Origin: an uncultured Bacteroidales bacterium
GTDB taxonomy: Bacteria; Bacteroidota; Bacteroidia; Bacteroidales; VadinHA17
Length of the DNA stretch: 64,000 nucleotides
Assembly: GCA_963730615.1 (NCBI GenBank)
Contig: CAVSSR010000010.1
Span: 479 to 64,478 of the forward strand
Direction: 5' to 3'
Shown here: positions 1 to 64,000 of the stretch, piece after piece
Position numbering within the stretch: the stretch's first letter is position 1
Layout of the letters: the number at the start of each line of letters is the position of its first letter
Translations under genes and position numbers: made by a program
Notes under the pieces: model-generated
The model's input: the letters and a program-made list of their open reading frames with translations, nothing else
The model's database searches: none
What the model was told of the DNA's origin: nothing

Positions 1-918
1 TAAACTATATGGGACAAAGGCCGGATTTATTGCATCCAGTGTATCTTTCTTAAACTGAGACAGAACGATCACGCCTGCTGCCCACTTTGCCAGCGGAGAA
101 AAAAACGGACGGTCAACGGCCAGACCCCTTGTGAAATTTCCATTCCCGTCAAAGCCATAATGAAGCTTTGCGTTTATCCAGGTGTTCCGGATATTCGGGA
201 TGAAATAATCAGTATTAAATGAATTAACACCGGTGATGAAATTCCTTGAAAAGGTATTTTGAAACTCATGACCTGATCCCAAAAAGTTAATGTCGGTTAT
301 GCTGGCGGTCATTCTTCTGTTTGAAGCAGTACCTGCCGGGGTTATGCTCCATCTGTCCAGTTCACGGATAAAGACATCTACTGAATCAGAATCTTCCCCG
401 GTTGCTATAATTGAAAAAGCGACGTCATGAACATATTTTTGTGCCCTGATCAGGCGCTCAGATTCCTTCACCAGCAGCGAATTGAAAGGTTGATTCTTAT
501 GGAAAAGCAGCAGGTTCCGGATGGCTAAACCACGTGTTTTTATATGCACTCCGTTTCCCGCCTTAAGCACAAAATTTTGGTTTGCAACAATCGTGTCAGT
601 TACCGAGTAACCAAAAGGATCGAAAGTCACAACGTTAATATTCCTGATGATTTTCCCTTCAAAGGTACCGTATGGCTTTTGTATCAGGTTTTTATATGTT
701 TTCTTCCTGACTGCTTTGTTCTTTGTTTCCGGGGTAACCGGTTTGAAGATCAGCCTGTAGACAAATGTTTTAAATTTGCTTTGTCTGGAATAGGTTTCAA
801 TATTTTTATAAAGGCTGGTGGAATCTGTTCTGACAGGTGTTTCCTGAGCACTTGCAGGATCACTTATTAAGAATGACAAAACAAAAAGCAAGAAAATATT
901 TTTGAGAGATACCTGCAT
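1..918 (-). CDS. Omp85 (BamA/TamA)-like outer-membrane protein, N-terminal part; gene continues past the left edge
   Basis: The minus-strand frame is open from ATG at 918-916 to position 1 (checked triplet by triplet). It is missing from the ORF track because it is truncated. N-terminus MQVSLKNIFLLFVLSFLISDPASAQ looks like a signal peptide, followed by a POTRA-like segment. It lies directly after mlaD in the same orientation. Confidence 0.5.
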   Translation of the reverse strand, partial: MQVSLKNIFLLFVLSFLISDPASAQETPVRTDSTSLYKNIETYSRQSKFKTFVYRLIFKPVTPETKNKAVRKKTYKNLIQKPYGTFEGKIIRNINVVTFDPFGYSVTDTIVANQNFVLKAGNGVHIKTRGLAIRNLLLFHKNQPFNSLLVKESERLIRAQKYVHDVAFSIIATGEDSDSVDVFIRELDRWSITPAGTASNRRMTASITDINFLGSGHEFQNTFSRNFITGVNSFNTDYFIPNIRNTWINAKLHYGFDGNGNFTRGLAVDRPFFSPLAKWAAGVIVLSQFKKDTLDAINPAFVPYSL

Positions 919-949
919 TTACCATTATTAATGTTTTATATCCTGGAGA

Positions 950-1708
950 TCATTTTTTCTTATCCTCAATTGCTTTTTGTTCACCTTCCTTTATTGCCAA
1001 AGAATCCTGAGTTGATTTTTCAGCTGCTTTTTCAGCTGCTTTTGCTTTCCTGTTGAAGTAACCTTTCAGAAGGAAATTCTCCTTGGCCGCATTCATGTTT
1101 TCATTTAATCCTTTGCTGCTGTTCTTGAGATTTATGATTGTCTTGTCAATATTCTCTGCAATTGTTGAATCCTGGATTAATCTCCCGAGTGTTCCGTTTC
1201 CACTGTTTATATTAACCATAATGTCTGCCAGCTGATATGAAATGATTGCGGCATTATCTGCAGTTATCTGCATACTTTCCATAATAGCATCTGATTCAAC
1301 AGGTTCTTTTGACCTGATGTACGCCCCTTCTTTTACTACGGGATTACCCTCGCTTCCCTGGGTAATGATTAAAATGCGGTCACCTATTATCCCTGCAGAA
1401 CCAATGCCTGCTTCACAATCACTTTTAATGAACTGCTGAACGCTTCTTTTTATTAACATATCAACGCGCACTGTTGTATCATTTATGATCCTGATGTCAT
1501 CAACAGTACCAACATTGATGCCTGAAAAACGGATATTACTTCCAGGCTCCAGCCCGCTTACATTATTGAAAGTTGTAGTGATTTTAAATACAGGATCGAA
1601 TAAGTTCTCCTGCTTTCCGATTATAAAAATGGCTATGACGAAAATCACCAACCCTCCTATAATAAAAAGCCCCAGCCTTACTTTGAATTTTTTTGTGTGC
1701 GTTTCCAT
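950..1708 (-). CDS. mlaD: MlaD/MCE-domain protein (lipid-asymmetry ABC transporter substrate-binding component)
   Basis: 252-aa ORF with an N-terminal TM helix followed by an MCE-type segment (FNNVSGLEPGSNIRFSGINVGTVDDI). It follows the ABC ATPase and permease genes. Confidence 0.8.
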   Translation of the reverse strand: METHTKKFKVRLGLFIIGGLVIFVIAIFIIGKQENLFDPVFKITTTFNNVSGLEPGSNIRFSGINVGTVDDIRIINDTTVRVDMLIKRSVQQFIKSDCEAGIGSAGIIGDRILIITQGSEGNPVVKEGAYIRSKEPVESDAIMESMQITADNAAIISYQLADIMVNINSGNGTLGRLIQDSTIAENIDKTIINLKNSSKGLNENMNAAKENFLLKGYFNRKAKAAEKAAEKSTQDSLAIKEGEQKAIEDKKK

Positions 1709-1715
1709 ATTATTA

Positions 1716-2492
1716 TCATTTAAAGAATGATTTTATTGATGTGTCAGTTGACTTTTCAAACTCGTCCAGTCCTCCCTCCTTATATACTTCGCCGTTGAGC
1801 AACATAATAATCCGGTTTGCAGTTGTCCGGGCACATTCAATATCATGTGTGATGATGATGGAAGAAGTTTTATATTTTTTCTGAACATCATTAATAAGGG
1901 TGCTTATCTCATCTGATGTAACAGGGTCAAGTCCTGTTGTCGGTTCATCATACAGCATTATCCTTGGATCAACGACAAGGGTTCGTGCCAGGCTTATCCG
2001 CTTACGCATTCCGCCTGATAATTGTGATGGCATTTTATTCAGGGCATCAGATAAACCAACATTTTCAAGAACTTCTTCCACTTTTTCGTTTATTTCTTTT
2101 TGATTAAGATTCTTTTTTATCCTTCGCAATGGAAATTCCAAATTTTGTCTTACGGTCATGGAATCATACAATGCGCCACTCTGAAAAAGAAAACCGATTT
2201 TCTTCCGCAACTCTCCTAACTCTTTCTGGTTCAGGGTACTCAGATCCTCTCCAAGGACCTTAATTGTTCCGTCATCGGGATCCAGTAAACGAACGATACA
2301 TTTTATCAGGACTGATTTTCCTGAACCTGATTTCCCGAGCACAACAAGATTTTCACCATTAAAAAGTTTCAGGGAAACATCTACCAGTACATCCTCTGTG
2401 CCAAATCCTTTCCTGAGGTTATTGATTTCAATAACCTGTTCAGGGCTTTCTGTTCTTGCAGGAACAACAGTTGCTGTTTGTGTAGCATTCAT
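1716..2492 (-). CDS. mlaF: ABC transporter ATP-binding protein, MlaF-like
   Basis: Walker A GKSGSGKS, ABC signature LSGGMRKR, Walker B IMLYDEP. Its start overlaps the end of the permease gene by 4 nt. Confidence 0.9.
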   Translation of the reverse strand: MNATQTATVVPARTESPEQVIEINNLRKGFGTEDVLVDVSLKLFNGENLVVLGKSGSGKSVLIKCIVRLLDPDDGTIKVLGEDLSTLNQKELGELRKKIGFLFQSGALYDSMTVRQNLEFPLRRIKKNLNQKEINEKVEEVLENVGLSDALNKMPSQLSGGMRKRISLARTLVVDPRIMLYDEPTTGLDPVTSDEISTLINDVQKKYKTSSIIITHDIECARTTANRIIMLLNGEVYKEGGLDEFEKSTDTSIKSFFK

Positions 2493-3325
2493 ATCATATC
2501 GGTGATTTGCACCGCAATTAAATCAAGAATTATCACCAGCAATGAGGACAGCACCACGGCTGAGTTTGCAGCAATACCCACACTCTCAGTCCCTCGTCCT
2601 GCCGTATATCCTTTATAGCATCCGACAAAACCGATCACTGCACCAAAAAAGAAGGTTTTGACAAGTGCCGGTATAAAATCAATAAATCCGATATGGCCGA
2701 ATGCCTGTGAGAAAAACAGGACAAAAGTCACATCTCCTCTTATATTTGCTCCGGCCCAGCATCCTAATATGCCCAGCGCATCGGCATATATTACCAATAA
2801 GGGTATCATCAGCGTAGCTGCCAGTACCCTTGTCACAACTAAAAATCTTATTGGATTGGTAGATGACACTTCCATGGCATCAATCTGTTCCGATACTCTC
2901 ATTGAACCCAGCTCTGCTCCCATGCCTGAACTGATTTTCCCGGCACATATCAAGGCAGTAATAACCGGCCCCATTTCTCTGATGAGAGATATTGTTACCA
3001 TTCCGGGAAGCAGGCTGACAGCCCCGAAGCTCAAAAGAGCAGGCCTCATCTGAATAGTAAGTACAAGGCCAATAATGAGCCCCGTTACTGAAATAAGCGG
3101 CAGTGTTTTATTTCCGACCTGAAAACATTGACGCAGGAACTCCTTAAATTCAAAGTTGCGCGAAAATGTTTCTTTTGTTACTCTTGTTATGAACAAGAAG
3201 GCATTGGCAATATTTGTCAGAAAGTTGCCTGCTTCAACGGTCTTTGCAATAGTTTTTTCGACGAGCCTTACAGATTGATCCGTTGCAATTTTTTTGACTT
3301 TAATAACAGGGCTTAGTATTTTCAT
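2489..3325 (-). CDS. mlaE: MlaE-family ABC transporter permease
   Basis: Multi-TM ORF of the MlaE/YrbE type. The ORF-track start at 3445 lies inside the promoter module P1, so I use the ATG at 3325 (MKILSPVIKV...). Confidence 0.8.
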   Translation of the reverse strand: MKILSPVIKVKKIATDQSVRLVEKTIAKTVEAGNFLTNIANAFLFITRVTKETFSRNFEFKEFLRQCFQVGNKTLPLISVTGLIIGLVLTIQMRPALLSFGAVSLLPGMVTISLIREMGPVITALICAGKISSGMGAELGSMRVSEQIDAMEVSSTNPIRFLVVTRVLAATLMIPLLVIYADALGILGCWAGANIRGDVTFVLFFSQAFGHIGFIDFIPALVKTFFFGAVIGFVGCYKGYTAGRGTESVGIAANSAVVLSSLLVIILDLIAVQITDMI

Positions 3326-3381
3326 GGTAAAACGCCGGATTTTATCTACCTCTTTTTTAAAAGGTGTATATTCCCACCTGA

Positions 3382-3450
3382 CAAAGGTTGATCCAGTGGT
3401 ACCAAAAAGTGTTACATAACACTGGAAATAAATTACATGATTCACACATT
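3382..3450 (-). promoter_or_regulatory. Composite promoter module P1 (drives mlaE-mlaF-mlaD-omp85-like)
   Basis: Transcribed-strand reading: AATGTGTGAATCATGTAAT-N15-TGTAAC-N21-AACCTTTG. The -7-like box lies 57 nt before the mlaE ATG. One of nine copies with the same architecture. Confidence 0.65.
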
Positions 3451-3504
3451 ACCCAGTGGCATTCCAAGGCTGCAGTATGTGACAGACTGGGTTGGCATCT
3501 TCCA

Positions 3505-3573
3505 AATGTGTGAATCATGTAACTCATTCCGGAAGTTGTGTAACACTTATCATCTGTCGGAACCCTACCTTTC
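3505..3573 (+). promoter_or_regulatory. Composite promoter module P2 (drives OmpA-like lipoprotein and porin-family gene)
   Basis: AATGTGTGAATCATGTAAC-N15-TGTAAC-N21-TACCTTTC. The box ends 54 nt before the ATG at 3627. It is back-to-back with P1. Confidence 0.65.
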
Positions 3574-3626
3574 GGAAAATATTAATAACTGAAAAACAGA
3601 TCATTAAACAATTAAATACATAAATT

Positions 3627-4299
3627 ATGAAACAGTTAAGAATTGGTTTGATCATGATCGTAAGTACGGTTCTGATTTTATCCGGCTGCGCATCGTGGAA
3701 TAAAACCCAGAAAGGGGCTGTTGTCGGAACTGCCGCAGGCGGTGCAATGGGCGCCGTAATTGGCAGAGCCTCAGGCAACACTGCCCTGGGTGCAATAATC
3801 GGAGCTACAGTCGGTGGTGCCACGGGTGCGGTTATTGGCCATCAGATGGACAAACAGGCTGAGGAAATAAAGAATACCGTTCCTGATGCAACGGTTGAAC
3901 GCGTGGGTGAAGGAATAATTGTGGAATTCAACAGCAACGTTCTGTTTGGATTTGATCGAGTCGAATCTTTCGGATGATGCTAAGATCAGCCTTGACAAAC
4001 TGGTGAAAGTCCTTAATTCTTATGCCGATACGGATATTGAAGTGCAGGGTCATACCGACAGTAAAGGCAGTGTATCGTATAACCAGGCCCTGTCTGAAAG
4101 ACGGGCTAATGCAGTAACGGCTTATCTGGATGGAAAAGGTATATCGGCCGGTCGTTTAACAATTAAGGGATTTGGCGAAACTGCCCCAAAATATGAAAAT
4201 AAAACAGCAGAAGGCCGTACCGGAAACCGCAGGGTTGAGTTTTTGATCACTGCAAATGAGAAGATGAAAGCTGAAGCTGCAAAAGAAGCAGGCAAATAA
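3627..4299 (+). CDS. OmpA-family lipoprotein with Gly-rich N-terminal region; reading frame broken once near 3954-3962
   Basis: ORFs 3627..3977 and 3919..4299 join as ...NSNVLFGFD|ESNLSDDAKISLDKL... The first has a lipobox LILSGC and a glycine zipper. The second has the OmpA C-terminal motifs GHTDSKGS..YNQALSERRA..V and NRRVEF. The span of 673 nt is 3n+1, so one extra base. Confidence 0.8.
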
Positions 4300-4348
4300 T
4301 AATAACTAAGGTGAAACAATAAACTGACAATATAAATACTACAAGAAA

Positions 4349-5042
4349 ATGAAAACGAAATTATTAACTATATCTGCAATCCTTCTTTTTTCAACACTGG
4401 CTCTGCAGGCCCAGATTGGCTTCGGTCTTCTGGGGGGTGTGAATTTCCAGAATATAAACGGAAAAGAAAGTAATGGCGATAAACTCGAAAATGGTCTTTT
4501 GGTAGGGTTTCACGCCGGAGTAAATGCTAATATCCCGGTGGCACCTGACTTCTATTTTCAGCCCGGGCTTCTGTTCTCTGTAAAAGGCGCCAGGAATAAC
4601 TTCTTTAACATGCCTGTCAAAGCATCAGGATGACAATTATAATACAACCACAAAGATTTCCTATATCGAAATTCCCCTGAGCTTTCTGTACAGGCCACAG
4701 GTTGGAAACGGACATGTACTCCTCGGGTTTGGTCCTTATATTGCCTTTGGCATTGGCGGCAACCAGAAGTTTGAAAGCGGAACTCTGGCTTATGAACAAA
4801 AAATTGCCTTCAAAAACGAGATTACAGAGAGCGATTTTTTTGACCTGGATAATGCATATTTCAGGCGGTTTGATGCAGGGGCAAATATTTTCTTCGGCTA
4901 TGAAATACCGATGGGGGTATTCCTGCAGCTGAATGCGCAGCTGGGCATGCTTAAGATAAACCCTGTACATTCATGGGATAGCGGGGATGAGACCTCGTAC
5001 AAGAATACAGGTTACGGCCTTTCAATAGGATACCGTTTTTAG
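4349..5042 (+). CDS. Porin-family outer-membrane beta-barrel protein; frame broken once near 4626-4630
   Basis: ORF 4349..4633 has a signal peptide ending ALQAQ. It continues in another frame from 4629 as DDNYNTTTKISYIEIPLSFLYRP...GYGLSIGYRF*, with the stop at 5040-5042 and a typical terminal aromatic residue. The span of 694 nt is 3n+1; deleting one g of the gg at 4628-4629 restores the frame. Confidence 0.75.
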
Positions 5043-5065
5043 CAAGGACTTTATATATCAAAAGG

Positions 5066-5095
5066 GGCCGTCACTGCAAAGTGACGGCCTTTTTT
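5066..5095 (+). terminator. Rho-independent terminator after the porin-family gene
   Basis: Stem GGCCGTCAC / GTGACGGCC with loop TGCAAA, followed by a T6 run. Confidence 0.8.
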
Positions 5096-5133
5096 ATATA
5101 TGGTGAAACCTGATCCGTAGCAATCATTTTTCC

Positions 5134-5201
5134 ATATGTGAATTATGTAATTCTTTCGTTGAAAGATGTAACTCTTTTTTTGGGAACAGGGCTCATCTTT
5201 G
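5134..5201 (+). promoter_or_regulatory. Composite promoter module P3 (drives ORF 5248)
   Basis: ATATGTGAATTATGTAAT-N15-TGTAAC-N21-CATCTTTG. The box ends 46 nt before the start at 5248. Confidence 0.6.
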
Positions 5202-5247
5202 TTAAGGGAATTAGAGCAGAAGTCTACTTAAATAAAATACCTAACCA

Positions 5248-5667
5248 GTGGATGAAAAAAACGTTATAATAACGAATCAAAGTATTAGTACAAACCTGAA
5301 CATCACAATCCGGTCAAGAGATGGTTCATCAGAGACCGGCAAGGCTAATGATGCTTTGTTTGCCGAAGGGGGACTGAACTTTTATAATTATATCAGACGG
5401 CTTGGCCTTGAAAGCGATCCTGATATAGTTGTTATTTCTTCCCTGCGCCATTTTTATTATGACGCTGAAGAAATGATTAAAGTTAAAGCCCTTGTGAACC
5501 TGACGGAACTCAACCAGGTTAAGCGGATTGTGGATTTTCTGCATACATGCTATCAGATTATGCCACAGAAGAGTTATTTAATCGGGTGTTTCGTTGATAA
5601 TAAGAAGATCCCCAGATACAGATTAAGAAACAACTCCGCCTCAACATATGTTCAAGAAAGATTTTGA
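5248..5667 (+). CDS. Hypothetical protein (GTG start), possibly truncated by frame errors
   Basis: 139-aa ORF directly downstream of module P3. I recognise no family with confidence. Confidence 0.5.
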   Translation: MDEKNVIITNQSISTNLNITIRSRDGSSETGKANDALFAEGGLNFYNYIRRLGLESDPDIVVISSLRHFYYDAEEMIKVKALVNLTELNQVKRIVDFLHTCYQIMPQKSYLIGCFVDNKKIPRYRLRNNSASTYVQERF

Positions 5668-5726
5668 CCCTATAGAATAGTGGTATTGTTTCAGCTGTTC
5701 CGTTTATCAACAGGTTATACAGCATA

Positions 5727-5864
5727 ATGGATTCAAGGACCAATACCTTCATGTCAAAGAGCAGTATTTCTTTTCTGCTTGAAGATTACGGATTTAAGGT
5801 ACTGGACATGACCGAACAGGACGAACTGACTTATTTCCAGGCACAAAAAGCCCGGGCCGCTTAG
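5727..5864 (+). CDS. Short ORF, probably the displaced C-terminal part of the 5248 gene
   Basis: 45-aa ORF MDSRTNTFMSKSSISFLLEDYGFKVLDMTEQDELTYFQAQKARAA. The same frame is open from 5684. Two single-base corrections between about 5660 and 5685 would fuse it to ORF 5248. Confidence 0.3.
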   Translation: MDSRTNTFMSKSSISFLLEDYGFKVLDMTEQDELTYFQAQKARAA

Positions 5865-5904
5865 AATTCTGCAGCCCAGGCTAAAATCAACTGAATACTA
5901 TTAA

Positions 5905-6114
5905 TTACTTTTTAAAAGGAACCAATAACATGACTCCCCCAACCGCCATTACGGCAACGCCGATAAGTGGCGACCAGCTAACGTGGTGACGCTTGTTTGC
6001 GTTGATCTCTATGTTCCCTAAGTCAACCACTTTCTCTCTTGTAAAGTAAGTAACGGTCGTAAAAATGGTCAAAATCAGACCAAGGATTAAAATGATGATA
6101 CCAGGTTTTTTCAT
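5905..6114 (-). CDS. Small two-TM membrane protein (69 aa), hypothetical
   Basis: Two hydrophobic helices (GIIILILGLILTIFTTV and LIGVAVMAVGGVMLLV). It has its own module, P4, 50 nt upstream. Confidence 0.6.
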   Translation of the reverse strand: MKKPGIIILILGLILTIFTTVTYFTREKVVDLGNIEINANKRHHVSWSPLIGVAVMAVGGVMLLVPFKK

Positions 6115-6163
6115 TTGATTCGTTTTTATGGTTTATTTTGTAAAATCACACCAAATTATTTGA

Positions 6164-6232
6164 TAAAGGTAGGTGGAACAGATGCTGTCAGTGTTACACA
6201 ACTACTACAGATAATTACATAATTCACACATT
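6164..6232 (-). promoter_or_regulatory. Composite promoter module P4 (drives small membrane protein 5905..6114)
   Basis: AAATGTGTGAATTATGTAAT-N15-TGTAAC-N21-TACCTTTA. Its distal end abuts the stop codon (6233-6235) of the upstream transporter gene. Confidence 0.65.
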
Positions 6233-7354
6233 TCAGGTTTTGGTTTTACCGCCCCCGGGAGTGTGTTTTTTAAAAGGTAATTTGATCTTAAGAGGAGATG
6301 GCATGGTATCTCCTAACAGGAAGCCCCAGGGCTTCAGAGGTTCGACGTGGTCACAGACAAGTTTTACAATGGCCAGCAGCGGTATGGAGATAAACATTCC
6401 GGGAATACCCCATATGGCATTGCCAACAAAAACTACCAGGAGTGAGAACAGTGCATTGAGTTTTACTTTTGAAGCAACTATTTTGGGAACGATGAAATTG
6501 TTGTCAATAAGCTGGATGATATAGTAGATCACCATAACATAAACGGGGTACCATGCAGATTCTTTTGTGATCAGGGCGACGATCATCGGCAATGCTACCG
6601 CAACTAATCCTCCTATGTAAGGAATGATATTCAGCAATGCGCCGATAATACCGAGCAGCAGAGCATATTCAATCCCGAGAGCCAGAAGAGCAACGGTGTT
6701 CAATGCAGCTATTATGCCAGCCTCAATAATCAGCCCGATAAGATATCGCTGAATAACTGTCTTTGTCTGAGTAACTATCTCGCTCACTTTGCTCTGGTTT
6801 CCTGAACTAAATATTCTATGAATAAACTCGATCAGGATCGGATTGTAAAACAAGAGCATAAAGACGTAAACCGGGATTAAAAAAATCACCACTAACAGGT
6901 TGCCGAGGGAGACAAGGGTGTTTCCGATCACAGCGCTGCTGGAATTAATAAGTTCACCCCGGACTTTTATAATCCAGTCATTTAACTTGTGAGAGTTTAT
7001 ATCGAAGTGGCCGGAAACCCAGGCGATGGCCTGGTTGAGCATCTCGCTGAATTTGTCTGCCAGCATGGGCAATGAATCACTTAAACGGCTTGCCTGCGAA
7101 ATGATAAGCGCACCAAATGCTGCTATGACCAGAAAGGTCAGGAACAGTGTTATGATGATTGCTAAAACTCTGTTGACTTTTTTCTCTACAAAGAAGTTTA
7201 CAACCGGATGAAGTACTATGGCTAAAATGGTTGCAAAAACCACAGGTACAAGGATGCTCCTCGCAATGTACAGCATTGTCAACAGAACAGCTATCCCGAT
7301 TAATAAAATGCTTGCCTTTACATACGCCGGAAGTTTCAGCCCTTCATTTGTCAT
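6233..7354 (-). CDS. AI-2E family transporter (PerM-like permease)
   Basis: 373-aa polytopic membrane protein with the typical AI-2E/UPF0118 layout. Confidence 0.75.
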   Translation of the reverse strand: MTNEGLKLPAYVKASILLIGIAVLLTMLYIARSILVPVVFATILAIVLHPVVNFFVEKKVNRVLAIIITLFLTFLVIAAFGALIISQASRLSDSLPMLADKFSEMLNQAIAWVSGHFDINSHKLNDWIIKVRGELINSSSAVIGNTLVSLGNLLVVIFLIPVYVFMLLFYNPILIEFIHRIFSSGNQSKVSEIVTQTKTVIQRYLIGLIIEAGIIAALNTVALLALGIEYALLLGIIGALLNIIPYIGGLVAVALPMIVALITKESAWYPVYVMVIYYIIQLIDNNFIVPKIVASKVKLNALFSLLVVFVGNAIWGIPGMFISIPLLAIVKLVCDHVEPLKPWGFLLGDTMPSPLKIKLPFKKHTPGGGKTKT

Positions 7355-7400
7355 GGCACCTGGATTGAAGTGTCACGGCTTCCGGATTTCAACTCTTTTC

Positions 7401-7772
7401 TTACGGAAAATACGGAGAAGCATAACTTCTCCCAGTGACCTGAGATTGCCGGATTGCTTTAGAGACAAAGTTAGTAACGCCGAGCTGTAAAACAGGACTG
7501 AGAAGTTTTCCAAACCTCATTGCGGTCACTCCTGGCAGTATACTCCTTGAAAGATACCCGGCACCTAAACCAAGGGCCGTTCCAAGGATGTTTTCAATCA
7601 GATTTGGCGATGAAGAAATATCATGTAATGTACTGCGGAGCAGACTGGCTGGTTTGAAACTTTCATAGGTGTTAACGAATTGCTCTTTCAACAGCTTTCT
7701 GTTGGCAGCCTTCTCTGCTTCCAGTAATTGAATTGCTTCTTTAAGGCCGGCTGTTGAAGTTATGTTTTGCAT
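7401..7772 (-). CDS. Hypothetical protein, third gene of the YtxH/holin-like cluster
   Basis: I use the ATG at 7772 (MQNITSTAGLKEAIQLLEAEK...). The longer ORF-track start overlaps the upstream gene. Confidence 0.55.
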   Translation of the reverse strand: MQNITSTAGLKEAIQLLEAEKAANRKLLKEQFVNTYESFKPASLLRSTLHDISSSPNLIENILGTALGLGAGYLSRSILPGVTAMRFGKLLSPVLQLGVTNFVSKAIRQSQVTGRSYASPYFP

Positions 7773-7779
7773 ACTGATT

Positions 7780-8133
7780 TTATTTAAGCACATGCCTGAT
7801 AATGTAATTGCCGACCTGTCTTTTGAGCCATTTATGCATAAAGAGACGTAAAACAAGAGTTGTGATCCCATAAAAAGCAGCTACCGCAAAAAAACCATAA
7901 TAGATATTACCAAGGATACCTCCCAGCCAGAAGGCAATGCCCAGGTTGACAAAAAGCATAAAAATCAAGGCCAGGACAATCACGATAAGATGAGGCACGA
8001 CTGTAGAAACAGCGTCCGATGTTTTATCAAGGACTTTAAGTTTAGCCAACTGAAGTTCCGTCTTGCCGTATTCAGTAACTTTCTCCAGCAGCTCCTCTAT
8101 GACTTTTACATTGTCTTCCATGCCCCTGGTCAT
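7780..8133 (-). CDS. Holin-X / phage-holin-family-like membrane protein
   Basis: 117 aa with an N-terminal amphipathic segment and two TM helices. It sits in the usual position after a YtxH gene. Confidence 0.6.
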   Translation of the reverse strand: MTRGMEDNVKVIEELLEKVTEYGKTELQLAKLKVLDKTSDAVSTVVPHLIVIVLALIFMLFVNLGIAFWLGGILGNIYYGFFAVAAFYGITTLVLRLFMHKWLKRQVGNYIIRHVLK

Positions 8134-8170
8134 AATATCATTAGTGATGATCTTATCCCCCTGACGGTTA

Positions 8171-8449
8171 TCAACCCGGAGCAGTCTTTGCTTTTTTGTC
8201 AGCCTCGTCTTTTGTCGTCTTGCCCTTATCAGTAAGATCAGTAACCTCTTCCTTTACATTTTCATATTTTTCAGATATGTCATCAAGAAACTGGTTGAAT
8301 TTTTCTTTCATTGATTCCTTCAGGTCATTTCCTTCTCCGGATAGCTTTTTTCGTGTTTCCGAGCCCTTTTCCGGGGCAAACAGAATCCCTAACACTGCAC
8401 CGGCAGCGACTCCGGCCAATAATGCCAATACTACTTTTCCTGAGCTCAT
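8171..8449 (-). CDS. YtxH domain-containing protein
   Basis: N-terminus VVLALLAGVAAGAVLGILFAPEKGSETRKKL is the YtxH signature. The C-terminal part is charged and helical. Confidence 0.85.
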   Translation of the reverse strand: MSSGKVVLALLAGVAAGAVLGILFAPEKGSETRKKLSGEGNDLKESMKEKFNQFLDDISEKYENVKEEVTDLTDKGKTTKDEADKKAKTAPG

Positions 8450-8470
8450 GATTTCTTTAATTTAATAAGC

Positions 8471-8560
8471 CCGCCCCGGATTATCCTGTTTTAAACCCCT
8501 TATATACTGATCAGTTTGTATTTCAGGTAGATGAAATGACACAGGAATTTTCCGGGGCGG
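8471..8560 (-). other. About 90-nt extended hairpin between the lmo0937-like gene and the YtxH gene
   Basis: A 10-bp GC stem (CCGCCCCGGA at 8471-8480 pairs with TCCGGGGCGG at 8551-8560) extends through CCTGT(8485-8489)/ACAGG(8541-8545). An inner TTTCA/TGAAA helix is also possible. Confidence 0.5.
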
Positions 8561-8589
8561 ACTTAATGATTACTAATAAAATGCTGGAT

Positions 8590-8745
8590 CTAGAGGATTC
8601 TTCTCCCCTGGATAACTCTCACTAAAACTGCAATGACTGCAATGACAAGCAGGATGTGTATCAGACCTCCGACATGGAACCCGATAAAGCCTACTGCCCA
8701 TGCAATGATCAGTATTACCGCAACTACATAAAGTAAATCTCTCAT
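8590..8745 (-). CDS. lmo0937-family small membrane protein (51 aa)
   Basis: Below the ORF-track size cut-off. Hand translation gives MRDLLYVVAVILIIAWAVGFIGFHVGGLIHILLVIAVIAVLVRVIQGRRIL, which matches the typical lmo0937/DUF5670 pattern. Confidence 0.8.
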   Translation of the reverse strand: MRDLLYVVAVILIIAWAVGFIGFHVGGLIHILLVIAVIAVLVRVIQGRRIL

Positions 8746-8763
8746 GATTTTGTTTTTTAATTT

Positions 8764-9093
8764 TTACAACAGAACGATTAACAGAATAAGAATAATAAGC
8801 AGTACGGCTGCTGAAATGTAAATGCCGCCACTTACTGCCTTAAGTTCACTGCTTATTGAACGAACTTCTTTTCGCAGCTCTTTCTTTTCTGACGCGGTCA
8901 GATCAGACTTGTCCGACGTCTTAATTTCGTTCAGCCTGAGCAGTAATTCGTTAGCTTTAGCAGCATCTGCAGGGCTTACGGGATTGGTGTTAGCCAATGA
9001 GGAAGGCTCGGTTTTGGGTGCAGCGCTTAATGAAAGTGGGATAAATGTCAATGACAACAATGTCGCCATTAAACAAAGAGCAAACTTTTTCAT
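8764..9093 (-). CDS. Hypothetical secreted, C-terminally anchored protein
   Basis: Signal peptide ending SLSAAP, a charged helical middle region and a C-terminal TM helix (IYISAAVLLIILILLIVLL). It is the first gene after module P5. Confidence 0.6.
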   Translation of the reverse strand: MKKFALCLMATLLSLTFIPLSLSAAPKTEPSSLANTNPVSPADAAKANELLLRLNEIKTSDKSDLTASEKKELRKEVRSISSELKAVSGGIYISAAVLLIILILLIVLL

Positions 9094-9173
9094 GATACCT
9101 GATTTTTTTTAGTATGACTTAATAGTTATTAATAATATCAATCTTGCTTTTAGTAATTAAAAGATTACAATGG

Positions 9174-9243
9174 TAAAATTACACCACCTGGTCTGGAAAA
9201 TCGTTACATGATTTTGGGATATTAATTACATAATTCACACATT
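9174..9243 (-). promoter_or_regulatory. Composite promoter module P5 (drives 8764..9093, the lmo0937-like gene and probably YtxH through the AI-2E gene)
   Basis: GAATGTGTGAATTATGTAAT-N16-TGTAAC-N21-TAATTTTA. The box lies 81 nt before the ATG at 9093. Confidence 0.6.
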
Positions 9244-9290
9244 CCATGAAATGTCAGCTACGGAATGCATGAGACAATGAATAAGTGGTT

Positions 9291-11045
9291 TTATTGATCT
9301 CCAGCTCCTGAAGACCGGGCTTCAGCCAGTACGCTGATATCTGTCACAGCATCAAAGTAAGAAAGTCTCTTATTACAGATCAGCTTACTGCATCCTGTCA
9401 TATCCTCAAAGTAAAAAAGTGTTGGTTTTGTTGTCACCTCTATTCTTACTGAGACATTCTCTTCCTTGCAATAAAATTCGACAGGCATGCTGAAGCCCTC
9501 AGGAACGTTCAGCCATTTTGCCGCGATAACCGGTACGACCTTCCTGTCAGCCGTTGGGTTACCTTCATCTATACCGGCAGGGTCAAAATACCAGTAGAGA
9601 ACCGGAACCTCACGGCGATAAAGGTATGCTTCAAAGAATTTATCCCAGTCCTTACCTGTCTTCCGCTCAACAACCTCTATGAAATCGGCAGTTGTAACGT
9701 GCGATGATGCTGCATGCTCACGGTAGAAAGTCTGTAGAATATCAAAGAAAAGAGTGCTGTCATTCAGAACGTTACGTATTGTATGCAGCACCATGGCTCC
9801 TTTATTGTAAACATCATTGTCCCTGTTATTCCAGTAGCTGACATTCGCCGGACCTACAACCGGAAATTTATTCTTTATCGATCCGGCAATGAAGTACCTT
9901 GCATACAACAGTGAGTTGTCATATCCCATTTTATGTTCTGCAAAGAGCATTTCGGAATATGTGGCGAACCCCTCCTGCAGCCAGATATCGCCAAAATCGC
10001 TGACTGATACGGCATTACCCCACCATTCATGGGCGGCTTCATGGATGATTATATAGTCGCCTCCCAGCCAGGCCCTGTTTGAATAACCGCTTCCATAGGC
10101 TATGGCTGTCTGATGTTCCATTCCTTCAAACGGTGCCTCAACAAGCCGGAATCCCTCTTTAATCCATGGGTAGGGTCCGAAAGACCTGGCATAGAGGTTA
10201 ATTATATCCTTTACCTGAATAAATTGCTTTTTTGCTTTTTCAAGGTTTTGCGGCAGAACATAATAATCAAGGTTCAGGATGCCTTGCGGAGTGAGCATTG
10301 TGTCACTGAAATGTTCAAATTTCCCTGCATAGAAGGTAATATTGTAGATATTGACAGGGTAACTGGTGCTCCACGTAAATGTTTCACTCCCTGCATTTGA
10401 CGTATGGCTCTGCATCTTACCGTTTGAAACAACCTGCAATCCTGCCGGAACTGTCATGCGTAGCCTGACACTGTCGGGCTCATCGGAAAGATGGTCCTTG
10501 CACGGGAACCAGATGCTGCCTCCTTCAGTTTCGCATGTCACACCGATCCATGGGTTGTCATTCTCGTCTTTTTCCCACACCACACCGCCGCTCCATGGCG
10601 GATTTTTTGCCATTGTGGGTTTACCATAGTATTCGACGGTAATAATATAGTCCCGGCCAATAACCAATGGATCAGGAAGAGATGCAATCACTGCTCTGTC
10701 ATTTCGTGAAAAGGGGATCTCCTGTCCCGACATCTTCAGGCTGCTGATGTCAAGGTTTTCATAAAGGTCAATGCGGATTTTGCTAAGTTCTGCCTGTGCT
10801 TTGAAATGGATATTTACCACACCCCCAAGCTTTTTATTATCCGGATCAAGGTTAAGGTCGAGATCATAAAAAGTTACATCATAGCCGGCGCGATCTTCAT
10901 CAAGCTTCCCGATCAGGTAATCCTTTTCCGTAAACTTCGGGTAGCTGCCGGGGTTTTTGGGGACCTTGCCAAATTCCGGGAACCGGATAATAGCGCAACT
11001 GTTGAGTAAGAGGAACGCAAGGAGAATGAACAAAAGTCTTTTCAT
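9291..11045 (-). CDS. M1-family metallopeptidase (aminopeptidase N-like)
   Basis: Zinc motif HEAAHEWWGN followed by WLQEGFATY, plus a signal peptide with a Cys. Confidence 0.85.
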   Translation of the reverse strand: MKRLLFILLAFLLLNSCAIIRFPEFGKVPKNPGSYPKFTEKDYLIGKLDEDRAGYDVTFYDLDLNLDPDNKKLGGVVNIHFKAQAELSKIRIDLYENLDISSLKMSGQEIPFSRNDRAVIASLPDPLVIGRDYIITVEYYGKPTMAKNPPWSGGVVWEKDENDNPWIGVTCETEGGSIWFPCKDHLSDEPDSVRLRMTVPAGLQVVSNGKMQSHTSNAGSETFTWSTSYPVNIYNITFYAGKFEHFSDTMLTPQGILNLDYYVLPQNLEKAKKQFIQVKDIINLYARSFGPYPWIKEGFRLVEAPFEGMEHQTAIAYGSGYSNRAWLGGDYIIIHEAAHEWWGNAVSVSDFGDIWLQEGFATYSEMLFAEHKMGYDNSLLYARYFIAGSIKNKFPVVGPANVSYWNNRDNDVYNKGAMVLHTIRNVLNDSTLFFDILQTFYREHAASSHVTTADFIEVVERKTGKDWDKFFEAYLYRREVPVLYWYFDPAGIDEGNPTADRKVVPVIAAKWLNVPEGFSMPVEFYCKEENVSVRIEVTTKPTLFYFEDMTGCSKLICNKRLSYFDAVTDISVLAEARSSGAGDQ

Positions 11046-11051
11046 TGTAAT

Positions 11052-11765
11052 TCAAGCGGTTGCCTTCTTTTGCTTTAGTTTTTGTTTTAATGCAGTTTCG
11101 ACCAGCTTATGTTTGGCGATTTCATTCACCAGTTTTTTATTGGTTTTCTTTAATTTATTTATTTCTACTTCAAGATCAATCTTTTTATCAATAAGTTGCA
11201 TGCGCAAACGCTGTATTACATCTAATTTCTTTTCCAATAAGAGGGATAATTCAAGAAGCTTTTTTTCTTCCTTCTTCATTTCTGATATGTCAGTTGCTAC
11301 AAGTATGCAATAATCACCTTGCAGATAAGCAGGTAAAAGCTGAATGGATAGTTTCAGATATAATGAGTTGATCAGGGATACTATCAGAACATTATTTTTA
11401 TTATCAGTCTGTTGAGCAAGCAATTTATCAAATTTTGATTTATCATTCGGAACGATGAAACGCTTAAAGTATGAACCAATCACACGCTCAATTGGTTCGT
11501 GCACAAGTTCAGCAAATCTCTGATTACAATAGATAATTATACCTTCTCTGGAAAGAGTAACTGCTCCTTCGTTCATTTCTTCTATGAAAGTACGATATGG
11601 TGTTTCAGCAGAACTGATTGAATAGACTTGTTCTCCTTTCGTACCAGAAACCACAATCGCATCCACTTCACCGCTTCGAATTGCTGAAAGCGTTTCTTCA
11701 GTTTCAGCCAGGCGGGAATGTAATTCTTCATTCTCAATAATGAGTTGTTCTTTTGTTTTGGTCAT
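11052..11765 (-). CDS. PAS-domain protein flanked by coiled coils, with no recognisable output domain
   Basis: N-terminal coiled coil, a PAS-like core (EGAVTLSREGIIIYCNQRFAELV...) and a long Lys/Leu-rich C-terminal coiled coil. It is the last gene of the kai cluster. Confidence 0.7.
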   Translation of the reverse strand: MTKTKEQLIIENEELHSRLAETEETLSAIRSGEVDAIVVSGTKGEQVYSISSAETPYRTFIEEMNEGAVTLSREGIIIYCNQRFAELVHEPIERVIGSYFKRFIVPNDKSKFDKLLAQQTDNKNNVLIVSLINSLYLKLSIQLLPAYLQGDYCILVATDISEMKKEEKKLLELSLLLEKKLDVIQRLRMQLIDKKIDLEVEINKLKKTNKKLVNEIAKHKLVETALKQKLKQKKATA

Positions 11766-11810
11766 TGACGTTATTATAATAAATCAAATGTGCTAAAATT
11801 CCTGAAAATC

Positions 11811-12164
11811 TTACAGGTCTTTTACCTTTTTCAGGTCTAATCCCATAAGTACTTTTTCTTTGTTTGACATATCGCCAATAATACGACGGAATGGAAGCGG
11901 CAGTTTTTTAATCAATGTCGGGGCTGCAATTATCTGTTCATCTTTTGCCAAACTTGGCATTTGATACAGGTCAATCACTTCCAGTTCGTATCGCCCTTCA
12001 AGATATTCTTCGCAAATCTTTTTCAGGTTCGTAATGGCTAAGACCGATCGACTCGTTGTACCGGTTATGTATAAACGCAAAATATATTTGTCCTTGCCCG
12101 ATTCAGACATTGTCAGATCAAACTCTTTTGTTGATCCTTTTACTTTTGTTTTTTTCTCTTTCAT
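11811..12164 (-). CDS. kaiB: KaiB-family protein with Lys-rich N-terminal extension
   Basis: [74 protein letters not shown] is a clear KaiB pattern. Confidence 0.9.
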
Positions 12165-12195
12165 AATTATGACTGATAAATATTGTATTTATAAA

Positions 12196-12462
12196 TCAGC
12201 TGACAGGCAATAAATCCAATCCGACAAGAACACGTTCTGTATCTGAGAGATCACCTATTATCTTACGAACAGGTACCGGCAATTTTCTTACTAATGTTGG
12301 TAAGGCAAGAATCTGGTCCTCGTTACCCAACTGTGGATTTATCAAAAGGTCAATTACTTCAATGGAGTATTTCCCTTCTAATTGTTCTTCACATATTTTT
12401 TTCAGATTTGCAAATGCAGTAAGGGCTTTTGGAGATTGTCCTGCAACATATAAACGAAGCAC
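12196..12462 (-). CDS. kaiB: KaiB-family protein (GTG start as given; true start possibly the ATG at 12538, reached through a frame error)
   Basis: [72 protein letters not shown]. Confidence 0.9.
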
Positions 12463-12585
12463 CCACTTATCATTTGCCGTTATTAACCGGTTTTTCTTTT
12501 TTAATTTTTTTATCTGAATTTTCTTTCTTTGGTTTCATCGGATACTCGTTTTAATTATTTTTTCAATTTGCTGGTTGTACTATTT

Positions 12586-14290
12586 TTAATGATCAGCTTT
12601 TCTGCTTACTGCCATTTCTATTTTATCCTGTTCCAGTCGTTTAATCATGTCTTGTTCTGTTTCTATCATTTTAACAGCTTCGGATTCTTCCGACTCAAAA
12701 TCGGCATGCAATGAAGCAATCTGAGCTTCTAATGCCTTGCGTTTTCGTTCTAGTTCACGTTTTTTTCGTTCAATATCCTGCTTACGCGTCAACACTTCGG
12801 CATTTTCAAGAGCTTCCTGTGCAATACGGGCTGAGCCGGTTAAAACTCCACTGGCACCAATATAAACCTCACGTAATTCTACACCGTGGTCAGTTAAAAT
12901 GAATTCGCGAATCTGGTTAGAGTTAGCCATTCCGCGCGATTTAAGAACATACATTCCCCTGTTTCGTTCACCGTTTAATTCTATATCACGAAGTAATAAC
13001 CAGGTATCTATCAGTGATGATATTCCGACATCAGAACTCTCCAATGCGCTTTCGGTTGAAGTCAGGCTGGTAAACAATGCTGTTATTTGATTCGACTTAA
13101 GAAAATCGACAATACGCATTAACATCGTTTTTACTTCGATCTCTTTATCACCAATGACGAAAGTATTTATTGGATCCAGAATAACAATATCAGGTTTGAA
13201 AGCATTTACAGCTTTGTGAGTTACAGCCAGATGCATTTCCAGACCATAAAATGTTGGCCGGGTTGCCTGGAATTGTAAAAGTCCTTTCTGCACCCAGGGC
13301 TCTAATTTTATACCGATGGAAAGCATATTACGCATTAAGCTGGTTTGGAGATTCTTCGAAACAGAAATAAAGAACACGTTCACCTCTTTTACATGCTGCT
13401 TCTGCAAAGTGAGCTGCAACACTTGTTTTTCCTACTCCGGCAGTACCGGAAACAAGTACAGTGCTGCCGCGGTAATAACCTTTTCCTTCAAGCATTTTAT
13501 CAAGTGCAGTTATACCACTTGAGATTCTTTTGTTTGATACAATATGTTCTAATCCTAAGGAAGTTACAGGTAATACTGAAAAACCATTTTCATCAATCAG
13601 AAACGGATACTCATTGGTACCGTGCATTGAACCACGGTACTTTACAACCCGTAAACGACGTGTGGAAGTCTGTTCGGTTACACGATGGTCGAGCATAATA
13701 ACACAATCTGAAACATATTCTTCCAAACCCTGCCTGGTAAGAGTTTCTTCTCCACGCTCACCTGTTATGATTGCAGTAACACCTTTTTCTTTTAACCAGC
13801 GAAATAACCGCCGCAGTTCAGCGCGTAGGATCAGTTGGTTTGGCAATCCGGCAAACAGTGATTCAATAGTGTCCAAAACAACACGCTTTGCTCCAATAGA
13901 ATCAATTGCATAATCAAGGCGTATGAATAAACCTTCCAGATCGTATTCACCGGTTTCTTCTATTTCACTGCGCTCAATATGAACATGGTCAAGTGCAATT
14001 TTTTTATTTTTAATAAGGTCTTCCAGATCAAAACCCAGTGAAGCAACATTTTTGATTAATTCTTCATTGGTTTCTTCGAATGACATAAATACACCCGGTT
14101 CGTTAAACTGAGTTGCACCACGTACAAGAAACTCCATTCCAAAAAGTGTCTTTCCGCATCCTGCACCACCACATACGAGGGTTGGTCTGCCTGCTGGTAA
14201 TCCACCGCCTGTTATTTCATCAAATCCCTGAATTCCGGTGGGAGACTTGAGAAGATTTTTATTTACTGGTTTACGGTCTGCTTTTTTCAT
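12586..14290 (-). CDS. kaiC: KaiC-family double-domain ATPase with C-terminal coiled-coil tail; frame broken once near 13335
   Basis: ORFs 13328..14290 and 12586..13422 join as ...FEESPNQL|MRNMLSIGIKLEP... Walker A motifs: GGAGCGKT in the CI half and GTAGVGKT in the CII half. The span of 1705 nt is 3n+1; removing one t of the tt at 13335-13336 restores the frame. Confidence 0.9.
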
Positions 14291-14465
14291 TGATTATCAA
14301 TTAAATAAAGTCATATCAGATTATAGGCGATATGTTGCTAAACAACAAGTACTTAATTCCGGCCTTTTCTGGTCAGTATGATCCTCCAACCCTGGTCAAA
14401 GTCAATTATAATTCTGATCAGTCTTGTATTGTTAAAAAGCCAGACTACCCAGGTTAAACCTGACA

Positions 14466-14609
14466 CTAGGCTAATTTATAAATCAAATAAATAATAGAAC
14501 CCAATACTAAACATACGCACATTGAAAGGCTGTAGGCCATCAAAATGGCATATTTTAGCTTTGATCTGGCTTTCAAGTCCTCAGTAAATAAATCATCCCT
14601 TGTTTTCAT
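14466..14609 (-). CDS. Small membrane protein (47 aa), first cistron downstream of module P6
   Basis: Below the ORF-track cut-off. Base-by-base hand translation gives MKTRDDLFTEDLKARSKLKYAILMAYSLSMCVCLVLGSIIYLIYKLA with a TAG stop at 14466-14468. The ATG lies 44 nt after the -7 box, in the same range as the other modules. Confidence 0.5.
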   Translation of the reverse strand: MKTRDDLFTEDLKARSKLKYAILMAYSLSMCVCLVLGSIIYLIYKLA

Positions 14610-14652
14610 GATGATGGACAAAAACGGTTTAAAGTGATTCCAAATTACAATA

Positions 14653-14721
14653 CAAAGTTGAAATCCTTTACTCTGAGAAACTTTACAAAATTTCAGGAAA
14701 AAGTTACATCATTCACACATC
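14653..14721 (-). promoter_or_regulatory. Composite promoter module P6 (drives the small ORF and probably kaiC-kaiB-kaiB-PAS-M1 peptidase)
   Basis: AGATGTGTGAATGATGTAAC-N15-TGTAAA-N21-CAACTTTG. The distal end overlaps the stop codon (14713-14715) of the AraC-family gene. Confidence 0.6.
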
Positions 14722-15273
14722 TTCCAGAGCCCGGGGTTTTTTGTTCTTCAGTTTTTTAAACTGGGACGGAGTAAGCCCTGTCATTTTCCTGAACTGGTTT
14801 GAAAGGTGGGCTACACTGCTGTAGTGCAGTTTCCAGGCTATTTCGGTGAGATTAAGTTCATCATATATTAGCAGTTCCTTTACCTTTTCGATTTTGTGCG
14901 CCAGGTAAAACTTCTCAATGGTAACCCCCTTTACTTCTGAAAAAAGATTTCCCAGATAGGTGTAATTGTGATTGAGTTTTTGGCTCAGGTGGTCGGAAAG
15001 GTTTATTTTGATCTGCTCATCGGTATTATGCACCAGGTCAATGATGACTGCTTTTATTCTTTCAACCAGGATGTTCTTTTTGTCCTGCATCAGTTCAAGC
15101 CCGGTCTTTTTAAGTGCAATTGCGAGGTTTTCGCGCTGCTCCGGTGAAATATCCTCCGTTATTTCAGCTTCGCACAATTCAACTGATCCATAATGCAAAC
15201 CCGCCTTTTCCAGCTCCGATTTTACCAGCATTATGCAACGGAGGCTGACCATATTTTTGATGTAGAGTTTCAA
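14713..15273 (-). CDS. AraC-family transcriptional regulator
   Basis: C-terminal HTH region LTEIAWKLHYSSVAHLSNQFRKMTGLTPSQFKK, with a small N-terminal alpha/beta domain. Confidence 0.85.
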   Translation of the reverse strand: MKLYIKNMVSLRCIMLVKSELEKAGLHYGSVELCEAEITEDISPEQRENLAIALKKTGLELMQDKKNILVERIKAVIIDLVHNTDEQIKINLSDHLSQKLNHNYTYLGNLFSEVKGVTIEKFYLAHKIEKVKELLIYDELNLTEIAWKLHYSSVAHLSNQFRKMTGLTPSQFKKLKNKKPRALEDV

Positions 15274-15304
15274 TATGCCGGGTATACAGGGATAGTTACT
15301 TCTT

Positions 15305-15334
15305 CAAATTTAAGATTTTTTCTGAAAGACCAAA
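15305..15334 (-). promoter_or_regulatory. Canonical Bacteroidota sigma-A-type promoter of the AraC-family gene
   Basis: On the minus strand, TAAATTTG (plus-strand CAAATTTA at 15305-15312) lies 31 nt before the ATG. A TTTG (plus-strand CAAA at 15331-15334) lies 18 nt upstream. There is no TGTGAAT/TGTAAC module here. Confidence 0.4.
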
Positions 15335-15695
15335 GGCCGCTTGCCAGCCCCTGATCCAAAAATCCAGGATAGAAGCTTCCATGCACACCAGAATTATAAC
15401 ACCTATGTTCCCGCTATGTTTCTGACTTTAATAAAAATCGTATCCGATAACTCGATGATTGAGCCATACAGCCGCGCACTTCCCATGAGGTCCTGAGCCG
15501 CAAACAGAAATGTCCGGCGTAAGGATTTAAAAGCTGTAAAAATTCCTCCAAAAGAGAGAGTTATAACTTCTGTCTTCAGGAGGAACTACAAAGTCGATCT
15601 GTCATATGGTGTTGATATACCACCCGGGGAAAAAGATATCCTCGTTCTGGCAGGAAAGTTTAATGATATAAAAAATTCAGCGAAAGCTAGGGCTT

Positions 15696-16271
15696 TCAGA
15701 GTACTACCCTTGTATTATGGCCAAAAAGGTAAAACAGGCCAAACTGAATTCCCCTGTTGGTTGATTTTACTTCACTGCTTTTATTTATATCGTTTAATCC
15801 GTGATTATATCTCAGATCAAGACCAAACCCCGTTGAAGGAACCACATAGCTGACACCAACACTTAATGCAAAGTCAATGGGGTTATAATCATTCTCATTG
15901 TCTGAACTGACCAGGAAACCTACCTGTGGTCCGGCCTGTATTCTGAATCCGTTGTCAAACATATATTGAATCAGGACAGGTATATTAATATAACCCAGAT
16001 TATAATTTTTTGCACCCTGGGCGGAATATACAAGTTCAGGCTGAATTGCCCACTGACTGTTGCGGTGGATATGGCCAAGCAAACCAAAATTATAACCTGT
16101 TCTCTGGTCATAACTGGTATTGTTGTCATTGTGAATGTTATAAAAATTCAGCCCGCCCTTAATTCCAAGGGTTACGTGTCCTGCAGGTGCATTGCCGTGC
16201 TGTGCACTGACAACACCCGTTATCATAATTGCTGTAATTAATCCGATCAGAAATTTCATAGCTTTTTTCAT
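15696..16271 (-). CDS. Porin-family outer-membrane beta-barrel protein
   Basis: Signal peptide MKKAMKFLIGLITAIMITGVVSAQ, beta-strand-rich sequence and a C-terminal ...FGLFYLF-type motif. The ORF-track start at 16325 lies too close to the -7 box of P7, so I use the ATG at 16271. Confidence 0.75.
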   Translation of the reverse strand: MKKAMKFLIGLITAIMITGVVSAQHGNAPAGHVTLGIKGGLNFYNIHNDNNTSYDQRTGYNFGLLGHIHRNSQWAIQPELVYSAQGAKNYNLGYINIPVLIQYMFDNGFRIQAGPQVGFLVSSDNENDYNPIDFALSVGVSYVVPSTGFGLDLRYNHGLNDINKSSEVKSTNRGIQFGLFYLFGHNTRVVL

Positions 16272-16328
16272 TTGTTTATTATTAGTTTTCGATATCACCT
16301 TTTTCATTAAGGAGCTTATAATCAACTG

Positions 16329-16397
16329 TAAAGGTGCGGGTTATTTATTGACGGAATGTTACATAATTGTATATACTTATTACATAATTCACGGATC
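16329..16397 (-). promoter_or_regulatory. Composite promoter module P7 (drives porin-family gene 15696..16271)
   Basis: GATCCGTGAATTATGTAAT-N15-TGTAAC-N21-CACCTTTA. It is back-to-back with P8. Confidence 0.6.
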
Positions 16398-16417
16398 AGA
16401 ATGGGATTGAAGAAAGT

Positions 16418-16484
16418 CCTGTGAATTATGTAATTATGTTGATGAAAAGTGTAACGGTTCCGCTGGCTTAGCTGCCTACCTTTG
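16418..16484 (+). promoter_or_regulatory. Composite promoter module P8 (drives small membrane protein 16550..16774)
   Basis: CCTGTGAATTATGTAAT-N15-TGTAAC-N21-TACCTTTG. The box ends 65 nt before the ATG at 16550. Confidence 0.6.
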
Positions 16485-16549
16485 CTTTGTTGAAGGGCAC
16501 CTCCCGCAATAACAATTAATGCAAAAAATAAACTTATAAGGAGAAAATC

Positions 16550-16774
16550 ATGAGCACAAGAAGAGACAGAAGAATAATCTACTATTTAATTGCAGCTGCA
16601 GTTATTATTATTGCCTTCCTGTTTGTTAGGCGGTGCATCCTGGATGAAAGGGATGGGACATGGCAACGGTTCAATGGGTACGGTCAGTTTACACTGGGGA
16701 CAGATTCTGATCAGCCTGGGTCTGGGGTTTCTGCTCGGGTGGATAGTCTCCAAAAGGAAATGGTGATTGTCTGA
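16550..16774 (+). CDS. Small single-TM membrane protein (74 aa), hypothetical
   Basis: MSTRRDRRIIYYLIAAAVIIIAFLFVRR..., with its own module P8. Confidence 0.55.
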   Translation: MSTRRDRRIIYYLIAAAVIIIAFLFVRRCILDERDGTWQRFNGYGQFTLGTDSDQPGSGVSARVDSLQKEMVIV

Positions 16775-16787
16775 TTACCTTCAGACT

Positions 16788-18413
16788 TCAAATGGGCAGG
16801 TCTTTAAAAATTACTTCAGACCTGCCAATCGAGTCTTCCATTTTCTTATTGCCGTCAGCCAGGGTTGAAGTAATTCCTGAAAGAATAGATCTGAAGCAGT
16901 AATGCAAAACAGATCTTTCAGGGTCTCTTATATAATCTATTGTACCCTCTCTGACGTCTCCCCCCTGTACAGGGTTTGAATCTGGTATTCTTCTGTTAGC
17001 TATATAAGAGACAAATCTTTCTCTGAATGCTGTTGTATCATCAGTCTGTTTGTTCTTAACAGCGATGTCCAGTCCATGATAAAGCATGATCATTTTGCCT
17101 GTTGCCTTGTCATTATTTGCAATGAAGCTGAAACTCAATGCATCGATTTTGCCGGAAGTGGCATAAATAAAGGCATTTTTCTCAAGGATTGGATTTAACT
17201 CAGTAACGTTCAGGCCTGATAGAGTTCCTTCAAGTGAAAATATATTATTACTGTCAAATATTCTCTCTTTTAAATGAACGGCCATCTTTCCTTTGCCCAT
17301 TAACAGGGCATCAGCCTTGATTTCTAAAAAACCTTTTTCTGTTTTGTAGCTGGTGTCATTTGTTAATTTGTAAAGGCTGGCATTGATTTCATTAAATCTT
17401 ACAATTCCTGGCTCGTTTGCCTCTTCAGCATGTACTGTAAAAGTTACATTCCCTTTCATAAGAATTATTGAATCAATCAGGAAGTTGTGGGGAAAGTCGT
17501 AAAGGATATCCTGAAAGGCGGGTTTATTCAAATGCCGGAACTCTTCTCTCTTATCACGAAAAACTTTCATGTCCATTTGCCCGATCTCTATATACGGACT
17601 TCTGAGGCTCATTGATCTGAGATAAGCTTCGGAATCGAAATCGTAAACATAAATGTCGGTTAAGGCAACTTCGATACGGTTCGTTTGGAATGCATGTCTC
17701 GATGTGAAATCATAGTTTGTGTAATTCGGGCGAACAAAAAGGCTGTCTATGAACAAAGTGTTCACATTGGCAGGATAGCTGACCCCCTTTACCACATAAG
17801 AATACATTTTGTCAGACGAAACCAGCATGAGTTCCCGGGCTTTGAAATCAAACAGCTTAATGGTACCGGGGAGTAAAGTATCCATCTTCCCGACCTGCAA
17901 ATCGTATACTTTCAGCATCCCATCCTTTACTGAATAAGTCTGCCCCGTTGAATCGTCTTCCAATTCCAGGTTCAGTTTATCAAACAGGATTCTGCCTATG
18001 CCAAGACTTATGGGTGAAACTACCGGTTGTGTTGCTCTGCCCGAAAATGGAAATTTACCGTTAATAATGCTATTGGAAAAGTTTACTTTATTAATATAAA
18101 TATCATGTTTAAATATTGCTCTGGGGAGGTTGATGCCTGTCAACTTTACAGACGCTATCTCACCGATTAAATCGCGGTCTACTCCATTCTCCGGATTTGA
18201 AAATATTGTCATTCCTGTCAGTTTTATCCCTGACTTGATAATCAAAATATTAACCTTATCTATTTCAACGATGTAATTTCTTGCTTCTTTATTCAATTCT
18301 GACCGTATTTTTCCCCCGATCCAGGGCTCAATAAAAATTCTGGTTATAATTTCTACCAGCAACAAAAGAGTACACGCTGCAACAAATATTTTTAAAATTA
18401 TTTTCTTCCGCAT
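16788..18413 (-). CDS. Large membrane-anchored hypothetical protein (possibly AsmA/DUF748-like)
   Basis: 541 aa with an N-terminal TM anchor followed by a beta-rich region. The family assignment is only an impression from the N-terminal region. Confidence 0.5.
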   Translation of the reverse strand: MRKKIILKIFVAACTLLLLVEIITRIFIEPWIGGKIRSELNKEARNYIVEIDKVNILIIKSGIKLTGMTIFSNPENGVDRDLIGEIASVKLTGINLPRAIFKHDIYINKVNFSNSIINGKFPFSGRATQPVVSPISLGIGRILFDKLNLELEDDSTGQTYSVKDGMLKVYDLQVGKMDTLLPGTIKLFDFKARELMLVSSDKMYSYVVKGVSYPANVNTLFIDSLFVRPNYTNYDFTSRHAFQTNRIEVALTDIYVYDFDSEAYLRSMSLRSPYIEIGQMDMKVFRDKREEFRHLNKPAFQDILYDFPHNFLIDSIILMKGNVTFTVHAEEANEPGIVRFNEINASLYKLTNDTSYKTEKGFLEIKADALLMGKGKMAVHLKERIFDSNNIFSLEGTLSGLNVTELNPILEKNAFIYATSGKIDALSFSFIANNDKATGKMIMLYHGLDIAVKNKQTDDTTAFRERFVSYIANRRIPDSNPVQGGDVREGTIDYIRDPERSVLHYCFRSILSGITSTLADGNKKMEDSIGRSEVIFKDLPI

Positions 18414-18436
18414 GATATGGCATTATAGTCAGAGGT

Positions 18437-18504
18437 CAAAACTATTACACCCTGACTTCAAAACTTTACACAATTCAATAAATGATTTACATCATTCACG
18501 CATT
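18437..18504 (-). promoter_or_regulatory. Composite promoter module P9 (drives 16788..18413)
   Basis: TAATGCGTGAATGATGTAAA-N15-TGTAAA-N20-TAGTTTTG. The box lies 24 nt before the ATG at 18413. Confidence 0.55.
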
Positions 18505-18699
18505 AGCCGGGCAACGAACCGGGCCGAACGTTAAGTCCCGAAATGGTATGTCGGGATAGGGGGAAGCCAGACTGCTGTGACGGATGAAAGACATGATATA
18601 TATCACAGGGACACAGCGGATGTACATTTTTTCCTGAAAATCCTTAACTTCACGGCCTGATTAAGGTAGATCGGACTTTTCTTTACTAAATATTTTATC

Positions 18700-21600
18700 A
18701 TGGCTAATACAAAAGCTTCTCCTGACGTTTCAGGTCAGTCATTTTATATCGGACTTGACATCGGATCAGTTTCTCTCAATACGGTTTTGCTGGATGATAA
18801 CTATAACATCATTGAAGATTACTATGACTACGTTCATGGTAAGCCTTTCAATATGCTCTATGACAGGTTCTCATCCATTCTGAAAAAATACCCCTCGGCC
18901 ACTGTAAAGGGTATTGCCCTGACAGGTACAGGCGGTAAGCTTGCAGCAGGACTAATCGGTGGCGTATTTGTAAATGAGATCATTGCACAGGCAACCTCTG
19001 CAGGCAGGCTCTATCCTGATGCCCGTACAGTCATTGAGATCGGGGGCGAAGATTCCAAACTGATCACTCTGGAGAAGAATCCTGAGGATGATCACGCCAG
19101 GCTCGTTGACTTTGAGATGAACAGCATATGTGCCGCAGGTACCGGGTCATTCCTTGATCAGCAGGCAAAAAGAATAGGTGTCCCTATCGAGAAGGAATTC
19201 GGTGAGATGGCTATGAAATCGGTCAACCCGCCGCGCATTGCAGGCAGATGCAGCGTGTTCGCCAAGAGCGACATGATACATCACCAGCAGTTAGCCACCC
19301 CGCTGCATGATATCGTGGCAGGACTGTGTTTTGCGCTTGCACGTAACTTTCGGAGCACTGTTGCCCGCAGCAAGGAGATAAAGAAACCTGTCATCTTCTC
19401 AGGAGGCGTGGCAGCAAATATAGGCATGATAAGAGCATTCAGGGAAGTGCTTGACCTTAAAGGAGATGAGCTTATTATTCCTGCTCATCATGCGTCAATG
19501 GGCGCCATCGGGGCTGTGATGTACAGCCACACCGGCAATCTGGAGATGAAAGAATTCAAAGGCCTTGAAGAGCTTCAGGCTTACCTGAAAAAGCACGCAT
19601 CTAAATTTGTCAGCCTGCCACAGCTCATCGAATCTGAAGCAGTTTACAACAAGGAAATAAAATTCCACAAGAACGGAACCGACAAACTGCCGGTTTACCT
19701 TGGCATCGATGTAGGCTCACTGAGCACCAACGTTGTTCTGATTGACAAAAAGCATAATGTAGTTGCCAGGCGTTACCTCCCGACAGCCGGCAAGCCGCTG
19801 GAAGCCATACAGAAAGGGATGACGGAGATTTATGACGAGATTGGCGAGCATGTGGAGGTCATCGGTGCAGGCACAACCGGGTCCGGCCGTTACCTGACCG
19901 GGGACTTCATTGGTGCAGATACAATCCAGAATGAAATAACGGCGCAGGCAACCGCCGCAATAGACTATGATCCCACTGTTGATACAATATTTGAGATCGG
20001 CGGACAGGATTCAAAATATATAAGCATCGAAAACGGTGTGGTGGTCGACTTCGAGATGAACAAAGTCTGCGCCGCCGGCACAGGATCATTCCTCGAGGAA
20101 CAGGCTGAAAAACTCAACATCAGGATTGTTGAGCAGTTCGGGAACATGGCCCTTAAGTCAGAGAGTCCCGTCAAGCTCGGTGACCGTTGCACGGTGTTCA
20201 TGGAATCAGACCTGAACTCCTTCATGCAGAAAGGCGCCAAAAACGACAATCTCGTCGGTGGACTGGCCTATTCAATCGTTTACAATTATATGCAGAAAGT
20301 TGTTGCTGACCGGAAAGTCGGCAACAAGATCTTTTTCCAGGGAGGTGTTACAAACAATAAGGCTGTGGTGGCCGCATTCGAGCAGGTGACAGGAAAAAAG
20401 ATCACGATACCGCCGCATTTTGACGTCACCGGTGCAATAGGCGCAGCCATTCTTGCCCAGAGATCGATGAAAGAAGATCAGAAAACCACATTCAAGGGCT
20501 TTGGCGTACGCAATGTGACGTATGAGATGACCAGGTTCGTCTGCAAGAGCTGCGTCAACAATTGCGAAATAAGCAGGATAAATATTACCGGTGAAAAGAA
20601 ATCCCTGTACTACGGCGGACGCTGTGAAAAATATGAGACTGACGGCCGCAAGAAGAATACCGGACACATACCAAATCTCTTCAGTAAGAGACTTGAAATG
20701 CTCAGGGGCGATTTTTCGGAGACACCGGCAAACGGAAAAACAACCATCGGCATTCCCAGGGCTCTGATGATTTACTACCAGCAGTTCCCGTTCTGGAGGA
20801 CCTTCTTCCAGGAGCTTGGATTTAACGTGGTCGTTTCAAGGGAATCCGATAAGGCACTGGTTTCACGTTCAATTGAAACCATCTCCTCAGAGACATGTCT
20901 CCCTGTTGAGCTGATGCACGGTCACGTGATCGATCTCCTCGAGAAAAATGTCGATTATGTATTCATGCCGTTCATTGTGAACGGAAAATACCGCGAGGGA
21001 GACACAACCTCCAATACCAACTGCCCATGGATACAGTCATTTCCGTTCATGGTCAGGGCTGCCCTCAAGGGTAAGGTCGACGAATCAAAATTCCTCACTC
21101 CCACCCTCCACTTCAGGTACTTCGAGCGCGCACTGGTGAAGGAACTCTCAGCTTTTTTCAATGAGAAGTTCGGATTAAAAAAAGAAGATATAAAGAACGC
21201 CATCTATAAGGCTGACAGCGTCCAGGTCTCATTTGAAAAGGGTCTTGTTGAATACGGCAGGGAAGCGCTTAAGAATATCCCGGAAAACTGCCGCCCTGTA
21301 GTTATCCTCGGAAGGCCTTATAACAGTGCCGATCCGCACCTTAACCTTGATCTGACTGAAAAATTGCTTGTGCAGGATGTCATGCCCATCCCGCTTGACA
21401 TGCTTGACCTGTCATCATACAAGATCTACGGAAATTACAGGAACATGTACTGGCCAAACGGTCAGAAGATGATTGCTGCCGCACAGCATGTGGCTAAAAC
21501 AGACGGTTTATATGCAGTCTATATCAGTAATTTCAGGTGCGGTCCTGATTCATTTATATGGCATTACGTCACCGAAGAGCTGAAAGGCAAGCCCTTCCTG

Positions 21601-22959
21601 CATCTTGAAGTGGACGAACACTCTGCCGATGCCGGCATGGTAACCCGTATCGAAGCATTCCTTGACAGCCTCAGGGGCTCCGAGTTGAATGAAAAGAAAG
21701 CCGTAACCATCAACAGGCCGCGACCCAGCCCTTCCGCTCCGCCTGCCAACAGAACACTCTATTTTCCATATATGCATGACGGAGCAGCTTTTGTGGCAGC
21801 AGCAGCCAGGAGTGTCGGCATTCCTTCAGAGGTACTGCCAAAACAGACTGAGGTGGATATTGCCCTGGGAAGAAAGTACACCTCCTCGAAAGAGTGCTTC
21901 CCGATGATCTGCACAACTGGCAGCTTCCTTAAAAAGCTTATGGAGCCGGGTGCTGACCCCTCCAGGATGAGTTTTTTCATGCCTGACCATAACGGCCCGT
22001 GCCGTTTCGGCCAGTATAACCAGTTCCAGAGGATACTGTTTGACAGACTCGGTTTTAAGGATGCAGAGCTCGTTACCCCTTCCAACGACACTTCATACGC
22101 TGATCTTGCCGGTGATCAAAGCCAGAAGTTCAGGATCAATGCATGGAAGGGCTTTGTATCATTTGACTATGTAAGGAAACTTTACAGGGAAATAAGACCT
22201 TATGAAATAAATAAGGGCGATACGGATGCTGTCTATGAAGCCGGCCTGAGAAAAATTGAAAGATCCATCGAAAACGGCTCCAGGGGACTTCGTAAGGTAT
22301 TAGTTGAGGTAGCCAACGAATTCATGGCTATCAGGGCAGACAGAAGTCGCAGGAGACCTGTTGTTGCTATCCTGGGAGAGGTTTACATGCGTGACAATGC
22401 AGGCTGTAACGGAAATATTGCCAACAGGCTTGAGGCACTTGGTGCGGAGGTTCTGATTGGCCCGTTCTCTGAATGGATAACATATTCCACCCATCGCTAC
22501 ACGCGTGACAGCAAATGGAAGAATGACACCAAAGGACTGATAAAATCAAAGATCCAGGGTGTGGGGCAGGAAGTTATTGTTGATTACCTCCTTCACGGTA
22601 TTCACAAATACACTGATACCAGCCTGGATGTCTCCCTCGAGGAAATGCTTGAGCTGAGTAACAAATACGTCAGTGAGTTCTATGACGGTGATCCTCCAAT
22701 AGCAATGGGATCATCTGCCGCACTGGCCTCCAGGGGAGTTGCAGGAATAGCAGCGATACTGCCTTTCACATGTATGCCCGGGACACTTGTTGCGTCGGTG
22801 AGTGATTCATTCCGCAAGGACTACAATAATATCCCGTTCTTAAATATTCCATATGACGGACAGGATACGGTATCACTTGACACCAGGCTGCAGGCGTTTA
22901 TATTCCAGGTGAAGGAGTATGCTCAGGCTGCTATTCAGCCAGTGTCATCTCCTGTATAA
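18700..22959 (+). CDS. Fused CoA-substrate-specific enzyme activase (two BadF/BadG/BcrA/BcrD-type ATPase domains) plus a DUF2229-like C-terminal region
   Basis: 1419 aa with two repeats of the acetate/sugar-kinase-fold activase pattern: GLDIGSVS...CAAGTGSFLDQQA and GIDVGSLS...CAAGTGSFLEEQA. Cys-rich linker CKSCVNNCE. Confidence 0.8.
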   Translation: MANTKASPDVSGQSFYIGLDIGSVSLNTVLLDDNYNIIEDYYDYVHGKPFNMLYDRFSSILKKYPSATVKGIALTGTGGKLAAGLIGGVFVNEIIAQATSAGRLYPDARTVIEIGGEDSKLITLEKNPEDDHARLVDFEMNSICAAGTGSFLDQQAKRIGVPIEKEFGEMAMKSVNPPRIAGRCSVFAKSDMIHHQQLATPLHDIVAGLCFALARNFRSTVARSKEIKKPVIFSGGVAANIGMIRAFREVLDLKGDELIIPAHHASMGAIGAVMYSHTGNLEMKEFKGLEELQAYLKKHASKFVSLPQLIESEAVYNKEIKFHKNGTDKLPVYLGIDVGSLSTNVVLIDKKHNVVARRYLPTAGKPLEAIQKGMTEIYDEIGEHVEVIGAGTTGSGRYLTGDFIGADTIQNEITAQATAAIDYDPTVDTIFEIGGQDSKYISIENGVVVDFEMNKVCAAGTGSFLEEQAEKLNIRIVEQFGNMALKSESPVKLGDRCTVFMESDLNSFMQKGAKNDNLVGGLAYSIVYNYMQKVVADRKVGNKIFFQGGVTNNKAVVAAFEQVTGKKITIPPHFDVTGAIGAAILAQRSMKEDQKTTFKGFGVRNVTYEMTRFVCKSCVNNCEISRINITGEKKSLYYGGRCEKYETDGRKKNTGHIPNLFSKRLEMLRGDFSETPANGKTTIGIPRALMIYYQQFPFWRTFFQELGFNVVVSRESDKALVSRSIETISSETCLPVELMHGHVIDLLEKNVDYVFMPFIVNGKYREGDTTSNTNCPWIQSFPFMVRAALKGKVDESKFLTPTLHFRYFERALVKELSAFFNEKFGLKKEDIKNAIYKADSVQVSFEKGLVEYGREALKNIPENCRPVVILGRPYNSADPHLNLDLTEKLLVQDVMPIPLDMLDLSSYKIYGNYRNMYWPNGQKMIAAAQHVAKTDGLYAVYISNFRCGPDSFIWHYVTEELKGKPFLHLEVDEHSADAGMVTRIEAFLDSLRGSELNEKKAVTINRPRPSPSAPPANRTLYFPYMHDGAAFVAAAARSVGIPSEVLPKQTEVDIALGRKYTSSKECFPMICTTGSFLKKLMEPGADPSRMSFFMPDHNGPCRFGQYNQFQRILFDRLGFKDAELVTPSNDTSYADLAGDQSQKFRINAWKGFVSFDYVRKLYREIRPYEINKGDTDAVYEAGLRKIERSIENGSRGLRKVLVEVANEFMAIRADRSRRRPVVAILGEVYMRDNAGCNGNIANRLEALGAEVLIGPFSEWITYSTHRYTRDSKWKNDTKGLIKSKIQGVGQEVIVDYLLHGIHKYTDTSLDVSLEEMLELSNKYVSEFYDGDPPIAMGSSAALASRGVAGIAAILPFTCMPGTLVASVSDSFRKDYNNIPFLNIPYDGQDTVSLDTRLQAFIFQVKEYAQAAIQPVSSPV

Positions 22960-25084
22960 GATAGTCCGCACCGGCGAACTTCTCTATAATAAAGAGGACA
23001 TACCTGATGTCAAGGCTGATGTTACGGCTTTGAAGCGGGTTGAACATCATGTCTGAGGCCACCCCCTCCCATGCGCGGTCAAAATTGATGCCTATCAGCT
23101 GACCCTCTGCATTGAGGACCGGACTGCCGGAGTTGCCCCCGGTGGTGTGGTTGTTGGCAATGAAACATACAGGCACATCGCCGTTGACGGCATACCGGCC
23201 GAAATCCTTTTTCTGATACAGTTCCCTGAGTTTGTCCGGGACGTCATAGTCGTAGATTTCCGGGTTATCCTTCTCCATCACTCCTGTAAGGGTGGTGAAA
23301 TGCTTATAATAAACGGCATCCCTGGATTCATATCCCATGATCCTGCCGTAGGAGAGCCGGAGGGTAAAATTGGCATCCGGATAAAAGACCTTGTCACTGC
23401 CCTGTTCCATCTGTCCCGCCATATATGTCCGGTTCAGGACTGCAAGACGGGCGTTTAGTGCTGAAAGATCGGGTCTGACTTTCTTATCAAGCAGATCTGA
23501 TGCAGAGGCTGCAAGAATATAAAACGGATCCTTCCGGACCTTATTTGCATCAAATTTGGTAAGTAGCTCCTGAACCTTCTTTTCATCCGTGAAAATCGAT
23601 CTGGCAAACAGCTTGTCAGTGACAGAGTTAAAGTCACCCTTGCATGAGGCATACAGCTCCTTATAAGCCTGCGATTGCCACTCAGGGCTGATGTTTCTGG
23701 CGTAGAGATCCATCACCGCTACAAAAAGTCTCTTTGCAACAGCATCATCATAGTCTTTAAAAAAGTCTGCAGTGACATTCTTCAGTCTTGCCAGTTCCTT
23801 TTCAATATCGGGATTTTTAACTGCGGCCATATTTACAGCATTCCTGAAGCTGTTGGCAAGCTCGGCAGGCTCCACGCCGTTGTTGTAAAAGACTTCCGCC
23901 GTATAATTGTTTACCAGGCTGAGGGTACTGTATGTCTTATATATTTCGTCGTACTGTTCGAATAGCTTACCGTATCTGGCCGTGAGGACTGCATCACCGG
24001 CGACCCACTTTGAGAATCCTTTTTCAAATGTCTCTTTGGTTTCCACACCCTTGATTTTATCGAGGCTCTGTATCTCGCCCTGCCATTTCTTCCACCCGTT
24101 GGACAGCCCGAATGATTTATCGGCATACTTTATTCTTACAAGCTGATCTTTGGCCATTTCCTGTTCCATGATGGAAATCTTCGTACCGCGGATCTCAATC
24201 TGTTTCGGATAGATAATATCCTTAAGCATTTTTATCTGGTTTGAGGGAGCGTACTCCTGCGTTCTGGCCGGATAGCCAAAGACCATTGTAAAATCGCCCT
24301 CCTTTACTCCGGCCAGTGAAACCGGAAAATGATATACCGGCCTGTAGGGAACATTATCAGCGGAATATGCGGCCGGTTTATTCGCACTGTCGGCATAGAC
24401 CCTGAACAGGGAAAAATCGCCTGTATGCCGCGGCCATACCCAGTTGTCAGTGTCGCCACCGAACTTCCCGATAGCCGACGGCGGGGCACCAACAAGCCTT
24501 ACATCCCGGAACACTTCGTTCACAATCAGAAAATACTGGTTTCCCAGGAAGAACGGAACGACCATGGAATTGTAATGAGTCCCCTTAACCGCTTCGGCAT
24601 TAATGGCAGTTATATTTGCATTTATCAGTGCCTCACGTTTTTCCGGATCCAGGTCATCAGAGACCCCTTCAAGCACCTTTCCTGTAACATCCTCCATGTA
24701 CTTCATGATTGTAACTGACAGCCCGGGATTGGACAGCTCTTCCTCATTGGTTGAAGCCCAGAAACCGTCAGAAAGGTAGTCATGCTCAAGTGTTGAGTGG
24801 TTTTGTATTGAGCCGAAACCGCAATGATGGTTGGTAAGGATCAGGCCTTTATCCGAAATGAATTCTCCGGTGCAGCCGCCGCCAAAGAGTACAACGGCGT
24901 CTTTCATCGATGCCTTGTTGATACTGTAAATATCTTCAGCGGTGAGCTTGAATCCGTTTTCCTGCATGATCCTGATATTGTACTTCTCTATCAGTACCGG
25001 TATCCACATTCCCTCGTCGGCCCTGGCAGTAACAGATAGAAGTGAGATTATCAGAACCAGCAACAATGACTGTTTTTTCATCAT
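22931..25084 (-). CDS. S46-family dipeptidyl-peptidase (DPP7/DPP11-like)
   Basis: Signal peptide followed by the characteristic DEGMWIP start of the mature protein. Motifs TNHHCG and GGNSGSPV (catalytic Ser). Confidence 0.85.
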   Translation of the reverse strand: MMKKQSLLLVLIISLLSVTARADEGMWIPVLIEKYNIRIMQENGFKLTAEDIYSINKASMKDAVVLFGGGCTGEFISDKGLILTNHHCGFGSIQNHSTLEHDYLSDGFWASTNEEELSNPGLSVTIMKYMEDVTGKVLEGVSDDLDPEKREALINANITAINAEAVKGTHYNSMVVPFFLGNQYFLIVNEVFRDVRLVGAPPSAIGKFGGDTDNWVWPRHTGDFSLFRVYADSANKPAAYSADNVPYRPVYHFPVSLAGVKEGDFTMVFGYPARTQEYAPSNQIKMLKDIIYPKQIEIRGTKISIMEQEMAKDQLVRIKYADKSFGLSNGWKKWQGEIQSLDKIKGVETKETFEKGFSKWVAGDAVLTARYGKLFEQYDEIYKTYSTLSLVNNYTAEVFYNNGVEPAELANSFRNAVNMAAVKNPDIEKELARLKNVTADFFKDYDDAVAKRLFVAVMDLYARNISPEWQSQAYKELYASCKGDFNSVTDKLFARSIFTDEKKVQELLTKFDANKVRKDPFYILAASASDLLDKKVRPDLSALNARLAVLNRTYMAGQMEQGSDKVFYPDANFTLRLSYGRIMGYESRDAVYYKHFTTLTGVMEKDNPEIYDYDVPDKLRELYQKKDFGRYAVNGDVPVCFIANNHTTGGNSGSPVLNAEGQLIGINFDRAWEGVASDMMFNPLQSRNISLDIRYVLFIIEKFAGADYLIQEMTLAE

Positions 25085-25683
25085 TTTAGTTTTTTGTTTC
25101 CTGTAAAGTCAAGCAACCGGGCATAAAGATCACTGACAGGCATGCCAACGACATTGTAATATGATCCTTCAATGCGTGTTATGCCCCGGAGTCCAATCCA
25201 TTCCTGGATACCGTATGCACCTGCCTTATCAAGGGGTTGGTAGTTTTCAATATAATACTCAATCTCTTCATCCGACAGCTCCCTGAATGTCACACGGGTT
25301 GTCACCGAGAAAGTGAGTTTTTTGCTGCTGTCCCTGAGGCACATACCTGTTATGACCTCATGCTCACAGCCTGAGAGCAGCCTGAGAAACTGTGCTGCCT
25401 CCTCTGTATCAACAGGCTTGCCGAGTACCGTATCATGGCACCAGACAACAGTATCAGCTGTAATGATTATCTGGCCGGGCCTTATATCTTCTTTCCATGC
25501 CGCAGCCTTCCCCTCGGCCAGGAACCCGGCGATCTCCCTGCCGCTGAGATGCGAAGGCCATACTTCATTGAAATCAACAGAGGCGGCACGAAACCTGAAG
25601 CCGGCCTCTTCGAGCAGCTGCCTGCGGCGCGGTGATGCAGAGGCGAGAATAAGATCGTACTCCTTTAACCCGTCAGAGATCAT
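25081..25683 (-). CDS. maf: Maf-family nucleoside triphosphate pyrophosphatase
   Basis: LILASASPRRRQLL...DTVV...GKP...AYGIQ motifs. I use the ATG at 25683, adjacent to the stop of the upstream gene. Confidence 0.85.
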   Translation of the reverse strand: MISDGLKEYDLILASASPRRRQLLEEAGFRFRAASVDFNEVWPSHLSGREIAGFLAEGKAAAWKEDIRPGQIIITADTVVWCHDTVLGKPVDTEEAAQFLRLLSGCEHEVITGMCLRDSSKKLTFSVTTRVTFRELSDEEIEYYIENYQPLDKAGAYGIQEWIGLRGITRIEGSYYNVVGMPVSDLYARLLDFTGNKKLK

Positions 25684-25684
25684 C

Positions 25685-26694
25685 CTAGAACAGCTTTCCT
25701 GAAGAAATGATTCCGCCTGCAACCAGTGAATAGAGTATCCCTGCCAGCATTATCAGCTTCATCAGTCCGCTGGCCAGATGAAGGGCATGCTGTTCCCTGG
25801 CGGTAAGAACCTTGTAATTCACCCATATCATCGGGACTGTGACAGGAGGGAAATATAGGTTAATGTGATCTTATCGTTCAGGTACCTGAACCAGATAAAG
25901 TAGAGGAGAAATATTGTCACAAGTGAAAGGAAGAGAACGGCAATTCCGGATGCCATGATTCCAGCCCTGACAGGCAGTGTCTTGCGTCCCAGGGCCAGGT
26001 CACCCTTATAGTCTTCCATGTCCTTTATAATCTCGCGGATAAAAGTTGTCATAAAGGCAAACAGGGCAAACCCTCCCACCCAGTAAAAGAGAATGGCAAC
26101 ACCGGGGAAATCGATCACCGAGCCGGCATAATGCATGAAGACCGGAGGTGCGTCATAGATAACAACCATCATCGGTACCATGGCGGTCAGGAATGCAACG
26201 ATGATATTGCCGATGAGAAATTGCCTTTTGTACGTTGCGGAGTAAAAATAAAGCAAGCCTGAAACCAGGATAAATACCACACCCAGCCAGAAATACCCTA
26301 TCCGTGCAGAAACATAAGTACCGCCGATCACACCAAGAATATTGAAGATATTGTGATACAGCATGGCCGTGCGCCTGGTCATTGTGTTGCCAACTATTAT
26401 TGAACCCCTGTTGATCAGATCGGCACGGATGTCAAAGTAATCGTTGATCACATAACCGGCTGCAGTAATTAATACTGTCGAAATTACAAGGATGAGGAAA
26501 TCAAACCAGCCCAGCTGGAAGCTCATCCGGGTAACGATCAGGGGAGAATCGATCATCGTGACAGGCATGGCGTTCAGCAGGGGACTGATGACAGCATACC
26601 TCATCAGCAGCATCGTGAGAGCCACAATGAGCAGGTTAGGCAGTCTGATAAGCGTCAGAAGGCCCCGCAGCATATTACCAGGAAAAAGCTTCAT
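25685..26694 (-). CDS. UbiA-family prenyltransferase; frame broken once near 25835-25855
   Basis: ORF 25828..26694 carries NDYFDIRAD, the Asp-rich UbiA motif. It continues in another frame as ...PVTVPMIWVNYKVLTAREQHALHLASGLMKLIMLAGILYSLVAGGIISSGKLF*, with the stop at 25685-25687. The span of 1010 nt is not a multiple of 3. Confidence 0.75.
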
Positions 26695-27196
26695 AATCCA
26701 TCCAGTTGTTATGCAGTCTCAATGCCTGTTCAATGACATCGCGAACACATCCCTCGCCGCCGCGCTTGTCTGAGATATAGACGGAAACCTGCTTTATTTC
26801 GCTGTCCGCATCGCTGGGACAGGCAGGCAAACCGACCATTTTCATCACCTCATAGTCAGGGATATCATCACCCATATAAAGTACATTCCTGATGTCCAAA
26901 CCCCACTTGCTGACCAGCGCCTTCATGCTTTCCTTCTTGGTCCGGGAATTGAGATAAATATCATTTACACCAAGTGTTTTAAGACGCTTGATATACTCTT
27001 TTGAGTTGGCTCCTGAGATCACTCCGACATGATATCCTTTTTTGACCGCGAGCTGTATGGCATATCCATCCCTGAGGTTTACCGTGCGCAGCGGGATACC
27101 CCACACCGACAGTGCAATTGTCTGTGTTGAGAGTACGCCGTCAATATCGAAGACGAATGCTTTTACATTCTGCAGCTCTTCCTTGAAATTGGTCAT
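26675..27196 (-). CDS. kdsC: 3-deoxy-D-manno-octulosonate-8-phosphate phosphatase (HAD-IIIA)
   Basis: FVFDIDGVLS (HAD motif I), GVISG, MGDDIPD. Size is about 173 aa. Confidence 0.8.
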   Translation of the reverse strand: MTNFKEELQNVKAFVFDIDGVLSTQTIALSVWGIPLRTVNLRDGYAIQLAVKKGYHVGVISGANSKEYIKRLKTLGVNDIYLNSRTKKESMKALVSKWGLDIRNVLYMGDDIPDYEVMKMVGLPACPSDADSEIKQVSVYISDKRGGEGCVRDVIEQALRLHNNWMDYEAFSW

Positions 27197-27975
27197 CAGT
27201 CGTTGTTCTTATAATGGCCGGTGATCATCCTGCTGATCAGCCGGTACAGTTCCTGGTATTCAGGTGAGAAAGATAACAATTCGAGGTGACTTTCCATCGT
27301 ACTGACGTCATGTCTGACAGCCGGGCCGGTCTGGGCATGCTCCGGGCCGGTACGCAGAGCCTTGCGTACAGTCTCTTCCATCAGCGGCCTCAGCAGTGAC
27401 GGATCAAATCCGGCTTCGGTTGCTATTGCCTCACCGGTCGTCATCATGAAGTTGGAGAAATTGTTTGCGAACACAGCTGCCACATGAAGATGCCGGCGCT
27501 TTTCAGTGTCACAGTCCCAGGCTCCGGCCCCTATATCCGTCGCCAGTTCTCTGAGTAAATCCAAAGAAGGCTCATCAGTGGCCTCGATAAAAAAAGGCAC
27601 CTTCTTAAGCTCAGGCATGAAGCCCTTTGTGAATGTCTGCAGCGGATAGAACACACCAGCCCGCCGGCTGCGCCCCAACGCATCAAGAGAAACGCTTCCG
27701 GCAGTGTGCACTATAACCGTCCTGTCCGGAAGAATGACCTCCCGGGCTACCTCAGCCACTGAAGTGTCGGTGACAGCAAGAATGAGTATATCGCAATTGT
27801 CGGGTACTGAAAGATCTCTCCTCCACTCTGCTCCTGTGGCTGCCGCAAGGGCATGTGCACTTTCGCCGCCTCTTGAGGCCACGGATATTATCCGGTGGCC
27901 GGCGGCCTTGAACCCACGGCATAGCGCCTCCGCCACATTTCCTGCACCTATAAAGGATATGTTGCGGTCAGACAT
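27196..27975 (-). CDS. Rossmann-fold NAD(P)-binding protein with a DUF2520-like C-terminal domain
   Basis: N-terminal ISFIGAGNVAEAL dinucleotide-binding motif; 259 aa. Confidence 0.65.
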   Translation of the reverse strand: MSDRNISFIGAGNVAEALCRGFKAAGHRIISVASRGGESAHALAAATGAEWRRDLSVPDNCDILILAVTDTSVAEVAREVILPDRTVIVHTAGSVSLDALGRSRRAGVFYPLQTFTKGFMPELKKVPFFIEATDEPSLDLLRELATDIGAGAWDCDTEKRRHLHVAAVFANNFSNFMMTTGEAIATEAGFDPSLLRPLMEETVRKALRTGPEHAQTGPAVRHDVSTMESHLELLSFSPEYQELYRLISRMITGHYKNND

Positions 27976-28012
27976 TCAGGGTGAGAATTACAAACTTGAG
28001 CTGTTCAGGAGG

Positions 28013-28414
28013 TCATTTACCGTAATCGTAAGGTGCAACATCCGTAACCTGGATCTGGTAGATCCTGTACATACTGTATGAGCCACCGTTACCGGCGTTC
28101 ATCAGATAATTGCACTCATAGAAATATGCACCCGACACGAGTATCTCAGCTCCCTGCTCGAATGTTATCAGTTCGTCCATAAACTCCGAAGGGTTGCAGA
28201 AATAGTATATATCGTAATTGCTCCAGAGCGGTACGAACTGGGCTGATTTGGATTCAGCATTATAAGAGATATGGACATGAGCCAGTTTCAGAGTGTCAAG
28301 AGCGTCTCCGTCGCACCCGCACTTAGGCTGTTTTTTGCAGCCTGCCGATGAAATCACTCCTGCAATAAGCATAAGAGCCAATGCACCGTTTGCCAGAATT
28401 CTTTTTATGTTCAT
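28013..28414 (-). CDS. Hypothetical lipoprotein
   Basis: Signal peptide with lipobox ISSAGC; 133 aa. Confidence 0.55.
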   Translation of the reverse strand: MNIKRILANGALALMLIAGVISSAGCKKQPKCGCDGDALDTLKLAHVHISYNAESKSAQFVPLWSNYDIYYFCNPSEFMDELITFEQGAEILVSGAYFYECNYLMNAGNGGSYSMYRIYQIQVTDVAPYDYGK

Positions 28415-28518
28415 AATTCACGCTGTTAACTATCTGCAAAATAACGATTATTTTCATTCCCTGCCAAAAAGAAAGGCTGTAACACATTGTCACAGCCCTC
28501 TCTTTTAACAGTCACATG

Positions 28519-28842
28519 TTATGCTTGTGCCGTTGGACCTCCAAAATTCACGGGCATGACCGGTCCCGATCCCTTTACCTCACGTATGGTACCGTGTACA
28601 GCCTCATACTTCGAGATATTGTCATTCAGGGCAGCCACCAGCCTTTTAGCATGTTCAGGCGTAAGTATGATCCTCGATTTAACCTTTGATTTTGGTACGC
28701 CGGGCATTATCCGGATAAAATCAATTACAAACTCGGCAGGTGAATGTGTGATTACCGCAAGGTTCGAATAGACACCCTGTGCAACATCCTCGCTGAGCTC
28801 GATGTTAAACTGATTCTGGTTCTGATTCTTATTGTCTGCCAT
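28519..28842 (-). CDS. DUF3467 domain-containing protein
   Basis: 107 aa. The pattern IELSEDVAQGVYSNLAVITHSPAEFVIDFI and the position directly downstream of rpoC are typical for Bacteroidota. Confidence 0.75.
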   Translation of the reverse strand: MADNKNQNQNQFNIELSEDVAQGVYSNLAVITHSPAEFVIDFIRIMPGVPKSKVKSRIILTPEHAKRLVAALNDNISKYEAVHGTIREVKGSGPVMPVNFGGPTAQA

Positions 28843-28853
28843 GATATTGTGGT

Positions 28854-33152
<4,299 letters not shown>

Positions 33153-33192
33153 ATATTTTATTTTTTTATATCTGGTTAATTACCCGGCTTGT

Positions 33193-36100
33193 CTATTCAA
33201 GGTTGATGCTCAGGCCCAGGCCCCTCAGCTCGTGCAGAAGCACGTTAAGAGATTCTGGTATGCCCGGAAGTGGCATCGGTTCACCCTTGACGATAGCCTC
33301 GTAAGCTTTTGCCCTTCCTATCACATCGTCAGACTTGATAGTAAGTATCTCCTGGAGTATATGTGCAGCGCCAAATGCTTCAAGCGCCCAAACCTCCATC
33401 TCACCAAACCTCTGGCCGCCAAACTGTGCCTTGCCTCCGAGAGGCTGCTGGGTGATGAGCGAATACGGCCCTATTGAACGGGCGTGCATCTTGTCATCAA
33501 CCATGTGGCCGAGTTTGAGCATGTAGATCATTCCCACGGTGGCTGGCTGGTCGAACCTGTCACCCGTGCCTCCGTCATAGAGGTAGGTGGTACCGTTGCG
33601 CGGTATGCCGGCTTTTTCGGTCAGGTCATGAATCTCTTCCTGGTTCGCTCCGTCGAATATCGGGGTTGAGAACTGCATTCCAAGCTCCTTGCCTGCCCAT
33701 CCCAGGACTGTCTCATAGATCTGTCCGAGGTTCATCCTCGAAGGCACACCCAGCGGGTTAAGAACGATGTCCACCGGTGTTCCGTCAGCAAGGAACGGCA
33801 TGTCCTCGGCACGTACAATCTTGGCAACAATACCCTTGTTACCGTGACGTCCGGCCATCTTGTCTCCGACCCTCACCTTGCGCTTCTTGGCAATATATAC
33901 CTTGGCAAGCCTTACTATGCCTGCAGGCAGCTCATCACCGATGGTGATGTTGTACCTCTTCCTCTTGTATACACCGTCTATCTCCTTGTGCTTGATAATA
34001 TAGTTATGGAGAAGCTGTTTGATGCTGTCATTCTTTTTCTTGTCTGTCGTCCACTTGTTGGGGTTGACATTCAGATAATCAATCTCCTGCAGCTGCTTAA
34101 GCGTGAATTTGGCTCCCTTGGGGATAACATCCACGTTCAGATAATCCTTCACTCCCTGTGAGGTCTTACCGTTCACAAGTATAAAGAGCTTGTCAACCAG
34201 GCGTGCTTTCAGATCATCCGCCGTTCTGTTGAAGTCAGCATCGATCTTGTCAAGCAGGGGCTTCTCGGCTGTCTTGGCCTTGCGGTCCTTTATAGCCCTG
34301 GTGAAGAGCTTCTTGTCTATGACCACACCTTCAAGAGACGGTCCGGCCTTGAGTGAGGCATCCTTGACATCACCGGCCTTGTCTCCGAAGATGGCTCTGA
34401 GGAGCTTTTCCTCAGGTGAAGGATCAGATTCGCCTTTTGGCGTGATCTTTCCGATAAGAATGTCACCGGGTCTGATCTGTGCGCCTATTCTTATGAGGCC
34501 GTTCTCATCAAGGTTCTTCGTTGCCTCTTCACTTACGTTCGGGATATCGGAGGTCAAGCTCTTCCATACCGCGTTTGGTGTCGCGAACTTCAAGAAGGTA
34601 CTCATCTATATGCACTGAAGTGAAGATGTCTTCCTGCACTACCTTTTCACTCAGCACGATGGCATCCTCAAAGTTGTATCCCTTCCATGGCATGAAAGCC
34701 ACCTTAAGGTTACGGCCAAGTGCCAGCTCACCGTTCTTGGTGCCATACCCTTCGGTAAGCACCTGTCCTTTTACAACCTTCTCCCCTTTCTTAACGATCG
34801 GAACGAGGTTGATTGTCGTATTCTGGTTTGTCTTGTGGTACTTGGGCAGATTGTAACGCCTGACGTCATCATCAAAGCTGACGAATTTTTCCTCATCAGT
34901 CCTGCGAGTATCTTACGACTATCTCGTTTGAATCAACGTATTCGATCACGCCGTCGCCTTCAGAGACTATCAGTATCCTTGAGTCTTTTATGACCTGTGC
35001 TTCCAGACCGGTGCCGACAATAGGTGCTTCAGGCCTTACCAGCGGCACTGCCTGTCTCATCATGTTTGATCCCATGAGTGCACGGTTGGCATCATCATGC
35101 TCGAGGAAAGGTATCAGTGATGCAGCTATTGATGCAATCTGGTTTGGAGCCACATCCATCATCTGCACCTTGGCAACCTCCTCGTAGGGATAGTCTGCCC
35201 CGAGCCTTGACTTGGCCCTGGGGTTCGTGAAGGTACCGTCTGCATTCAGCGGGGCATTGGCCTGCGCCACAGTCAGGTACTCTTCGTCTTCAGCGGTAAG
35301 CCACTTTACGGCATCGTTCTTGAGATCAACCTTCCCGTTGACAACATCACGGTAGGGTGTCTCGATGAAGCCGAGGTTATTGATCTTGGCATATACGCAA
35401 AGCGAAGATATAAGACCGATATTCGGTCCTTCAGGTGTCTCGATGGGACAGAGACGGCCATAATGGGTGTAATGTACGTCACGAACCTCAAATCCTGCGC
35501 GTTCACGCGAAAGACCGCCGGGACCGAGGGCTGAGAGACGACGCTTGTGGGTCATCTCTGCCAGCGGGTTGGTCTGATCCATGAACTGTGACAGCTGGTT
35601 GGTGCCGAAGAATGAGTTTATGACTGACGACAGGGTCTTTGAATTGATGAGGTCAACAGGTGTGAAGACCTCATTATCCCTGACGTTCATGCGCTCACGT
35701 ATCGTACGTGCCATACGGGCAAGACCTACACTGAACTGTGCTGACAGCTGTTCACCGACGGTACGTACCCTCCTGTTGCTCAGGTGGTCAATATCATCAA
35801 CATCAGTCTTTGAGTTGATGAGCTCAATCAGGTACCGTATGATGGCAATAATATCCTCCCTTGTCAGGATCTTGGTGTTCATGTCGATGTTAAGCTTCAG
35901 CTTGCGGTTTATCCGGAAGCGTCCCACCTCGCCAAGATCATAACGTTTATCCGAGAAGAAGAGCTTGTCAATGACATCACGTGCCGTAGCCTCATCCGGC
36001 GGCTCTGCATTGCGCAGCTGACGGTAGATGTATATCACAGCCTCTTTCTCTGAGTTGCAGGGGTCTTTCTGCAAAGTATTGTATATGATAGCAAAGTCAG

Positions 36101-37004
36101 ACAGGCTCACATCCTCGCGGTGAAGCAGGATCGATTTTGCCCCTGAGTCAACTATCAGGTCAATATGTTCATTTTCAATGACTGTCTCCCTGTCGAGCAC
36201 TACCTCGTTACGTTCGATGGAGACAACCTCACCCGTATCCTCGTCGACGAAATCCTCGACCCATGTACGGAGAACCCTCGCGGCGAGCTTGCGGCCGACG
36301 AGTTTCTTGATGTTCACCTTTGAGACCTTATGCTCTTCGGCAAGGTTGAAGATCTCAAGGATATCCTTATCGCCCTCGAAGCCGATAGCCCTCAGAAGGG
36401 TTGTGACAGGCAGTTTCTTCTTCCTGTCAATATAGGCGTACATCACATTGTTGATGTCAGTGGCAAACTCTATCCATGATCCCTTGAACGGGATGATGCG
36501 TGCTGAATAAAGCTTGGTGCCGTTGGCGTGGATGCTCTGTCCGAAGAACACGCCGGGTGACCTGTGGAGCTGTGAGACGACAACCCTCTCAGCGCCGTTG
36601 ATGACGAATGTACCGCGCTCGGTCATGTAAGGAATGACGCCCAGGTATACATCCTGGATCACAGTGTCAAAATCCTCATGCTCGGGATCGGTGCAGTAAA
36701 GTTTTAGTTTGGCTTTCAGCGGAACGCTGAAGGTCAGGCCTCTCTCAATACACTCATCGATTGTATATCTCGGAGGGTCAATTGAATAATCCAGAAACTC
36801 CAGCACAAAATTGTTCCTGGTGTCGGTGATGGGGAAGTTCTCCATGAAAACCTGGTAAAGGTTTTCTTTCCTCCTGTTCTCAGGTGTGGTGCCAAGCTGG
36901 AAAAACTCGGCAAAAGATTTTAATTGAATCTCAAGAAAATCAGGATATTCGAGCTGATCTTTCTTGGATGCGAAACTTACGCGTTCGTTATTTTTCGAGG
37001 ACAT
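33193..37004 (-). CDS. rpoB: DNA-directed RNA polymerase subunit beta; reading frame broken twice (near 34899-34912 and near 34555)
   Basis: Three collinear pieces: 34896..37004, a middle piece ...[24 protein letters not shown]...RGMEEL, and 33193..34605 from ...[13 protein letters not shown]. The span of 3812 nt is 3n+2, i.e. two extra bases. Removing the base at about 34555 restores ...[12 protein letters not shown]... Confidence 0.95.
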
Positions 37005-37040
37005 TGATGGTAGGATTAAGTGAACTTATTAAAAATGCCA

Positions 37041-37074
37041 AAAAGGCTTAGCTCCGCCGGATGGCGGAACTAAA
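37041..37074 (-). terminator. Hairpin/attenuator between rplL and rpoB
   Basis: Minus strand reads TTAGTTCCGCC-ATCC-GGCGGAGCTAAG followed by CCTTTTT. This is the classical position of the partial terminator in the rplJL-rpoBC operon. Confidence 0.6.
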
Positions 37075-37101
37075 CCTGTAAACCCGGTTGTCAGGTATAG
37101 C

Positions 37102-37479
37102 TTATTTAAGTTCAACTTCAGCTCCTGAATCTTCCAATTGCTTCTTAATGTTCTCAGCCTCTTCTTTTGAGACACCTTCTTTAACAGGTGACGGAGCGGC
37201 GTCAACAACAGCTTTGGCTTCTTTAAGACCGAGGCCTGTGATATCTTTCACCAGCTTGACGATCTGAAGCTTCTGGCCGCCTGCATTTTTAAGGATAACA
37301 TCGAAAGAACTTTTCTCAGCAACAACAGGAGCGTCTCCGCTGCCTGACGGTGCTGCAACAGCCACTGCTGCGGCTGCAGGTTCAATGCCATACTCATCTT
37401 TCAGTATTTTCGCAAGCTCATTAACCTCTTTAACGGTTAAGTTCACCAACTCTTCTGCAAATTTCTTAAGATCTGCCAT
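37102..37479 (-). CDS. rplL: 50S ribosomal protein L7/L12
   Basis: 125 aa with the Ala-rich hinge and the C-terminal [12 protein letters not shown] motif. Confidence 0.97.
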
Positions 37480-37515
37480 TTCTATTATGAATTTTAATTT
37501 GATTACTATTAATGA

Positions 37516-38031
37516 TTACTTCTTTGACAGTGTTTCAAGAACACCATGAATTTTTGTACCACCTGACTGCAGTGCGGAGATAACATTCTTCGCGGGCGAC
37601 TGGAGCAGAGTCAGGATATCGCCGATGAGCTCCTCTTTTGACTTGAGAGCCACGAGGGTCTCAAGAAGGTTTTCACCGACATATACAGATTCTGCAACAT
37701 ACGCTCCTTTTATCAGCGGTTTGGGATGCGATTTACGGAACTCCCTGATCATTTTTGCGGGAGTATTTCCGTTATTCGAGAACATAACAGCAGTCGAGCC
37801 TTTAAGCACGGGGAACAGTTCTCCGCATTCAAGGCCTGTCTGCTCCAGCGCTCTCTTCAGGAGGGTGTTCTTCACGACAACCAGTCTTATCTGGTTCTCA
37901 AAACACTTCCTTCTGAGATCACTGGTGTCAGCAGCATTGAGCTGTGCAGTGTCAGTCAGGTAAAAGTGACTGTATTCTTTCAGAATATCAGCCAGACTGT
38001 TAATTATTTCGGATTTTTCGTCTTTTCTCAT
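37516..38031 (-). CDS. rplJ: 50S ribosomal protein L10
   Basis: 171 aa, positioned between rplA and rplL. Confidence 0.95.
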   Translation of the reverse strand: MRKDEKSEIINSLADILKEYSHFYLTDTAQLNAADTSDLRRKCFENQIRLVVVKNTLLKRALEQTGLECGELFPVLKGSTAVMFSNNGNTPAKMIREFRKSHPKPLIKGAYVAESVYVGENLLETLVALKSKEELIGDILTLLQSPAKNVISALQSGGTKIHGVLETLSKK

Positions 38032-38056
38032 AATCTCTCTGAGGTTTAGCTTTCAG

Positions 38057-38752
38057 TTACACGTCAAGGCTCTTGGGATCAACCTTCAGTCCCGCGCTCA
38101 TAGTGCTTGACAGGAATATACTTCTGATGTATGTTCCTTTAGCCGAGGTGGGTTTGAGTTTGTTGATCATTCCGAGAAACTCTTTGGCGTTCTCTACGAT
38201 CTTATGAGGTTCAAAGGATACTTTTCCGATGGAAGCATGTACTATACCGGCTTTGTCAACTTTAAAGTCGATTTTTCCCTGCTTGACCTCTTTTACAGCC
38301 TTGCTGATCTCCATGGTTACGGTGCCGCTTTTTGGGTTCGGCATGAGTCCACGGGGACCAAGCACGCGTCCTAACTGACCTATCTTACCCATCACTGAGG
38401 GCATGGTAATAATCACATCAACATCCGTCCAGCCGCCTTTGATCTTCTCAACCCACTCTTCCAGCCCCACATAATCTGCGCCTGCTTCTGTTGCTTCAGC
38501 CACCTTGTCAGGTGTTACGAGAGCCAGAACCCTGACCTCCTTACCTGTACCGTGAGGAAGGGAAACGACACCGCGAACCATCTGATTCGATTTGCGGGGG
38601 TCAATTCCCAGCCTTACATCAAGATCAACCGAAGCATCAAACTTTGATGTCGTGATATCTTTTACCAATGCTGCCGCTTCTGACAAAGTATAGAGCTTGC
38701 CATGCTCGATTTTCTCGAGGGCAAACTTCTGATTCTTGGTAAGCTTAGCCAT
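38057..38752 (-). CDS. rplA: 50S ribosomal protein L1
   Basis: 231 aa with the motif [10 protein letters not shown]. Confidence 0.97.
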
Positions 38753-38770
38753 TTTTATACACTTATTAGT

Positions 38771-39211
38771 TTATTTACCCGGGAATTCACCGGTCACGGT
38801 GATGCCCATACTCCTGGCCGTGCCAGCCACCATCTTCATCGCGGAATCGAGGGTGAAGCAGTTTAAATCCTGCATCTTTGCCTCAGCAATAGTCTTTACC
38901 TGATCCCATGTTATTGATGCCACCTTGTTACGGTTGGGCTCCGGAGAGCCTTTCTTTGTCTTGGAGGCCTCGATAATCTGGACGGCAACAGGAGGTGTCT
39001 TTGTGATAAATTCAAAAGACTTGTCATTGTACACGGTGATAATCACCGGGATGACCTTCCCTGCCATGTCCTGGGTACGGGCATTGAACTGTTTACAAAA
39101 CTCCATGATATTCACACCTTTGGAACCCAGTGCGGGTCCTACCGGTGGAGATGGATTGGCTGCTCCGCCTTTAATCTGTAATTTGATTAATCCAGCAACT
39201 TCTTTTGCCAT
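38771..39211 (-). CDS. rplK: 50S ribosomal protein L11
   Basis: 146 aa with the motif PPVGPALG. Confidence 0.97.
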
Positions 39212-39297
39212 AATTAAAAATTTGCATTGTTTATAGCGAGAGCATGACGGCCGTTTAAGGAAGCATTATAATTCACGGCTGTCAATTTCCTGATTTC

Positions 39298-39846
39298 CTA
39301 ACTTTCTTTCTCTACCTGCATGAAGCTGAGTTCGAGCGGGGTCTTTCGTCCGAAGATCTTGACCATCACTTTCAGCTTACGCTTCTCTTCGTTAACCTCT
39401 TCAATAACTCCTGAGAAGCTGTTGAAGGGGCCATCTATCACTTTCACCGTTTCCCCGACGACGAAGGGCACATTAAGCTCCTCATCGCTTGCGGCAAGTT
39501 CATCGACCTTGCCCAGGATACGGTTTATTTCTGCCTTGCGTATCGGTGTCGGCTCACCCGACTGTGTCCCGAGAAAACCGAGCACGTTGGGTACGTTGCG
39601 TAACACATGAGGCACCTCACCCACGAGTGCGGCTTCCACTATGACATATCCGGGAAAGAAGTTTCGCTCCTTGCTTATCTTCTTGCCTGAACGTATCTGG
39701 TAAACCTTCTCCGTAGGGATGAGTACCTGTGTTATGTAATCCTGCAGCTTCAGGCGCACGATCTCGTTCTCGAGATATTCCTTCACCTTCTTCTCCTTGC
39801 CGCCAATAGCCCTGAGCACATACCACTTTTTAACGTTCTCACTCAT
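39298..39846 (-). CDS. nusG: Transcription termination/antitermination factor NusG
   Basis: 182 aa with WYVLRAIGGKEKKV (NGN domain) and a KOW motif (VKVIDGPFNSFSGVIEEV). Confidence 0.95.
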   Translation of the reverse strand: MSENVKKWYVLRAIGGKEKKVKEYLENEIVRLKLQDYITQVLIPTEKVYQIRSGKKISKERNFFPGYVIVEAALVGEVPHVLRNVPNVLGFLGTQSGEPTPIRKAEINRILGKVDELAASDEELNVPFVVGETVKVIDGPFNSFSGVIEEVNEEKRKLKVMVKIFGRKTPLELSFMQVEKES

Positions 39847-39863
39847 TTGTGATCGTCATCTTA

Positions 39864-40055
39864 TTAATACAACCAACCGTATACTGTGCTCATGACCTTT
39901 TCAAAGGCGAAATCCATCATCCATATCACTATGGCGAGGATCACCGATGTGACCAGAACAAGGGTGGCGCTGCCCTGAAGCTCACTCCACGATGGCCAGG
40001 TCACCTTATGCATCAGTTCGTTGTATGATTCTTTAAAATAATTAAGTACTTTCAT
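39864..40055 (-). CDS. secE: Preprotein translocase subunit SecE
   Basis: I use the ATG at 40055 (MKVLNYFKESYNELMHKVTWPSW...) because the longer ORF-track start overlaps tRNA-Trp. It has a single C-terminal TM helix. Confidence 0.85.
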   Translation of the reverse strand: MKVLNYFKESYNELMHKVTWPSWSELQGSATLVLVTSVILAIVIWMMDFAFEKVMSTVYGWLY

Positions 40056-40073
40056 TTCAAGACTTCGATTTAG

Positions 40074-40146
40074 CACGGGAGGAGAGACTCGAACTCCCGA
40101 CACCTGGTTTTGGAGACCAGTGCTCTACCAACTGAGCTACACCCGT
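40074..40146 (-). tRNA. tRNA-Trp (anticodon CCA)
   Basis: The 73-nt sequence was folded by hand: D arm GCTC/GAGC, anticodon stem CTGGT/ACCAG with loop CTCCAAA, T arm GGGAG-TTCGAGT-CTCTC. CCA is not encoded. Confidence 0.9.
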
Positions 40147-40164
40147 GTACATTTTCAATGACAC

Positions 40165-40193
40165 CCGTCCGTCCGCCAGAAGGCGGACGACGG
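40165..40193 (-). terminator. GC-rich hairpin after tuf (terminator or processing site before tRNA-Trp)
   Basis: Minus strand reads CCGTCGTCCGCC-TTCT-GGCGGACGGACGG (one bulge). The downstream U-tract is weak. Confidence 0.45.
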
Positions 40194-40215
40194 ATACCAC
40201 TATATATATAAGGTC

Positions 40216-41404
40216 TTAGACAAGTATATCAATAACCTGACCTGCTCCCACTGTACGTCCGCCTTCGCGGATAGCAAAACGGAGGTTCTTGTTGATAGCC
40301 ACAGGATAGATAAGGTCGACGGTGATGGTTACGTTATCACCTGGCATTACCATTTCTGTTCCTTCAGGGAGAGTGATCTCACCGGTTATGTCGAGAGTTC
40401 TCAGATAGAACTGGGGACGATAATGGTTGTGGAACGGAGTGTGACGGCCACCTTCTTCTTTCTTGAGCACATACACCTCAGCCTTGAATTTGGTGTGGGG
40501 TGTGATTGAACCCGGTTTGGCAAGCACATGACCTCTCTTGATCTCTTTCTTGTCAACACCGCGCAGCAGCAGACCTACGTTGTCACCTGCTTCACCCTGA
40601 TCAAGGATCTTGCGGAACATCTCAACACCGGTACATATTGACTTGCGTTTTTCTGCACCAAGACCTACGATCTCGAGCTCATCACCTGTATGAACAACAC
40701 CTGTCTCAATACGGCCTGTGGCAACTGTACCACGTCCGGTGATTGAGAAAATGTCTTCTACCGGCATAAGGAACGGTTTCTCATTCTCACGCAAAGGTAT
40801 CGGAATGAATGAGTCAACTGCATCCATCAGTTCCATGACCTTTTCTTCCCATTTGGGTTCGTGGTTCATGGCACCGAGGGCTGAGCCGCGGATAACGGGA
40901 GCATCCGTCACCGTCATACTTATAGAAGTTCAGAAGGTCACGTATTTCCATCTCAACAAGGTCAATAAGCTCCTCATCATCGACAAGGTCAACTTTATTA
41001 AGGAAGACCACAATTTTCGGAACGTTTACCTGACGAGCGAGAAGGATATGCTCGCGTGTCTGAGGCATCGGGCCGTCAGTAGCAGCAACAACGATGATCG
41101 CACCGTCCATCTGGGCAGCACCTGTAACCATGTTCTTAACATAGTCAGCGTGTCCGGGACAGTCGACGTGAGCATAGTGACGGTTCGCCGTTGAATACTC
41201 AACGTGAGCTGTGTTGATCGTAATACCCCTTTCCTTTTCCTCGGGAGCATTGTCGATTGAATCAAAGTCCCTGATTTCCGAGAGACCTTTTTTAGCGAGA
41301 ACCATCGTAATAGCAGCTGTCAAAGTGGTCTTGCCGTGGTCGACGTGACCGATTGTACCGATATTAACGTGTGGCTTCGACCTGTCAAATTTTTCTTTTG
41401 CCAT
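40216..41404 (-). CDS. tuf: Elongation factor Tu; frame broken once at about 40905-40906
   Basis: ORFs 40814..41404 ([19 protein letters not shown]) and 40216..40917 (...[30 protein letters not shown]...). The span of 1189 nt is 3n+1. Deleting one c of the cc at 40905-40906 gives ...[16 protein letters not shown]... Confidence 0.95.
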
Positions 41405-41466
41405 AACTAGAAGCTTATTAAATTATTTACATCCAAATACATCCAAATACAATTAAAATTCTTTCG

Positions 41467-41538
41467 AGCCGATGATGAGAATTGAACTCATGACCCCTTC
41501 CTTACCAAGGAAGTGCTCTACCCCTGAGCTACATCGGC
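41467..41538 (-). tRNA. tRNA-Thr (anticodon GGT)
   Basis: Acceptor GCCGATG/CATCGGC, anticodon loop TTGGTAA, T loop TTCAATT; 72 nt. Confidence 0.9.
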
Positions 41539-41542
41539 TTTT

Positions 41543-41616
<74 letters not shown>

Positions 41617-41685
41617 TTATATCTGTCACCAGTGCCCGGTACGCTTTCCGGGGAAAGAGCACTTTGCTGTCCTGCAATGAATTAG

Positions 41686-41768
41686 TGGGGAGAGCAGGAT
41701 TCGAACCTACGAAGTCATTCGACAGCAGATTTACAGTCTGCCCCAGTTGGCCACTTTGGTATCTCCCC
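41686..41768 (-). tRNA. tRNA-Tyr (anticodon GTA)
   Basis: Acceptor GGGGAGA/TCTCCCC, anticodon loop CTGTAAA, long variable arm; 83 nt. Confidence 0.9.
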
Positions 41769-41816
41769 CTTCATGCAGGCATGTCTGGTTAGACATACAC
41801 TTACTCATCATTAATG

Positions 41817-41890
41817 AGCCGATGAAGGGAATCGAACCCCCGACCTGCAGATTACAAATCAGCTGCTCTGGCCAACTGAGCTACATCGGC
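41817..41890 (-). tRNA. tRNA-Thr (anticodon TGT)
   Basis: Acceptor GCCGATG/CATCGGC, anticodon loop TTTGTAA, T loop TTCGATT; 74 nt. Confidence 0.9.
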
Positions 41891-41942
41891 ATTTGAAAGA
41901 ACGGCCGATTCATGAGTTAAATACCCTCAAAAATCGGTTTGC

Positions 41943-41974
41943 AAATGTAGGAATTAAAATTTCAAATCTCAAAA
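41943..41974 (-). promoter_or_regulatory. Canonical Bacteroidota sigma-A-type promoter of the tRNA(Thr-Tyr-Gly-Thr)-tuf operon
   Basis: On the minus strand, TACATTTG (plus-strand CAAATGTA at 41943-41950) with TTTG (plus-strand CAAA at 41971-41974) 20 nt upstream. It lies about 50 nt before the first tRNA. Confidence 0.5.
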
Positions 41975-42004
41975 ATTATGTGAAGTTTTTTTGCCCGGAG
42001 GAAA

Positions 42005-42304
42005 CTACTCCCCTCGCATCTTGCCCTTCTGTTTGACTATCTGCTTCTTAAGGGCGGCGATCACCAGATCGGTCGCTTCTTCAAATGTCTTGCTCTGTTT
42101 CCGCGCAAAAAGAGGCCCCTTGGGATATTCTATCCTGATCTCAGTCACCTTGTTCTCCCTCTCTTCGTCCTTTTCAAGCTTAAGGATTATCTCTGCACTG
42201 ACAATATCATCGGTCACGAGAGATAACTTGTTCACCTTCTGAGTTACAAAATCAAGCAGTTTCTTGTCTGCATCAAACTTGAGCGAATGGATCTGAATAT
42301 TCAT
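42005..42304 (-). CDS. hpf: Ribosome hibernation promoting factor (HPF/RaiA family)
   Basis: 99 aa; the MNIQIHSLKFDADKKLLDFVTQKVNKL... pattern is typical of the short HPF. Confidence 0.85.
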   Translation of the reverse strand: MNIQIHSLKFDADKKLLDFVTQKVNKLSLVTDDIVSAEIILKLEKDEERENKVTEIRIEYPKGPLFARKQSKTFEEATDLVIAALKKQIVKQKGKMRGE

Positions 42305-42328
42305 GGCAGTACCTCCTGTTATTGGTTT

Positions 42329-43210
42329 TTAGGCTCTTGGATGAGCCTGTTTGTATACTTTCTTTAACTGTTCAAATGTATTGTGAGTGTAAACCTGGGT
42401 GGCCGACAGACTGGCATGACCCAGCAATTCCTTGATCGAATTGAGGTCGGCGCCGTGGTTCAGCATGTGCGTGGCAAAGGTGTGACGCAAAACATGCGGG
42501 CTTTTCTTTTCAACGGTTGTCACCATGGAGAGATACCTTCTCACTATATTATAAACACCTTTGTCATACAGTTTGTTTCCCTTATCTGTGACAAAAAACC
42601 ATTCACCGGCATGACTTGTTTTGCTGCGGGCCTGCAGATAAATTTCAAGTGATTTCAAGAAGCTGGCGGCCAGAGGAATAACTCTCTGCTTGTTTCGCTT
42701 GCCCGTCACCCTGACCTGACCTGAAGAGAGATCCACATCCTCATCACGCAGGCTTATCAGCTCTGATCGCCTCATGCCTGTAAGATACAAAAATTCTATG
42801 ATAGTCCTGTCACGTATACCTGAAAAATTATCTCCGAATTTGTAATCGTCCAGAAGCTTGTCGAGAGCCTCTTCGGCAACAAAGACCGGCAGCTGCCTGG
42901 ACTTCTTCGGAAGCTTCAGCCCTGACAGGGGGTCAGAGCTGCTCAGGCCATGTTTCCTCATGTATCTGTAAAATGAACGGAGGGCGGACATTTTCCTGTG
43001 AACCGTTCCGGTGGCACAACCGTTCTCAATGAGTGATACCATCCATGCTCTCACCTCGCCCTGGGTCACATCCTCAGCGGTGATATCAGCGGCATTCACT
43101 TCCAACCACTTAAAAAACTGGTCTAAGTCGTTCTTGTACGAAGTTACGGTATTCCGGGAATAGCGCTTCTCGGTCCGGATGTATTGCAGGAATGATTCCT
43201 TTTTGTCCAT
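42329..43210 (-). CDS. Tyrosine-type site-specific recombinase (XerC/XerD-like)
   Basis: 293 aa with the C-terminal catalytic pattern HVLRHTFATHML...LLGHASLSATQVYTH. Confidence 0.85.
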   Translation of the reverse strand: MDKKESFLQYIRTEKRYSRNTVTSYKNDLDQFFKWLEVNAADITAEDVTQGEVRAWMVSLIENGCATGTVHRKMSALRSFYRYMRKHGLSSSDPLSGLKLPKKSRQLPVFVAEEALDKLLDDYKFGDNFSGIRDRTIIEFLYLTGMRRSELISLRDEDVDLSSGQVRVTGKRNKQRVIPLAASFLKSLEIYLQARSKTSHAGEWFFVTDKGNKLYDKGVYNIVRRYLSMVTTVEKKSPHVLRHTFATHMLNHGADLNSIKELLGHASLSATQVYTHNTFEQLKKVYKQAHPRA

Positions 43211-43262
43211 AAAAGGAACCTGTTAAGATTGTTTTTATCAGAAATAAAAAGCAGTTGGGCTG

Positions 43263-43454
43263 TTATTCCTCTTCCTGCTGCAGATGCTGAACATAAACGG
43301 CTTTCTTTATCGCTTCCCTGCGGCGTACGGAGGGTTTGATAAAAGCCTGACGCGTTCTGAGCTCACGGATAACACCCGTTTTTTCAAATTTTCTCTTGAA
43401 TTTTTTAAGAGCCCTGTCAATGTTCTCGCCTTCTTTTACCGGTACAATTATCAT
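43263..43454 (-). CDS. rpsU: 30S ribosomal protein S21
   Basis: 63 aa; MIIVPVKEGENIDRALKKFKRKFEKTGV... Confidence 0.95.
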   Translation of the reverse strand: MIIVPVKEGENIDRALKKFKRKFEKTGVIRELRTRQAFIKPSVRRREAIKKAVYVQHLQQEEE

Positions 43455-43502
43455 AATTCAACTTTATGTTAAAACGAGCCGCAAAATTAATATGTATCAA
43501 AT

Positions 43503-44514
43503 TCATTTCAAAACTTTTGACAAAATAAATTCGTATTCCTCGCCTGCAGCGTCCGGGGAAGGCCGTACATAGGGCGCCAGACGCAATGCCTGTTCATGAC
43601 TCATGACCTTTTGCCCGACCAGGTCTCCGAGTGTGACAGGGGTGTCCATGAGCGAACGGTACTTTGTGATCAGTCGCGCGGTCGATGATCCGATATAAGG
43701 ATGCCTCGCAAGCTCGCTGAATGAACAGCTGTCAAGCATCAGGGGCGCGACTGAATCGTATGTCAGCGTCAGCATCGGGCTGATGAGTACGACCAGCTGA
43801 CTGTCAAGACCATAAACCTCGTATAGCTGTTCAGTATCCACAAATCCGCCCAGCAGACCACGGTACTTTATAATTCTTTCTGACAGTACCGGACCAATTC
43901 CCGGTAACCTTATCAGGTCCGGAGCAGTGCATCTGTTAAGGTCTATCGGCATCACGGCCGCAACTGTAGTCCAGCCGGAAATGACCTCCCCGGCAACCTC
44001 GTCAGCCCCGTCAGCAACGTAAGCCTCTGCAGTCCCTGTCCGCAGGGGCCCCGCGACTGATTCGGACATTCTGCTCCGGCGAACCGGTCTTTCATTATCC
44101 TGCCCTTCGGCAATCTTAATCCATGGCATCAGCCGTGCTGATGTCACAGAATCGATTCCGTAAACCTTCTTCAGGTCCTGCGGTTTGCGGAACCGCGCGC
44201 CGCTGGAGCGATAGTTTATCAGTGTTTTAGCCTGTCGTTCTGACAGACCCAGACTCAGCAGATCGCTGAGTGTAAGCAGTGTTGGGGTCAAAGGTGAACA
44301 GTGCCGCTGAACTGCTTTCAGCCTCTGCGGCAGGCAGATCATCAGGCTCGCCTGATGCAATAAGCTCATAATTTAAGTGTTCCGTGTCCGGTCTGAGGGT
44401 GAATACTCTGACGAGCAGCAAAACGACGAGCAGCACGGCCAGCACGTAGGTGCCGCGCCTCTCTCTCCGGTCGAATCCAATCAATTCAGTAACAATCTTC
44501 CTGAAATGTTTCAC
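43503..44514 (-). CDS. ComEA-like helix-hairpin-helix protein; frame broken once near the GGGG run at 44294-44297
   Basis: ORF 44227..44514 has an N-terminal TM helix and ends ...FTFDPNT. ORF 43503..44369 has ...LSDLLSLGLSERQAKTLINYR and a second HhH, LIRLPGIGPVLSERIIKYR. The span of 1012 nt is 3n+1. Confidence 0.6.
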
Positions 44515-44670
44515 ATTATTACAGCACGAGACAATGCAATATAAGCAAAAATTAAATGTAAGGCAAGAGGCAATAGGCAGTAGTAGGTCTGAGGGTACTG
44601 AGGTCTGAAGGTCTGATTAGGTCACTGCGGACTTAAAGTCGAAAGCCGGTATTGCGTTTGACTATTTTTT

Positions 44671-44716
44671 TCAACCTATCAACTTATCAACTTATCAACC
44701 TTCAACTTATAAACTT
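44671..44716. repeat. Octamer microsatellite (TCAACTTA-like, about 5 units)
   Basis: tcaaccta tcaactta tcaactta tcaacc-t tcaactta, located in the spacer between two minus-strand genes. Confidence 0.8.
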
Positions 44717-44727
44717 GTCATCAGCCC

Positions 44728-47037
44728 CTAGAACGGATATCCGATGCCAATGACCAGTGTAACATCATCATTGATATTATATTCTCCTGTGAGGGGTCTC
44801 CATTTTGTTCCTGCGAGCGCCTGGGGGTCACGCAGCTTAAATCCGAAGTCAGCTCTGAGCAGCACAAATTTGATATCAAACCGCAGACCCAGTCCTGTCC
44901 CCACGGCTAAATCATTAACGAACGAGTTGAATTTGAACTGGCCTCCCGGCCTGCCCTCATCGTCCCTGAAAGTCCAGATGTTACCAATATCAAGGAAGGT
45001 GGCTCCTTCAAGTATCCAGAACAGCTTGAACCTGTACTCGACGTTGCCGATAAGCTTTATGTCTGCTGTCTGATTAATAAACGCATCTTCGGTAAGTACA
45101 TAGGAGCCCGGGCCGAGTGTTCTGACTACCCATGCCCTTATATCGTTTGCGCCTCCTCCGAAATATTGCTCTTCAAAGGGCATTGCCTTCCATGTATTGC
45201 CGTAAGGCCATCCCACACCGGCGAAAAACCTGTATACAATGTTGCTGGCTTCATTTAATTTATAATGGTAACTGGCGTCTATCTCCCCCTTGACGAACTG
45301 TGCAAACGGCTGACCCAGAAAATGATAAGTTCCATCCGTCGCCTTTTCAGCATCGGCAAGTTTATATGACAGGTTAAGCAGGTTGCCGGCGATATCAAAT
45401 CCGCACCGTATTATCCAGTAGTCCTTTGAATTCTGGATCATCTGGTTGTTGAAAATGAAGTCATACATGCCTCCAAGAACCATTACAGGACGAAATGAAT
45501 ATGCCAGATATGATGTAGTATCAACCATCGACTGGAATTCAGGATCAACGAACGGAAGTTTTACAACATCAAATGACAACGGGTTGAAGCTGTGCTTTGT
45601 CCAGTTGTTTCCTTTCCATGCATAGCCTGCGGTGACGTTTGCTATTGTGCGGGTGTACACAGGAACACTCTGCCGGTTATAGCCTGCCTGCAAAATTGTC
45701 TTCGGGTCACGGTTGCGGATGATACTCTCTTTGACATGAAACGGCACCAGCAACTTTGGAAGCCTGAGGCTGGTTTCAATGCCTGCCTCATAAGTATTTT
45801 TAAACTCTTCGATGTTTACCCTCTCATAAGCCCCTTTCAATTTCATGTTGAAAAGCTCAGCTCCACGGAAAAGGCTTTTGTTCTGGTATAAAAAGTTAAG
45901 CGCTCCTCCAAGGTTACCGCCCGTGCTTGTGCCTTCAAGCTCCACGGTGAACGACTGCCGCTGCATCGGAGTGAGCTGCACGATACAGTCGAGCAGGTTC
46001 TCATTGCGCTTTGCATCAGGTCCTCTCCCCGCATCCATGTAATTAACATTCACGAGCCTGTGGTTCTTCATGTCCGAAAGACGCGCCTGTGTCTGCTCGG
46101 ACTTGGTCAGGCTGAAAAGGGCTCCGGGGGAGACATATAACGACTGGTTGATGACCTCAGGTTTGATGAGGGTCCTGCCCGGCGGTGCGACATAATAGAT
46201 ACCTTTATAATATGATGTGTCAAATGTGCTTGTGTAGGCCTCTCCGTCAGTGAGTATCATTTTCGGATCAAACTCAGGGAACACGTAAACATCCCTGATA
46301 CGGTACATATTATGATTGGTGTACACAAGCCGGCCCTGGCTGTCGAGCGATGACTTCCGTGATACAACATAATCTACATTTACCTGTCGATTCATCAGGG
46401 AGCTGTCTACCCTGAAATAAATGTCCTCCGTTGAGAATGCATAGAACCCGACATCCCTGATAAACCTTTCCAGCCGCTGACGTTCCTTCTGCAGGAGGTC
46501 AACATCATAGATCATCCCACGCTCAATCGTACAGTTTATCGTGTCAAGGATCACAAGGCCGTAAAGCATGGAATCCTGTATCTCATACCTGATATCAGCT
46601 ATTGTATAAGGCCTCCCGGGAACCACATTGAAATTGACAATGGCCTCATTTTTTTCGGTCCTGACCGTATCACTTACCGATGCGTTGAAGAACCCTTTTG
46701 ACCAGAGGTACCTTTTTATCTGCTCTGCTGACCTGGTGGCTGATACAGGGTCAAAGACCACGGGCTCCTCACCTATTTTCCTGAGCCATCCGTGAGGCCA
46801 TTTTTCCTTTTCGATATCCGAAAGATTATACAGACCAAGGTGAAACCGGGTACCGAAGATTTTTTTATTGGGTTGCTGCTTTATATAAGGTTTCATTGCA
46901 GCTTTAGTCACTGTAGGCGGCAACGGTTCACCGGTCCCTTTGATAATCAGGTTATTCTTATTAAGGAGTACATCTCCGGAAGGAACATATTTTGTCGGGT
47001 TGCAGGAGGCTGCTGTTAAAATTATGATCAGCAGCAT
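44728..47037 (-). CDS. BamA/TamA (Omp85)-family outer-membrane protein
   Basis: C-terminal beta-barrel ending ...VIGIGYPF, with POTRA-like repeats. I use the ATG at 47037 (MLLIIILTAASC...). The longer ORF-track start would overlap the divergent trmH-like gene. Confidence 0.7.
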   Translation of the reverse strand: MLLIIILTAASCNPTKYVPSGDVLLNKNNLIIKGTGEPLPPTVTKAAMKPYIKQQPNKKIFGTRFHLGLYNLSDIEKEKWPHGWLRKIGEEPVVFDPVSATRSAEQIKRYLWSKGFFNASVSDTVRTEKNEAIVNFNVVPGRPYTIADIRYEIQDSMLYGLVILDTINCTIERGMIYDVDLLQKERQRLERFIRDVGFYAFSTEDIYFRVDSSLMNRQVNVDYVVSRKSSLDSQGRLVYTNHNMYRIRDVYVFPEFDPKMILTDGEAYTSTFDTSYYKGIYYVAPPGRTLIKPEVINQSLYVSPGALFSLTKSEQTQARLSDMKNHRLVNVNYMDAGRGPDAKRNENLLDCIVQLTPMQRQSFTVELEGTSTGGNLGGALNFLYQNKSLFRGAELFNMKLKGAYERVNIEEFKNTYEAGIETSLRLPKLLVPFHVKESIIRNRDPKTILQAGYNRQSVPVYTRTIANVTAGYAWKGNNWTKHSFNPLSFDVVKLPFVDPEFQSMVDTTSYLAYSFRPVMVLGGMYDFIFNNQMIQNSKDYWIIRCGFDIAGNLLNLSYKLADAEKATDGTYHFLGQPFAQFVKGEIDASYHYKLNEASNIVYRFFAGVGWPYGNTWKAMPFEEQYFGGGANDIRAWVVRTLGPGSYVLTEDAFINQTADIKLIGNVEYRFKLFWILEGATFLDIGNIWTFRDDEGRPGGQFKFNSFVNDLAVGTGLGLRFDIKFVLLRADFGFKLRDPQALAGTKWRPLTGEYNINDDVTLVIGIGYPF

Positions 47038-47148
47038 ACACAGTTTCGGAACAGTAATTTTTATATTTGTTCTCTGATGGGTCAATTTTCCGGATAGAAT
47101 AATGATAGCAAATATATCATTATATACTCTAATTTCAATCACTGAGGA

Positions 47149-47931
47149 ATGCACAGGCTGATTACAAGGAACCAGGCAAAAATGATACTCTCGCTGCAAA
47201 AAAGGAAGGTAAGGGAGGAGGATTCACTGTTTGTCATTGAGGGCGACAAGCTGGTGAGGGAGTACATCATGGCAGGCAACAGGGTGTCACTTCTTGCCGG
47301 CAAGCCGGAATGGATCGAAGGTGAGCCGGAAAAGGTGATCGCAGGTGCAGACGAGGTTGTCACGGTTGGTTATGACGATCTGAGAAGCATCAGTTCACTG
47401 AAAACGCCTCACAATGTTCTGGCTGTGGCATCAATGAAAAAAAAGGCCTTCTCGGATGAGATACTCAACGGAACGCTCACCCTGGTACTGGAATATGTCC
47501 AGGATCCGGGTAATCTTGGAACAATAGTCCGTATCGCTGCCTGGTTCGGCATAAGGAACATAATATGCTCACCTGACTGTGTCGACTTTTATAATCCCAA
47601 AGTGATACAGGCATCTATGGGTGCGTTCATTCACACGGTGGTTTATTATCAGCCGCTCGAGCCCATCCTGGGTAAGGCGCAGGCTCACATGATTAATGTC
47701 TTCGGCGCTACTATGGACGGAAGGTCAATTTATGAAAGTCCTCTGGGCAGGGAAGGTTTAATACTCCTGGGGAATGAATCAAAAGGTATCTCTGACAGGT
47801 TGCTTGGTTATGTTACGGAACGTATCACAATCCCCGGTCCCGAAAAACCGCTGGCGGGTATAGAATCGCTTAATGTCAGCATGGCAGCAGCGATAATCTG
47901 TTCAGAGTTTGCAAGAAGAAAAAAGGCCTGA
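47149..47931 (+). CDS. TrmH/SpoU-family RNA 2'-O-methyltransferase
   Basis: SpoU motifs: QDPGNLGTIVRIAAWFG, LLGNESKGIS, ESLNVSMAAAI. Confidence 0.8.
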   Translation: MHRLITRNQAKMILSLQKRKVREEDSLFVIEGDKLVREYIMAGNRVSLLAGKPEWIEGEPEKVIAGADEVVTVGYDDLRSISSLKTPHNVLAVASMKKKAFSDEILNGTLTLVLEYVQDPGNLGTIVRIAAWFGIRNIICSPDCVDFYNPKVIQASMGAFIHTVVYYQPLEPILGKAQAHMINVFGATMDGRSIYESPLGREGLILLGNESKGISDRLLGYVTERITIPGPEKPLAGIESLNVSMAAAIICSEFARRKKA

Positions 47932-47944
47932 GGATTTCGAGCGG

Positions 47945-48033
47945 TTTGCGATTTGCGATTTTAGGGATTTCGCGAATTGCGATTTGCGATTTGCGATTTT
48001 AGGGATTTCGCGAATTGCGATTTGCGATTTGCG
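47945..48033. repeat. Tandem 38-mer (2.3 copies) built from GCGATTT heptamers
   Basis: tttgcgatttgcgattttagggatttcgcgaattgcga occurs at 47945-47982 and again identically at 47983-48020. A partial copy follows, up to 48033. Confidence 0.9.
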
Positions 48034-48092
48034 GAGAGTTGCAGAGTGGCGAGGTGGCGATTTAAAGATTTATGAATTGGTTGATCCTGCAA

Positions 48093-48120
48093 TTCTTAAT
48101 TCTTAATTCTTAATTCTTAA
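48093..48120. repeat. Heptamer microsatellite (TTCTTAA)x4
   Basis: Four perfect units ending 9 nt before the stop codon (48130-48132) of the minus-strand FAD gene. The same word recurs at 52068-52092. Confidence 0.9.
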
Positions 48121-48129
48121 TTACCTCAA

Positions 48130-49671
48130 TTACAAGTACTTCTCCGCTATCTTCCCGGCCACTACCATCCCGTCAACAGCCGATGATACTATTCCTCCTG
48201 CATAGCCTGAACCTTCGCCGGCAGGATACAGTCCTGTAATATTTACCGCATTCAGTTTTTCGGGATCACGTGTTATCCGGACAGGTGACGAAGTACGTGA
48301 TTCCACTGCGGCCACAAGCGCTTCGTTCGTGAGAAAACCCCTCATTTTCCTACCGAATTCCCTGAATCCTTCCCGCAGACGCAACGATATTTCTTCAGGC
48401 AGCCATTCATGCAGTGATGACGGCGTCAGTCCCGGGAAGTATGATCCCTTCGGCAGCGATGATGACGGTCTTCCCTCAACAAAATCAACCAGTCTCTGTG
48501 CAGGTGCACACTGCGTCATTCCTCCCTCCTTCCATGCGTTCTTTTCAAGAAGAGACTGGTAAGCCAATCCTGCCAGCGGACCTTCGCCGTATTGCCTGAC
48601 ATCCTCCTCCCTCAGCTCAGTAACAATGCCGCTGTTGGCCCACGCGGAGTTTCGGTGCGAGGGTGACATGCCGTTCACAACAACCTCCCCGGGAGCTGTG
48701 GCCGAAGGAACCATGAAACCGCCGGGGCACATGCAGAATGAATAGACACCGCGTCCGGATACCTGGGTGACAAGGTAATATGCTGCTGCAGGAAGGTATT
48801 TTCCTCTTGCCTTACCGTGATACTGGATATTGTCAATGAGCTCCTGCGGATGCTCGACCCTCACCCCGGCGGCAAAGGGTTTGTATTCCAGGCTCACATT
48901 GTTTTCTGAGAGCAGGTAATAGATATCGCGTGCCGAATGACCGGTGGCAAGGATAAGGTCACCAGCCTTTATGGCTTCGTTACCGTTGACTGTCACTCCC
49001 CGGAAATTGCCACCTTCAATGGTTATGCCTGTGATGCGGTTGCCGAACAGGACTATCCCGCCGGCCTCAATGATGCTTTTTCGTACCGCTGTGATTATTC
49101 CCGGGAGCCTGTCGGTGCCTAGATGCGGATGGGCTTCATAAAGAATTGCAGGGTCAGCCCCGTGAAGGACAAGCAGTTCAAGTACCCTCCTGTTGTCACC
49201 CCTCTTTTTTGATCTTGTATAGAGCTTGCCGTCAGAGAAGGTGCCAGCACCTCCTTCGCCAAAGCAGTAGTTTGAATCAGGTTCGACTATATGTTTTGTG
49301 CTGATGGCCGCCACATCGCGCTTACGCACGCTCACCTCCTTCCCCCGCTCAATAATCACAGGCCTCAGTCCTGCCTCTATCAACTGCAGAGCAGCGAAAA
49401 GACCCGCGGGACCGCATCCGGCGATAAGCACCTCACGGGCCCTGCTGACATCTTTGAGTTTTAAGGGAGCAATCTCCTCCACGGTTATACCGGGGTCAAT
49501 AAGCTGTACTGTCACGTTGACCTTTATCGGTGGCCTGCGGGCATCGACTGAGCGTCTGACAATGCGAATGCCAAAGTCTTTTTTGCCGGTCTTCCTGATC
49601 AGATAAGTACGCAGTGCAGCCTCATCAAAAGCTGTCTCGGGTGGCAGTACAAGACTGAGTTCTTCAGCCAT
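48130..49671 (-). CDS. FAD-dependent oxidoreductase (COG2509-like)
   Basis: 513 aa with the dinucleotide-binding motif VLIAGCGPAGLFAAL. Confidence 0.7.
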   Translation of the reverse strand: MAEELSLVLPPETAFDEAALRTYLIRKTGKKDFGIRIVRRSVDARRPPIKVNVTVQLIDPGITVEEIAPLKLKDVSRAREVLIAGCGPAGLFAALQLIEAGLRPVIIERGKEVSVRKRDVAAISTKHIVEPDSNYCFGEGGAGTFSDGKLYTRSKKRGDNRRVLELLVLHGADPAILYEAHPHLGTDRLPGIITAVRKSIIEAGGIVLFGNRITGITIEGGNFRGVTVNGNEAIKAGDLILATGHSARDIYYLLSENNVSLEYKPFAAGVRVEHPQELIDNIQYHGKARGKYLPAAAYYLVTQVSGRGVYSFCMCPGGFMVPSATAPGEVVVNGMSPSHRNSAWANSGIVTELREEDVRQYGEGPLAGLAYQSLLEKNAWKEGGMTQCAPAQRLVDFVEGRPSSSLPKGSYFPGLTPSSLHEWLPEEISLRLREGFREFGRKMRGFLTNEALVAAVESRTSSPVRITRDPEKLNAVNITGLYPAGEGSGYAGGIVSSAVDGMVVAGKIAEKYL

Positions 49672-49674
49672 GGT

Positions 49675-50379
49675 TTATTCGAAGTGGAAGGAAAGAACCC
49701 ACATCTGAGACTTCAGGGATTCAATGGAGTTGACATATTCAGGGTGATATGGATGTGGTTCATCATGCACCAGTACGTCACGCAGTCCGTTTGACATCTT
49801 CGCCTCAATGGTGAGCTTGAAATACGGGAGATAAAAATCGATGCCTGCCCCTACCTCATAGTACAAGTCAGCTTTCCGGAGCCTGATATAGACATCACTT
49901 TCTTCATCATACTCCTTCTTGGCGGCAAGGTCATATCTGAAGTTAACTCCTCCTATTAGGTAGGGTCTTGAATTATTCAGTCTCATACCCTTGGCCTTGA
50001 TCAGTAACGGAAACTCAAGAAAGGAGGATTCGAGCTGTTGTTTATCATTGACAAGAACCCCGTCCTCATCATAGAAGTTCAGGTTACGCTGTCCGAAAGA
50101 GACACCAGGGAGGAACCTGAAATCAAGATAGGTGGTAGGACGGTAATCCGTCACTATCTGAATGTTTAAGCCCGGTTTCAGTGAAACCACCTCCGCGGTC
50201 CAGTTGTTGGTGTCACTGGGATTCATCTTTACATTGAAATCCATAGTGTTGAGGCCCATGCTGAAGCCGAAGTGCAGCAGCCGCTCATCGTAATTAGAAT
50301 CATTCTTGGGCTTTGCTTTCTGTGCCGTAGCCACAACCGGGATCAGCATGATCAGCAATATGAGGATTCTCTTATACAC
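49675..50379 (-). CDS. porT: PorT-family outer-membrane beta-barrel protein
   Basis: 234 aa with a signal peptide (...VVATAQ) and a beta-strand pattern ending ...MWVLSFHFE. It lies directly downstream of ubiE, an arrangement I recall as common in Bacteroidota. Confidence 0.6.
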   Translation of the reverse strand: MYKRILILLIMLIPVVATAQKAKPKNDSNYDERLLHFGFSMGLNTMDFNVKMNPSDTNNWTAEVVSLKPGLNIQIVTDYRPTTYLDFRFLPGVSFGQRNLNFYDEDGVLVNDKQQLESSFLEFPLLIKAKGMRLNNSRPYLIGGVNFRYDLAAKKEYDEESDVYIRLRKADLYYEVGAGIDFYLPYFKLTIEAKMSNGLRDVLVHDEPHPYHPEYVNSIESLKSQMWVLSFHFE

Positions 50380-50438
50380 CAGGATAAAGGTCTAATAGAT
50401 ATAACGAAAAAACCGGGAATTATTGTATTCAGGAATAT

Positions 50439-51170
50439 TCAATGCCTGAAACCGTAGTAGATACTCGCGATGCCGCCTGTCATTTTTTTCTGTGAGGTAT
50501 TGATGAACCCTGCCTTTTGCAGCAGCTCAAGAAAGTCTTCGTTATCGGGAAAGGACATCACTGAATCGGGAAGGTAATTGTAGGCGCCGGGGTCACCTGA
50601 AACTTTCCTGCCTATCCAGGGAAGTATCCTTGTGAAATAAAACCCGTAAAACTGCTTCATTGGAAACCTCGCCGGCCTGGAAAATTCAAGGACCATAATC
50701 ATACCGCCGGGCCGGAGCACCCTGTACATCTCTTTCAATCCGGCCGATGTATCCTCGAAATTGCGAACCCCAAAGGCTGACATCACAGCGTCAAAGGTCC
50801 CGTCAGGATACATAATATGTTCAGAATCACCCTTTAGCAGTTCTATCTTCCCGGAATGGCCGAGCTGTGCGATTTTTTCACGCCCCAGTGCCAGCATCTT
50901 TTCACTGATGTCAATGCCGGTTATCTTCTCCGGGTCAAGCCTCAGTGCAGCCACGGCGAGGTCGCCCGTTCCGGTGGCAACATCAAGGATATGTACCGGT
51001 CGTATATGACTTCCTATGAGGTCAATGGCACGCCTTCTCCATCGCCTGTCTGTGCCGAAGGAAAGGATAAGGTTGAGCCTGTCGTAGCTTCCGGAGATCG
51101 AATTGAACATTGTTTCGACACTTTCCTTCGGCGCTCTTCCCTTGTGATTTATGTCATGCATCATTTTCAT
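50439..51170 (-). CDS. ubiE: Demethylmenaquinone / ubiquinone C-methyltransferase (UbiE/MenG)
   Basis: MFNSISGSYDRLN..., SAM motif ILDVATGTGDLA, FGVRNFED. The start is ambiguous among ATGs between 51161 and 51194. Confidence 0.85.
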   Translation of the reverse strand: MKMMHDINHKGRAPKESVETMFNSISGSYDRLNLILSFGTDRRWRRRAIDLIGSHIRPVHILDVATGTGDLAVAALRLDPEKITGIDISEKMLALGREKIAQLGHSGKIELLKGDSEHIMYPDGTFDAVMSAFGVRNFEDTSAGLKEMYRVLRPGGMIMVLEFSRPARFPMKQFYGFYFTRILPWIGRKVSGDPGAYNYLPDSVMSFPDNEDFLELLQKAGFINTSQKKMTGGIASIYYGFRH

Positions 51171-51231
51171 TTTGACCGCCAAAGATACCCACATTATTCA
51201 TTAAATTTACCTCTCTGTAAAATCACACAAA

Positions 51232-51990
51232 ATGAGAAAGACAGTTCTTATTACAGGTGCAACGTCAGGTATAGGGGAAGCCACTGCGATAAAGTTTGCC
51301 GAGGCAACGTACCGGCTGATAATAACAGGCCGAAGGAAAGACCGGCTCAATGATCTCACCGAACATCTTGTACAGGAATACGGGACTGACGTCCTGCCGC
51401 TCTGCTTTGACGTGCGCGACAACAGGCAGGTAGAAAAACACCTCGGTAACCTTCCCGAGGAATGGCAGAAGGTTGACATCCTTGTCAACAATGCGGGACT
51501 GGCTGCAGGACTGGGCCATATTGACGAGGGAGACAGGGATGACTGGGACCGGATGATAGATACCAATGTCAAGGGGCTTCTTTACGTGACCCGTACAATA
51601 GTGCCCGGGATGGTGAGCAGGCAGTCAGGTCATATAATCAATATTTCCTCTATTGCCGGCAAGGAGGTCTATGAGAACGGAGGTGTCTATTGCGCATCAA
51701 AGCATGCTGTGGACGCACTATCGAAATGTATGAGGATAGACCTGCTGAAGCATGGCATCAAGGTGACCAATATTGCGCCCGGGATGGTGGAGACCGAGTT
51801 CTCCCTTGTAAGATTCAGGGGTGACAAGGACAAAGCCGGTGCTGTTTATAAGGGTATCCAGCCCCTTAAGGGGGAAGATGTGGCTGAGGTGATTTTTTAC
51901 TGTGCTTCGCTGCCGGCACATGTCTGCATCAATGACCTCGTCATTACACCAACGGCACAGGCAGGTGTAAACCACAGTGTAAGGAAATAA
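51232..51990 (+). CDS. SDR-family NAD(P)-dependent oxidoreductase (YdfG-like)
   Basis: TGATSGIGEA cofactor motif, NNAG, catalytic YCASK. Confidence 0.9.
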   Translation: MRKTVLITGATSGIGEATAIKFAEATYRLIITGRRKDRLNDLTEHLVQEYGTDVLPLCFDVRDNRQVEKHLGNLPEEWQKVDILVNNAGLAAGLGHIDEGDRDDWDRMIDTNVKGLLYVTRTIVPGMVSRQSGHIINISSIAGKEVYENGGVYCASKHAVDALSKCMRIDLLKHGIKVTNIAPGMVETEFSLVRFRGDKDKAGAVYKGIQPLKGEDVAEVIFYCASLPAHVCINDLVITPTAQAGVNHSVRK

Positions 51991-52067
51991 GTCAAAGATT
52001 GAAAAGTTAAAGTCTAAGAGTTTGAAAGTCAAAATACTAAAGTCCTAAGGCTCAATAAATTGCATAA

Positions 52068-52092
52068 CTCTTAATTCTTAATTCTTAATTCC
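52068..52092. repeat. Heptamer microsatellite (CTCTTAA TTCTTAA TTCTTAA TTCC)
   Basis: Same TTCTTAA word as at 48093-48120. It ends 12 nt before the stop codon (52105-52107) of a minus-strand gene. Confidence 0.85.
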
Positions 52093-52104
52093 TTTCTCCC
52101 GGCC

Positions 52105-52863
52105 CTATGCCAGGAATCCCTGCCTCCTGAGCACCTCCAGGTACTTCCCTGAGAAGTACTCATTGTCAGCTTTTTTATAGCGGACTTCGGTAAAGACCTG
52201 GGCGAGGGTCTCTTTGCTGTTCTCTGCTACAAACCCCATGTTGTCCTGCCGCGCTTCCTTCGCCCTGTAGATATCATCTATCATATCAGGCGTATAATCC
52301 CTGTACCTCTCCCTGTGCACGACAGCCTCCAGCGGCAGCCGGTCAACCTGATCCGGTGTCTCCGCAGGCCAGCCCATAGTCACTGTTGCGACAGGCACGA
52401 CTCCTGCGGGCAGCTCAAGCACGTCGATGATCATGTCGGCATTATATGTTGCCGTACCAAGATAACATATCCCCAATCCCTCCTCCTCGGCTGCATTGCA
52501 CACGGTCTGGGCTACCAGCAGGGCATCAACGGCAGCGGTCATGAACGAGAGGAAATTGCCATATCCGGGCTCAGTCCCGCGCTGCCGGCACCAAATGTTA
52601 AACCTGTTGAAGTCCGCACAGAAGGTGAGCACCACCGGGGCGGCAGTCACCATCGGCTGGTTGAAATGGGCCGGGGCCAGACGCTCTTTCATCGCGTTAT
52701 CGCGGGTTACTATAATGCTGTAAACCTGCATGTTGCCAGTGGTTGAAGCCCTGGTGCCTGCCGTCAGTATTTTTTCAAGAAGTCCGTTTTCGATATCCCT
52801 CTCTTCGTACTTCCTTATGGTTCTGCGGGTAAAGTATGTACTGTTCATCCCTGATCGTTTCAA
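52105..52863 (-). CDS. Nitroreductase-family NAD(P)H-flavin oxidoreductase
   Basis: RRTIRKYEERDI...AGTRASTTGNMQ is a typical nitroreductase N-terminus. The start may be the ATG at 52848. Confidence 0.8.
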   Translation of the reverse strand: MKRSGMNSTYFTRRTIRKYEERDIENGLLEKILTAGTRASTTGNMQVYSIIVTRDNAMKERLAPAHFNQPMVTAAPVVLTFCADFNRFNIWCRQRGTEPGYGNFLSFMTAAVDALLVAQTVCNAAEEEGLGICYLGTATYNADMIIDVLELPAGVVPVATVTMGWPAETPDQVDRLPLEAVVHRERYRDYTPDMIDDIYRAKEARQDNMGFVAENSKETLAQVFTEVRYKKADNEYFSGKYLEVLRRQGFLA

Positions 52864-52958
52864 TGTGCAGCAAAATAATTAAATAACGTTAAAAAATCAG
52901 CTGACAAACATCCTTTTCTTAACTTAGCTTTCCGTTAATTAAATCTAAGCGCCATAAC

Positions 52959-55900
52959 ATGAAAAGAACCATCACCCTTGCACTTGCTCTTTTGCTGGCA
53001 GGTTCAGTCAGCCTGTGGGCACAGAAGAAAGAAGTAAACAAAGAAGAAAAGAAAGATGCCAAAGAATCTGAAAAGCAGGTCAAGCCATCTGTCTCACCGT
53101 CGCTGTTCAGCGGCATTACCTTCAGGTCAATAGGTCCGGCATGGGCCTCGGGAAGAATTGCTGACCTGGCTGTTAATCCGTGCAACCATTCAGAGATCTA
53201 TGCCGCAGTGGCGTCAGGTAACATCTGGAAGACCACGAACAACGGCACCACATGGCAGCCGGTATTCGACAAGTACGGTGCATATTCCATAGGATGTCTT
53301 ACGATTGATCCGAACAATCATAATGTCATCTGGGCAGGCACCGGTGAGAATAACCATCAGCGCGCCCTGGGCTGGGGTGACGGCGTTTACCGTTCAGACG
53401 ACGCCGGCGACAGCTGGAAGAATATGGGGCTGAAAGAATCAAGACAGATAGGCCAGATAGCCGTCGACCCGCGCAACAGCGATGTTGTGTATGTCGCTGC
53501 CGAAGGCTCCGTATGGGGCCCTGGAGGCGAACGCGGCCTGTACAAAACTATAAATGGCGGCAAGTCATGGGAAAAGATACTGAACATCAGTGAGAACACC
53601 GGGATCAACAATGTGGTGCTTGACCCGCGCAATCCTGATGTGATCTATGCCACCTCAGAACAGCGCCGCCGGCATGTGGGACAGAAGATCAGCGGCGGAC
53701 CCGAGTCGGCAGTGTACAAATCTACCAACGGCGGTATGTCATTCGACAAGATAATGAACGGCCTTCCAGGCGGAGACATCGGAGGTATGGGCATTGCAAT
53801 ATCACCTGTGGACAATGATGTCCTGTACCTGATCATGGAAGCGCAGGGCGAGACCGGAGGGTTCTTCAGATCAGGCAACAGGGGAGCATCATGGGAGAAA
53901 ATGAGCCCTCACACTGAGAGCGGCCAGTACTATAATAAAATATATTGCGACCCGAAGGATGTGAATACCGTATACAGCACCGAGACAGTCTCACAGGTGA
54001 CAAATGACGGCGGCAAAACATGGAGAGCAATAGGCAACGAGGGACGCCATGTTGATGATCATGCCCTGTGGATTGACCCTGAAAACACAAAACACTTCTA
54101 TATCGGAGGTGACGGCGGCATCTATGAATCATATGACGAAGGCAAAAACTTCATCTTCAAGTCAAACCTCCCTGTAACACAGTTTTACAGGGTTGCCGTT
54201 GACAACTCATACCCGTTCTATTATATCTACGGCGGAACGCAGGATAACAACTCCATGGGCGGACCCTCGGCAAGCAACAGCAACGGTGTGATAAACGACG
54301 ACTGGTTCGTCACACAGGGCGGCGACGGTTTCTGGGTTGCCATTGACCCCAAAGATCCCAATATTGTATACACCGAATCTCAATACGGGAATGCCGCACG
54401 CTTTGACCGCAGGAGCGGCCAGAGCGTAAGCATCAAGCCGTTCCCCGGCGAGGGCGAGCTGACCTACCGCTGGAACTGGGACACACCCATTCTGATAAGT
54501 CCGTCAGACAACAAGCGTATTTACATGGCTGCCAACTTCCTGTTCCGCAGCGATGACCAGGGTAGTCACTGGACCAAGATATCACCAGATCTGACAAGGA
54601 ACGAGAACAGGAATAACTTCAAGGTAATGGATAAATACTGGCCCGTCGATGCAGTGGCAAAGGACAAGTCGACATCGCTGTGGGGCACCATCGTCTCACT
54701 CACGGAATCAAGGGTAAAGAAAGATCTCCTTTACACCGGCAGCGACGACGGAGTAATATCTGTTTCTGATGACGGGGGTGCGAACTGGAGAATGATAAAA
54801 ACCTTCCCCGGCATACCTGAATACACATATGTGAGTGACATCCTCCCGGATAAATTCAATGCTGACGTGGTATATGCAACTTTCAACAACCATAAGCGTG
54901 ACGATTTCAAACCGTATGTTCTGAAGAGCACTGATAAAGGCAGGAACTGGGTCTCTATAAGCGCCAACCTTCCGAAAGCAGGTCCCGTTCATACAATAGA
55001 ACAGGATCCGGTCAATCCAAGCCTGCTCTTCCTCGGCACCGAATTCAGCTTTTTTGTCTCGTTTGACGGCGGCGCAAGCTGGACAGAGTTCAATAAAGGA
55101 CTGCCAACGATAGCTGTCCGCGACATAGCCATTCAGGAACGCGAGAATGACCTGGTACTGGCAACCTTCGGAAGGGGATTTTATGTGCTTGACGACTTCA
55201 CGCCGCTGCGCAACTACAGCAAGGATATGCTTGAGAAACCGGGTTATATCTTCCCGGTGAAGGAGGCTAAGATGTTCGTCGAGAATGATGAATTTGACAA
55301 CCAGGGTTCGATGTATTATGTCGCCAAAAACCCGCCACTGGGGGCTACAATAACCTATTATGTCGATACTGTGCCGAAGACGGATAAGGACCTCAGGAAA
55401 GATGCGGAGAAGAAGCTTTTTGAGAAAGGAGAATACATCCCGCAGCCTACACCCAGGGAACTGAGCCTTGAAGAGAGGGAGTTCAAGCCTTACCTGATCT
55501 TCACTATTACGGATGAGGACGGTAACATCATCCGCAAGCTTTACAAGTCTGCATCCAAGGGAGTCAACAGGATAACCTGGAACTTTACCTATGCAGGTTA
55601 CCAGCCTGTCTCCACCGATAAATTCACCCCGGTCTCCGAGGGTGCCGGCCGTGGCCGGTGGGGCGGCGGCGGAATTTCAGTCATGCCGGGCAAATATTTT
55701 GTCTCCATGGCCATGTATGCCAAGGGGGAGGTAAAAGAGCTGGCAGGGCCCGAACCATTTGTCTGTAAACCCCTTGATATAGTGACCATGCCTGTCACTG
55801 ATCCTGCCGGAAGGGAGAAATGGATCAGGGAAGTATCGGCATTCTCAAAGACGGCTTTCGGAGCAATTTCATATGTGACGGAGCTTGACGGGAAGATAAA

Positions 55901-56270
55901 CAGCATAATGCAGGTGATCCATCAGACACCTGAGGCACCTGCCTCAATGATGAAGGAGGCTGTTGCCCTGAATGATGAAATAGATGAGATAATATATCTC
56001 GTGAGAGGGATCTCTGTCGGTGCAAGCACTGAAGAGACGCCACCTTCGCCTGTCTCTCTCTCAGCCCGTCTCTCGGCGATGTCGAGATCACTCTACGGAA
56101 ACTCCGGGGATATTTCGGGTATTGCCGATGAGCAGTTCCAGATCCTGAAGAAGGAATTCCCTGTTCTGCTTGAGAGGATACAGAGGGCCGGTAAGTCTGT
56201 TGAAGCGCTCAACGTTAAGCTTGACGAGATCAAGGCGCCGTGGACGTCAGGACGCGTGCCAAAATTGTAA
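52959..56270 (+). CDS. Secreted BNR/sortilin-Vps10-like repeat protein (usually annotated as glycosyl hydrolase-like)
   Basis: 1103 aa with a signal peptide and many S/T-x-D-x-G-x-x-W repeats (SDDAGDSW, TINGGKSW, STNGGMSF, SGNRGASW, TNDGGKTW, SDDQGSHW, SDDGGANW, STDKGRNW, SFDGGASW). Confidence 0.75.
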   Translation: MKRTITLALALLLAGSVSLWAQKKEVNKEEKKDAKESEKQVKPSVSPSLFSGITFRSIGPAWASGRIADLAVNPCNHSEIYAAVASGNIWKTTNNGTTWQPVFDKYGAYSIGCLTIDPNNHNVIWAGTGENNHQRALGWGDGVYRSDDAGDSWKNMGLKESRQIGQIAVDPRNSDVVYVAAEGSVWGPGGERGLYKTINGGKSWEKILNISENTGINNVVLDPRNPDVIYATSEQRRRHVGQKISGGPESAVYKSTNGGMSFDKIMNGLPGGDIGGMGIAISPVDNDVLYLIMEAQGETGGFFRSGNRGASWEKMSPHTESGQYYNKIYCDPKDVNTVYSTETVSQVTNDGGKTWRAIGNEGRHVDDHALWIDPENTKHFYIGGDGGIYESYDEGKNFIFKSNLPVTQFYRVAVDNSYPFYYIYGGTQDNNSMGGPSASNSNGVINDDWFVTQGGDGFWVAIDPKDPNIVYTESQYGNAARFDRRSGQSVSIKPFPGEGELTYRWNWDTPILISPSDNKRIYMAANFLFRSDDQGSHWTKISPDLTRNENRNNFKVMDKYWPVDAVAKDKSTSLWGTIVSLTESRVKKDLLYTGSDDGVISVSDDGGANWRMIKTFPGIPEYTYVSDILPDKFNADVVYATFNNHKRDDFKPYVLKSTDKGRNWVSISANLPKAGPVHTIEQDPVNPSLLFLGTEFSFFVSFDGGASWTEFNKGLPTIAVRDIAIQERENDLVLATFGRGFYVLDDFTPLRNYSKDMLEKPGYIFPVKEAKMFVENDEFDNQGSMYYVAKNPPLGATITYYVDTVPKTDKDLRKDAEKKLFEKGEYIPQPTPRELSLEEREFKPYLIFTITDEDGNIIRKLYKSASKGVNRITWNFTYAGYQPVSTDKFTPVSEGAGRGRWGGGGISVMPGKYFVSMAMYAKGEVKELAGPEPFVCKPLDIVTMPVTDPAGREKWIREVSAFSKTAFGAISYVTELDGKINSIMQVIHQTPEAPASMMKEAVALNDEIDEIIYLVRGISVGASTEETPPSPVSLSARLSAMSRSLYGNSGDISGIADEQFQILKKEFPVLLERIQRAGKSVEALNVKLDEIKAPWTSGRVPKL

Positions 56271-56286
56271 CAATTTGTGCTTAACA

Positions 56287-56323
56287 CACAGTAAAGGCGG
56301 GTCTGAGACCCGCCTTTACTGTG
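56287..56323. terminator. Bidirectional hairpin between convergent genes
   Basis: A perfect 17-bp stem, CACAGTAAAGGCGGGTC-tga-GACCCGCCTTTACTGTG. Confidence 0.7.
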
Positions 56324-56366
56324 TAATTTGAGATCGTTGTGTTTATCCGTGGCATTAAGCCGTATT

Positions 56367-57302
56367 TCAGAACCGTTGCGTATATGCGTGGCAGTACGGT
56401 GTCTTGCCGTTCCGGAAATAATAATCCTGGTGATACTCCTCGGCAGGATAGAACTCCGTGGCTTTGGTGACCTTCGTTGCCACCTTTAACCCCTTGGCAC
56501 TGAGAATACCGAGAAGCTTCTGTGCCACCTTTTTCTGTTCCTCATTCTTGTAGAATATTTCTGAGCGGTACTGGTCACCTATGTCAGGTCCCTGGCGGCC
56601 CGTCTGGGTGGGGTCATGAATCTCAAGGAAGAGCCTGAGAAGCTTCTCATATGAAGTCTTTTTCAGGTCGTAAGTGATTTTCACCGTCTCTGCATGACCC
56701 GTGGTACCTGTACAAACCTCCCTGTATGAAGGATTCTTTACCTTGCCTCCTGTATATCCTGATACTACAGACACAACACCGGGTTCCTTCTGCAGGAAGT
56801 ATTCGACTCCCCAGAAGCAGCCGCCGGCAAACAGTGCAGTGCCGTAATTGCCGGCATCGAGATGCGCGGGGACAAAGTCAAGCGAGACCGAATTTACGCA
56901 ATGACGCGTATCTTTCGGAGTAAACCCTTCACCGGTAAATACATGGCCCAGGTGACCGCCACACGATGCACATACGATCTCCGTCCTTTTGCCGTCAGCA
57001 TCCCGGATACGTTTTACCGCACCGTCGATCTCATCGTCAAAGCTCGGCCATCCGCAGCTGGCGTCAAACTTCGTATCCGAATAATAGAGCGCGTTACCGC
57101 ACTGCTTGCAGAGATAGGTCCCCTTTCCCTTAAAGCTTTCATACAATCCCGTGAAGGGATATTCAGTCGATTTATTAATTATAATCTTCGACTCTTCCGC
57201 CGTCAGATCATTGTATGCAGGTCTTTCCTGCGATGCTGCTTTATTTTCCATTGACAACAGTGCTATCATTAAAGTTCCTGAGATAATTAAATGAAATTTC
57301 AT
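56367..57302 (-). CDS. msrAB: Bifunctional methionine sulfoxide reductase (MsrB domain then MsrA domain), secreted
   Basis: Signal peptide. MsrB motifs CKQCG...CGWPSF...CASCGGHLGHVF..RHC, then the MsrA motif GCFWGVE. Confidence 0.9.
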   Translation of the reverse strand: MKFHLIISGTLMIALLSMENKAASQERPAYNDLTAEESKIIINKSTEYPFTGLYESFKGKGTYLCKQCGNALYYSDTKFDASCGWPSFDDEIDGAVKRIRDADGKRTEIVCASCGGHLGHVFTGEGFTPKDTRHCVNSVSLDFVPAHLDAGNYGTALFAGGCFWGVEYFLQKEPGVVSVVSGYTGGKVKNPSYREVCTGTTGHAETVKITYDLKKTSYEKLLRLFLEIHDPTQTGRQGPDIGDQYRSEIFYKNEEQKKVAQKLLGILSAKGLKVATKVTKATEFYPAEEYHQDYYFRNGKTPYCHAYTQRF

Positions 57303-57436
57303 TACACTATATATTTTACATATAACAATAATCTCCGTTCAAGGTTTAAAAATAACTGATAGTCAAAATAATAAAACGGCACAAATTTTGTTTTAAAAAT
57401 AAAGTTATTTTTGTGTCGAATCAATTGGCAGTCAAA

Positions 57437-57562
57437 ATGAAAAAACTTGGTTTAATAGCTATTCTGGCTTTTCTGGCAGCACTTGCGCTCAGTTCATGCA
57501 ACCGTGAAACTTGTCCGGCTTACAGCAGCAACAGTACTGACAGCACGGAACAGATAGGCTGA
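57437..57562 (+). CDS. Small lipoprotein (41 aa), hypothetical
   Basis: Below the ORF-track cut-off: MKKLGLIAILAFLAALALSSCNRETCPAYSSNSTDSTEQIG with lipobox LSSC. A TATTTTTG -7 box (57403-57410) lies 26 nt upstream. Confidence 0.5.
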   Translation: MKKLGLIAILAFLAALALSSCNRETCPAYSSNSTDSTEQIG

Positions 57563-57611
57563 GGATCATTATCCTCCAGCTGCCGGTCTTCAATTCTCCA
57601 GCATCCTGAAT

Positions 57612-58403
57612 ATGAGATTGTGGCACGTCATATTATTTTTAATGTTTTGCGGGCCGCTCCTTGCACAGGGTGAGCTGGACCCACAGGACAGGATGTTTTG
57701 GCGTAATGAACGCTCCATTGGTGCCCTTTTCAACACTGACGGATGGTCAGTCATATACCGTGAGCTGCGTCAGACAAAACCCTCCAACAGGTATTTTTTT
57801 GAAGGAAGTGTCGAAGGGTTTAAACACCCGAAAGAGATAAAGCTCTCAAACTACTATTTCCAGAGCCCCGGCACCTTTGTCTTCGGGAAACTCAATTCCA
57901 CATGGACTATCGGCTTCGGAGCAGGATGGCAGCAGGAGATCTTCGGGAAGCATGACCTGGGAGGTGTATCCGTAAGCTGGTTCGCCGGCGGTGGAGCAAC
58001 ATTGCTTTTTGCCAAACCCATATACTATGATGTCATTGTCCTTGTAGGACAGGATTATTATACAATTGAAGAGCAGAAGTTTGACCTGACAATTCACCAG
58101 CCTCTTGATATAATGGGCAGATCCTCTTTCTTCAAGGGATTCGATGAGATAAAACTCTATCCCGGACTCTATGCCCGTGGCGGTTTCAGCTTCGAGTACA
58201 GCAAGAACGACCGTCTAACCCACACAATAGAGGTCGGCGTTTCTGTCCATGCTTTTAATAAGACAATACCTATTATGGCCACTGAAGATAACCGGCAGGT
58301 ATTCCCGGCTCTCTTTGTCGGCTACCGCTTCGGGATGATCCTTGACCCGCTGAACCCGGAAAAGATCGGTGACATGATCTTCAGGCGGAAACAGAAAGAA
58401 TAA
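57612..58403 (+). CDS. Hypothetical secreted protein, possibly an outer-membrane beta-barrel
   Basis: Signal peptide MRLWHVILFLMFCGPLLAQ and a beta-rich, aromatic-rich sequence. Confidence 0.5.
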   Translation: MRLWHVILFLMFCGPLLAQGELDPQDRMFWRNERSIGALFNTDGWSVIYRELRQTKPSNRYFFEGSVEGFKHPKEIKLSNYYFQSPGTFVFGKLNSTWTIGFGAGWQQEIFGKHDLGGVSVSWFAGGGATLLFAKPIYYDVIVLVGQDYYTIEEQKFDLTIHQPLDIMGRSSFFKGFDEIKLYPGLYARGGFSFEYSKNDRLTHTIEVGVSVHAFNKTIPIMATEDNRQVFPALFVGYRFGMILDPLNPEKIGDMIFRRKQKE

Positions 58404-58462
58404 TCTGCACCTTTCTTTGGCCTCTCCTTTTTATTTTTTATTTTTGCCGTACATTTCACTAA

Positions 58463-59491
<1,029 letters not shown>

Positions 59492-59518
59492 AAAGGCGGA
59501 AACGCTTGGATTTATAAC

Positions 59519-59547
59519 GAAGAGGCTGGTCTGAGACCAGCCTCTTC
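59519..59547. terminator. Bidirectional hairpin between convergent genes
   Basis: A perfect 13-bp stem, GAAGAGGCTGGTC-tga-GACCAGCCTCTTC. Confidence 0.7.
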
Positions 59548-59575
59548 TGTGTAAATATGCCCGGATCAGCTCCGG

Positions 59576-59953
59576 TTACAGTACCATCTGCACATCCATT
59601 GAAACACCGGCGGCATCGCGATAGTGTTCTCCAAGCTCCCGCATGGCCTCATCATCCTCCTCATAGAGCCACGTGATCCTGATCTTGTAATGCGGCGACT
59701 GGTAACTGCTTACCATTCTCAACACATCCCGCAGGGCCTTCGATGACCCGCTGTTGATATATTCCAGGAAAATGACCATCCTTAGCTTGTTAAATCTGCT
59801 AAGGTGCATCTTTATCCATTCTTCAAGCGGTTTATATACAACCTCAGGTCTTTCAGCTATTGAACGGCCTGTTACGTTCAGGACATCCTCCTCTGTATCA
59901 TAAGTGATCCGAGGGATGTTCTTCGACCCTGTCTGAATTATTTCCACACTCAT
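59576..59953 (-). CDS. DUF1987 (SiaC-like) domain protein
   Basis: 125 aa. The pattern ...ITYDTEEDVLNVTGRSIAERPEVVYKPLEEWI...LEYINSGSSKAL... resembles DUF1987. This is recognition by eye only. Confidence 0.55.
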   Translation of the reverse strand: MSVEIIQTGSKNIPRITYDTEEDVLNVTGRSIAERPEVVYKPLEEWIKMHLSRFNKLRMVIFLEYINSGSSKALRDVLRMVSSYQSPHYKIRITWLYEEDDEAMRELGEHYRDAAGVSMDVQMVL

Positions 59954-59995
59954 GTTAAATAATGTTATTCAGATCAAAGTATAATATTGCCTCTT

Positions 59996-61237
59996 TTATT
60001 CATAACGCAGTGCCTCAATGGGATCGACTGCTGAAGCCTTCACTGCAGGGAAATAACCTGAAGCAATACCCACAATAAAACATGCCACTGCACCTCCTAT
60101 CACCCATACCCAGGGCACGGTGAATTCTGATCCCATCCCAAGTGAGACCAGGTTGCCAATTATTATTCCTGCAACGATACCCATTAAACCGCCCAGCTGA
60201 CCTATTATAACCGATTCATAGAGAAACTGCTGTCTGATGACTGATTTTCTTGCTCCCAGCGCCTTGCGTACACCAATCTCCCTGGTACGCTCCGTGACAG
60301 ATACCAGCATGATGTTCATCAGTCCGACTGCGGCACCGAAAAGGGTTATCAACCCGATAATCGTTGCTGCCATGGTGACATATTTGATATTCTCCATCAG
60401 GATCTCGATGATGGTGTCACTCTTTTGTATATTGAAATCCGATTCATCTCTGGGGTCCAGGTTACGGACTATCCGGAAGATACCCTCAGCTTCGCTTGTG
60501 AGCATATCAAGACTTGTCGACTTGAACGGCATTACATTGATTGTATAAGTGATGTTGGGACGCGAATAGTACTGTCTGGCTGTGGTAATAGGTATTATTG
60601 TTACCCTGTCTTCCCCGCCGAAACTACTGCCCTTACCCTTAAGCACGCCTATGACGCTCAGCTTAAGACCCGGCAGGCTTATCTCCTTGCCAAGAGGGTC
60701 AACACCGGAAAAAAGGAATTTCACAAGGTCCTGCCCGATGATCACTACATGACGGCTGCTCTGCAGATCATCCAGTGAGAAGTTACGTCCGGATTCAAGT
60801 TCATATCCCGAGATGGTAAGATAATTTTCATCAGAGCCCATCATGGAAATATCCGGATTGGTTTTTTTATCCCTGTACCTTACCTCCAGCATCCCTGATG
60901 CGTTGAAAGCCACCGACACCCATGCAGGTTCCTTGAACTTCTCCTTGAACTCCGTGGCCTCGCGGTAGGTGATATGCGAATGGTTCTTGGTCCGGAACGA
61001 CTTCTTTCCCATCTGCACATGCATTGAACGGGAGGTAATCTGGAACGAGTTGGCGCCCATCATTGTAAACTGCTGGGTAAGAGTGCTTTTTAGGCCATCG
61101 ATGGCAGTCAGGATTCCTACCAGGGCCATAATTCCGAAAGCGATGATTGACATTGTCAGAACTGCTCTCACCCTGTTCGACTTGATAGCCTTGAATGCCA
61201 CCCGGACATTTTCCGTAAATAATGTAAACCAGTTCAA
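59996..61237 (-). CDS. ABC transporter permease, FtsX/MacB-type
   Basis: 413 aa with an N-terminal TM helix, a large periplasmic domain and a C-terminal FtsX-like three-TM bundle (...REIGVRKALGARK...). Confidence 0.85.
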   Translation of the reverse strand: MNWFTLFTENVRVAFKAIKSNRVRAVLTMSIIAFGIMALVGILTAIDGLKSTLTQQFTMMGANSFQITSRSMHVQMGKKSFRTKNHSHITYREATEFKEKFKEPAWVSVAFNASGMLEVRYRDKKTNPDISMMGSDENYLTISGYELESGRNFSLDDLQSSRHVVIIGQDLVKFLFSGVDPLGKEISLPGLKLSVIGVLKGKGSSFGGEDRVTIIPITTARQYYSRPNITYTINVMPFKSTSLDMLTSEAEGIFRIVRNLDPRDESDFNIQKSDTIIEILMENIKYVTMAATIIGLITLFGAAVGLMNIMLVSVTERTREIGVRKALGARKSVIRQQFLYESVIIGQLGGLMGIVAGIIIGNLVSLGMGSEFTVPWVWVIGGAVACFIVGIASGYFPAVKASAVDPIEALRYE

Positions 61238-61337
61238 TCGTCTTCCTCCGGATATAATAAAGAACCAAGATACTGCTTTTTTTATTATCGTTTACTGCAT
61301 AGCCAAAATGATACCCCTGTTGATAATATTTAATAAT

Positions 61338-61372
61338 TTAGTTGTATATTTACTTTTTTAGTTGTATATTTG
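61338..61372 (+). promoter_or_regulatory. Direct repeat TTAGTTGTATATTT x2 (period 20 nt) overlapping the -7 box of the blaI-like gene; candidate operator plus promoter
   Basis: Copies at 61338-61351 and 61358-61371. TATATTTG at 61365-61372 lies 21 nt before the ATG at 61394. Confidence 0.5.
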
Positions 61373-61393
61373 TACTTGTTAAAAGATAGAATC

Positions 61394-61780
61394 ATGGAGA
61401 TAAAGGAACTGACAAGGGCCGAGGAAGAGGTAATGCAGATACTATGGAGGCTAAAAAGGGGCTTTATCAAGGAGATCCTGGAAAAATTTGACGAACCCAG
61501 GCCTGCATACTCGACCGTAAGCACTATAATAAGAATCCTTCAGGAAAAAGGTTTTGTAAATTACAAGGTATATGGGAGGACATTCCAGTACTTTCCGGTC
61601 ATATCAAAGGACGATTACCGTAAAACGCAAATGAGCAGCTTTGTGAGGAATTATTTCTCGAACTCGTACCAGAAGATGGTGAGTTTTTTTGCTCGTGAGG
61701 ATTCCATAACCGTAAAGGATATGGAGGATATCATGGAGATGATGAAAAAGGAGGATGGGGAGAAAAAAAGGAAGAGATGA
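61394..61780 (+). CDS. BlaI/MecI/CopY-family transcriptional repressor
   Basis: MEIKELTRAEEEVMQILW... winged-helix N-terminus. I use the ATG at 61394 rather than the alternative start at 61370. Confidence 0.85.
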   Translation: MEIKELTRAEEEVMQILWRLKRGFIKEILEKFDEPRPAYSTVSTIIRILQEKGFVNYKVYGRTFQYFPVISKDDYRKTQMSSFVRNYFSNSYQKMVSFFAREDSITVKDMEDIMEMMKKEDGEKKRKR

Positions 61781-63006
61781 CCGGTATCTTCATATACGCA
61801 GTCGAGAGCAGTATCTGCCTTACCATTCTTTGGGTTTTCTATGAGATAGCCCTGAAAAGGGATACGCATCACACGAGAAACAGGTATTACCTCCTTGCAT
61901 CAATGATCTTTTCAGCGGTTGTGCCACTGCTTAACATTCACATTGACGGTACCGGCACCATTCTGCCTCCGGGTGGACTGGCGTCGTTCCTGCTGCCTGA
62001 GATTACCGTATCAGCCTCGGGATCTGCTCAGATCGCCGGCAACTTACTGGCGGCCCTTCCATGGATCTACCTTGCAGGTGTCATCCTGGCCGGTACATTT
62101 TTAATCACAGGCCTGGTCCTGCTGTTGAAAGTAATCCATGCAGGAAAACGCAATGGCAGGGTCATCGTCTTTGACTCTGACGGCTGCGACTGCTTCTCAG
62201 CTTATGCCCATATCTTCATCAGCGGTTCAATAAAGGATGAAGAGGCAGCCCGTATGATTAACCACGAGATGAAGCATATCCGGCTTGGTCATCATACTGA
62301 TCTCCTGCTGGCAGGATTCATTACAACGATGCAATGGTTCAATCCCGCGGCATACCTTATGAAACGGTCCCTGCAGGCTTTGCATGAATATGAAGCTGAC
62401 AATGAATGTATTACAGAAGGCGAAGATTCCCTCACCTACCAGGAGTTACTGGTTAAATCGGTTTTCAGAACTCGTACTCCGGTACTTTCAAATACCTTCT
62501 CGACAAGTTCACTCCTTAAAAAACGCATAATTATGATGACAAAGAAAAGAACGGGAAGCATTGCTTCCCTCAAGATGATCATTGCACTGCCGCTGGCTAT
62601 TGTGCTGATATTCGCGTTCGCATGTAAAGACAGCGGCGTAAAGAAAGAGGCTGCATCCGGCAAACCGGCAACGGAAACTCCCGAAGATATTTTTACTGTT
62701 GTGGAAGTAATGCCTGTTTTCCAGAACGATACAACCTATACTGCACTGATGCAGTGGGTGGGCGCCAATGTAAAGTATCCCGATGAGGCAAAAAAGAATG
62801 GTACACAGGGGAGAGTTATAGTAAGATTCGTCATCGATGAGCATGGCAATGTATCCAACCCGGAGGTGGTCAGTGGTGTCGACCCCCTGCTTGACAAGGC
62901 TGCGCTGGACGTGGTCGCAAAATGTCCTCAATGGAGTCCTGGTATGCAGGGTGGCAAGGTTGTGAAGACATATTTTACACTCCCGATAGCATTCAAGCTG
63001 AACTGA
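61777..63006 (+). CDS. BlaR1-like M56 peptidase/sensor fused to a TonB C-terminal domain
   Basis: HEMKH zinc motif in a polytopic N-terminal half. The C-terminal part (VEVMPVFQ...YPDEAKKNGTQGRVIVRFVIDEHGNV) is a TonB-C domain. Its start overlaps the stop of blaI by 4 nt. Confidence 0.8.
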   Translation: MTGIFIYAVESSICLTILWVFYEIALKRDTHHTRNRYYLLASMIFSAVVPLLNIHIDGTGTILPPGGLASFLLPEITVSASGSAQIAGNLLAALPWIYLAGVILAGTFLITGLVLLLKVIHAGKRNGRVIVFDSDGCDCFSAYAHIFISGSIKDEEAARMINHEMKHIRLGHHTDLLLAGFITTMQWFNPAAYLMKRSLQALHEYEADNECITEGEDSLTYQELLVKSVFRTRTPVLSNTFSTSSLLKKRIIMMTKKRTGSIASLKMIIALPLAIVLIFAFACKDSGVKKEAASGKPATETPEDIFTVVEVMPVFQNDTTYTALMQWVGANVKYPDEAKKNGTQGRVIVRFVIDEHGNVSNPEVVSGVDPLLDKAALDVVAKCPQWSPGMQGGKVVKTYFTLPIAFKLN

Positions 63007-63037
63007 CATAAACCCTGTTATTCATTTTTGTAAATTT

Positions 63038-63062
63038 GCCCGTGTGAAAACGGGCTTTTTTT
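63038..63062 (+). terminator. Rho-independent terminator after the blaR1-like gene
   Basis: GCCCG-tgtgaaaa-CGGGC followed by T7. Confidence 0.75.
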
Positions 63063-64000
63063 CTATAGAAAAGAGGATTGATGCCCTCTCGGGTCTGGGC
63101 ACCGTGATGCGCAACAGCGCTGATGGTGTGGCCGGTGGCCATGACGGAGGCTTCGGTGGTCTTATTGATACCCTGCACCTCTCAAACCCATGGTTCACTC
63201 CTGACAACGTCAGGCGTGCCATCTCATCCATCGGCAACATCCTTACAGCAGAGAAGCTGTACCGGTGGCTGTCAGCGTACCCTGAACTGAACGACGGACA
63301 TAAGCCTGCTACGGTGGGTGTGGTGATGGCCGGGAACATACCCCTCGTGGGATTCCATGATCTTCTCTGCGTGCTGATAACCGGCAACCTTCTGCAGGCA
63401 AAGCTGAGCACAAAAGATGAACACCTGATGAGGGCAGTGGTTGAGACACTCATCTCGCTGGAGCCTGCCTTTAAAGATTATATTCAGCTCGTAACCGGTA
63501 AACTTTCCGGCTTTGACGTAGTTATAGCGACAGGCAGCAATAATACATCCAGGTATTTCGAATACTATTTCAGGAATATACCTTCAGTTATCCGCCAAAA
63601 CCGTAACAGCATCGCCATTCTTGACGGCACAGAAACTGCCGATGAACTTACACTTCTCGGAGATGACATTTTCTCGTACTTCGGGCTGGGATGCCGCAAT
63701 ATTTCAAAGCTGTATCTCCCGGCAGGATACGAAGTCACACGGCTGCCGGACTTCTGGAAACGATATGAGACACTGCGGGGACACTACAAGTATGCTGTCA
63801 ATTATGACCATAACAAGGCGGTCATGATAGTCAACCGGGAGCCCTTCACCGATGCCGGCTTTGTTATGCTCAGACACGACACATCACTGACGCCTCCGAT
63901 GGCGGTGGTCAACTACGAGTTTTATGATGCTCCTGAGATGCCGGAACAAGAGGCTGAAAGACTAAAAAACCGGTTGCAGTGCGTGACAGGCCACGGGCAC
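63044..64000 (+). CDS. Acyl-CoA reductase (LuxC-family)-like protein, partial at the right edge; start codon unresolved
   Basis: The frame is open from 63002 to the window end. Hand translation gives ...IEKRIDALSGLGTVM...WFTPDNVRRAI...VGVVMAGNIPLVGFHDLLCVLITGN...ATGSNNTSRYFEYYF...FSYFGLGCRNISKLY. The only in-frame candidate start before the conserved N-terminus is the GTG at 63044, inside the terminator hairpin. Confidence 0.6.
   Translation, partial: MKTGFFSIEKRIDALSGLGTVMRNSADGVAGGHDGGFGGLIDTLHLSNPWFTPDNVRRAISSIGNILTAEKLYRWLSAYPELNDGHKPATVGVVMAGNIPLVGFHDLLCVLITGNLLQAKLSTKDEHLMRAVVETLISLEPAFKDYIQLVTGKLSGFDVVIATGSNNTSRYFEYYFRNIPSVIRQNRNSIAILDGTETADELTLLGDDIFSYFGLGCRNISKLYLPAGYEVTRLPDFWKRYETLRGHYKYAVNYDHNKAVMIVNREPFTDAGFVMLRHDTSLTPPMAVVNYEFYDAPEMPEQEAERLKNRLQCVTGHGH

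Follow-up and report, generated by a model that had tools for sequence, protein, structure and literature searches.

Genes and modules at the locus

The window (the whole 64-kb stretch of DNA that was analyzed) carries the genes and features listed in Table 1 near its left end. Gene content was assigned by using Pfam, which matched MlaE, an ABC ATPase, MlaD, Gly-zipper and OmpA domains, two OMP_b-brl_2 barrels, AI-2E, a holin-X-like protein, YtxH, DUF5670, an M1 peptidase, PAS, two KaiB, KaiC, and HTH_18/AraC, all as originally predicted. The 541-aa P9 protein has no family match. The gene previously called omp85-like, which leaves the window at its left end, retains only a weak match to BamA (E = 4e-5, which falls well short of the curated cut-off).

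Nine copies of a module of ∼70 bp, termed P1 to P9, are located within positions 3381–18504, and the remaining 45 kb contains none. The nine copies align without gaps, and each faces a downstream ORF that is 91–150 nt away. The core TGTGAATNATGTAAT is matched with zero to two mismatches at every site, whereas the 45 kb outside the island yields just two weaker matches with two mismatches. A matrix derived from the nine sites finds nothing further at 12 bits or above in the 64 kb. An independent matrix, which was derived solely from the sites of other genomes and includes the −7 box, recovers eight of the nine modules at 39.8–67.9 bits, compared with a maximum of 9.2 bits in 200 block shuffles. 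P5 is missed by this matrix because its two boxes stand 1 nt further apart; it has one base more than its L001 ortholog, giving a box spacing of 22 bp instead of the usual 21. The nine modules are thus confirmed at their predicted places. P1 and P2 are arranged back to back with a gap of 54 bp, as are P7 and P8 with a gap of 18 bp. The G+C content of the island is 0.39–0.42, versus 0.45–0.51 in the flank.

The island had been divided into nine transcription units. The modules and their downstream genes stand, as does the terminator that ends the P2 unit, but OmpA, the first barrel, and kaiC cannot be read as intact genes. The OmpA gene is frameshifted near 3950 (reading frames 3627–3977 and 3919–4299), the first barrel gene (4349–4633 onward) is also frameshifted, and kaiC occupies two frames (13328–14290 and 12586–13422) with one extra base near 13335. 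Intact orthologs of the OmpA lipoprotein and the barrel (223 and 228 aa) are present in locus L003, and intact KaiC (577–580 aa) is present in L001 and L003. The splits are probably assembly errors. P5 probably also drives YtxH, the holin-X-like gene, a hypothetical gene, and AI-2E, and P6 probably also drives kaiC-kaiB-kaiB-PAS-M1, if the predicted operon extents are correct.

Table 1. Features of the locus. The first base of a module, in the direction of its gene, is the lower coordinate on the + strand and the higher coordinate on the − strand
Feature	Position	Strand	Score (bits)	Description
P1	3381–3450	−	67.9	Distal and proximal box, −7 box CAACCTTTG; precedes mlaE-mlaF-mlaD and BamA-like gene
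P1 unit	1–3325	−		mlaE 2489–3325, ABC ATPase 1716–2492, mlaD 950–1708, BamA-like gene from 918
P2	3505–3574	+	65.3	Precedes lipoprotein and porin genes
P2 unit	3627–5042	+		Gly-zipper/OmpA lipoprotein 3627–4299, OMP_b-brl_2 barrel 4349 to about 5042
Intrinsic terminator	5066–5089	+		GGCCGTCACTGCAAAGTGACGGCC then TTTTTT
P3	5133–5202	+	51.9	Precedes hypothetical gene
P3 unit	5248–5667	+		Hypothetical 139-aa protein
P4	6163–6232	−	58.4	Abuts AI-2E stop codon
P4 unit	5905–6114	−		69-aa two-TM membrane protein
P5	9173–9243	−	35.4 (separate from independent-matrix scan)	Precedes 109-aa protein and DUF5670 genes
P5 unit (probable extent)	6233–9093	−		Anchored 109-aa protein 8764–9093, DUF5670 8590–8745, YtxH 8171–8449, holin-X-like 7780–8133, hypothetical 7401–7799, AI-2E transporter 6233–7354
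P6	14652–14721	−	62.0	Precedes 47-aa ORF
P6 unit (probable extent)	9291–14609	−		47-aa membrane ORF 14466–14609, kaiC 12586–14290, kaiB 12196–12462, kaiB 11811–12164, PAS protein 11052–11765, M1 peptidase 9291–11045
Candidate regulator	14713–15273	−		186-aa AraC-family protein, TTG start; Pfam HTH_18/HTH_AraC
AraC gene promoter	15305–15334	−		Ordinary Bacteroidetes σA, TTTG-N18-TAAATTTG
P7	16328–16397	−	46.5	Precedes barrel porin gene
P7 unit	15696–16271	−		OMP_b-brl_2 barrel porin
P8	16416–16485	+	39.8	−7 box TACCTTTG at 16477–16484
P8 unit	16550–16774	+		74-aa membrane protein
P9	18435–18504	−	46.4	−7 box TAGTTTTG at 18437–18444
P9 unit	16788–18413	−		541-aa protein, N-terminally anchored

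The module recurs across Bacteroidota

A scan seeded with the module motif and covering 185,579 species genomes returned at least 120 loci with 228 sites among them, nearly all in Bacteroidota. Because these counts are lower bounds and the scan was motif-seeded, both the taxonomic range and the list of targets should be taken as samples rather than a census. The distance from module start to ATG has a median of 109 nt (interquartile range 101–136), an ORF lies downstream of 217 of 242 sites, and 21 divergent back-to-back pairs are present. Genes behind the listed sites encode OmpA/Gly-zipper, DUF5670, CsbD, YtxH, ice-binding-like, KaiC, SOD, and barrel-porin proteins. Module targets or neighbors further include BrkB and Usp, with Usp genes near modules in eight of the loci listed. 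Families orthologous to the P3 gene are found downstream of modules in five other loci. The likeness to stress regulons of other phyla that had been proposed is apparent in this list, as the module precedes CsbD, YtxH, DUF5670/lmo0937-like, OmpA/Gly-zipper, and SOD genes across the phylum.

Tight clustering, which had been regarded as unusual, is common: 62 of 119 motif-derived loci, among those listed, hold at least two sites within 8 kb. In other genomes, sites are also spread over several contigs of one MAG, so the regulon probably extends beyond the island. The comparative-genomics check proposed with the original prediction revealed modules with identical geometry before orthologous genes in the related genomes L001, L003, and L125–L129. 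The P5 gene order is retained in L001 and L125–L129, and in the latter group it follows the AraC module. The kai operon is located directly behind the regulator gene in one sub-lineage only (the window, L001, L003, and L052), whereas most genomes have a DUF5670-YtxH-AI-2E operon in its place.

Module architecture and promoter class

The module is composed of three parts. The first is a high-information distal box of 20 bp (AATGTGTGAATnATGTAAYT) at about −73 to −54. The second is a weaker direct copy (AATTrTGTAAC) that is offset downstream by exactly 21 bp, equal to two helical turns, and spans about −44 to −34. This copy, which is weak in its 5′ half, occupies the usual place of the Bacteroidetes −33 element, and the canonical −33 TTTG is absent. 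The third part is an ordinary σA −7 box, (T)AnCTTTG, at a fixed distance (−12 to −5), and the Flavobacterium −7 box is likewise at −12 to −5 (PMC9723704).

An alignment of 241 non-identical sites from 123 loci reveals the same letters in columns 8–19 and 29–40, offset by exactly 21 bp. Columns 44–60 carry no information. Columns 61–68, which played no part in site selection, contain A at 90%, TTT at 97%, 96%, and 82%, and G at 59%, which corresponds to the −7 box in fixed register. Given the distal box, the copy at the −33 position, and the ordinary −7 box, we read the module as an activator-dependent σA promoter rather than an alternative-sigma promoter. The "special promoter" of the original prediction therefore survives as a shared module, and the sequences support the interpretation that one such promoter serves the island. 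It is, by its predicted elements, a normal σA −7 box with an activator-type tandem repeat replacing the −33 element, and not a new promoter class.

We also considered whether TGTAAC serves as the −35 element of an alternative (ECF-type) sigma factor, such that the genes are co-regulated by sigma replacement as with σB or EcfG. ECF sigma factors use −35 boxes of the GAAC/GTAAC type, which TGTAAC resembles, and both the missing −33 TTTG and a gene content that mirrors σB and EcfG regulons would fit. However, no conserved −10 element is present 16–17 bp past TGTAAC, where the alignment is uninformative, and what is conserved farther downstream is (T)AnnTTTG, a housekeeping −7 box with σA spacing. 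Conservation also reaches about −73, far past any sigma contact, and neither sigma nor anti-sigma families are enriched in the at least 120 motif loci listed or in eight regulator-anchored loci. This explanation is very unlikely.

The presence of nine near-identical copies in 15 kb of lower G+C content might also suggest that the repeats are small mobile or recombinogenic elements, or are transcribed as an RNA element, and in either case play no part in transcription initiation. However, every copy faces a gene at a narrow distance, and modules keep orthologous positions even where flanks have diverged to 87%–90% identity or much less. Terminal inverted repeats are absent, Rfam gives no match, and the modules lie upstream of the −7 box and so are not transcribed. 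Orientation and conservation effectively refute this scenario, to which we give almost no credence.

An AraC-family gene is coupled to the module

The sole complete TTTG-N18-TAAATTTG in the intergenic parts of positions 1–19000 lies upstream of the AraC-family gene, consistent with the prediction that this gene alone has an ordinary promoter. The structure model of the protein (pLDDT 88.7) has an HMA-like N-domain of roughly 65 aa (beta-alpha-beta-beta-alpha-beta), a linker helix, and a C-terminal, seven-helix DNA-binding domain with two HTH motifs. The N-domain matches the structures of Atx1, HAH1, and GolB, and the C-domain matches MarA, SoxS, AraC, Rob, and AdpA. An N-domain loop carries CxxC in 87, SxxC in 11, and TxxC in six homologs, and its second cysteine is invariant. 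The window protein has SxxC. A two-cysteine metal site as the universal sensor is ruled out, since the first cysteine is serine here.

P6 starts 6 nt before the AraC stop codon, and the opening 9 nt of the module comprise the final two codons plus the stop (GAT GTG TGA; AAT GTG TGA in the module form). Among the eight regulator-anchored loci, the module is on the AraC stop in seven and just after it in one. Its start is exactly 6 nt before the stop codon in 16 of 33 AraC homolog genes, and in a further 10 the module is upstream of the gene start (about 95 nt off in six). The C-terminal residues [N/D][V/M], as the first six bases of the module encode, are found in 98 of the 120 closest homologs at the end of a tail that is otherwise variable (pLDDT <50). 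AraC homologs occur in 28 of the at least 120 motif-derived 8-kb loci listed. This protein is the best candidate regulator, given its co-localization with the modules. The gene might, however, belong to the regulon as a conserved leading member or target and not be its regulator, and co-localization fits both readings.

Another scenario holds that the module does serve as a common operator, but for a different, unlinked factor, and that the AraC gene is a conserved neighbor or target that possibly regulates something else. The 10 AraC paralogs downstream of a module are hence targets, and PAS hybrid histidine kinases and receiver proteins adjoin modules in 37 of the loci listed, more often than AraC homologs do. 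AraC-family sites usually show weaker conservation over a whole phylum than the module does, which counts against assigning it to the AraC protein. We nonetheless judge this scenario unlikely. Near the sites in the loci listed, DNA-binding families other than AraC show no enrichment, and the asymmetric 20-bp distal site with its 21-bp tandem layout suits a two-HTH AraC-type domain. The candidate regulator (72%–97% identity across Bacteroidota) and the motif are conserved together across orders, and family-wide the putative operator includes the stop codon of the candidate regulator gene itself.

Comparison with known regulatory systems

The closest known systems include XylS/Pm, AraC/pBAD, and RhaS, which share the two-HTH C-terminal domain with the window protein. 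AraC I1/I2 consists of a strong distal and a weaker proximal site, as does the module. In XylS/Pm-type promoters, as here, the proximal site abuts or overlaps the −35-equivalent element. XylS contacts RNA polymerase and recognizes a pair of 15-bp direct repeats, both of which contain a box A and a box B (PMC5481539). The module likewise has tandem direct repeats with two sub-boxes apiece, and their 21-bp period is a further point of agreement. In contrast to these systems, the window protein has an HMA-like ferredoxin fold as its putative sensor instead of a cupin or sugar-binding domain, the polymerase is of the Bacteroidetes σA type with −33/−7 elements, the genes form a broad, phylum-conserved stress set rather than a catabolic operon, and the predicted operator overlaps the regulator's stop codon.

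MarA, SoxS, and Rob of Enterobacteria are small AraC-family activators of dispersed stress regulons that use a 20-bp asymmetric box. A comparable activator role is predicted for the window protein, whose C-domain superposes on all three. The marbox and the module box both have a 4-bp element near positions 4–7 and an A-rich element near 15–19, but they lack sequence similarity. MarA and SoxS are monomers of a single domain whose activity is set by how much of each is synthesized, whereas the window protein combines a putative sensor domain with an ordinary promoter (in this genome) and a pair of tandem sites at each target promoter.

The families of module genes overlap strongly with the targets of σB (Bacillus, Listeria), EcfG/PhyR (Alphaproteobacteria), and RpoS, including CsbD, YtxH, the DUF5670/lmo0937 type, Usp, OmpA-like proteins, and SOD. 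Papers on the Listeria σB regulon mention lmo0937. Citing its reference 76, one article describes csbD as solely σB-controlled (PMC11109978). In contrast to these responses, the module loci examined have no alternative sigma, anti-sigma, or partner-switching genes, and the promoter retains a housekeeping −7 box. KaiBC operons outside cyanobacteria can, as here, combine a double-domain KaiC, two KaiB, and a PAS protein. Here, however, the kai operon is a predicted module target behind the candidate regulator gene in one sub-lineage.

Proposed mechanism

The candidate regulator could instead bind the module as a repressor or anti-activator of promoters that are otherwise constitutive. Repressors exist among AraC-family members, and the proximal site lies partly over the stretch needed for RNA polymerase contact. 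However, because the −33 element is absent, the promoters should be weak unaided. Moreover, the sites are upstream of and abut the core promoter rather than covering the −7 box or the start site, and the tandem direct-repeat layout is that of known activators. Repression is therefore quite improbable.

We consider it reasonably probable that the nine modules are activator-dependent σA promoters, that the AraC-family protein is their activator, and that the island is an unusually fragmented local copy of a Bacteroidota-wide stress regulon. The HMA-like/AraC protein, made from its ordinary promoter, would bind the tandem sites as two copies. The promoter-proximal copy would replace the −33 contact in recruiting RNA polymerase, by analogy with the class II activators XylS, AraC, and RhaS. 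Activity probably would be gated after translation via the N-terminal HMA-like domain. Since the second cysteine is invariant, a redox or metal cue may be the signal.

A literature search found no paper or experiment on the module or its regulon. With one module shared by nine units, its recurrence before classic stress genes, and its tie to the AraC gene, the module set has the appearance of a stress regulon that spans the phylum Bacteroidota and has yet to be described.

Nine copies of one promoter module

Direct-repeat searches recovered a 43-nt repeat family and a reverse-strand family in the first part of the window (coordinates of these and other features are collected in the table below). 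The core TGTGAATNATGTAAT, with zero to two mismatches, occurs at nine places, all within 3432–18500, and this number was reached by none of 100 shuffles. When each copy is oriented to its neighboring gene, the nine modules (P1 to P9) align without gaps over ~75 nt, and a matrix made from them finds no further site scoring 12 bits or more anywhere in the 64 kb. A stricter matrix, which includes the −7 box, was built exclusively from sites in other genomes. It assigns 39.8–67.9 bits to eight of the nine copies, and the best of 200 block shuffles of the window scores 9.2. The ninth copy, P5, has a perfect distal box, and the spacing between its two boxes is 1 nt longer; this extra base is absent from the orthologue in L001, a locus of a related genome. 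On these grounds, the nine modules of the original prediction are confirmed.

Coordinates of features in the window and in loci of other genomes (L-numbers)
Feature	Sequence	Position (strand)	Remark
Modules P1–P9, first base	Window	3450(−), 3505(+), 5133(+), 6232(−), 9243(−), 14721(−), 16397(−), 16416(+), 18504(−)	
43-nt direct repeats	Window	3407, 6189, 14678, 16354, 18461	
Reverse-strand repeats	Window	3509, 5137, 16420	
Terminator	Window	5066–5089	Strong; closes P2 unit
−7-like box TAACTTTG	Window	7466–7473(−)	In hypothetical gene, ~110 nt upstream of AI-2E start
Inverted repeat CCGCCCCGG ... CCGGGGCGG	Window	8470–8553(−)	~60 nt enclosed; between DUF5670 and YtxH
Extra base in kaiC	Window	Near 13335	Relative to intact L001 orthologue (577 aa)
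AraC-family gene	Window	14713–15273(−)	Candidate regulator, 186 aa
AraC gene promoter	Window	15305–15334(−)	
Unalignable segment	Window	15380–15533	~150 bases where L001 has trkA/trkH
Split rpoB	Window	33193–34605 / 34896–37004	470 aa + 702 aa
Split tuf	Window	40216–40917 / 40814–41404	233 aa + 196 aa
trkA, trkH	L001	7172–9707	Between barrel-porin and AraC genes
AraC paralogue, superoxide dismutase	L002	3753–4661	Paralogue of 189 aa
Second AraC cluster	L126, L129, L044	14632–18722, 5758–9843, from 528	
GH130/glycosyltransferase extension	L002, L125, L127, L128	16165–19606, 13756–17152, 13814–17057, 13975–17212	

Module architecture and promoter class

Read in the direction of the gene, the module has the layout AATG-TGTGAAT-n-ATGTAAY-T, ~9 variable nucleotides, AATTr-TGTAAC, ~21 variable nucleotides, and (T)A-c-C-TTTG. 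In an alignment of 241 non-identical sites from 123 loci, with columns counted from the module start, the letters of columns 8–19 (AATnATGTAAYT) recur exactly 21 bp downstream, in columns 29–40 (AATTrTGTAAcA). The module therefore carries a tandem direct repeat whose copies are two helical turns apart, with the distal copy longer at its 5′ side by AATGTGTG.

Columns 61–68, which are independent of site selection, hold a sequence in fixed register in the 241 sites (A 90%, TTT 97/96/82%, G 59%). This is the Bacteroidetes sigma-A −7 box (TAnnTTTG), the housekeeping element located at −12 to −5 (PMC9723704). Examples in the window include CAACCTTTG, CTACCTTTC, TCATCTTTG, and TACCTTTG. Counted from this box, the distal site lies at about −73 to −54 and the proximal TGTAAC at about −39 to −34, the slot of the −33 TTTG in an ordinary promoter. 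Across the 241 sites, the −33 TTTG that would stand ~20 bp ahead of the −7 box is absent, and the proximal repeat fills its place with the conserved TGTAAC. The distance from the module start to the first ATG-initiated ORF of at least 40 aa has a median of 109 nt (interquartile range 101–136), and ranges from 91 to 150 nt within the window.

Two other site classes were considered and rejected. An ECF sigma-factor promoter would combine a −35 (G)GAAC-like box with a conserved −10 (CGT-type) 16–17 bp downstream. Columns 44–60 carry zero information in the 241 aligned sites, so no −10 is conserved, and the housekeeping −7 box is present. A CRP/FNR-type palindrome, TGTGA-N6-TCACA, fits poorly because the site is asymmetric and the conserved ATGTAA would sit in the spacer; no cNMP-type regulator was recognized among the gene families enriched near modules in the loci listed from the genome scan described below. 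A search of Rfam at gathering score gave no match within 1–20000, and thus the module corresponds to no catalogued RNA motif. A generic sigma-70 promoter scan, which is uninformative in this phylum, gave 52 hits versus 49 expected.

The AraC gene was expected to have an ordinary promoter, and this is the case. Its promoter is the sole TTTG-N18-TAAATTTG promoter in the island and the only complete TTTG-N17–21-TAnnTTTG promoter in the intergenic regions of 1–19000.

Genes of the island and operon extents

The gene content originally assigned to the island agrees with Pfam, except that the "omp85-like" gene is backed by a weak BamA match. The P1 unit matches MlaE (1.3e-68), ABC_tran (2.7e-35), and MlaD (2e-17), and its mla genes overlap or stand 7 nt apart, as in an Mla lipid-transport operon. 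Other matches are Gly-zipper with OmpA, two OMP_b-brl_2 barrels, an AI-2E transporter, a holin-X-like protein, YtxH, DUF5670, an M1 peptidase, a PAS protein, and HTH_18/AraC. Two KaiB genes, together with the KaiC ATPase domain on both halves of kaiC, identify a KaiBC system. The hypothetical proteins at 5248, 5905, 7401, 8764, 14466, 16550, and 16788 have no NCBIfam or Pfam match. The G+C content of the island is 0.39–0.42, versus 0.45–0.51 in the housekeeping flank (1–18000 versus 18000–64000).

Three genes of the island (ompA, the first barrel gene, and kaiC) are split in the assembly. True pseudogenization is unlikely, since the essential genes rpoB and tuf are broken in the same window; the splits are therefore taken as assembly indels.

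The genes of the P1 unit are tightly packed, overlapping or standing at most 31 nt apart, and the terminator predicted after the P2 unit (OmpA and barrel) is indeed present. The P5 unit contains a 140-nt gap between DUF5670 and YtxH, in which no −7 box was found. A long-range inverted repeat lies inside this gap and may form a structure that acts in RNA processing, RNA stability, or partial termination. In three loci fetched via the regulator (L125, L127, and L128), the same gene order follows a single module with small gaps, which makes read-through across the gap plausible. A −7-like box farther along the P5 unit may be an internal promoter. In the P6 unit, kaiC is set off from the 47-aa ORF by a leader of 175 nt, and in two loci (L003, from a related genome, and L052) KaiC is the first long ORF after the module. 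The extents of the P5 and P6 operons are putative.

A candidate regulator and its coupling to the module

The AraC-family gene encodes a member of the AraC/XylS family with a C-terminal ~100-aa domain containing two helix-turn-helix motifs. The protein matches Pfam HTH_18 (5.2e-17) and HTH_AraC (2.9e-07), and a PDB sequence search returns AraC-type domains. The predicted structure (pLDDT 88.7) consists of a beta-alpha-beta-beta-alpha-beta domain (residues 1–62), a linker helix, and a seven-helix AraC-type domain that superposes on MarA, SoxS, AraC, Rob, and AdpA. HMA domains have the beta-alpha-beta-beta-alpha-beta fold and a GMxCxxC metal-binding loop. The N-terminal domain of the model resembles the metallochaperones Atx1, HAH1, and GolB weakly (E ~0.1, target-normalized TM 0.6–0.68), and the regulator has no match to Pfam HMA. 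Among the 120 closest homologues, the loop reads M-V-C-x-R-C in 87 and S/T-x-R-C in 17, the window protein (S-x-x-C) being one of the latter, and its second cysteine is invariant. Homologues number in the thousands at 72–97% identity, and all those whose source is named are from Bacteroidota.

Among the loci listed from the genome scan, which are 8-kb slices of multi-megabase genomes, AraC is the only DNA-binding family that recurs (28 of 120). The module begins 6 nt before the stop codon in 16 of 33 AraC homologue genes, where the overlap AAT/GAT-GTG/ATG-TGA encodes N/D-V/M-stop. Ten of the 33 genes have the module upstream instead, ~95 nt before the start in six cases. Of the 120 closest homologues, 98 have [N/D][V/M] as their last two residues. 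The tail around these residues varies and is predicted to be disordered, so the conserved end points to selection on DNA rather than on protein. Eight loci were fetched by regulator identity, and the module is at the stop codon in seven and 79 nt after it in one. No alternative sigma, anti-sigma, or partner-switching genes were found among families recurring in the 120 motif loci listed or among the called genes of the eight regulator-anchored loci.

The module in other genomes

The island is syntenic in L001, which is 87–90% identical to the window in DNA and carries modules at orthologous places. The two differ by an insertion or deletion within the island, at the trkA/trkH genes of L001.

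When 185,579 species genomes were scanned for TGTGAATNATGTAA-N16–17-TGTAA, at least 120 loci matched, and these were retrieved as 8-kb slices. All but a handful of those listed are labeled Bacteroidota. They include Bacteroidales, Chitinophagales, Cytophagales, Flavobacteriales, and Saprospiraceae, and isolates of Ferruginibacter, Carboxylicivirga, Lacihabitans, and Arcicella. Within the loci listed, a matrix scan finds at least 228 sites, two or more sites occur in 62 of 119 loci, and at least 21 pairs of sites stand back to back and diverge, as P1/P2 and P7/P8 do. One locus (L014) has the motif variant TATGAAT and no regulator gene on its 8-kb piece. Three loci (L094, L111, and L120) lie on contigs binned as Woesearchaeota or Saccharibacteria, most likely through mis-binning of Bacteroidota sequence; in L120, the module is accompanied by an AraC homologue (63% identity).

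In the loci listed, the first gene downstream encodes ice-binding-like proteins with a T9SS tail (at least 14 sites), OmpA/Gly-zipper proteins (at least 13), the anchored ~109-aa protein and DUF5670 (at least 10 each), CsbD (at least nine), AraC paralogues (at least eight), or barrel porins and radical-SAM proteins (at least six each). Smaller groups are Thivi_2564-like peptides, KaiC, YtxH, MlaE, M48 peptidase, BrkB, and SOD. Common neighbors are Usp (in at least eight of the loci listed), P-type ATPase, GH130 and glycosyltransferase genes, and PAS hybrid kinases. The resemblance to general stress regulons noted for the window, with its YtxH and DUF5670, thus extends to other genomes, where CsbD, BrkB, and SOD lie behind modules and Usp nearby.

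Several further arrangements were observed. In L002, ~90 nt past the stop codon of an AraC paralogue, a module precedes the gene of an Fe/Mn superoxide dismutase that bears a signal peptide. A recurrent second cluster contains an AraC paralogue (174–189 aa), a PAS hybrid histidine kinase, a stand-alone receiver, and CsbD, with modules before the paralogue (L129, L044) and before CsbD (L126, L129); it suggests a phosphorelay input or regulatory cascade. In many genomes, the AraC-module-DUF5670-YtxH-AI-2E operon is extended by GH130 and a ~740–790-aa glycosyltransferase, which may make a compatible solute, and in L127 these are followed by BrkB and a P-type ATPase. All four genes are absent from the window island. 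About 10% of module promoters elsewhere have a palindrome, (T)GTGAAAAT-N3–4-ATTCAC(A), just past the −7 box, where the transcript is expected to begin (columns 73–95; L005, L006, L009, L029, L042, L052, L076, L089, L092, L116, and others). It was not seen in the nine window modules and may mark a sub-regulon (ice-binding-like, CsbD, and others), either as a second operator or as a hairpin at the 5′ end.

Proposed mechanism

Judged from sequence, the candidate site has the layout of AraC/XylS-type operators: asymmetric, ~17–20 bp, and in tandem direct repeats with the proximal one beside the −35 region. Two copies of the AraC-type protein would occupy the tandem sites, and the proximal copy would stand in for the −33 contact and recruit sigma-A polymerase. 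This recruitment is proposed by analogy with XylS, which binds two 15-bp direct repeats (PMC5481539). Mechanistically, the system would be a class II activator of the AraC/XylS type. Since the regulator gene has an ordinary promoter here, control is probably post-translational, via the HMA-like domain. That a single cysteine of this domain is invariant hints at a redox- or metal-bridged change.

CsbD, YtxH, Usp, and small membrane stress proteins are target families that the module system has in common with the general stress regulons of sigma-B and EcfG. Those regulons, however, are run by an alternative sigma factor of their own under anti-sigma or partner-switching control, and no such genes occur in the module loci examined. 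We know of no RpoS, sigma-B, or EcfG equivalent described in Bacteroidota. Tentatively, and with more doubt than confidence, the module system can be read as a master general-stress or dormancy switch of the phylum. A small activator, near-invariant across the phylum, would use the one invariant cysteine of its HMA-like domain to sense a redox or metal cue, perhaps dimerize through a cysteine or metal bridge, and then bind the tandem sites in place of the −33 element. Its targets would be genes for envelope remodeling (Mla, OmpA, and porins), for small membrane stress proteins, for CsbD, Usp, and SOD, and for compatible solutes, joined in some lineages by a KaiBC timer that could feed back time or energy information.

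Novelty and significance

In full-text literature outside subscription journals, we found no account of the motif, of this subfamily of regulators, or of a general stress regulon in Bacteroidota; neither module nor regulator is mentioned in PMC11109978 or PMC9723704. Features that appear to be new are the unusual sensor domain, a putative operator inside the regulator's own stop codon, the replaced −33 element, and conservation across the phylum. What seems novel in this lineage is the unusually fragmented island, with nine separately promoted units including a KaiBC operon.

Bacteroidota are dominant in soils, sediments, oceans, and guts, yet little is known of how they respond globally to stress, and their promoters are unlike the textbook type. 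The question is now testable, with a 70-bp cis-element, a named candidate regulator, and a list of target families, several of unknown function, and culturable carriers among the scan matches, such as Arcicella aquatica LMG 21963, Carboxylicivirga sp. RSCT41, Ferruginibacter sp. SUN106, and Lacihabitans sp. LS3-19, allow such tests. For annotation, the module offers a means of predicting regulon membership of many small uncharacterized membrane proteins. The module and its regulator are also a candidate natural inducible promoter/regulator pair for Bacteroidota genetics.

Follow-up and report, generated by a model that had tools for sequence, protein, structure and literature searches.

The window, a 64-kb stretch from an uncultured Bacteroidales bacterium, carries in its first 18.5 kb exactly nine copies of a composite module of the form (AATGT)GTGAATnATGTAAY-N15-TGTAAM-N21-nAnCTTTG, against a chance expectation of 0. 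The modules and associated genes are listed below, with scores from a PWM that was built from other genomes.

P1 module, 3382..3450, minus strand: PWM 67.9; upstream of an mlaE-mlaF-mlaD-like operon (3325 down to 950; Pfam MlaE, ABC_tran and MlaD)
P2 module, 3505..3573, plus strand: PWM 62.7; divergent from P1
Genes downstream of P2, plus strand: Gly-zipper/OmpA-like gene, 3627-4299, split by a frameshift; OMP beta-barrel fragment, 4349-4633
P3 module, 5133..5201, plus strand: PWM 51.9; precedes a 139-aa protein of unknown function (5248-5667)
P4 module, 6164..6232, minus strand: PWM 55.4; precedes a 69-aa two-TM membrane protein (6114-5905)
P5 module, 9174..9243, minus strand: N16 spacer; heads an operon running from 9093 down to 6233
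P5 operon, 9093 down to 6233, minus strand: 109-aa membrane protein, DUF5670, YtxH, holin-X-like protein, 156-aa protein, AI-2E transporter
P6 module, 14653..14721, minus strand: PWM 66.6; the TGA stop codon of the candidate regulator lies inside its GTGAAT block
Genes downstream of P6, 14609 down to 9291, minus strand: 47-aa ORF, kaiC, kaiB, kaiB, PAS protein, M1 peptidase
kaiC and two kaiB genes, 11814..14290, minus strand: kaiC with one frameshift near 13337
Candidate regulator, 14713..15273, minus strand: 186 aa; identified from Pfam HTH_18, AF2, Foldseek and co-occurrence with the motif
P7 module, 16329..16397, minus strand: PWM 43.5; heads an OMP beta-barrel gene (16307-15696)
P8 module, 16416..16484, plus strand: PWM 43.0; precedes a 74-aa ORF (16550-16774)
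P9 module, 18437..18504, minus strand: PWM 39.3; N20 second spacer; precedes a 541-aa membrane-anchored protein of unknown function (18413-16788)

P7 and P8 stand back-to-back with 18 bp between them, and P7 probably also drives the regulator gene, which lies downstream of its OMP beta-barrel gene. Searches of Pfam and NCBIfam gave no match for the 139-aa protein linked to P3. The small membrane protein that follows P4 is also found downstream of the motif in other genomes, and an operon of the P5 type lies behind the motif at four further loci (L057, L024, L090 and L121), the last of which belongs to a relative with an intact kaiC-kaiB-kaiB.

Detection and rigidity of the modules

The pattern GTGAATNATGTAAH-N15/16-TGTAAM-N24/25-TTT gave ten regex matches representing nine distinct sites, at 3445(-), 3510(+), 5138(+), 6227(-), 9238(-), 14716(-), 16392(-), 16421(+) and 18499(-), and zero matches in 100 dinucleotide shuffles of the window. 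When the 64 kb were scanned with the PWM, eight of the sites scored 39-68 and P5 scored 9.3; the next-best position reached -5.4 and the shuffle maximum was 3.8, a bimodal separation, and the scan revealed no weaker copy at other positions of the window and no further one past 18.5 kb. These results bear out an earlier note on this DNA, which had counted nine copies, all in the first 18.5 kb, and none in the intergenic regions from there to 64 kb, and its module coordinates match the spans recomputed here. Its range of 24-81 nt for the distance from the last box to the start codon becomes 21-80 nt.

At both spacer exceptions, P5 (N16) and P9 (N20), a homopolymer differs in length from its counterpart in a close relative, where the spacers are N15 and N21. 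In the same assembly, rpoB is split into two ORFs. Taken together, the homopolymer differences and the split rpoB suggest that the exceptions may be 1-bp indel errors, and that the module may be fully rigid.

A phylum-wide, oriented direct repeat

Within a collection of species-representative genomes, we found the full pattern in at least 120 genome stretches, nearly all from Bacteroidota, where roughly 1-2 chance hits were estimated. The module is phylum-wide in Bacteroidota and not specific to the source genome, and no description of it was located in the literature or in family libraries. In these other genomes, only 2 of 131 instances lay inside long ORFs versus 75% of random positions, and an ORF started 10-150 nt downstream in 85% of instances, a figure that fell to 18% when the opposite direction was read and to 35% for random positions. 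Box and ATG were separated by a median of 38 nt.

The earlier note had taken the blocks to be protein-binding sites held at fixed spacing to form a promoter, and had named copies inside genes or in random orientation as the sign of a mobile repeat. Since the instances are intergenic and oriented toward gene starts, and since their spacers vary while their blocks are conserved across classes of the phylum, the promoter interpretation is supported, and the MITE reading was rejected computationally. More broadly, the many copies within a short interval would suit a repeat that is mobile or selfish, an RNA element, or a module targeted by RNA-guided transcription through dCas12f-sigmaE, and RNA-guided transcription systems do exist in Bacteroidota (PMC13472631). 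Such systems, however, need a linked rpoE-dcas12f, act without a conserved promoter box and mainly target susCD, none of which applies here, and the only Rfam matches were tRNAs located elsewhere; we regard this whole group of explanations as barely credible.

The architecture of the module is nearly constant in other genomes. All of 136 instances have a first spacer of 15 nt; of 117 second spacers, 99 measure 21 nt, 16 measure 20 nt and 2 measure 22 nt. The contrast between unconserved spacers and near-invariant blocks, first drawn within the window, also holds across the phylum. As loci L001-L120 were chosen by the motif itself, their logos are biased at the forced positions, and the logo was therefore repeated on loci chosen without the motif. 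The blocks form a direct repeat phased at 21 bp, of which the proximal copy, standing in place of the -33 element, matches just the 11 bp at the downstream end of the 20-bp distal block. They never occur separately: the distal block was present at 250 of 289 sites with the proximal block and box, the remaining 39 being near the chance count of 22-32, and TGTAA followed at N15/16 after 263 of 267 exact distal blocks.

The last block had been equated with the sigma-A -7 box, TAnnTTTG. That assignment stands for the A and the TTT(G), which alone are strongly conserved at the corresponding positions, and fails for the first T (34-40% T) and for position 4, where a C is conserved at 64-84%. With the -7 box of Bacteroidota promoters numbered -12 to -5 (PMC9723704), the placement of TGTAAC at the -33 position also holds. 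Compared with the canonical Bacteroidota sigma-A promoter (-33 TTTG / -7 TAnnTTTG; PMC9723704, PMC7366714), the module thus shares A + TTTG at the expected distance from the start codon, but differs in the box positions just described, lacks the -33 TTTG and has forty more conserved base pairs upstream.

The departure of the box from TAnnTTTG leaves room for a different sigma factor. TGTAAC and nAnCTTTG could be recognised, as -35-like and -7-like elements respectively, by an alternative sigma factor whose gene lies elsewhere, for example a sigma-A paralog or an atypical ECF, with the distal block an obligatory upstream site for an AraC-type protein or for the same holoenzyme. The -35 elements of ECF sigma factors contain AAC, which TGTAAC resembles, and general stress regulons known elsewhere are sigma-driven. 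Nevertheless, about 200 loci contained no recurrent gene for a sigma or anti-sigma factor, a conserved -10 element of the CGT type is absent 16-17 nt past TGTAAC, and the box retains the Bacteroidota-specific TTTG at the sigma-A distance. Sites that have the proximal block and box but lack the distal one are about as rare as expected by chance, and the proximal block copies the distal one at 21-bp phasing, which suggests that the same protein binds both. An alternative sigma factor is therefore unlikely, in our judgment.

The candidate regulator and its linkage to the motif

The 186-aa protein encoded at 14713-15273, inside the 3382-18504 interval delimited by the earlier note, belongs to a family of 179-190 aa in which an HMA-like N-domain is fused to a MarA/AraC-type domain with two HTH motifs. 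It matches Pfam HTH_18, its N-domain has the HMA-like loop M-V-[C/S]-x-R-C, and its AF2 model has a pLDDT of 92. Using Foldseek, we found that the C-terminal domain superposes on the DNA-binding domains of MarA, SoxS, AdpA, YesN and AraC, and that the N-domain matches the HMA folds of Atx1/GolB. Members of the family show no variation in the HTH helices, which parallels the invariance of the motif.

Of 120 motif-anchored loci, each up to 8 kb long, 25 contained a full-length ortholog with 50-75% identity. Reciprocally, 69 of 80 regulator-anchored metagenome loci had a motif site; over 404 kb the count was 117 sites, compared with 0 in shuffled sequence. In L195 and L197, both of them long regulator loci, no site lies within about 6 kb. 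A same-strand site followed the regulator gene in 45 of 73 loci, and in 33 of those GTGAAT overlapped the stop codon. In 17 of 240 cases the gene immediately following a site was that of the regulator. A same-strand site lay at most 500 nt upstream of only 12 of 65 regulator genes, which suggests that autoregulation is frequent but not universal. This co-localisation fits both a regulator of the regulon and a conserved member of it.

Across about 200 motif or regulator loci no other DNA-binding family recurred, and the only other regulatory proteins were histidine kinases and a 143-aa receiver. The enrichment of these two near the motif would suit a different transcription factor encoded elsewhere, for example a LytTR-type response regulator, that binds the repeats and has the HMA-AraC protein only as a conserved target; LytTR sites are direct repeats with a 21-bp period, as here. 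Yet the loci contain no recurrent response regulator that has a DNA-binding output: the receiver that is conserved consists of one domain only, and the kinase cluster's proteins of 190-230 aa comprise kinase fragments, CheB-like proteins and one NtrC fragment. Given also that the stop codon joins the AraC-type gene to the site in so many loci, we find a separate binder decidedly unlikely.

A putative activator-dependent promoter

Our data suggest that the module is probably the docking site of this previously unnamed AraC-type regulator from the same gene cluster, acting as an activator-dependent promoter. According to this model, each ~68-bp module would be a promoter of the Bacteroidota type whose box nAnCTTTG (about -12 to -5 from the predicted transcription start) serves as the -7 element contacted by RNA polymerase. 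The proximal copy ARTTRTGTAAC (about -44 to -34) would take the place of the absent -33 TTTG. The distal copy AAATGTGTGAATnATGTAAC (about -73 to -55) is the stronger of the two and lies upstream by exactly 21 bp, equal to two turns of the helix. Two subunits of the regulator, the putative binder, each with two helix-turn-helix motifs, would occupy both repeats on one face of the DNA. As the proximal repeat is only 11 of 20 bp, two identical subunits would be expected to make unequal contacts. Contact with RNA polymerase would come from the proximal subunit, in the manner of class II activation by AraC at I1-I2 of araBAD, and in many genomes the regulator may switch on its own expression. The regulator may respond to a thiol or metal through the invariant Cys13 and/or take its signal from a linked PAS hybrid kinase with the single-domain receiver, in whose stead KaiBC and a PAS protein may act here.

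The same sites could instead be operators at which the AraC-type protein or another factor silences otherwise constitutive promoters until stress, and the overlap of the proximal site with the core promoter is a typical repressor position too. However, lack of a -33 element and a sub-consensus -7 box are typical of activator dependence, the distal site would be superfluous for simple occlusion, and MarA/SoxS/AraC-type domains at such a proximal position and with direct-repeat geometry are usually activators. We consider repression improbable.

The proposed activation by the AraC-type regulator has a close precedent in AraC itself. I1 and I2 are known to form a direct repeat of 21-bp spacing whose proximal half-site covers the -35 equivalent, and in both systems the two half-sites share one helical face of a promoter without a good upstream hexamer. 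The putative binder likewise joins the two-HTH domain of the AraC family to a small N-domain with a possible role in dimerisation or sensing. In contrast, its N-domain has an HMA-like ferredoxin fold rather than a cupin, the core promoter is of the Bacteroidota -7 type, no looping O2-type site was seen with the module, and the module serves a dispersed, phylum-wide regulon instead of one catabolic operon. The marbox of MarA/SoxS/Rob in Enterobacteria is also an asymmetric box of ~20 bp for a two-HTH AraC-type domain, strictly oriented and spaced to the core promoter ahead of dispersed stress and envelope genes, and MarA and SoxS complexes are among the regulator's closest structural matches; the marbox, though, is degenerate, single and monomer-bound, whereas the module hardly varies and has two copies of its site, 21 bp apart, that are obligately coupled. 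PM2 of B. thetaiotaomicron (PMC7366714) is another non-canonical Bacteroidota promoter motif at stress and stationary-phase genes. Judged by its description it is near-palindromic with -10 and -30 elements, unlike a direct repeat that extends to about -73 and has a -7-type box.

The genes downstream of the module across genomes form a stress and envelope-maintenance set: CsbD, YtxH, OmpA/Gly-zipper, cupin, DUF5670, Usp, MlaEFD and AI-2E proteins, with KaiBC added in the window. CsbD, YtxH, Usp, OmpA/Gly-zipper and small membrane proteins, linked PAS histidine kinases with a single-domain receiver, and positive autoregulation, which is predicted for the module system, recall the general stress regulons of Firmicutes (sigma-B) and Alphaproteobacteria (sigma-EcfG/PhyR) and that of sigma-S. 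Those are sigma-factor switches, whereas the conserved partner of the module is a transcription factor and its box is sigma-A-like; the stress role of the module system is read from gene content. In the window KaiBC are members of this regulon, and in the source lineage they may possibly provide feedback or input to it.

Architecture and distribution of the module

Nine distinct module copies (P1–P9) were recovered from the window with a derived regular expression, all of them below 18.5 kb, versus none in 100 dinucleotide-preserving shuffles. This agrees with the nine copies described in the earlier note, including their coordinates and their distances to start codons (box to start, 21–80 nt). 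Using a position weight matrix (PWM) built solely from sites in other genomes, eight of the sites scored 39–68 and P5 scored 9.3; the best shuffle score was 3.8, and the next-best position anywhere in the 64 kb scored −5.4. The gap between 9.3–68 and −5.4 indicates that there are exactly nine copies and no degenerate ones, and that, as had been claimed, none lies beyond 18.5 kb. The copies and the genes that they are predicted to drive are as follows.

Module copies and the regulator gene in the window
P1, minus strand: mlaE-mlaF-mlaD-like genes
P2, plus strand: Gly-zipper/OmpA lipoprotein and OMP beta-barrel
P3 and P8, plus strand, and P4 and P9, minus strand: small or uncharacterised membrane proteins
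P5, minus strand: 109-aa protein, DUF5670, YtxH, holin-X-like protein, 156-aa protein and AI-2E transporter
P6, minus strand: 47-aa ORF, kaiC, two kaiB, PAS protein and M1 peptidase
P7, minus strand: OMP beta-barrel, then the regulator gene
Regulator gene, 14713–15273, minus strand: between P7 and P6

Read toward the downstream gene, P1–P9 align without gaps except for one additional base in spacer 1 of P5, which separates the distal block (GTGAATnATGTAAY) from the proximal TGTAAM, and, in P9, a spacer 2 (between TGTAAM and the nAnCTTTG box) that is one base short. These spacers, N16 and N20, are the sole deviations in the window, and both coincide with homopolymer-length differences from a close relative (L121), in which they are N15 and N21. 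P5 is alone among more than 250 instances in having an N16 spacer 1.

The full three-block pattern was then scanned in one genome per species across 185,579 species, for which the chance expectation was estimated at approximately 1–2 matches. At least 120 genome stretches matched, and all but two of the matches listed carry a Bacteroidota label. Carriers among the matches listed include the environmental Bacteroidales groups Prolixibacteraceae, Marinilabiliaceae, Paludibacter, Lentimicrobiaceae and Rikenellaceae, together with Chitinophagaceae, Saprospiraceae, Flavobacteriaceae, Cytophagales and Sphingobacteriales. Anchored on TGTAAM, 136 instances gave the consensus aAATGTGTGAATnATGTAAcTtwTt....a.A(a/g)TT(g/a)TGTAACA..tt, followed by approximately 18 unconserved positions and nA(c)CTTTG. 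As those loci had been selected with the motif itself, a second logo was built from 117 sites near regulator genes, in loci that were not motif-selected and with up to 3 mismatches allowed; the picture was unchanged.

Outside the window, spacer 1 always measures 15 nt; of the 117 sites, 99 have a spacer 2 of 21 nt, 16 one of 20 nt and 2 one of 22 nt. AATnATGTAAC, which makes up the final 11 bp of the distal block, recurs downstream as the direct repeat ARTTRTGTAAC, and the two are exactly 21 bp apart in 136/136 and 117/117 instances. In 1.3 Mb of fetched sequence, TGTAA followed at N15/16 after 263 of the 267 exact distal blocks, and the distal block was present at 250 of the 289 sites with a proximal block plus box. 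The remaining 39 come close to the number given by shuffles (22–32), and the same 1.3 Mb thus holds no promoter class with TGTAAC and the box alone beyond about chance level. The distal block, the proximal block and the box are one unit.

GC content steps from ~0.40 to ~0.48–0.50 at 18.5 kb. A recently acquired island was considered for the low-GC block and rejected, since L121 (87–90% nucleotide identity) has the same cluster, with orthologs of P3–P9, between the same flanking genes; the block is a regulon cluster with a stable place in the chromosome. Elsewhere the window carries core housekeeping sequence, with rpoB, rpoC and a cluster of five tRNAs (40074–41890) that adjoins ribosomal and RNA-polymerase genes and is ordinary. 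Several genes in the window are broken: rpoB is split into two ORFs (33193–37004), a single frameshift interrupts kaiC (12586–14290) near 13337, the Gly-zipper/OmpA gene (3627–4299) is split, the OMP beta-barrel gene is truncated (4349–4633) and the gene behind P3 (5248–5262) has an out-of-frame ATG beside an A7 run. As the essential rpoB is affected and KaiC of L121 is intact at 577 aa, these are probably assembly indel errors rather than pseudogenes. Short intergenic tandem repeats unrelated to the module also occur: GCGATTT x12 at 47941–48033 (alternatively a 38-bp unit x2.4), AATTCTT x4.6 at 48091–48122, the related TAATTCT x3.9 ~4 kb away at 52065–52091, and arrays of 8-nt units at 44585–44720, upstream of an Omp85/POTRA gene.

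Promoter-like character of the sites

Placement was evaluated for the 131 instances with enough flanking sequence, using ORFs of at least 120 aa for overlap and ATG-initiated ORFs of at least 50 aa for downstream starts. Only 2/131 instances lie inside ORFs, versus 75% of random positions. An ATG-initiated ORF starts 10–150 nt downstream of 112 instances (85%), versus 23 (18%) in the opposite direction and 35% of random positions, and the median distance from the end of the box to the ATG is 38 nt. The earlier note had argued against a mobile repeat, citing unconserved spacers, and had asked how copies lie in other genomes. The spacers are indeed unrelated between window copies, and, with the intergenic placement and strong orientation bias, this excludes a MITE or other mobile repeat. 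An Rfam scan of the whole window returned the five tRNAs only, with no riboswitch or leader match at the module. Targets of RNA-guided transcription through dCas12f with sigmaE are marked by linked rpoE-dcas12f and a guide RNA, a 5'-G TAM with complementarity over ~20 bp, and a lack of conserved core promoter elements (PMC13472631). This reading was rejected, since no such genes recur near the motif in the loci examined and the box is strongly conserved.

The last block had been taken for the Bacteroidota sigma-A −7 box, TAnnTTTG, and this holds in part. The A (90–99%), the TTT (84–100%) and, less strictly, the G (64%) are retained; position 1 is T in only 34–40% and position 4 is C in 64–84%. 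In the 117 sites, A takes position 2 in 99% and C takes position 4 in 84%, the TTT is conserved at 97–100%, and position 1 is more often C (45%) than T (34%). When the box is numbered −12 to −5, as in PMC9723704, TGTAAC falls at −39 to −34, which upholds the proposal that it stands in place of the −33 TTTG. No TTTG is found 19–21 nt upstream of the box, where the module holds TGTAAC, and the conserved TT(G/A) a little further upstream is 27 nt from the box. None of the motifs SM1–SM6 in the F. psychrophilum start-site map (PMC9723704) resembles the module, and the B. thetaiotaomicron PM2 promoter, described as near-palindromic with −10 and −30 elements (PMC7366714), differs from it in architecture.

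The departure of the box from the textbook TAnnTTTG makes it possible that an alternative sigma factor reads this promoter. Against this, TTTG is kept, no sigma gene is among the recurrent neighbours, and the proximal block without the distal block occurs only near chance level. ECF promoters pair an AAC-containing −35 with a CGT-type −10 found 16–17 nt later and have a linked sigma/anti-sigma pair; this reading was rejected, as information content nowhere exceeds 0.5 bit at +16 to +24 after TGTAAC, and there is thus no CGT-type −10.

A linked candidate regulator family of the AraC type

All ORFs of the 120 motif-anchored loci were clustered without preselection. Among these 120 loci only two regulatory families recur: histidine kinases (31 loci) and a ~185-aa AraC-type protein (25 loci), represented in the window by the 186-aa candidate regulator. 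The 25 copies are full-length orthologs with 50–75% identity, from Bacteroidales to Chitinophagaceae, Saprospiraceae and Cyclobacteriaceae. In the reciprocal direction, 80 metagenome loci were fetched by the regulator protein. A strict regular expression found the motif in 29/80, an underestimate; a mismatch-tolerant scan found at least one module site in 69/80, amounting to 117 sites in 404 kb versus 0 in shuffles. A same-strand site follows the regulator gene in 45 of 73 loci from unrelated metagenomes, and in 33 of those 45 the TGA stop codon of the regulator lies inside the GTGAAT of the motif, as at P6, where the two overlap at 14713–14721 (...GAT GTG TGA AT). This overlap in 33/73 loci suggests that the coding sequence, with its C-terminal ...D/N-V/M, and the putative binding site constrain each other. 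Upstream of the regulator, same-strand sites occur within 500 nt in 12/65 loci and divergent sites in 11/65.

The AlphaFold model of the regulator, which is confident (pLDDT 92), pairs an N-terminal beta-alpha-beta-beta-alpha-beta domain with seven helices in the C-terminal domain. Foldseek matched the C-terminal half to the DNA-binding domains of YesN, AraT, AdpA, MarA, SoxS, Rob and AraC, and the N-terminal 65 residues to the HMA metallochaperone folds Atx1, GolB and TTHA1718 (TM ~0.66). Both HTH recognition helices are invariant in the regulator alignment. The HMA-like loop reads M-V-[C/S/T]-x-R-C; its second Cys is invariant in 109/109 orthologs, and at its first variable position 50 orthologs have Cys, 57 (the window protein among them) Ser and 2 Thr. 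A search with the N-domain alone against 1.84 billion representatives returned 227 proteins at E <= 1e-10. As the full-length ones are ~180–190 aa, the two-domain architecture is fixed. Pfam annotates the regulator with HTH_18 only, its database names are generic, and neither Pfam nor NCBIfam holds a specific model for the regulator or its N-domain. In L096 and L098, a more divergent copy (~50% identity in L096) is in an operon with a heavy-metal P-type ATPase, which fits a metal-related ancestry of the HMA-like putative sensor domain.

The geometry of the sites has a known counterpart in AraC bound at I1-I2 of araBAD, where the half-sites are likewise phased by ~21 bp and the proximal one lies over the −35-equivalent. 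As at class II AraC/XylS-type sites, the module is linked to a two-HTH AraC-family protein (HTH_18, fold matches, 25/120 loci listed and 69/80), and a single MarA-type two-HTH domain reads an asymmetric site of ~20 bp, the size of the distal block. We therefore propose a model in which everything from binding onward is inferred. With the box at −12 to −5 and TGTAAC at −39 to −34, the distal block would span ~−73 to −55, and the proximal repeat (~−44 to −34) would occupy the position of the −33 TTTG, with both repeats on one helical face. Two regulator subunits would bind in tandem on the repeats, with the proximal subunit bringing RNA polymerase to a promoter whose −7 box is sub-consensus and which lacks a −33 element. 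Activation would be strengthened by frequent positive autoregulation. The window has two divergent back-to-back promoter pairs, P1/P2 (3382–3573) and P7/P8 (16329–16484), with distal blocks ~55 bp and ~18 bp apart, respectively; the spacing at P7/P8 would bring two regulator complexes almost side by side. Repression through these sites is less likely, given the weakness of the core promoter. An unlinked transcription factor, for instance one of the LytTR type, would also suit the 21-bp period but finds no genomic support, as no such regulator recurs in the loci examined.

Downstream genes and signalling partners

Pooling first-downstream proteins from all loci (n = 240), the most frequent families were a small cupin (30), DUF5670 (20), the regulator (17), a coiled-coil OmpA protein (14), and CsbD, an ice-binding-like protein with a T9SS tail and a 106–109-aa membrane protein (13 each), followed by OMP beta-barrel, MlaE, YtxH and Usp. 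Two of these, CsbD and YtxH, belong to the classical general-stress proteins of sigma-B, and the gene set therefore looks like a stress and envelope regulon, with stress induction suggested by gene content (CsbD, YtxH, Usp, OmpA and DUF5670). The stand-alone cupin (~116 aa; L032, L087, L114, L139 and others; 30/240) is the most frequent gene behind the promoter that overlaps the regulator stop codon, and is absent from the window. In classical AraC the cupin sensor is within the same polypeptide; a separate cupin and regulator could be a split version of this arrangement. Between P6 and kaiC, a hydrophobic ORF of 47–51 aa (14466–14621), ~320 nt upstream of the kaiC start and not called as a gene in L121, could encode a small membrane protein or merely be part of a long leader.

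In many genomes the motif is followed by the regulator, a PAS hybrid histidine kinase (with HisKA, HATPase, REC and HPt domains) and a 143-aa receiver, in that order. The regulator-kinase-receiver operon is conserved in L013, L019, L030, L058, L065, L036 and L102; the receiver ends in LSWYMERM, and the kinase has up to ~10 tandem copies of the 20-aa repeat NKELAFQNxEKEKRAAEL. The kinase cluster also contains shorter proteins, namely kinase fragments, CheB-like proteins, one NtrC fragment and the 143-aa single receiver domain, which is highly conserved. Response regulators with a DNA-binding output do not recur in the loci examined. The window encodes neither the hybrid kinase nor the receiver. 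There, and in L121 and L108, kaiC is next after the regulator, followed by kaiB and a PAS protein.

These data confirm and extend the observation of nine modules. As a class of mechanism, AraC-type class II activator sites are already well known. New is the combination of a near-invariant, phylum-wide module and an unnamed HMA-like/AraC regulator family with kinase/receiver or KaiBC linkage and a stress-type regulon, in a phylum for which, to our knowledge, no counterpart of the general stress switches sigma-B, sigma-S or EcfG is defined. We found none in the literature searched, nor a description of the module there (a corpus without most subscription journals, such that a prior report is possible) or in Rfam, Pfam or NCBIfam. 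We tentatively propose, as a possibility that we hold to be somewhat short of an even chance, that the module and regulator are the general stress master switch of Bacteroidota: a transcription factor rather than a sigma factor, sensing through the invariant Cys of a metallochaperone-like domain, and wired, in most lineages, to a phosphorelay made up of a PAS hybrid kinase with a single-domain receiver and, in this one, to a KaiC-KaiB timer.

Bacteroidota dominate soils, sediments, oceans and guts, and a search pattern with almost no false positives makes this putative regulon readable from any Bacteroidota genome or metagenome. It comes with a named candidate regulator, a putative sensor residue (Cys13) and a candidate signalling chain of hybrid kinase, 143-aa receiver and KaiBC. 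The module would also be a clean example of an activator substituting for the −33 element at the Bacteroidota promoter, itself unusual, and would supply genetic tools for this phylum with tightly defined inducible promoters.

Follow-up and report, generated by a model that had tools for sequence, protein, structure and literature searches.

The region contains a kaiC gene, two kaiB genes, a gene for a PAS protein and a gene for an M1-family peptidase, all on the minus strand of the window (the whole stretch of 64,000 nt that was analysed). A promoter module and a gene for an AraC-type regulator lie upstream. The features, in the direction of transcription, are:

14713..15273, minus strand: AraC-type regulator, 186 aa, small N-terminal domain plus HTH_18 (Pfam HTH_18, 5e-17)
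14678..14720, minus strand: promoter module ('P6'), GTGAATGATGTAAC-N-TTGTAAAG, with two TGTAA(C/A) half-sites ~21 nt apart (repeat search)
14653..14661, minus strand: candidate Bacteroidetes-type -7 box TCAACTTTG (near TAnnTTTG), ~30 nt 3' of the second half-site
14466..14609, minus strand: 47-aa hydrophobic peptide (MKTRDD...IYLIYKLA) between module and kaiC (ORF list)
12555..14290, minus strand: kaiC, KaiC2 / R. sphaeroides type (corrected; ending at 12555 with ...KLKK and a stop codon; ORFs, Pfam, HMMs, PDB alignment)
12196..12538, minus strand: kaiB1, canonical KaiB orthologue with a Lys-rich N-terminal extension (Pfam, NF006798, PDB), frameshifted
11811..12164, minus strand: kaiB2, second ancient KaiB paralogue, 117 aa, intact, Lys-rich extension in frame (Pfam, clade across loci)
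11052..11765, minus strand: PAS/coiled-coil protein, 237 aa (Pfam PAS; homology to the N-termini of Kai-associated kinases)
9291..11045, minus strand: M1-family metallopeptidase, 584 aa, signal-peptide-like N-terminus (Pfam Peptidase_M1 and M1_N)

Frameshifts in kaiC and kaiB1

In the window, kaiC is split between two open reading frames, 14290..13328 (320 aa) and 13422..12586 (278 aa), which lie in different frames. Three extra bases account for the interruptions in kaiC and kaiB1:

13336..13338 (~13337), minus strand: 1-nt insertion in kaiC, CAGC[T]TAATG, just past the catalytic EE of CII (DNA alignment)
12591..12594 (~12593), minus strand: second 1-nt insertion, near the 3' end of kaiC, GCTG[A]TCATT (DNA alignment)
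~12482-12484, minus strand: 1-nt extra base in kaiB1 (comparison with relatives)

Skipping one base at ~13337 restored ...FEESPNQL directly followed by MRNMLSIGI..., and NQLMRNM is uninterrupted in more than 100 intact KaiC homologues. The insertion at ~12593 replaces the last ~10-13 residues of KaiC by ADH and a stop codon. The longest kaiB1 reading frame in the window is 12462..12196 (88 aa, with a GTG start at 12462). The 12 relatives aligned at the DNA level lack both kaiC insertions, as does locus L081, which makes 13 relatives in all, and only the window carries the extra bases of kaiC and kaiB1. Insertions of this kind also split rpoB, tuf and a gene for an OmpA-like protein. As two of these genes, rpoB and tuf, are essential, we judge that the three frameshifts in the kai genes are most likely assembly errors and that the organism therefore probably has intact kaiC and kaiB1 genes. 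An earlier reading of the sequence had not recorded these frameshifts.

Assignment of KaiC

Pfam family PF06745 matched both halves of the protein, with 3.8e-87 in two stretches of one reading frame (ORF-a) and 4.5e-16 on the other (ORF-b). The repaired KaiC scored 749.8 bits with the KaiC equivalog model NF006799 (cut-off 408; residues 10-516 aligned) and stayed far under the cut-offs of the RadA, DnaB and RecA models in the same kind of HMM scoring. The HMMs thus group the protein with bona fide KaiC and apart from RadA and generic KaiC-like ATPases, grouping with which is the placement that the earlier note had named as the one that would speak against its reading. With the cyanobacterial KaiC model TIGR02655, the score was 356 bits, under the cut-off of 546.

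The CI domain spans ~residues 17-241, CII begins at ~256 and a predicted coiled-coil tail at ~498. In the translation aligned to KaiC of R. sphaeroides (KaiC_RS), CI carries the Walker A motif GGAGCGKT and FMSFEE, and CII carries GTAGVGKT and FCFEES. The closest solved structure is R. sphaeroides KaiC 8DBA (696 bits, residues 14-550), compared with ~340 bits for cyanobacterial KaiC; the repaired KaiC and KaiC_RS are 58% identical over 533 aa. The segment GISSLIDTW aligns with GLSSLMDGW of 8DBA, so that a Ser-Ser pair corresponds to S413/S414, the positions at which the phosphomimetic structure 8FWI reads EE. This pair sits at the S431/T432-equivalent positions of KaiC, and a Ser-Ser pair is a criterion for the KaiC2/KaiC_RS type (PMC5520375, PMC10076222). 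Of the full-length double-domain KaiC proposed before, the two PF06745 halves, both Walker A motifs and the SS segment VGISSLIDTWLLL were recovered, but the full-length reading frame was not, being split in the window.

The charged tail of ~70 aa, longer than the ~50 aa that marks the KaiA-independent type, can be aligned with the tail of 8DBA as far as residue 550 (chain residue 541), and the coil-deleted construct 8DB3 stops at the equivalent of residue 498. This C-terminal extension is a predicted coiled coil with sequence homology to the KaiC_RS tail. The earlier suggestion that the tail resembles the C-terminal extension of hourglass KaiCs from Proteobacteria agrees with PMC10076222 (Pitsawong et al. 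2023). By its sequence, the protein is a predicted two-domain ATPase/autokinase with a Ser-Ser pair and a coiled-coil C-terminal extension. The dN/dS of kaiC is 0.06-0.16; frameshifts aside, the coding sequence is under strong purifying selection.

Two KaiB paralogues

Both small genes adjoining kaiC encode KaiB domains (PF07689: 3.3e-26 for KaiB1 and 3.1e-25 for KaiB2). With NF006798 (cut-off 110), the repaired KaiB1 passed at 113.2 and KaiB2, at 100, was just under; both fell under the cut-off of the cyanobacterial model TIGR02654. For each of them, the top PDB match was KaiB_RS 8FWJ. The G and D of '(V/M)GLDL' are kept in KaiB1 and KaiB2, at positions that we take to be the fold-switch control residues of cyanobacterial KaiB. 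The two proteins form separate clades and their gene order is fixed, with kaiB2 second in 62 of 63 loci, which marks them, as judged from their sequences, as two ancient paralogues. The two KaiB genes suggested before are there, and the Lys-rich N-terminal extension proposed for both was borne out for KaiB2. In KaiB1, the window sequence puts the extension (from 12538) and the KaiB domain in different frames, whereas 19 relatives carry the extension in frame.

PAS/coiled-coil protein

The fourth gene encodes an N-terminal helix and a PAS module, followed by a helix of ~75 aa that runs to the end of the protein (the AlphaFold model is poor, pLDDT 53). With Pfam and NCBI HMMs, only PAS families were matched and no HisKA/HWE or HATPase_c domain was found in the 237 aa; among the Pfam matches was PF24820, a diguanylate-cyclase-like sensor domain. 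The protein lacks HisKA and HATPase and ends after the ~75-aa helix, and is therefore not a kinase. The PAS domain has helical flanks on both sides, in line with the architecture proposed by the earlier note, a PAS domain between coiled coils with no kinase or other output domain.

Homologous segments form the N-termini of kinases whose genes follow kaiB: identity was 41% over 87 aa with the HWE kinase of R. sphaeroides KD131 and 42% over 177 aa with the kinase of Pararhizobium. The unit of N-terminal helix, 'AIRxGEVDAxVV' and PAS is encoded directly after kaiB, and the same module heads kinases in distant loci, where the homologues of the PAS gene encode histidine kinases of 380-1077 aa. In the clade of 22 loci described below, the PAS proteins measure 232-250 aa wherever the gene is complete. 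On the basis of this distribution, the kinase-less form appears restricted to this Bacteroidales clade, with the kinase part lost there.

Conservation of the cassette and its neighbours

We fetched 80 loci, 22 of this Bacteroidales clade and 58 with long PAS kinases. The order kaiC-kaiB-kaiB-PAS was present in most of them and in many phyla, and KaiC identity across phyla was 62-93%. Judging from these loci, kaiC-kaiB1-kaiB2-PAS is a four-gene cassette conserved in many bacterial and some archaeal phyla.

The genes on either side have a narrower distribution. A membrane peptide ahead of the cluster and an M1 peptidase behind it had been pointed out before, and both are there: the hydrophobic reading frame runs from 14609 to 14466, and the M1 gene starts 6 nt past the PAS stop codon and is probably co-transcribed with the PAS gene. 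A homologue of the 47-aa peptide occurs only in locus L029 (65% identity, same position). Elsewhere among the relatives, 110-280 nt separate the module from kaiC, too little to accommodate the reading frame. The M1 gene follows the PAS gene only in L009, L016, L017 and L029. From their occurrence, peptide and peptidase are lineage-specific additions outside the conserved cassette.

We scanned 60 window ORFs with Pfam, nearly all non-overlapping ORFs of at least 110 aa, outside a run of six small ORFs at 37102-39211, adjacent to nusG and rpoB. These 60 ORFs gave no match to a KaiA, histidine-kinase or receiver domain, and SasA, CikA and RpaA-type proteins were not found among them, in line with the earlier statement that the window has no kaiA, sasA or cikA-like gene.

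Promoter module, AraC-type regulator and regulon

The sequence GTGAATNATGTAA occurs in nine exact copies in the window, where 0.34 are expected, and all of them lie within 3.4-18.5 kb. The copy that comes next after the one ahead of kaiC is at 9238, past the M1 gene. The Bacteroidetes -7 consensus is TAnnTTTG, and in an alignment of nine module copies, (T)A(C)CTTTG-like boxes appear at a fixed distance. The genes of the module regulon are of the YtxH, Gly-zipper/OmpA, Mla, OMP and AI-2E types. In the related Bacteroidales loci, the module is present 5' of kaiC in 19 of 21, regardless of the neighbouring genes. This conservation supports the claim that the kai cluster is a member of the promoter-module regulon.

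The stop codon of the AraC-type gene falls inside the module at 14678..14720, and wherever this gene occurs, its 3' end coincides with a copy of the module. It is confined to the clade with the module and stands outside the kai cassette proper. Module, AraC-type gene and kinase-less PAS protein co-occur in the 22-locus clade and in 0 of the 58 other loci; at the latter, with their long PAS kinases, neither an AraC-type gene nor the promoter module is nearby. Co-occurrence and geometry make the AraC-type regulator a candidate for binding the module. As a controller of the regulon, it is more obvious than the timer, which had been put forward as a possible controller.

The CsbD gene adjoins the cassette in L081.

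Discussion

Taken together, these results make it likely that the genes form an operon encoding a KaiBC phospho-timer that works without KaiA and belongs to the KaiC2 / Rhodobacter sphaeroides type. By analogy with the R. sphaeroides model system (PMC10076222), the KaiC tail would join two KaiC hexamers and keep the A-loop exposed, and because of this exposure KaiC would autophosphorylate without KaiA. KaiB1 would bind phosphorylated KaiC at its CI ring and promote dephosphorylation as ATP:ADP drops. The outcome would be an hourglass or energy-state switch and not a free-running clock. The PAS module would dock on KaiB or KaiC, as the PAS domains of KidA do on fold-switched KaiB (PMC9478674), and KaiB2 may serve as an adaptor for it. 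Since the kinase part appears to have been lost in the clade, we infer that output must run via contacts of the PAS/coiled-coil protein and not via a phosphorelay. Transcription of the operon would start from the clade-specific activator-site promoter that is common to YtxH, OmpA, Mla and OMP-type envelope/stress genes, and the neighbouring AraC-type regulator probably drives this promoter.

A more specific proposal, which we consider improbable, is that the phosphorelay output has been swapped for protein contacts in which KaiB2 brings the kinase-less PAS protein to the phosphorylated KaiC dodecamer, gating the AraC-type activator of the GTGAATnATGTAA module. If this were true, the KaiBC hourglass would be both a member of a general envelope-stress regulon and a timer of, or feedback on, it. 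KaiB2 would then be a dedicated adaptor, cassette-wide, and a free-standing counterpart of the KaiB-like domain of SasA.

The genes could also encode real KaiBC homologues that act as a stress-response switch and not as a timekeeper, with phosphorylation reporting only energy or redox stress. We regard this as a tentative but serious possibility. It would suit the position of the operon within a regulon of YtxH, Gly-zipper/OmpA, Mla, OMP and AI-2E-type genes, the CsbD neighbour in L081 and a host clade without known phototrophy, and it resembles reports on Legionella KaiBC and Pseudomonas KaiC-like proteins. Non-cyanobacterial KaiC2 homologues have been tied to stress resistance (PMC5520375; bioRxiv 10.1101/2022.01.26.477890). 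A stress switch is compatible with an hourglass mechanism, as ATP:ADP also drives the R. sphaeroides system. However, the 62-93% identity of KaiC across phyla and the conservation of both KaiBs argue for an enzymatic cycle and not for a loose stress ATPase. A daily-timing role in these presumably non-phototrophic sediment/soil Bacteroidales is doubtful.

It is unlikely that the locus is a decaying pseudo-operon, in which the three insertions are real and neither KaiC nor KaiB1 is functional. Three frameshifts within ~0.9 kb of the kai genes, versus about three in the other 62 kb, exceed a uniform error rate, and no kai insertion lies within a long homopolymer. However, the +1 insertions in rpoB and tuf demonstrate that the assembly is error-prone, and L017, a long-read-style MAG locus with similarly split kaiC and kaiB1, matches this pattern. 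The remaining coding sequence is under purifying selection, as noted, and kaiB2, the PAS gene and the M1 gene are intact.

A self-sustained circadian oscillator like cyanobacterial KaiABC would account for the presence of KaiC and KaiB and for the G and D kept in '(V/M)GLDL' of both KaiBs. It is very improbable in view of the absence of KaiA, SasA, CikA and RpaA-type proteins among the window ORFs scanned and of the low TIGR02655 score (356 against 546); moreover, the nearest characterised relative is an hourglass that depends on environmental cycling.

Programmed frameshifts that set the amounts of full-length KaiC and KaiB1 are suggested by the +1 shift required at every break and by the kaiC site CUU-A, which faintly recalls the +1 shift site of prfB, but recoding is effectively refuted by the non-conservation of the extra bases (missing from 13 same-clade relatives, all single-frame), and the sites lack a stop codon and any conserved stimulatory element and the lesions in rpoB and tuf are identical.

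Comparison with known systems

The KaiBC pair of Legionella pneumophila, a KaiC2/KaiB2-type pair of a non-phototroph linked to stress and not to rhythm, is a candidate parallel to the phospho-timer proposed here. Its KaiB (4KUN) matches KaiB1 and KaiB2 weakly (59-66 bits), a far lower similarity, and we know of no PAS partner or second KaiB in that system.

With Synechococcus elongatus KaiABC, the locus shares a two-domain KaiC, the Walker A motifs, the catalytic EE, a phosphosite pair at equivalent positions and the KaiB fold family. It differs in having SS and not ST phosphosites, in lacking KaiA, SasA and CikA among the window ORFs scanned and, by analogy, in a long C-terminal tail that would take the place of KaiA-dependent A-loop control. 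KidA of S. elongatus, which has a functional tie to KaiB, comprises four PAS domains, GGDEF and EAL and is encoded outside the kai operon; we liken it to the PAS protein of the window by function and not by homology.

Gene order and the KaiB1/KaiB2 pair are those of the kaiC-kaiB-'KaiB family'-sensor kinase cassettes of cultured Proteobacteria (e.g. Pararhizobium qamdonense plasmid p3) and of MAGs from many phyla. In these cassettes, the fourth gene encodes a histidine or hybrid kinase of 380-1077 aa, whereas here its product is kinase-less.

The closest system is the KaiBC hourglass of Rhodobacter (Cereibacter) sphaeroides KD131 (8DBA/8FWI/8FWJ; Pitsawong et al. 2023), with a KaiC that is 58% identical and has the same Ser-Ser sites, a homologous coiled-coil extension, kaiB directly 3' of kaiC, no kaiA among the window ORFs scanned and a next gene that likewise opens with the helix-plus-PAS module. 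In R. sphaeroides, a single kaiB is followed by a PAS gene for a 478-aa HWE histidine kinase, whereas here there are two KaiBs and a kinase-less PAS protein of 237 aa. The KaiBs of the window have Lys-rich extensions and GLD where KaiB_RS has NLK, and the promoter context is unlike that of R. sphaeroides. The Rhodobacter-type hourglass has been described already, and what the locus adds is a modest variant of it, with a PAS partner that carries no kinase.

Organization of the kai operon

The kai genes are preceded by an AraC-type regulator gene and a copy of a repeat module (P6 in the earlier note) and followed by an M1 peptidase gene, all on the minus strand. We refer to the first and second kaiB after kaiC as kaiB1 and kaiB2.

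15273..14713, minus strand: AraC-type regulator, 186 aa, HTH_18 (Pfam)
14720..14678, minus strand: repeat module (P6)
14609..14466, minus strand: ORF of a 47-aa hydrophobic peptide
14290..12586 as written, minus strand: kaiC, in two frames
12538/12462..12196, minus strand: kaiB1, frameshifted
12164..11811, minus strand: kaiB2, intact
11765..11052, minus strand: PAS protein, 237 aa, PAS (Pfam)
11045..9291, minus strand: M1 peptidase, Peptidase_M1 (Pfam), starting 6 nt past the PAS stop codon
9238: next module copy

Scanning of positions 9000-15400 revealed no terminator-like sites above chance that would break the operon. Sigma-70 promoter and terminator counts there did not exceed the shuffled expectation, the sigma-70 model being uninformative for Bacteroidetes promoters. 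Rfam and tRNA scans of the kai region gave no matches. Among the loci compared, the 47-aa peptide was found outside the window only in L029, and an M1 peptidase gene accompanied kai genes only in L009, L016, L017 and L029; the peptide and the peptidase are additions specific to their lineage.

Pfam family PF06745 (KaiC) matched both ORF pieces of kaiC (3.8e-87 and 4.5e-16), and PF07689 (KaiB) matched KaiB1 (3e-26) and KaiB2 (3e-25). All the KaiC features quoted in the earlier note appear in the translation: both Walker A motifs, the ...VGISSLIDTWLLL... segment and the charged tail. The double-domain KaiC of the note was recovered as both PF06745 halves, but these are split in two frames and do not form a single ORF. 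Likewise, the Lys-rich KaiB extension was in frame in KaiB2 but out of frame with the KaiB1 domain. The earlier note had listed no kaiA or kinase-type clock gene, and the Pfam scan agreed, yielding no KaiA, histidine kinase or receiver domains among the window ORFs that it covered.

KaiC is of the KaiC2 type

Repaired KaiC, translated with the inserted bases skipped, scored 749.8 bits against NF006799, the NCBI KaiC equivalog model (cut-off 408), and 356 against the cyanobacterial model TIGR02655, which is below the cut-off of 546. The best solved relative was the Rhodobacter sphaeroides protein KaiC_RS (PDB 8DBA; 696 bits), compared with ~340 bits for cyanobacterial KaiCs. The alignment with 8DBA spanned residues 14-550, coiled-coil tail included, and identity to KaiC_RS was 58% over 533 residues. 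GISSLIDTW of KaiC aligned with GLSSLMDGW, which holds the phosphosites S413/S414 and has EE at that place in the phosphomimetic structure 8FWI. On the HMM scores we rejected assignment to generic RadA/Sms or archaeal single-domain KaiC-like ATPases, an outcome that the earlier note had named as one refuting its reading.

The R. sphaeroides-type KaiC clade lies within the KaiC2 subgroup and has two serines; its C-terminal extension of ~50 aa forms a 12-helix bundle that links two KaiC hexamers (Pitsawong et al. 2023, PMC10076222). These proteins autophosphorylate independently of KaiA, KaiB speeds their ATPase and dephosphorylation, and the resulting KaiBC system is an hourglass driven by ATP:ADP (PMC10076222). 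The resemblance that the earlier note drew to the extended C-terminus of KaiA-independent proteobacterial KaiCs was correct and fits this clade. Bacteroidetes have only KaiB2/KaiC2-type proteins, as already published (PMC5520375). We conclude that the window encodes a KaiC2-type KaiBC system of known kind, probably an hourglass.

Origin of the frame interruptions

As written, kaiC consists of a 320-aa ORF (14290..13328) and a 278-aa ORF (13422..12586) in a different frame. With one base skipped at ~13337, kaiC reads ...FEESPNQL-MRNMLSIGIKLEPW...; more than 100 intact homologues of 577 aa, with 91-96% identity, have exactly this junction. A second extra base, at ~12593, changes the last ~13 kaiC residues to ADH and a stop, and a third, at ~12483, throws the Lys-rich N-terminal extension of kaiB1 out of the KaiB frame. 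In a DNA alignment with 12 relatives, both kaiC bases were unique to the window. The kaiB1 base was missing from 19 relatives, in which the extension is read in frame (for example, in L001), and all three bases were missing from L081, a locus with 86% nucleotide identity. Programmed frameshifting is ruled out by the lack of conservation of the extra bases, which are missing from all relatives.

True pseudogenisation of kaiC and kaiB1 would account for three breaks within 0.9 kb, which is more than a uniform error rate would give. However, single inserted bases also split three other genes of the window:

40216-41404: tuf, with the GTP domain at 41404..40814 and domains 2 and 3 at 40917..40216
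33193-37004: rpoB, in pieces 37004..34896 and 34605..33193
3627-4299: Gly-zipper/OmpA gene, split by one inserted base

Because rpoB and tuf are essential and yet split, the assembly is demonstrably indel-prone. All six frameshifts are +1 insertions at non-homopolymer sites, and the findings suggest an insufficiently polished long-read assembly. Moreover, the kaiC and kaiB1 matches in L017, another MAG locus, are split likewise, and the kai genes otherwise show strong purifying selection (kaiC dN/dS 0.06-0.16). Pseudogenisation is thus improbable, and the breaks in kaiC and kaiB1 are very probably assembly errors. Genes of this window should be called pseudogenes only with caution. The earlier note was right about the identity and context of the cluster but overlooked this problem of sequence quality.

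The related KaiC protein P0038 (L081, 10001-11704) has 567 aa and ends in SRKSDI-stop; an identical protein is also encoded by one ENA contig and one Logan contig. The frameshifted KaiC end in the window (SRKADH-stop, 12586-12600) has the same length by coincidence, resulting from an extra base as opposed to a nonsense substitution in L081, and a shared natural frameshift was rejected on the DNA. Since the L081 protein is shortened to 567 aa by a nonsense substitution, the last ~10 residues of KaiC (…VIKNSKTSKLKK) seem dispensable.

The promoter module upstream of kaiC

The window contains nine exact copies of GTGAATNATGTAA, compared with 0.34 expected at up to one mismatch. All lie within 3.4-18.5 kb, where the G+C content of the window is lower.

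Module copies: 3407-3449, 3509-3544, 5137-5172, 6189-6231, 9217-9243, 14678-14720, 16354-16396, 16420-16455, 18461-18503

The consensus reads GTGAATnATGTAAY, ~15 nt, TGTAAC, ~30 nt and a TAnnTTTG-like box. Every copy has a second TGTAA(C/A) ~21 nt downstream and a (T)A(C)CTTTG box ~30 nt further on; the copies at 3445/3510 and at 16392/16421 form divergent pairs. We take the box to resemble the Bacteroidetes -7 element, and half-sites ~21 nt apart would fit an AraC/XylS-type activator. This geometry suggests an activator site that lies ahead of a core promoter of the housekeeping type. Behind the copies are genes of the envelope or stress type, namely those for MlaEFD, Gly-zipper/OmpA, YtxH, DUF5670 and holin-X-like proteins, an AI-2E transporter, OMP beta-barrels and a 541-aa protein, as well as the AraC-type gene and the kai operon.

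In 19 of 21 related loci, kaiC was preceded at a distance of 65-440 nt by a strict or slightly degenerate module copy, with or without an adjacent AraC-type gene. In the window and in L001, L009, L010, L016, L017, L020 and L029, the stop codon of this gene always falls inside a module copy (...GATGTGTGAATGATGTAAC). Forty module copies and 10 AraC-type genes were found in the 22 loci with a short PAS gene (306 kb); the other 58 fetched loci (751 kb) had none of either. From this conservation, membership of the Kai timer in the module regulon, proposed in the earlier note from P6, is well supported at the sequence level, and we infer transcription from the module.

The AraC-type gene of the window itself follows another module copy and then an OMP gene (15696-16325), and so is probably autoregulated. 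The ~80-aa N-terminal domain of its product had no Pfam or PDB sequence match. A simpler candidate for controller of the regulon, the role the earlier note considered for the timer, is the AraC-type protein.

G+C content is 39-42% in positions 1-18500, which comprise the module 'island' and the kai operon, versus 45-51% in 18500-64000, the housekeeping part with tRNAs, tuf, nusG, rpoB, rpoC and others. Island genes (p541, p109, OMP, AraC, M1) recur in relatives in shuffled order. A tyrosine recombinase/integrase gene (42329-43210; Phage_integrase and SAM-like N-terminal domains) beside a tRNA-Thr/Gly/Tyr/Thr cluster upstream of tuf may be XerC/D-like and not of mobile-element type. A SiaC-family regulatory phosphoprotein gene of the partner-switch type (59576-59953), adjoining a MacB/FtsX-type permease gene, is apparently unrelated to kai. 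L081, which is without a strict promoter module, carries a CsbD-family general stress protein gene (8139-8324) ~1.7 kb upstream of its kai cassette, a further hint of a stress context.

A cassette with two KaiBs and a PAS protein

A scan of species-representative genomes gave 80 loci with KaiC identities of 62-93%, in Bacteroidota, several Pseudomonadota classes, Planctomycetota, Chloroflexota, Acidobacteriota, Verrucomicrobiota and Nitrospirota as well as the archaea Methanoperedens and Bathyarchaeota. Nearly all have the order kaiC, kaiB, second kaiB and a helix-plus-PAS gene. Where two kaiB genes were present, the first was KaiB1-like in 63 of 63 loci and the second KaiB2-like in 62 of 63. 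The best match of both window KaiBs was KaiB_RS of R. sphaeroides (8FWJ). In a midpoint-rooted NJ tree, KaiB_RS and the cyanobacterial KaiBs fell with the first-position clade, separate from the second-position clade. Judged by the fixed gene order and this separation, KaiB2 is an old, distinct paralogue. One planctomycetotal locus, L036, has four tandem kaiB genes.

A literature search, which was not exhaustive, gave no description of the second-position clade and, for tandem KaiB paralogues, only genomes, such as that of R. rubrum, in which two kaiBC clusters lie apart. That non-cyanobacterial kaiBC clusters are followed by kinase or PAS genes has already been published (PMC3164672, PMC9478674, PMC10931921).

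Sixteen records place KaiC2-type cassettes on plasmids, two of them conjugative; they include pRSKD131A of Cereibacter sphaeroides KD131 (L083), p3 of Pararhizobium (L084) and plasmids of Rhizobium, Sinorhizobium and others. Together with KaiC identities of 62-74% between Bacteroidota, Proteobacteria and archaea, these locations suggest that the cassette is often transferred horizontally.

The PAS gene is short in one clade, comprising the 22 loci (Bacteroidales-type MAGs) whose KaiC is at least 83% identical to that of the window. Its product there has only 232-250 aa and is built of an N-terminal helix, a PAS domain and a ~75-aa C-terminal helix. No HisKA or HATPase domains were found in these short proteins. 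In every more distant locus with a complete gene, the homologue is a kinase of 380-1077 aa; the proteins of two Bacteroidales loci lie in between, with 296 and 427 aa. As distant homologues are kinases, the window protein is best read as the sensor and docking module of a Kai-associated kinase, with the transmitter missing. Its AlphaFold2 model, built from a 30-sequence alignment at 80-89% identity, had a pLDDT of 53, a pTM of 0.36 and a PAS core below 50; only the terminal helices were used.

Proposed mechanism and comparison with known systems

KaiBC systems that lack KaiA are regarded as the original, hourglass version of the circadian clock, and to our knowledge the R. sphaeroides system is the only KaiA-less one dissected so far. 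Building on what is directly established here (family memberships, motifs, kinase loss, and conservation of cassette and promoter module), the R. sphaeroides system would predict that the KaiC tail forms a dodecamer, that KaiC autophosphorylates without KaiA, that KaiB1 binds the CI domain of KaiC and that ATP:ADP controls dephosphorylation. By comparison with KidA and from the logic of the cassette, the PAS module may dock on KaiB or KaiC, with KaiB2 as a possible adaptor. Because no kinase is present, output in the short-PAS clade would have to proceed by protein-protein interaction. In these bacteria the system may measure time of day or may simply signal energy or stress state.

The system as such is already known, with hundreds of near-identical copies in public databases and MAGs auto-annotated as KaiC and KaiB. 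Modestly new in this clade are the kinase-less PAS partner, the tandem KaiB pair and the stress-type promoter wiring. The PAS module emerges as the invariant partner in the cassette: an abundant environmental Bacteroidales clade has kept it, lost the kinase and placed the operon under a stress-type promoter. These findings open a route to understanding how Kai timers signal to the cell in non-phototrophs.

Pararhizobium carries kaiC, kaiB, a 'KaiB family' gene and a hybrid kinase. The R. sphaeroides plasmid pRSKD131A has a simpler form, with kaiC, a single kaiB and a 478-aa HWE histidine kinase whose N-terminus shares 41% identity with the PAS protein of the window. Taken together, the comparison presents the R. 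sphaeroides system as one simplified member of a very widely transferred four-gene cassette that combines KaiC and a PAS sensor with two different KaiBs.

Follow-up and report, generated by a model that had tools for sequence, protein, structure and literature searches.

Activators of the AraC/XylS family such as XylS at Pm, AraC at the I1-I2 sites of araBAD, RhaS/RhaR and MelR carry a C-terminal DNA-binding domain with two HTH motifs, and most members of the family that bind direct repeats overlapping the -35 element are activators. XylS-type sites are about 15 bp long, are made up of two sub-boxes and are spaced at 21 bp, with the proximal site lying over the -35 position of a promoter that lacks this element. 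XylS and AraC combine this domain with an N-terminal cupin/jelly-roll domain for effector response and dimerisation, and control a catabolic operon. MarA, SoxS and Rob serve stress regulons of many promoters; MarA and SoxS lack any further domain and work as monomers, each on one asymmetric box. In the HTCS of Bacteroides and in YesN-type regulators, an AraC-type output is wired to a kinase and a receiver. The LytTR regulators (AgrA, ComE, PlnC) work from a pair of direct repeats that have a 21-bp period and lie immediately 5' of a weak -35. To our knowledge, no general stress system of the RpoS, SigB or EcfG type has been described in the Bacteroidota; a search of the literature for the motif described below, for HMA-AraC proteins and for a general stress regulator of Bacteroidota returned nothing relevant.

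We consider it probable that a 186-aa protein, in which an HMA-like domain precedes an AraC-type domain, is the cognate DNA-binding activator of a promoter module present in nine copies (P1-P9) between positions 3379 and 18505 of the window studied here, a stretch of 64,000 nt (C10:479-64478) from a 14-contig MAG (G000; 2.98 Mb, 47% G+C). The protein is favoured because it is the only DNA-binding member of the neighbourhood, because the operon arrangement of its paralogues looks autoregulatory and because the geometry of the sites fits. Like XylS, AraC, RhaS/RhaR and MelR it has a C-terminal two-HTH AraC domain, and the layout of the module, known from sequence, is like that of XylS-type sites. 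Its N-terminus is a 62-residue HMA-like ferredoxin fold in place of the cupin/jelly-roll domain, its polymerase partner would be the Bacteroidota sigma-A with -33/-7 promoters, unlike that of XylS and AraC, and its target here would be a multi-operon envelope and stress regulon rather than a catabolic operon. The DNA-binding domain of MarA, SoxS and Rob superposes on the model of the regulator, and a stress regulon of many promoters is likewise proposed here; whereas MarA and SoxS bind a single asymmetric box as monomers, the module offers two (in some lineages three) phased repeats and the regulator has an added N-terminal domain. The paralogue operons of at least seven genomes from different families resemble the HTCS and YesN-type arrangement in joining an AraC-type output to a kinase and a receiver, but kinase, receiver and AraC are separate proteins in them and the HMA-like domain replaces the receiver. 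The N-terminal beta-alpha-beta-beta-alpha-beta fold is that of CopZ, Atx1 and GolB, in a copy without their CxxC.

That the gene encodes an AraC-family protein, as the original prediction had proposed, was borne out: the two-HTH domain (PF12833/PF00165) that defines the AraC/XylS family places the regulator in it, with Pfam matches to HTH_18 (E=5.2e-17; 62.4 bits against a cut-off of 33.6) and HTH_AraC (E=2.9e-7). Profile matches in the PDB were to AraC-type DNA-binding domains, for example those of YesN, XylR and SoxS; the best were YesN/AraT-type output domains, and residues 77-176 aligned along the entire length of SoxS. The AlphaFold model (pLDDT 88.7) lays the protein out as an HMA-like domain (residues 1-62), a linker helix (65-82) and an AraC two-HTH domain of seven helices (approximately 88-177). 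Searched with Foldseek, the C-terminal part found the DNA-binding domains of AraT, AraC, MarA, SoxS, Rob and AdpA, with target TM-scores of 0.71-0.80 for the seven-helix fold (MarA, SoxS, AraC, AdpA). Both recognition helices, YTYLaNLFSEV and YSSVAHLSNQFKK, are conserved over about 15 families and in both of the gene arrangements described below. The N-terminal part, modelled with a pLDDT of about 90, has the DSSP pattern E2-6, H11-23, E28-32, E35-38, H44-56, E60-62, and matched CopZ-, Atx1- and GolB-type chains with target TM-scores of 0.62-0.69 at weak E-values (0.1-0.2). The Pfam HMA model gave no score on the 186-aa protein. Where an MxCxxC loop would be expected the regulator reads MVSLRC (SxxC), and close homologues mostly read M-V-C-I-R-C; of 44 close homologues, 38 keep the first Cys of MxCxxC, and Cys13 alone is invariant. 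As the MxCxxC loop is missing, we call the domain HMA-like and not a metal-binding HMA domain, and as SxxC stands in place of the CxxC of the family, the idea of metal sensing is weak for this copy. No metal transport genes were found in the regulon.

The nine modules, oriented with the gene downstream of each, share the consensus aATGTGTGAATnATGTAAY-N15-TGTAAC-N22-AyCTTTG. The window contains six copies of the pair TGTAAY-N15-TGTAAY where 0.03 would be expected, and none of 100 shuffles reaches six; a seventh pair, in P5 (9203-9230), has 22-bp spacing, and the repeats of P6 and P9 were recovered once one mismatch was tolerated. The original prediction had described direct repeats TGTAA[T/C] set 21 bp apart from start to start (22 in P5), and of this the spacing stands and the size of the unit does not, the repeat being about 14 bp long, (G/C)TGAAnTnnTGTAAC, with a 21-bp period; a conserved AATGT sits 5' of the distal copy. 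In a PWM derived from 55 sites, taken from many genomes, with the -7 box left out of scoring, information is confined to the distal block, the proximal block (aAATTrTGTAAC plus acTTt) and the -7 box. The AyCTTTG box begins 21-22 nt past the proximal TGTAAC and is weakened at its first position. No module has a TTTG at the -33 distance, and the proximal repeat therefore takes the -33 position, as had been claimed. These predicted promoters thus have the layout of class II activator-dependent promoters, with the proximal site over the -33 and the -33 element absent. In form, the candidate site (a 14-bp unit with a 21-bp period) resembles those of AraC/XylS proteins, which are asymmetric, about 15-20 bp long and often arranged as direct repeats. 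A third repeat, weaker and in phase, overlaps the spacer before the -7 box in two other genomes (G045, G057). The modules had been taken for a feature of the island alone; this did not hold, since the PWM finds five more in the genome (C6:4207, C6:9529, C14:345441, C9:217565 and C5:127152), each with a -7 box at the correct distance.

Table 1. Position of the regulator gene, its promoter, the neighbouring hairpin and the nine modules in the window (PWM scores exclude the -7 box).
Feature	Coordinates	Strand	PWM score	Remarks
HMA-like/AraC regulator gene (P0001, 186 aa)	14713..15273	-		TTG start; Pfam, PDB profile, AlphaFold, Foldseek
Predicted housekeeping-type Bacteroidota promoter of the regulator	15305..15334	-		TTTG-N18-TAAATTTG; ends 31 nt 5' of the start codon
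Terminator-like hairpin	15681..15698	-		3' of porin gene; isolates the regulator's unit from P7
P1	3379..3451	-	51.0	5' of mlaE/F/D-like genes
P2	3504..3576	+	56.4	5' of genes for OmpA-like lipoprotein and porin-like barrel
P3	5132..5204	+	40.5	5' of 139-aa gene at 5248
P4	6161..6233	-	47.4	5' of gene for 69-aa membrane protein
P5	9171..9244	-		22-bp spacing; 5' of genes for 109-aa protein, lmo0937-like, YtxH, holin-X-like, 156-aa protein, AI-2E transporter
P6	14650..14722	-	52.2	Repeats TGTAAC (14708-14703) and TGTAAA (14687-14682); -7 box AACTTTG
P7	16326..16398	-	38.7	5' of porin-family gene 15696-16325
P8	16415..16487	+	28.8	5' of 74-aa gene at 16550
P9	18433..18505	-	46.5	TGTAAA repeats; -7 box TAGTTTTG; 5' of 541-aa gene 16788-18413

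The regulator gene, whose TTG start codon is common to many orthologues, ends inside a module. Its TGA (14715-14713) falls within the GTGAAT distal box of P6 (14716-14711), which agrees with the overlap that had been described, and there is no space for a terminator between the stop codon and P6. Downstream of P6 lie genes for a membrane peptide of 47-51 aa and then kaiC, kaiB, kaiB, a PAS protein and an M1 peptidase, and a P6-type arrangement was also found in the related genome G017. The regulator was also said to be the sole gene of the island with a canonical promoter, and this was upheld: there are two full -33/-7 matches in positions 1-20000 of the window, and only the one assigned to the regulator is intergenic, the other (11081-11115, plus strand) overlapping a PAS ORF on the minus strand (11052-11765). 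Given the terminator-like hairpin that follows the porin gene, the regulator forms its own transcription unit. RNA structure in the 345-bp gap 5' of its promoter was not significant (z = -1.15).

Two arrangements tie the regulator to the module in other genomes, across many families. In type A, the stop codon of the AraC gene lies within the distal box of the next module, as in the genome studied here (G000) and in eight others (G017, G023, G142, G402, G110, G240, G211 and G273). In type B (G045, G104, G435, G070 and G211), a module is followed by an AraC paralogue, a PAS hybrid histidine kinase with Hpt and a single-domain receiver; G054 and G039 keep the order AraC, kinase, receiver with no module above the scan threshold before AraC, and G505 has modules upstream of its AraC genes. 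G000 itself has the stand-alone copy only. When all ORFs at about 40 loci of 25 genomes were clustered, AraC was the most recurrent family near modules and the sole one with a DNA-binding domain. The other recurrent families were regulon cargo: OmpA-like, porin, YtxH, holin-X-like and lmo0937-like proteins, an AI-2E transporter and MlaEFD, CsbD-like and USP proteins, a 116-aa protein, a glycosyltransferase and the type-B kinase and receiver.

Motif and protein also occur together across genomes. A strict 35-nt form of the motif is carried by 21 of the 61 close relatives and by 70 of the 401 genomes that sample the order (57 of 237 genera), as well as by 6 of 240 genomes from other orders or classes of the phylum; the reversed pattern, used as control, had no match anywhere. 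A homologue of the regulator is encoded by 204 of the 401 genomes (E<=1e-10) and a close homologue by 93 (E<=1e-60). Among the 70 genomes with the strict motif, 68 have a homologue and 62 a close one; the corresponding numbers for the 331 genomes lacking it are 136 and 31. Twelve of these 31 were fetched, and in 11 relaxed modules, with a proximal box that is mostly TATAAT or TACAAT, touch the AraC gene. Outside the order, all five motif-positive genomes tested have a homologue, with modules near the AraC gene in G437 and G505 and on the same contig in G520. The gene is present in every motif-positive assembly of 10 contigs or fewer (G093, G214, G229, G290, G309, G312, G332, G412, G005, G008, G016 and G018); the closed genome G214 has 11 strict modules. 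A cargo gene (7401-7871) is found in 18 of the 61 relatives, 17 of them motif-positive, a pattern of presence like that of AraC; co-occurrence alone therefore does not single out the regulator, and cargo, AraC and motif are gained and lost together as a whole unit.

Five MAGs have modules and no detectable copy of the protein. Three of them (G006, G026 and G030) are members of one genus; at 92-98% completeness, they have 6, 3 and 10 modules, respectively, upstream of the same regulon genes; HMA-AraC was found in them neither by protein search nor with a profile of the protein nor with Pfam HTH_18. The 12.5-kb kai-AraC block of G017 has no DNA match in G030 and only marginal ones in G006 and G026, and the region by the conserved gene at window position 18700 contains no island in any of the three. 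The other two (G094 and G075) come from other families, and no homologue was found in either. Each of the five assemblies is fragmented, into 70-210 contigs, and contigs end inside modules in G030 (C58) and G006 (C9), which suggests that the lack of AraC in these two may be an assembly artefact. In G010 (10 modules, 20 contigs), a sixth apparent exception, it is an assembly gap: contig C6 starts at about window position 28290, at 96% identity, and the core genes to the left of it, present in all other relatives, are missing. We rejected the idea that the modules of G006, G026 and G030 are relics, as the core positions of the motif are kept and the 22-nt spacers have diverged by about half; a core kept in this way while the spacers diverged means that a trans-acting factor must exist in these genomes. 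The exceptions could mean that a second factor recognises the module. No rival regulator lies beside the modules of G006, G026 and G030, where the genes encode lipoproteins, CsbD-like, MlaE and YtxH proteins, porins and a membrane peptide.

One explanation for these exceptions is that a LytTR or OmpR/PhoB response regulator encoded elsewhere activates the modules, HMA-AraC being a member or modulator of the regulon. The 21-bp period of the repeats matches that of LytTR promoters, G000 encodes seven LytTR-type and five OmpR-type regulators, and the genomes without AraC encode such regulators too; the likeness in presence between the cargo gene and AraC also speaks for this explanation, as do the modules retained under selection in the five MAGs. 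The caveat in the original prediction that a response regulator from another locus might be responsible thus keeps its force. We nevertheless think this explanation unlikely, as neither LytTR nor OmpR genes were seen repeatedly beside modules across about 25 genomes, and the recurrent receivers consist of a single domain, lack a DNA-binding output and are encoded in one operon with the AraC paralogue. The module repeat is unlike the LytTR consensus, and its 14-bp two-part unit is a better fit to a single AraC monomer than to a LytTR site of 9 bp. LytTR-regulated promoters have 9-bp direct repeats with a 12-bp spacer and a linked LytTR gene, and no such gene lies in any of the conserved neighbourhoods. 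Counts of LytTR and OmpR genes were similar in genomes with and without AraC and do not discriminate.

Another possibility, to which we give somewhat less credence still, is that HMA-AraC does bind the modules and acts mainly as a repressor, anti-activator or fine-tuner, with basal activity coming from RNA polymerase alone or from another factor. A protein bound at the third repeat of G045 and G057, between the -33 position and the -7 box, would block polymerase; the distal site of P6 covers the 3' end of the regulator's own gene; and modules persist where the protein was not found. Set against this, the modules lack a -33 element and their -7 box is weakened at its first position, as is typical where a promoter depends on an activator, a module placed before an operon of AraC, kinase and receiver fits positive autoregulation, and AraC/XylS proteins that bind direct repeats over the -35 are mostly activators. 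It is very improbable that an alternative or ECF sigma factor uses the module as its promoter and TGTAAC as the -35. TGTAAC does include AAC, which is typical of ECF -35 elements, but over the 55 sites of the PWM nothing is conserved 16-17 nt 3' of it, where a CGT-like -10 would be expected, and the information in the 22-nt spacer is close to zero. The only downstream element is AyCTTTG, 22 nt away in the geometry of a sigma-A -7 box; a second identical copy 21 bp upstream is not needed by a sigma factor, and no sigma factor gene recurs near modules. The earlier view that an ECF factor is the less attractive choice is in line with these results.

The HMA-like/AraC protein is thus retained as the putative activator of the module, the role for which it had been put forward and to which its co-occurrence and linkage with the motif, its position as sole DNA-binding neighbour and its two-HTH domain all point. 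In the model that follows, we infer that the regulator binds the repeats and that it activates instead of repressing, and the same applies to the stoichiometry and to the part played by the HMA-like domain. We propose that the regulator would be made constitutively and at a low level from its housekeeping-type promoter and TTG start. Two protomers would sit on the two direct repeats of about 14 bp, which at 21-bp spacing would present the same face of the helix and whose centres would lie some 20 and 41 bp before the -7 box begins; each protomer would recognise the sub-sites TGAA and TGTAAC with its two HTH motifs. The proximal protomer would replace the -33 contact and recruit sigma-A RNA polymerase to the AyCTTTG box, a mode of class II activation as described for XylS at Pm or AraC at I1-I2. 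The HMA-like domain, with Cys13 as its only invariant cysteine, is a likely surface for control or dimerisation. Type-B lineages would add positive feedback through the module-driven paralogue with its PAS hybrid kinase and receiver, and read-through from the regulator's promoter into P6 may set a basal level of kai operon expression.

A broader reading, possible and held tentatively, is that HMA-like/AraC would be the master activator of a general envelope and stress response across many Bacteroidales, reaching other classes of Bacteroidota. It would be switched via the HMA-like domain, perhaps by a partner protein or through the thiol, redox or metal chemistry of Cys13, would be amplified in many lineages by a phosphorelay of the module-driven paralogue with the PAS hybrid kinase and receiver, and in the organism studied here would also drive a KaiA-less kaiC-kaiB-kaiB cluster.

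On the comparative evidence, no other candidate is as good as the HMA-like/AraC protein for the role of switch in a hitherto undescribed stress regulon. One small regulator and one 70-bp promoter module make a testable pair, and the regulon is defined, comprising Mla-like lipid transport, OmpA- and porin-like proteins, YtxH, lmo0937-like and CsbD-like proteins, the AI-2E transporter, universal stress proteins and KaiBC. Carriers of the pair include closed genomes of probable isolates, so that genetics should be possible. If the proposal is true, the HMA-like domain would be a new type of sensor domain for the AraC family, and the regulator and its module would provide a portable inducible promoter/activator pair for the Bacteroidota.

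An AraC paralogue, a hybrid histidine kinase with a PAS domain and a single-domain receiver form a conserved operon in seven genomes belonging to different families (table). The kinase carries HisKA, HATPase, REC and Hpt domains, and in G045, G104, G435, G070 and G211 the module, the promoter element with two direct repeats in a 21-bp period, lies immediately 5' of the operon. The arrangement suggests a split phosphorelay that feeds an AraC output which itself carries no receiver domain. The module's two repeats are followed, in two families, by a third and degenerate one (CTGAATTTATGTACT-like), which keeps the 21-bp phase and reaches into the spacer ahead of the -7 box.

The genome of the window (G000) holds five further modules beyond the nine-module island, and the genes downstream of them are listed in the table. 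One of these encodes a paralogue of the small membrane peptide found in the window. This conserved peptide, about 50 amino acids long, is encoded by the first gene behind a module in several species, and the genomes without the AraC and kai genes are among them.

Three genes in the window are broken into overlapping ORFs in differing frames. KaiC is unbroken in G017 (578 aa), as are the OmpA-like protein (227 aa) and the porin (230 aa) in G030, and the splits look like indel errors of the assembly. In G030, G017 and G047, a CheB-CheR fusion with PAS domains and a coiled coil (979 aa in G030) adjoins the two divergent modules that serve the OmpA/porin genes and the M48 peptidase gene.

In fragmented MAGs, contig ends often fall no more than about 250 nt from a module. 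The regulon regions seem either difficult to assemble or variable between strains, which biases whether the short AraC gene is scored as present or absent. Contig C6 of the very close relative G010 (96% identity over window 28290-33200) begins at window position about 28290; everything to the left of this point, 28 kb with the island and conserved core genes, is absent from that assembly.

Features of the modules, their genes and neighbouring assembly breaks
Feature	Location	Strand	Remark
Module outside island	G000 C6:4207-4279	+	192-aa protein and M48-type peptidase
Module outside island	G000 C6:9529-9601	+	L,D-transpeptidase-like protein
Module outside island	G000 C14:345441-345513	+	small membrane peptide, second copy (after 345513)
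Module outside island	G000 C9:217565-217637	-	cupin-like 152-aa protein
Module outside island	G000 C5:127152-127224	-	394-aa OmpA-related lipoprotein
Membrane peptide	window 14466-14621	-	first gene behind module
Membrane peptide	G030:C1, after 161521		
Membrane peptide	G006:C18, after 35256		
kaiC	window 12586-14290		split
OmpA-like gene	window 3627-4299		split
Porin-like gene	window 4349-5042		split
CheB-CheR fusion	L028 2952-5891 (G030:C58)		
Third repeat	L001/L013, G045:C45 1011-1066		
Third repeat	L017, G057:C38		
AraC-kinase-receiver operon	L013 (G045:C45 1304-4635), L021, L045, L046, L049, L050, L051		
Contig ends near module	G030:C58 start; G006:C9:97; G045:C377 (both ends); G364:C52; G292:C261; G236:C131; G169:C124		
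G010 match	G010:C6:1-4911		
Regulator start codon	window 15271-15273		TTG

The regulator itself, the candidate AraC-type activator of the modules, starts with TTG, as do its orthologues in G017, G273, G388, G104, G435, G070 and G039. The recurrence of this codon in many lineages suggests that low translation of the regulator is conserved.
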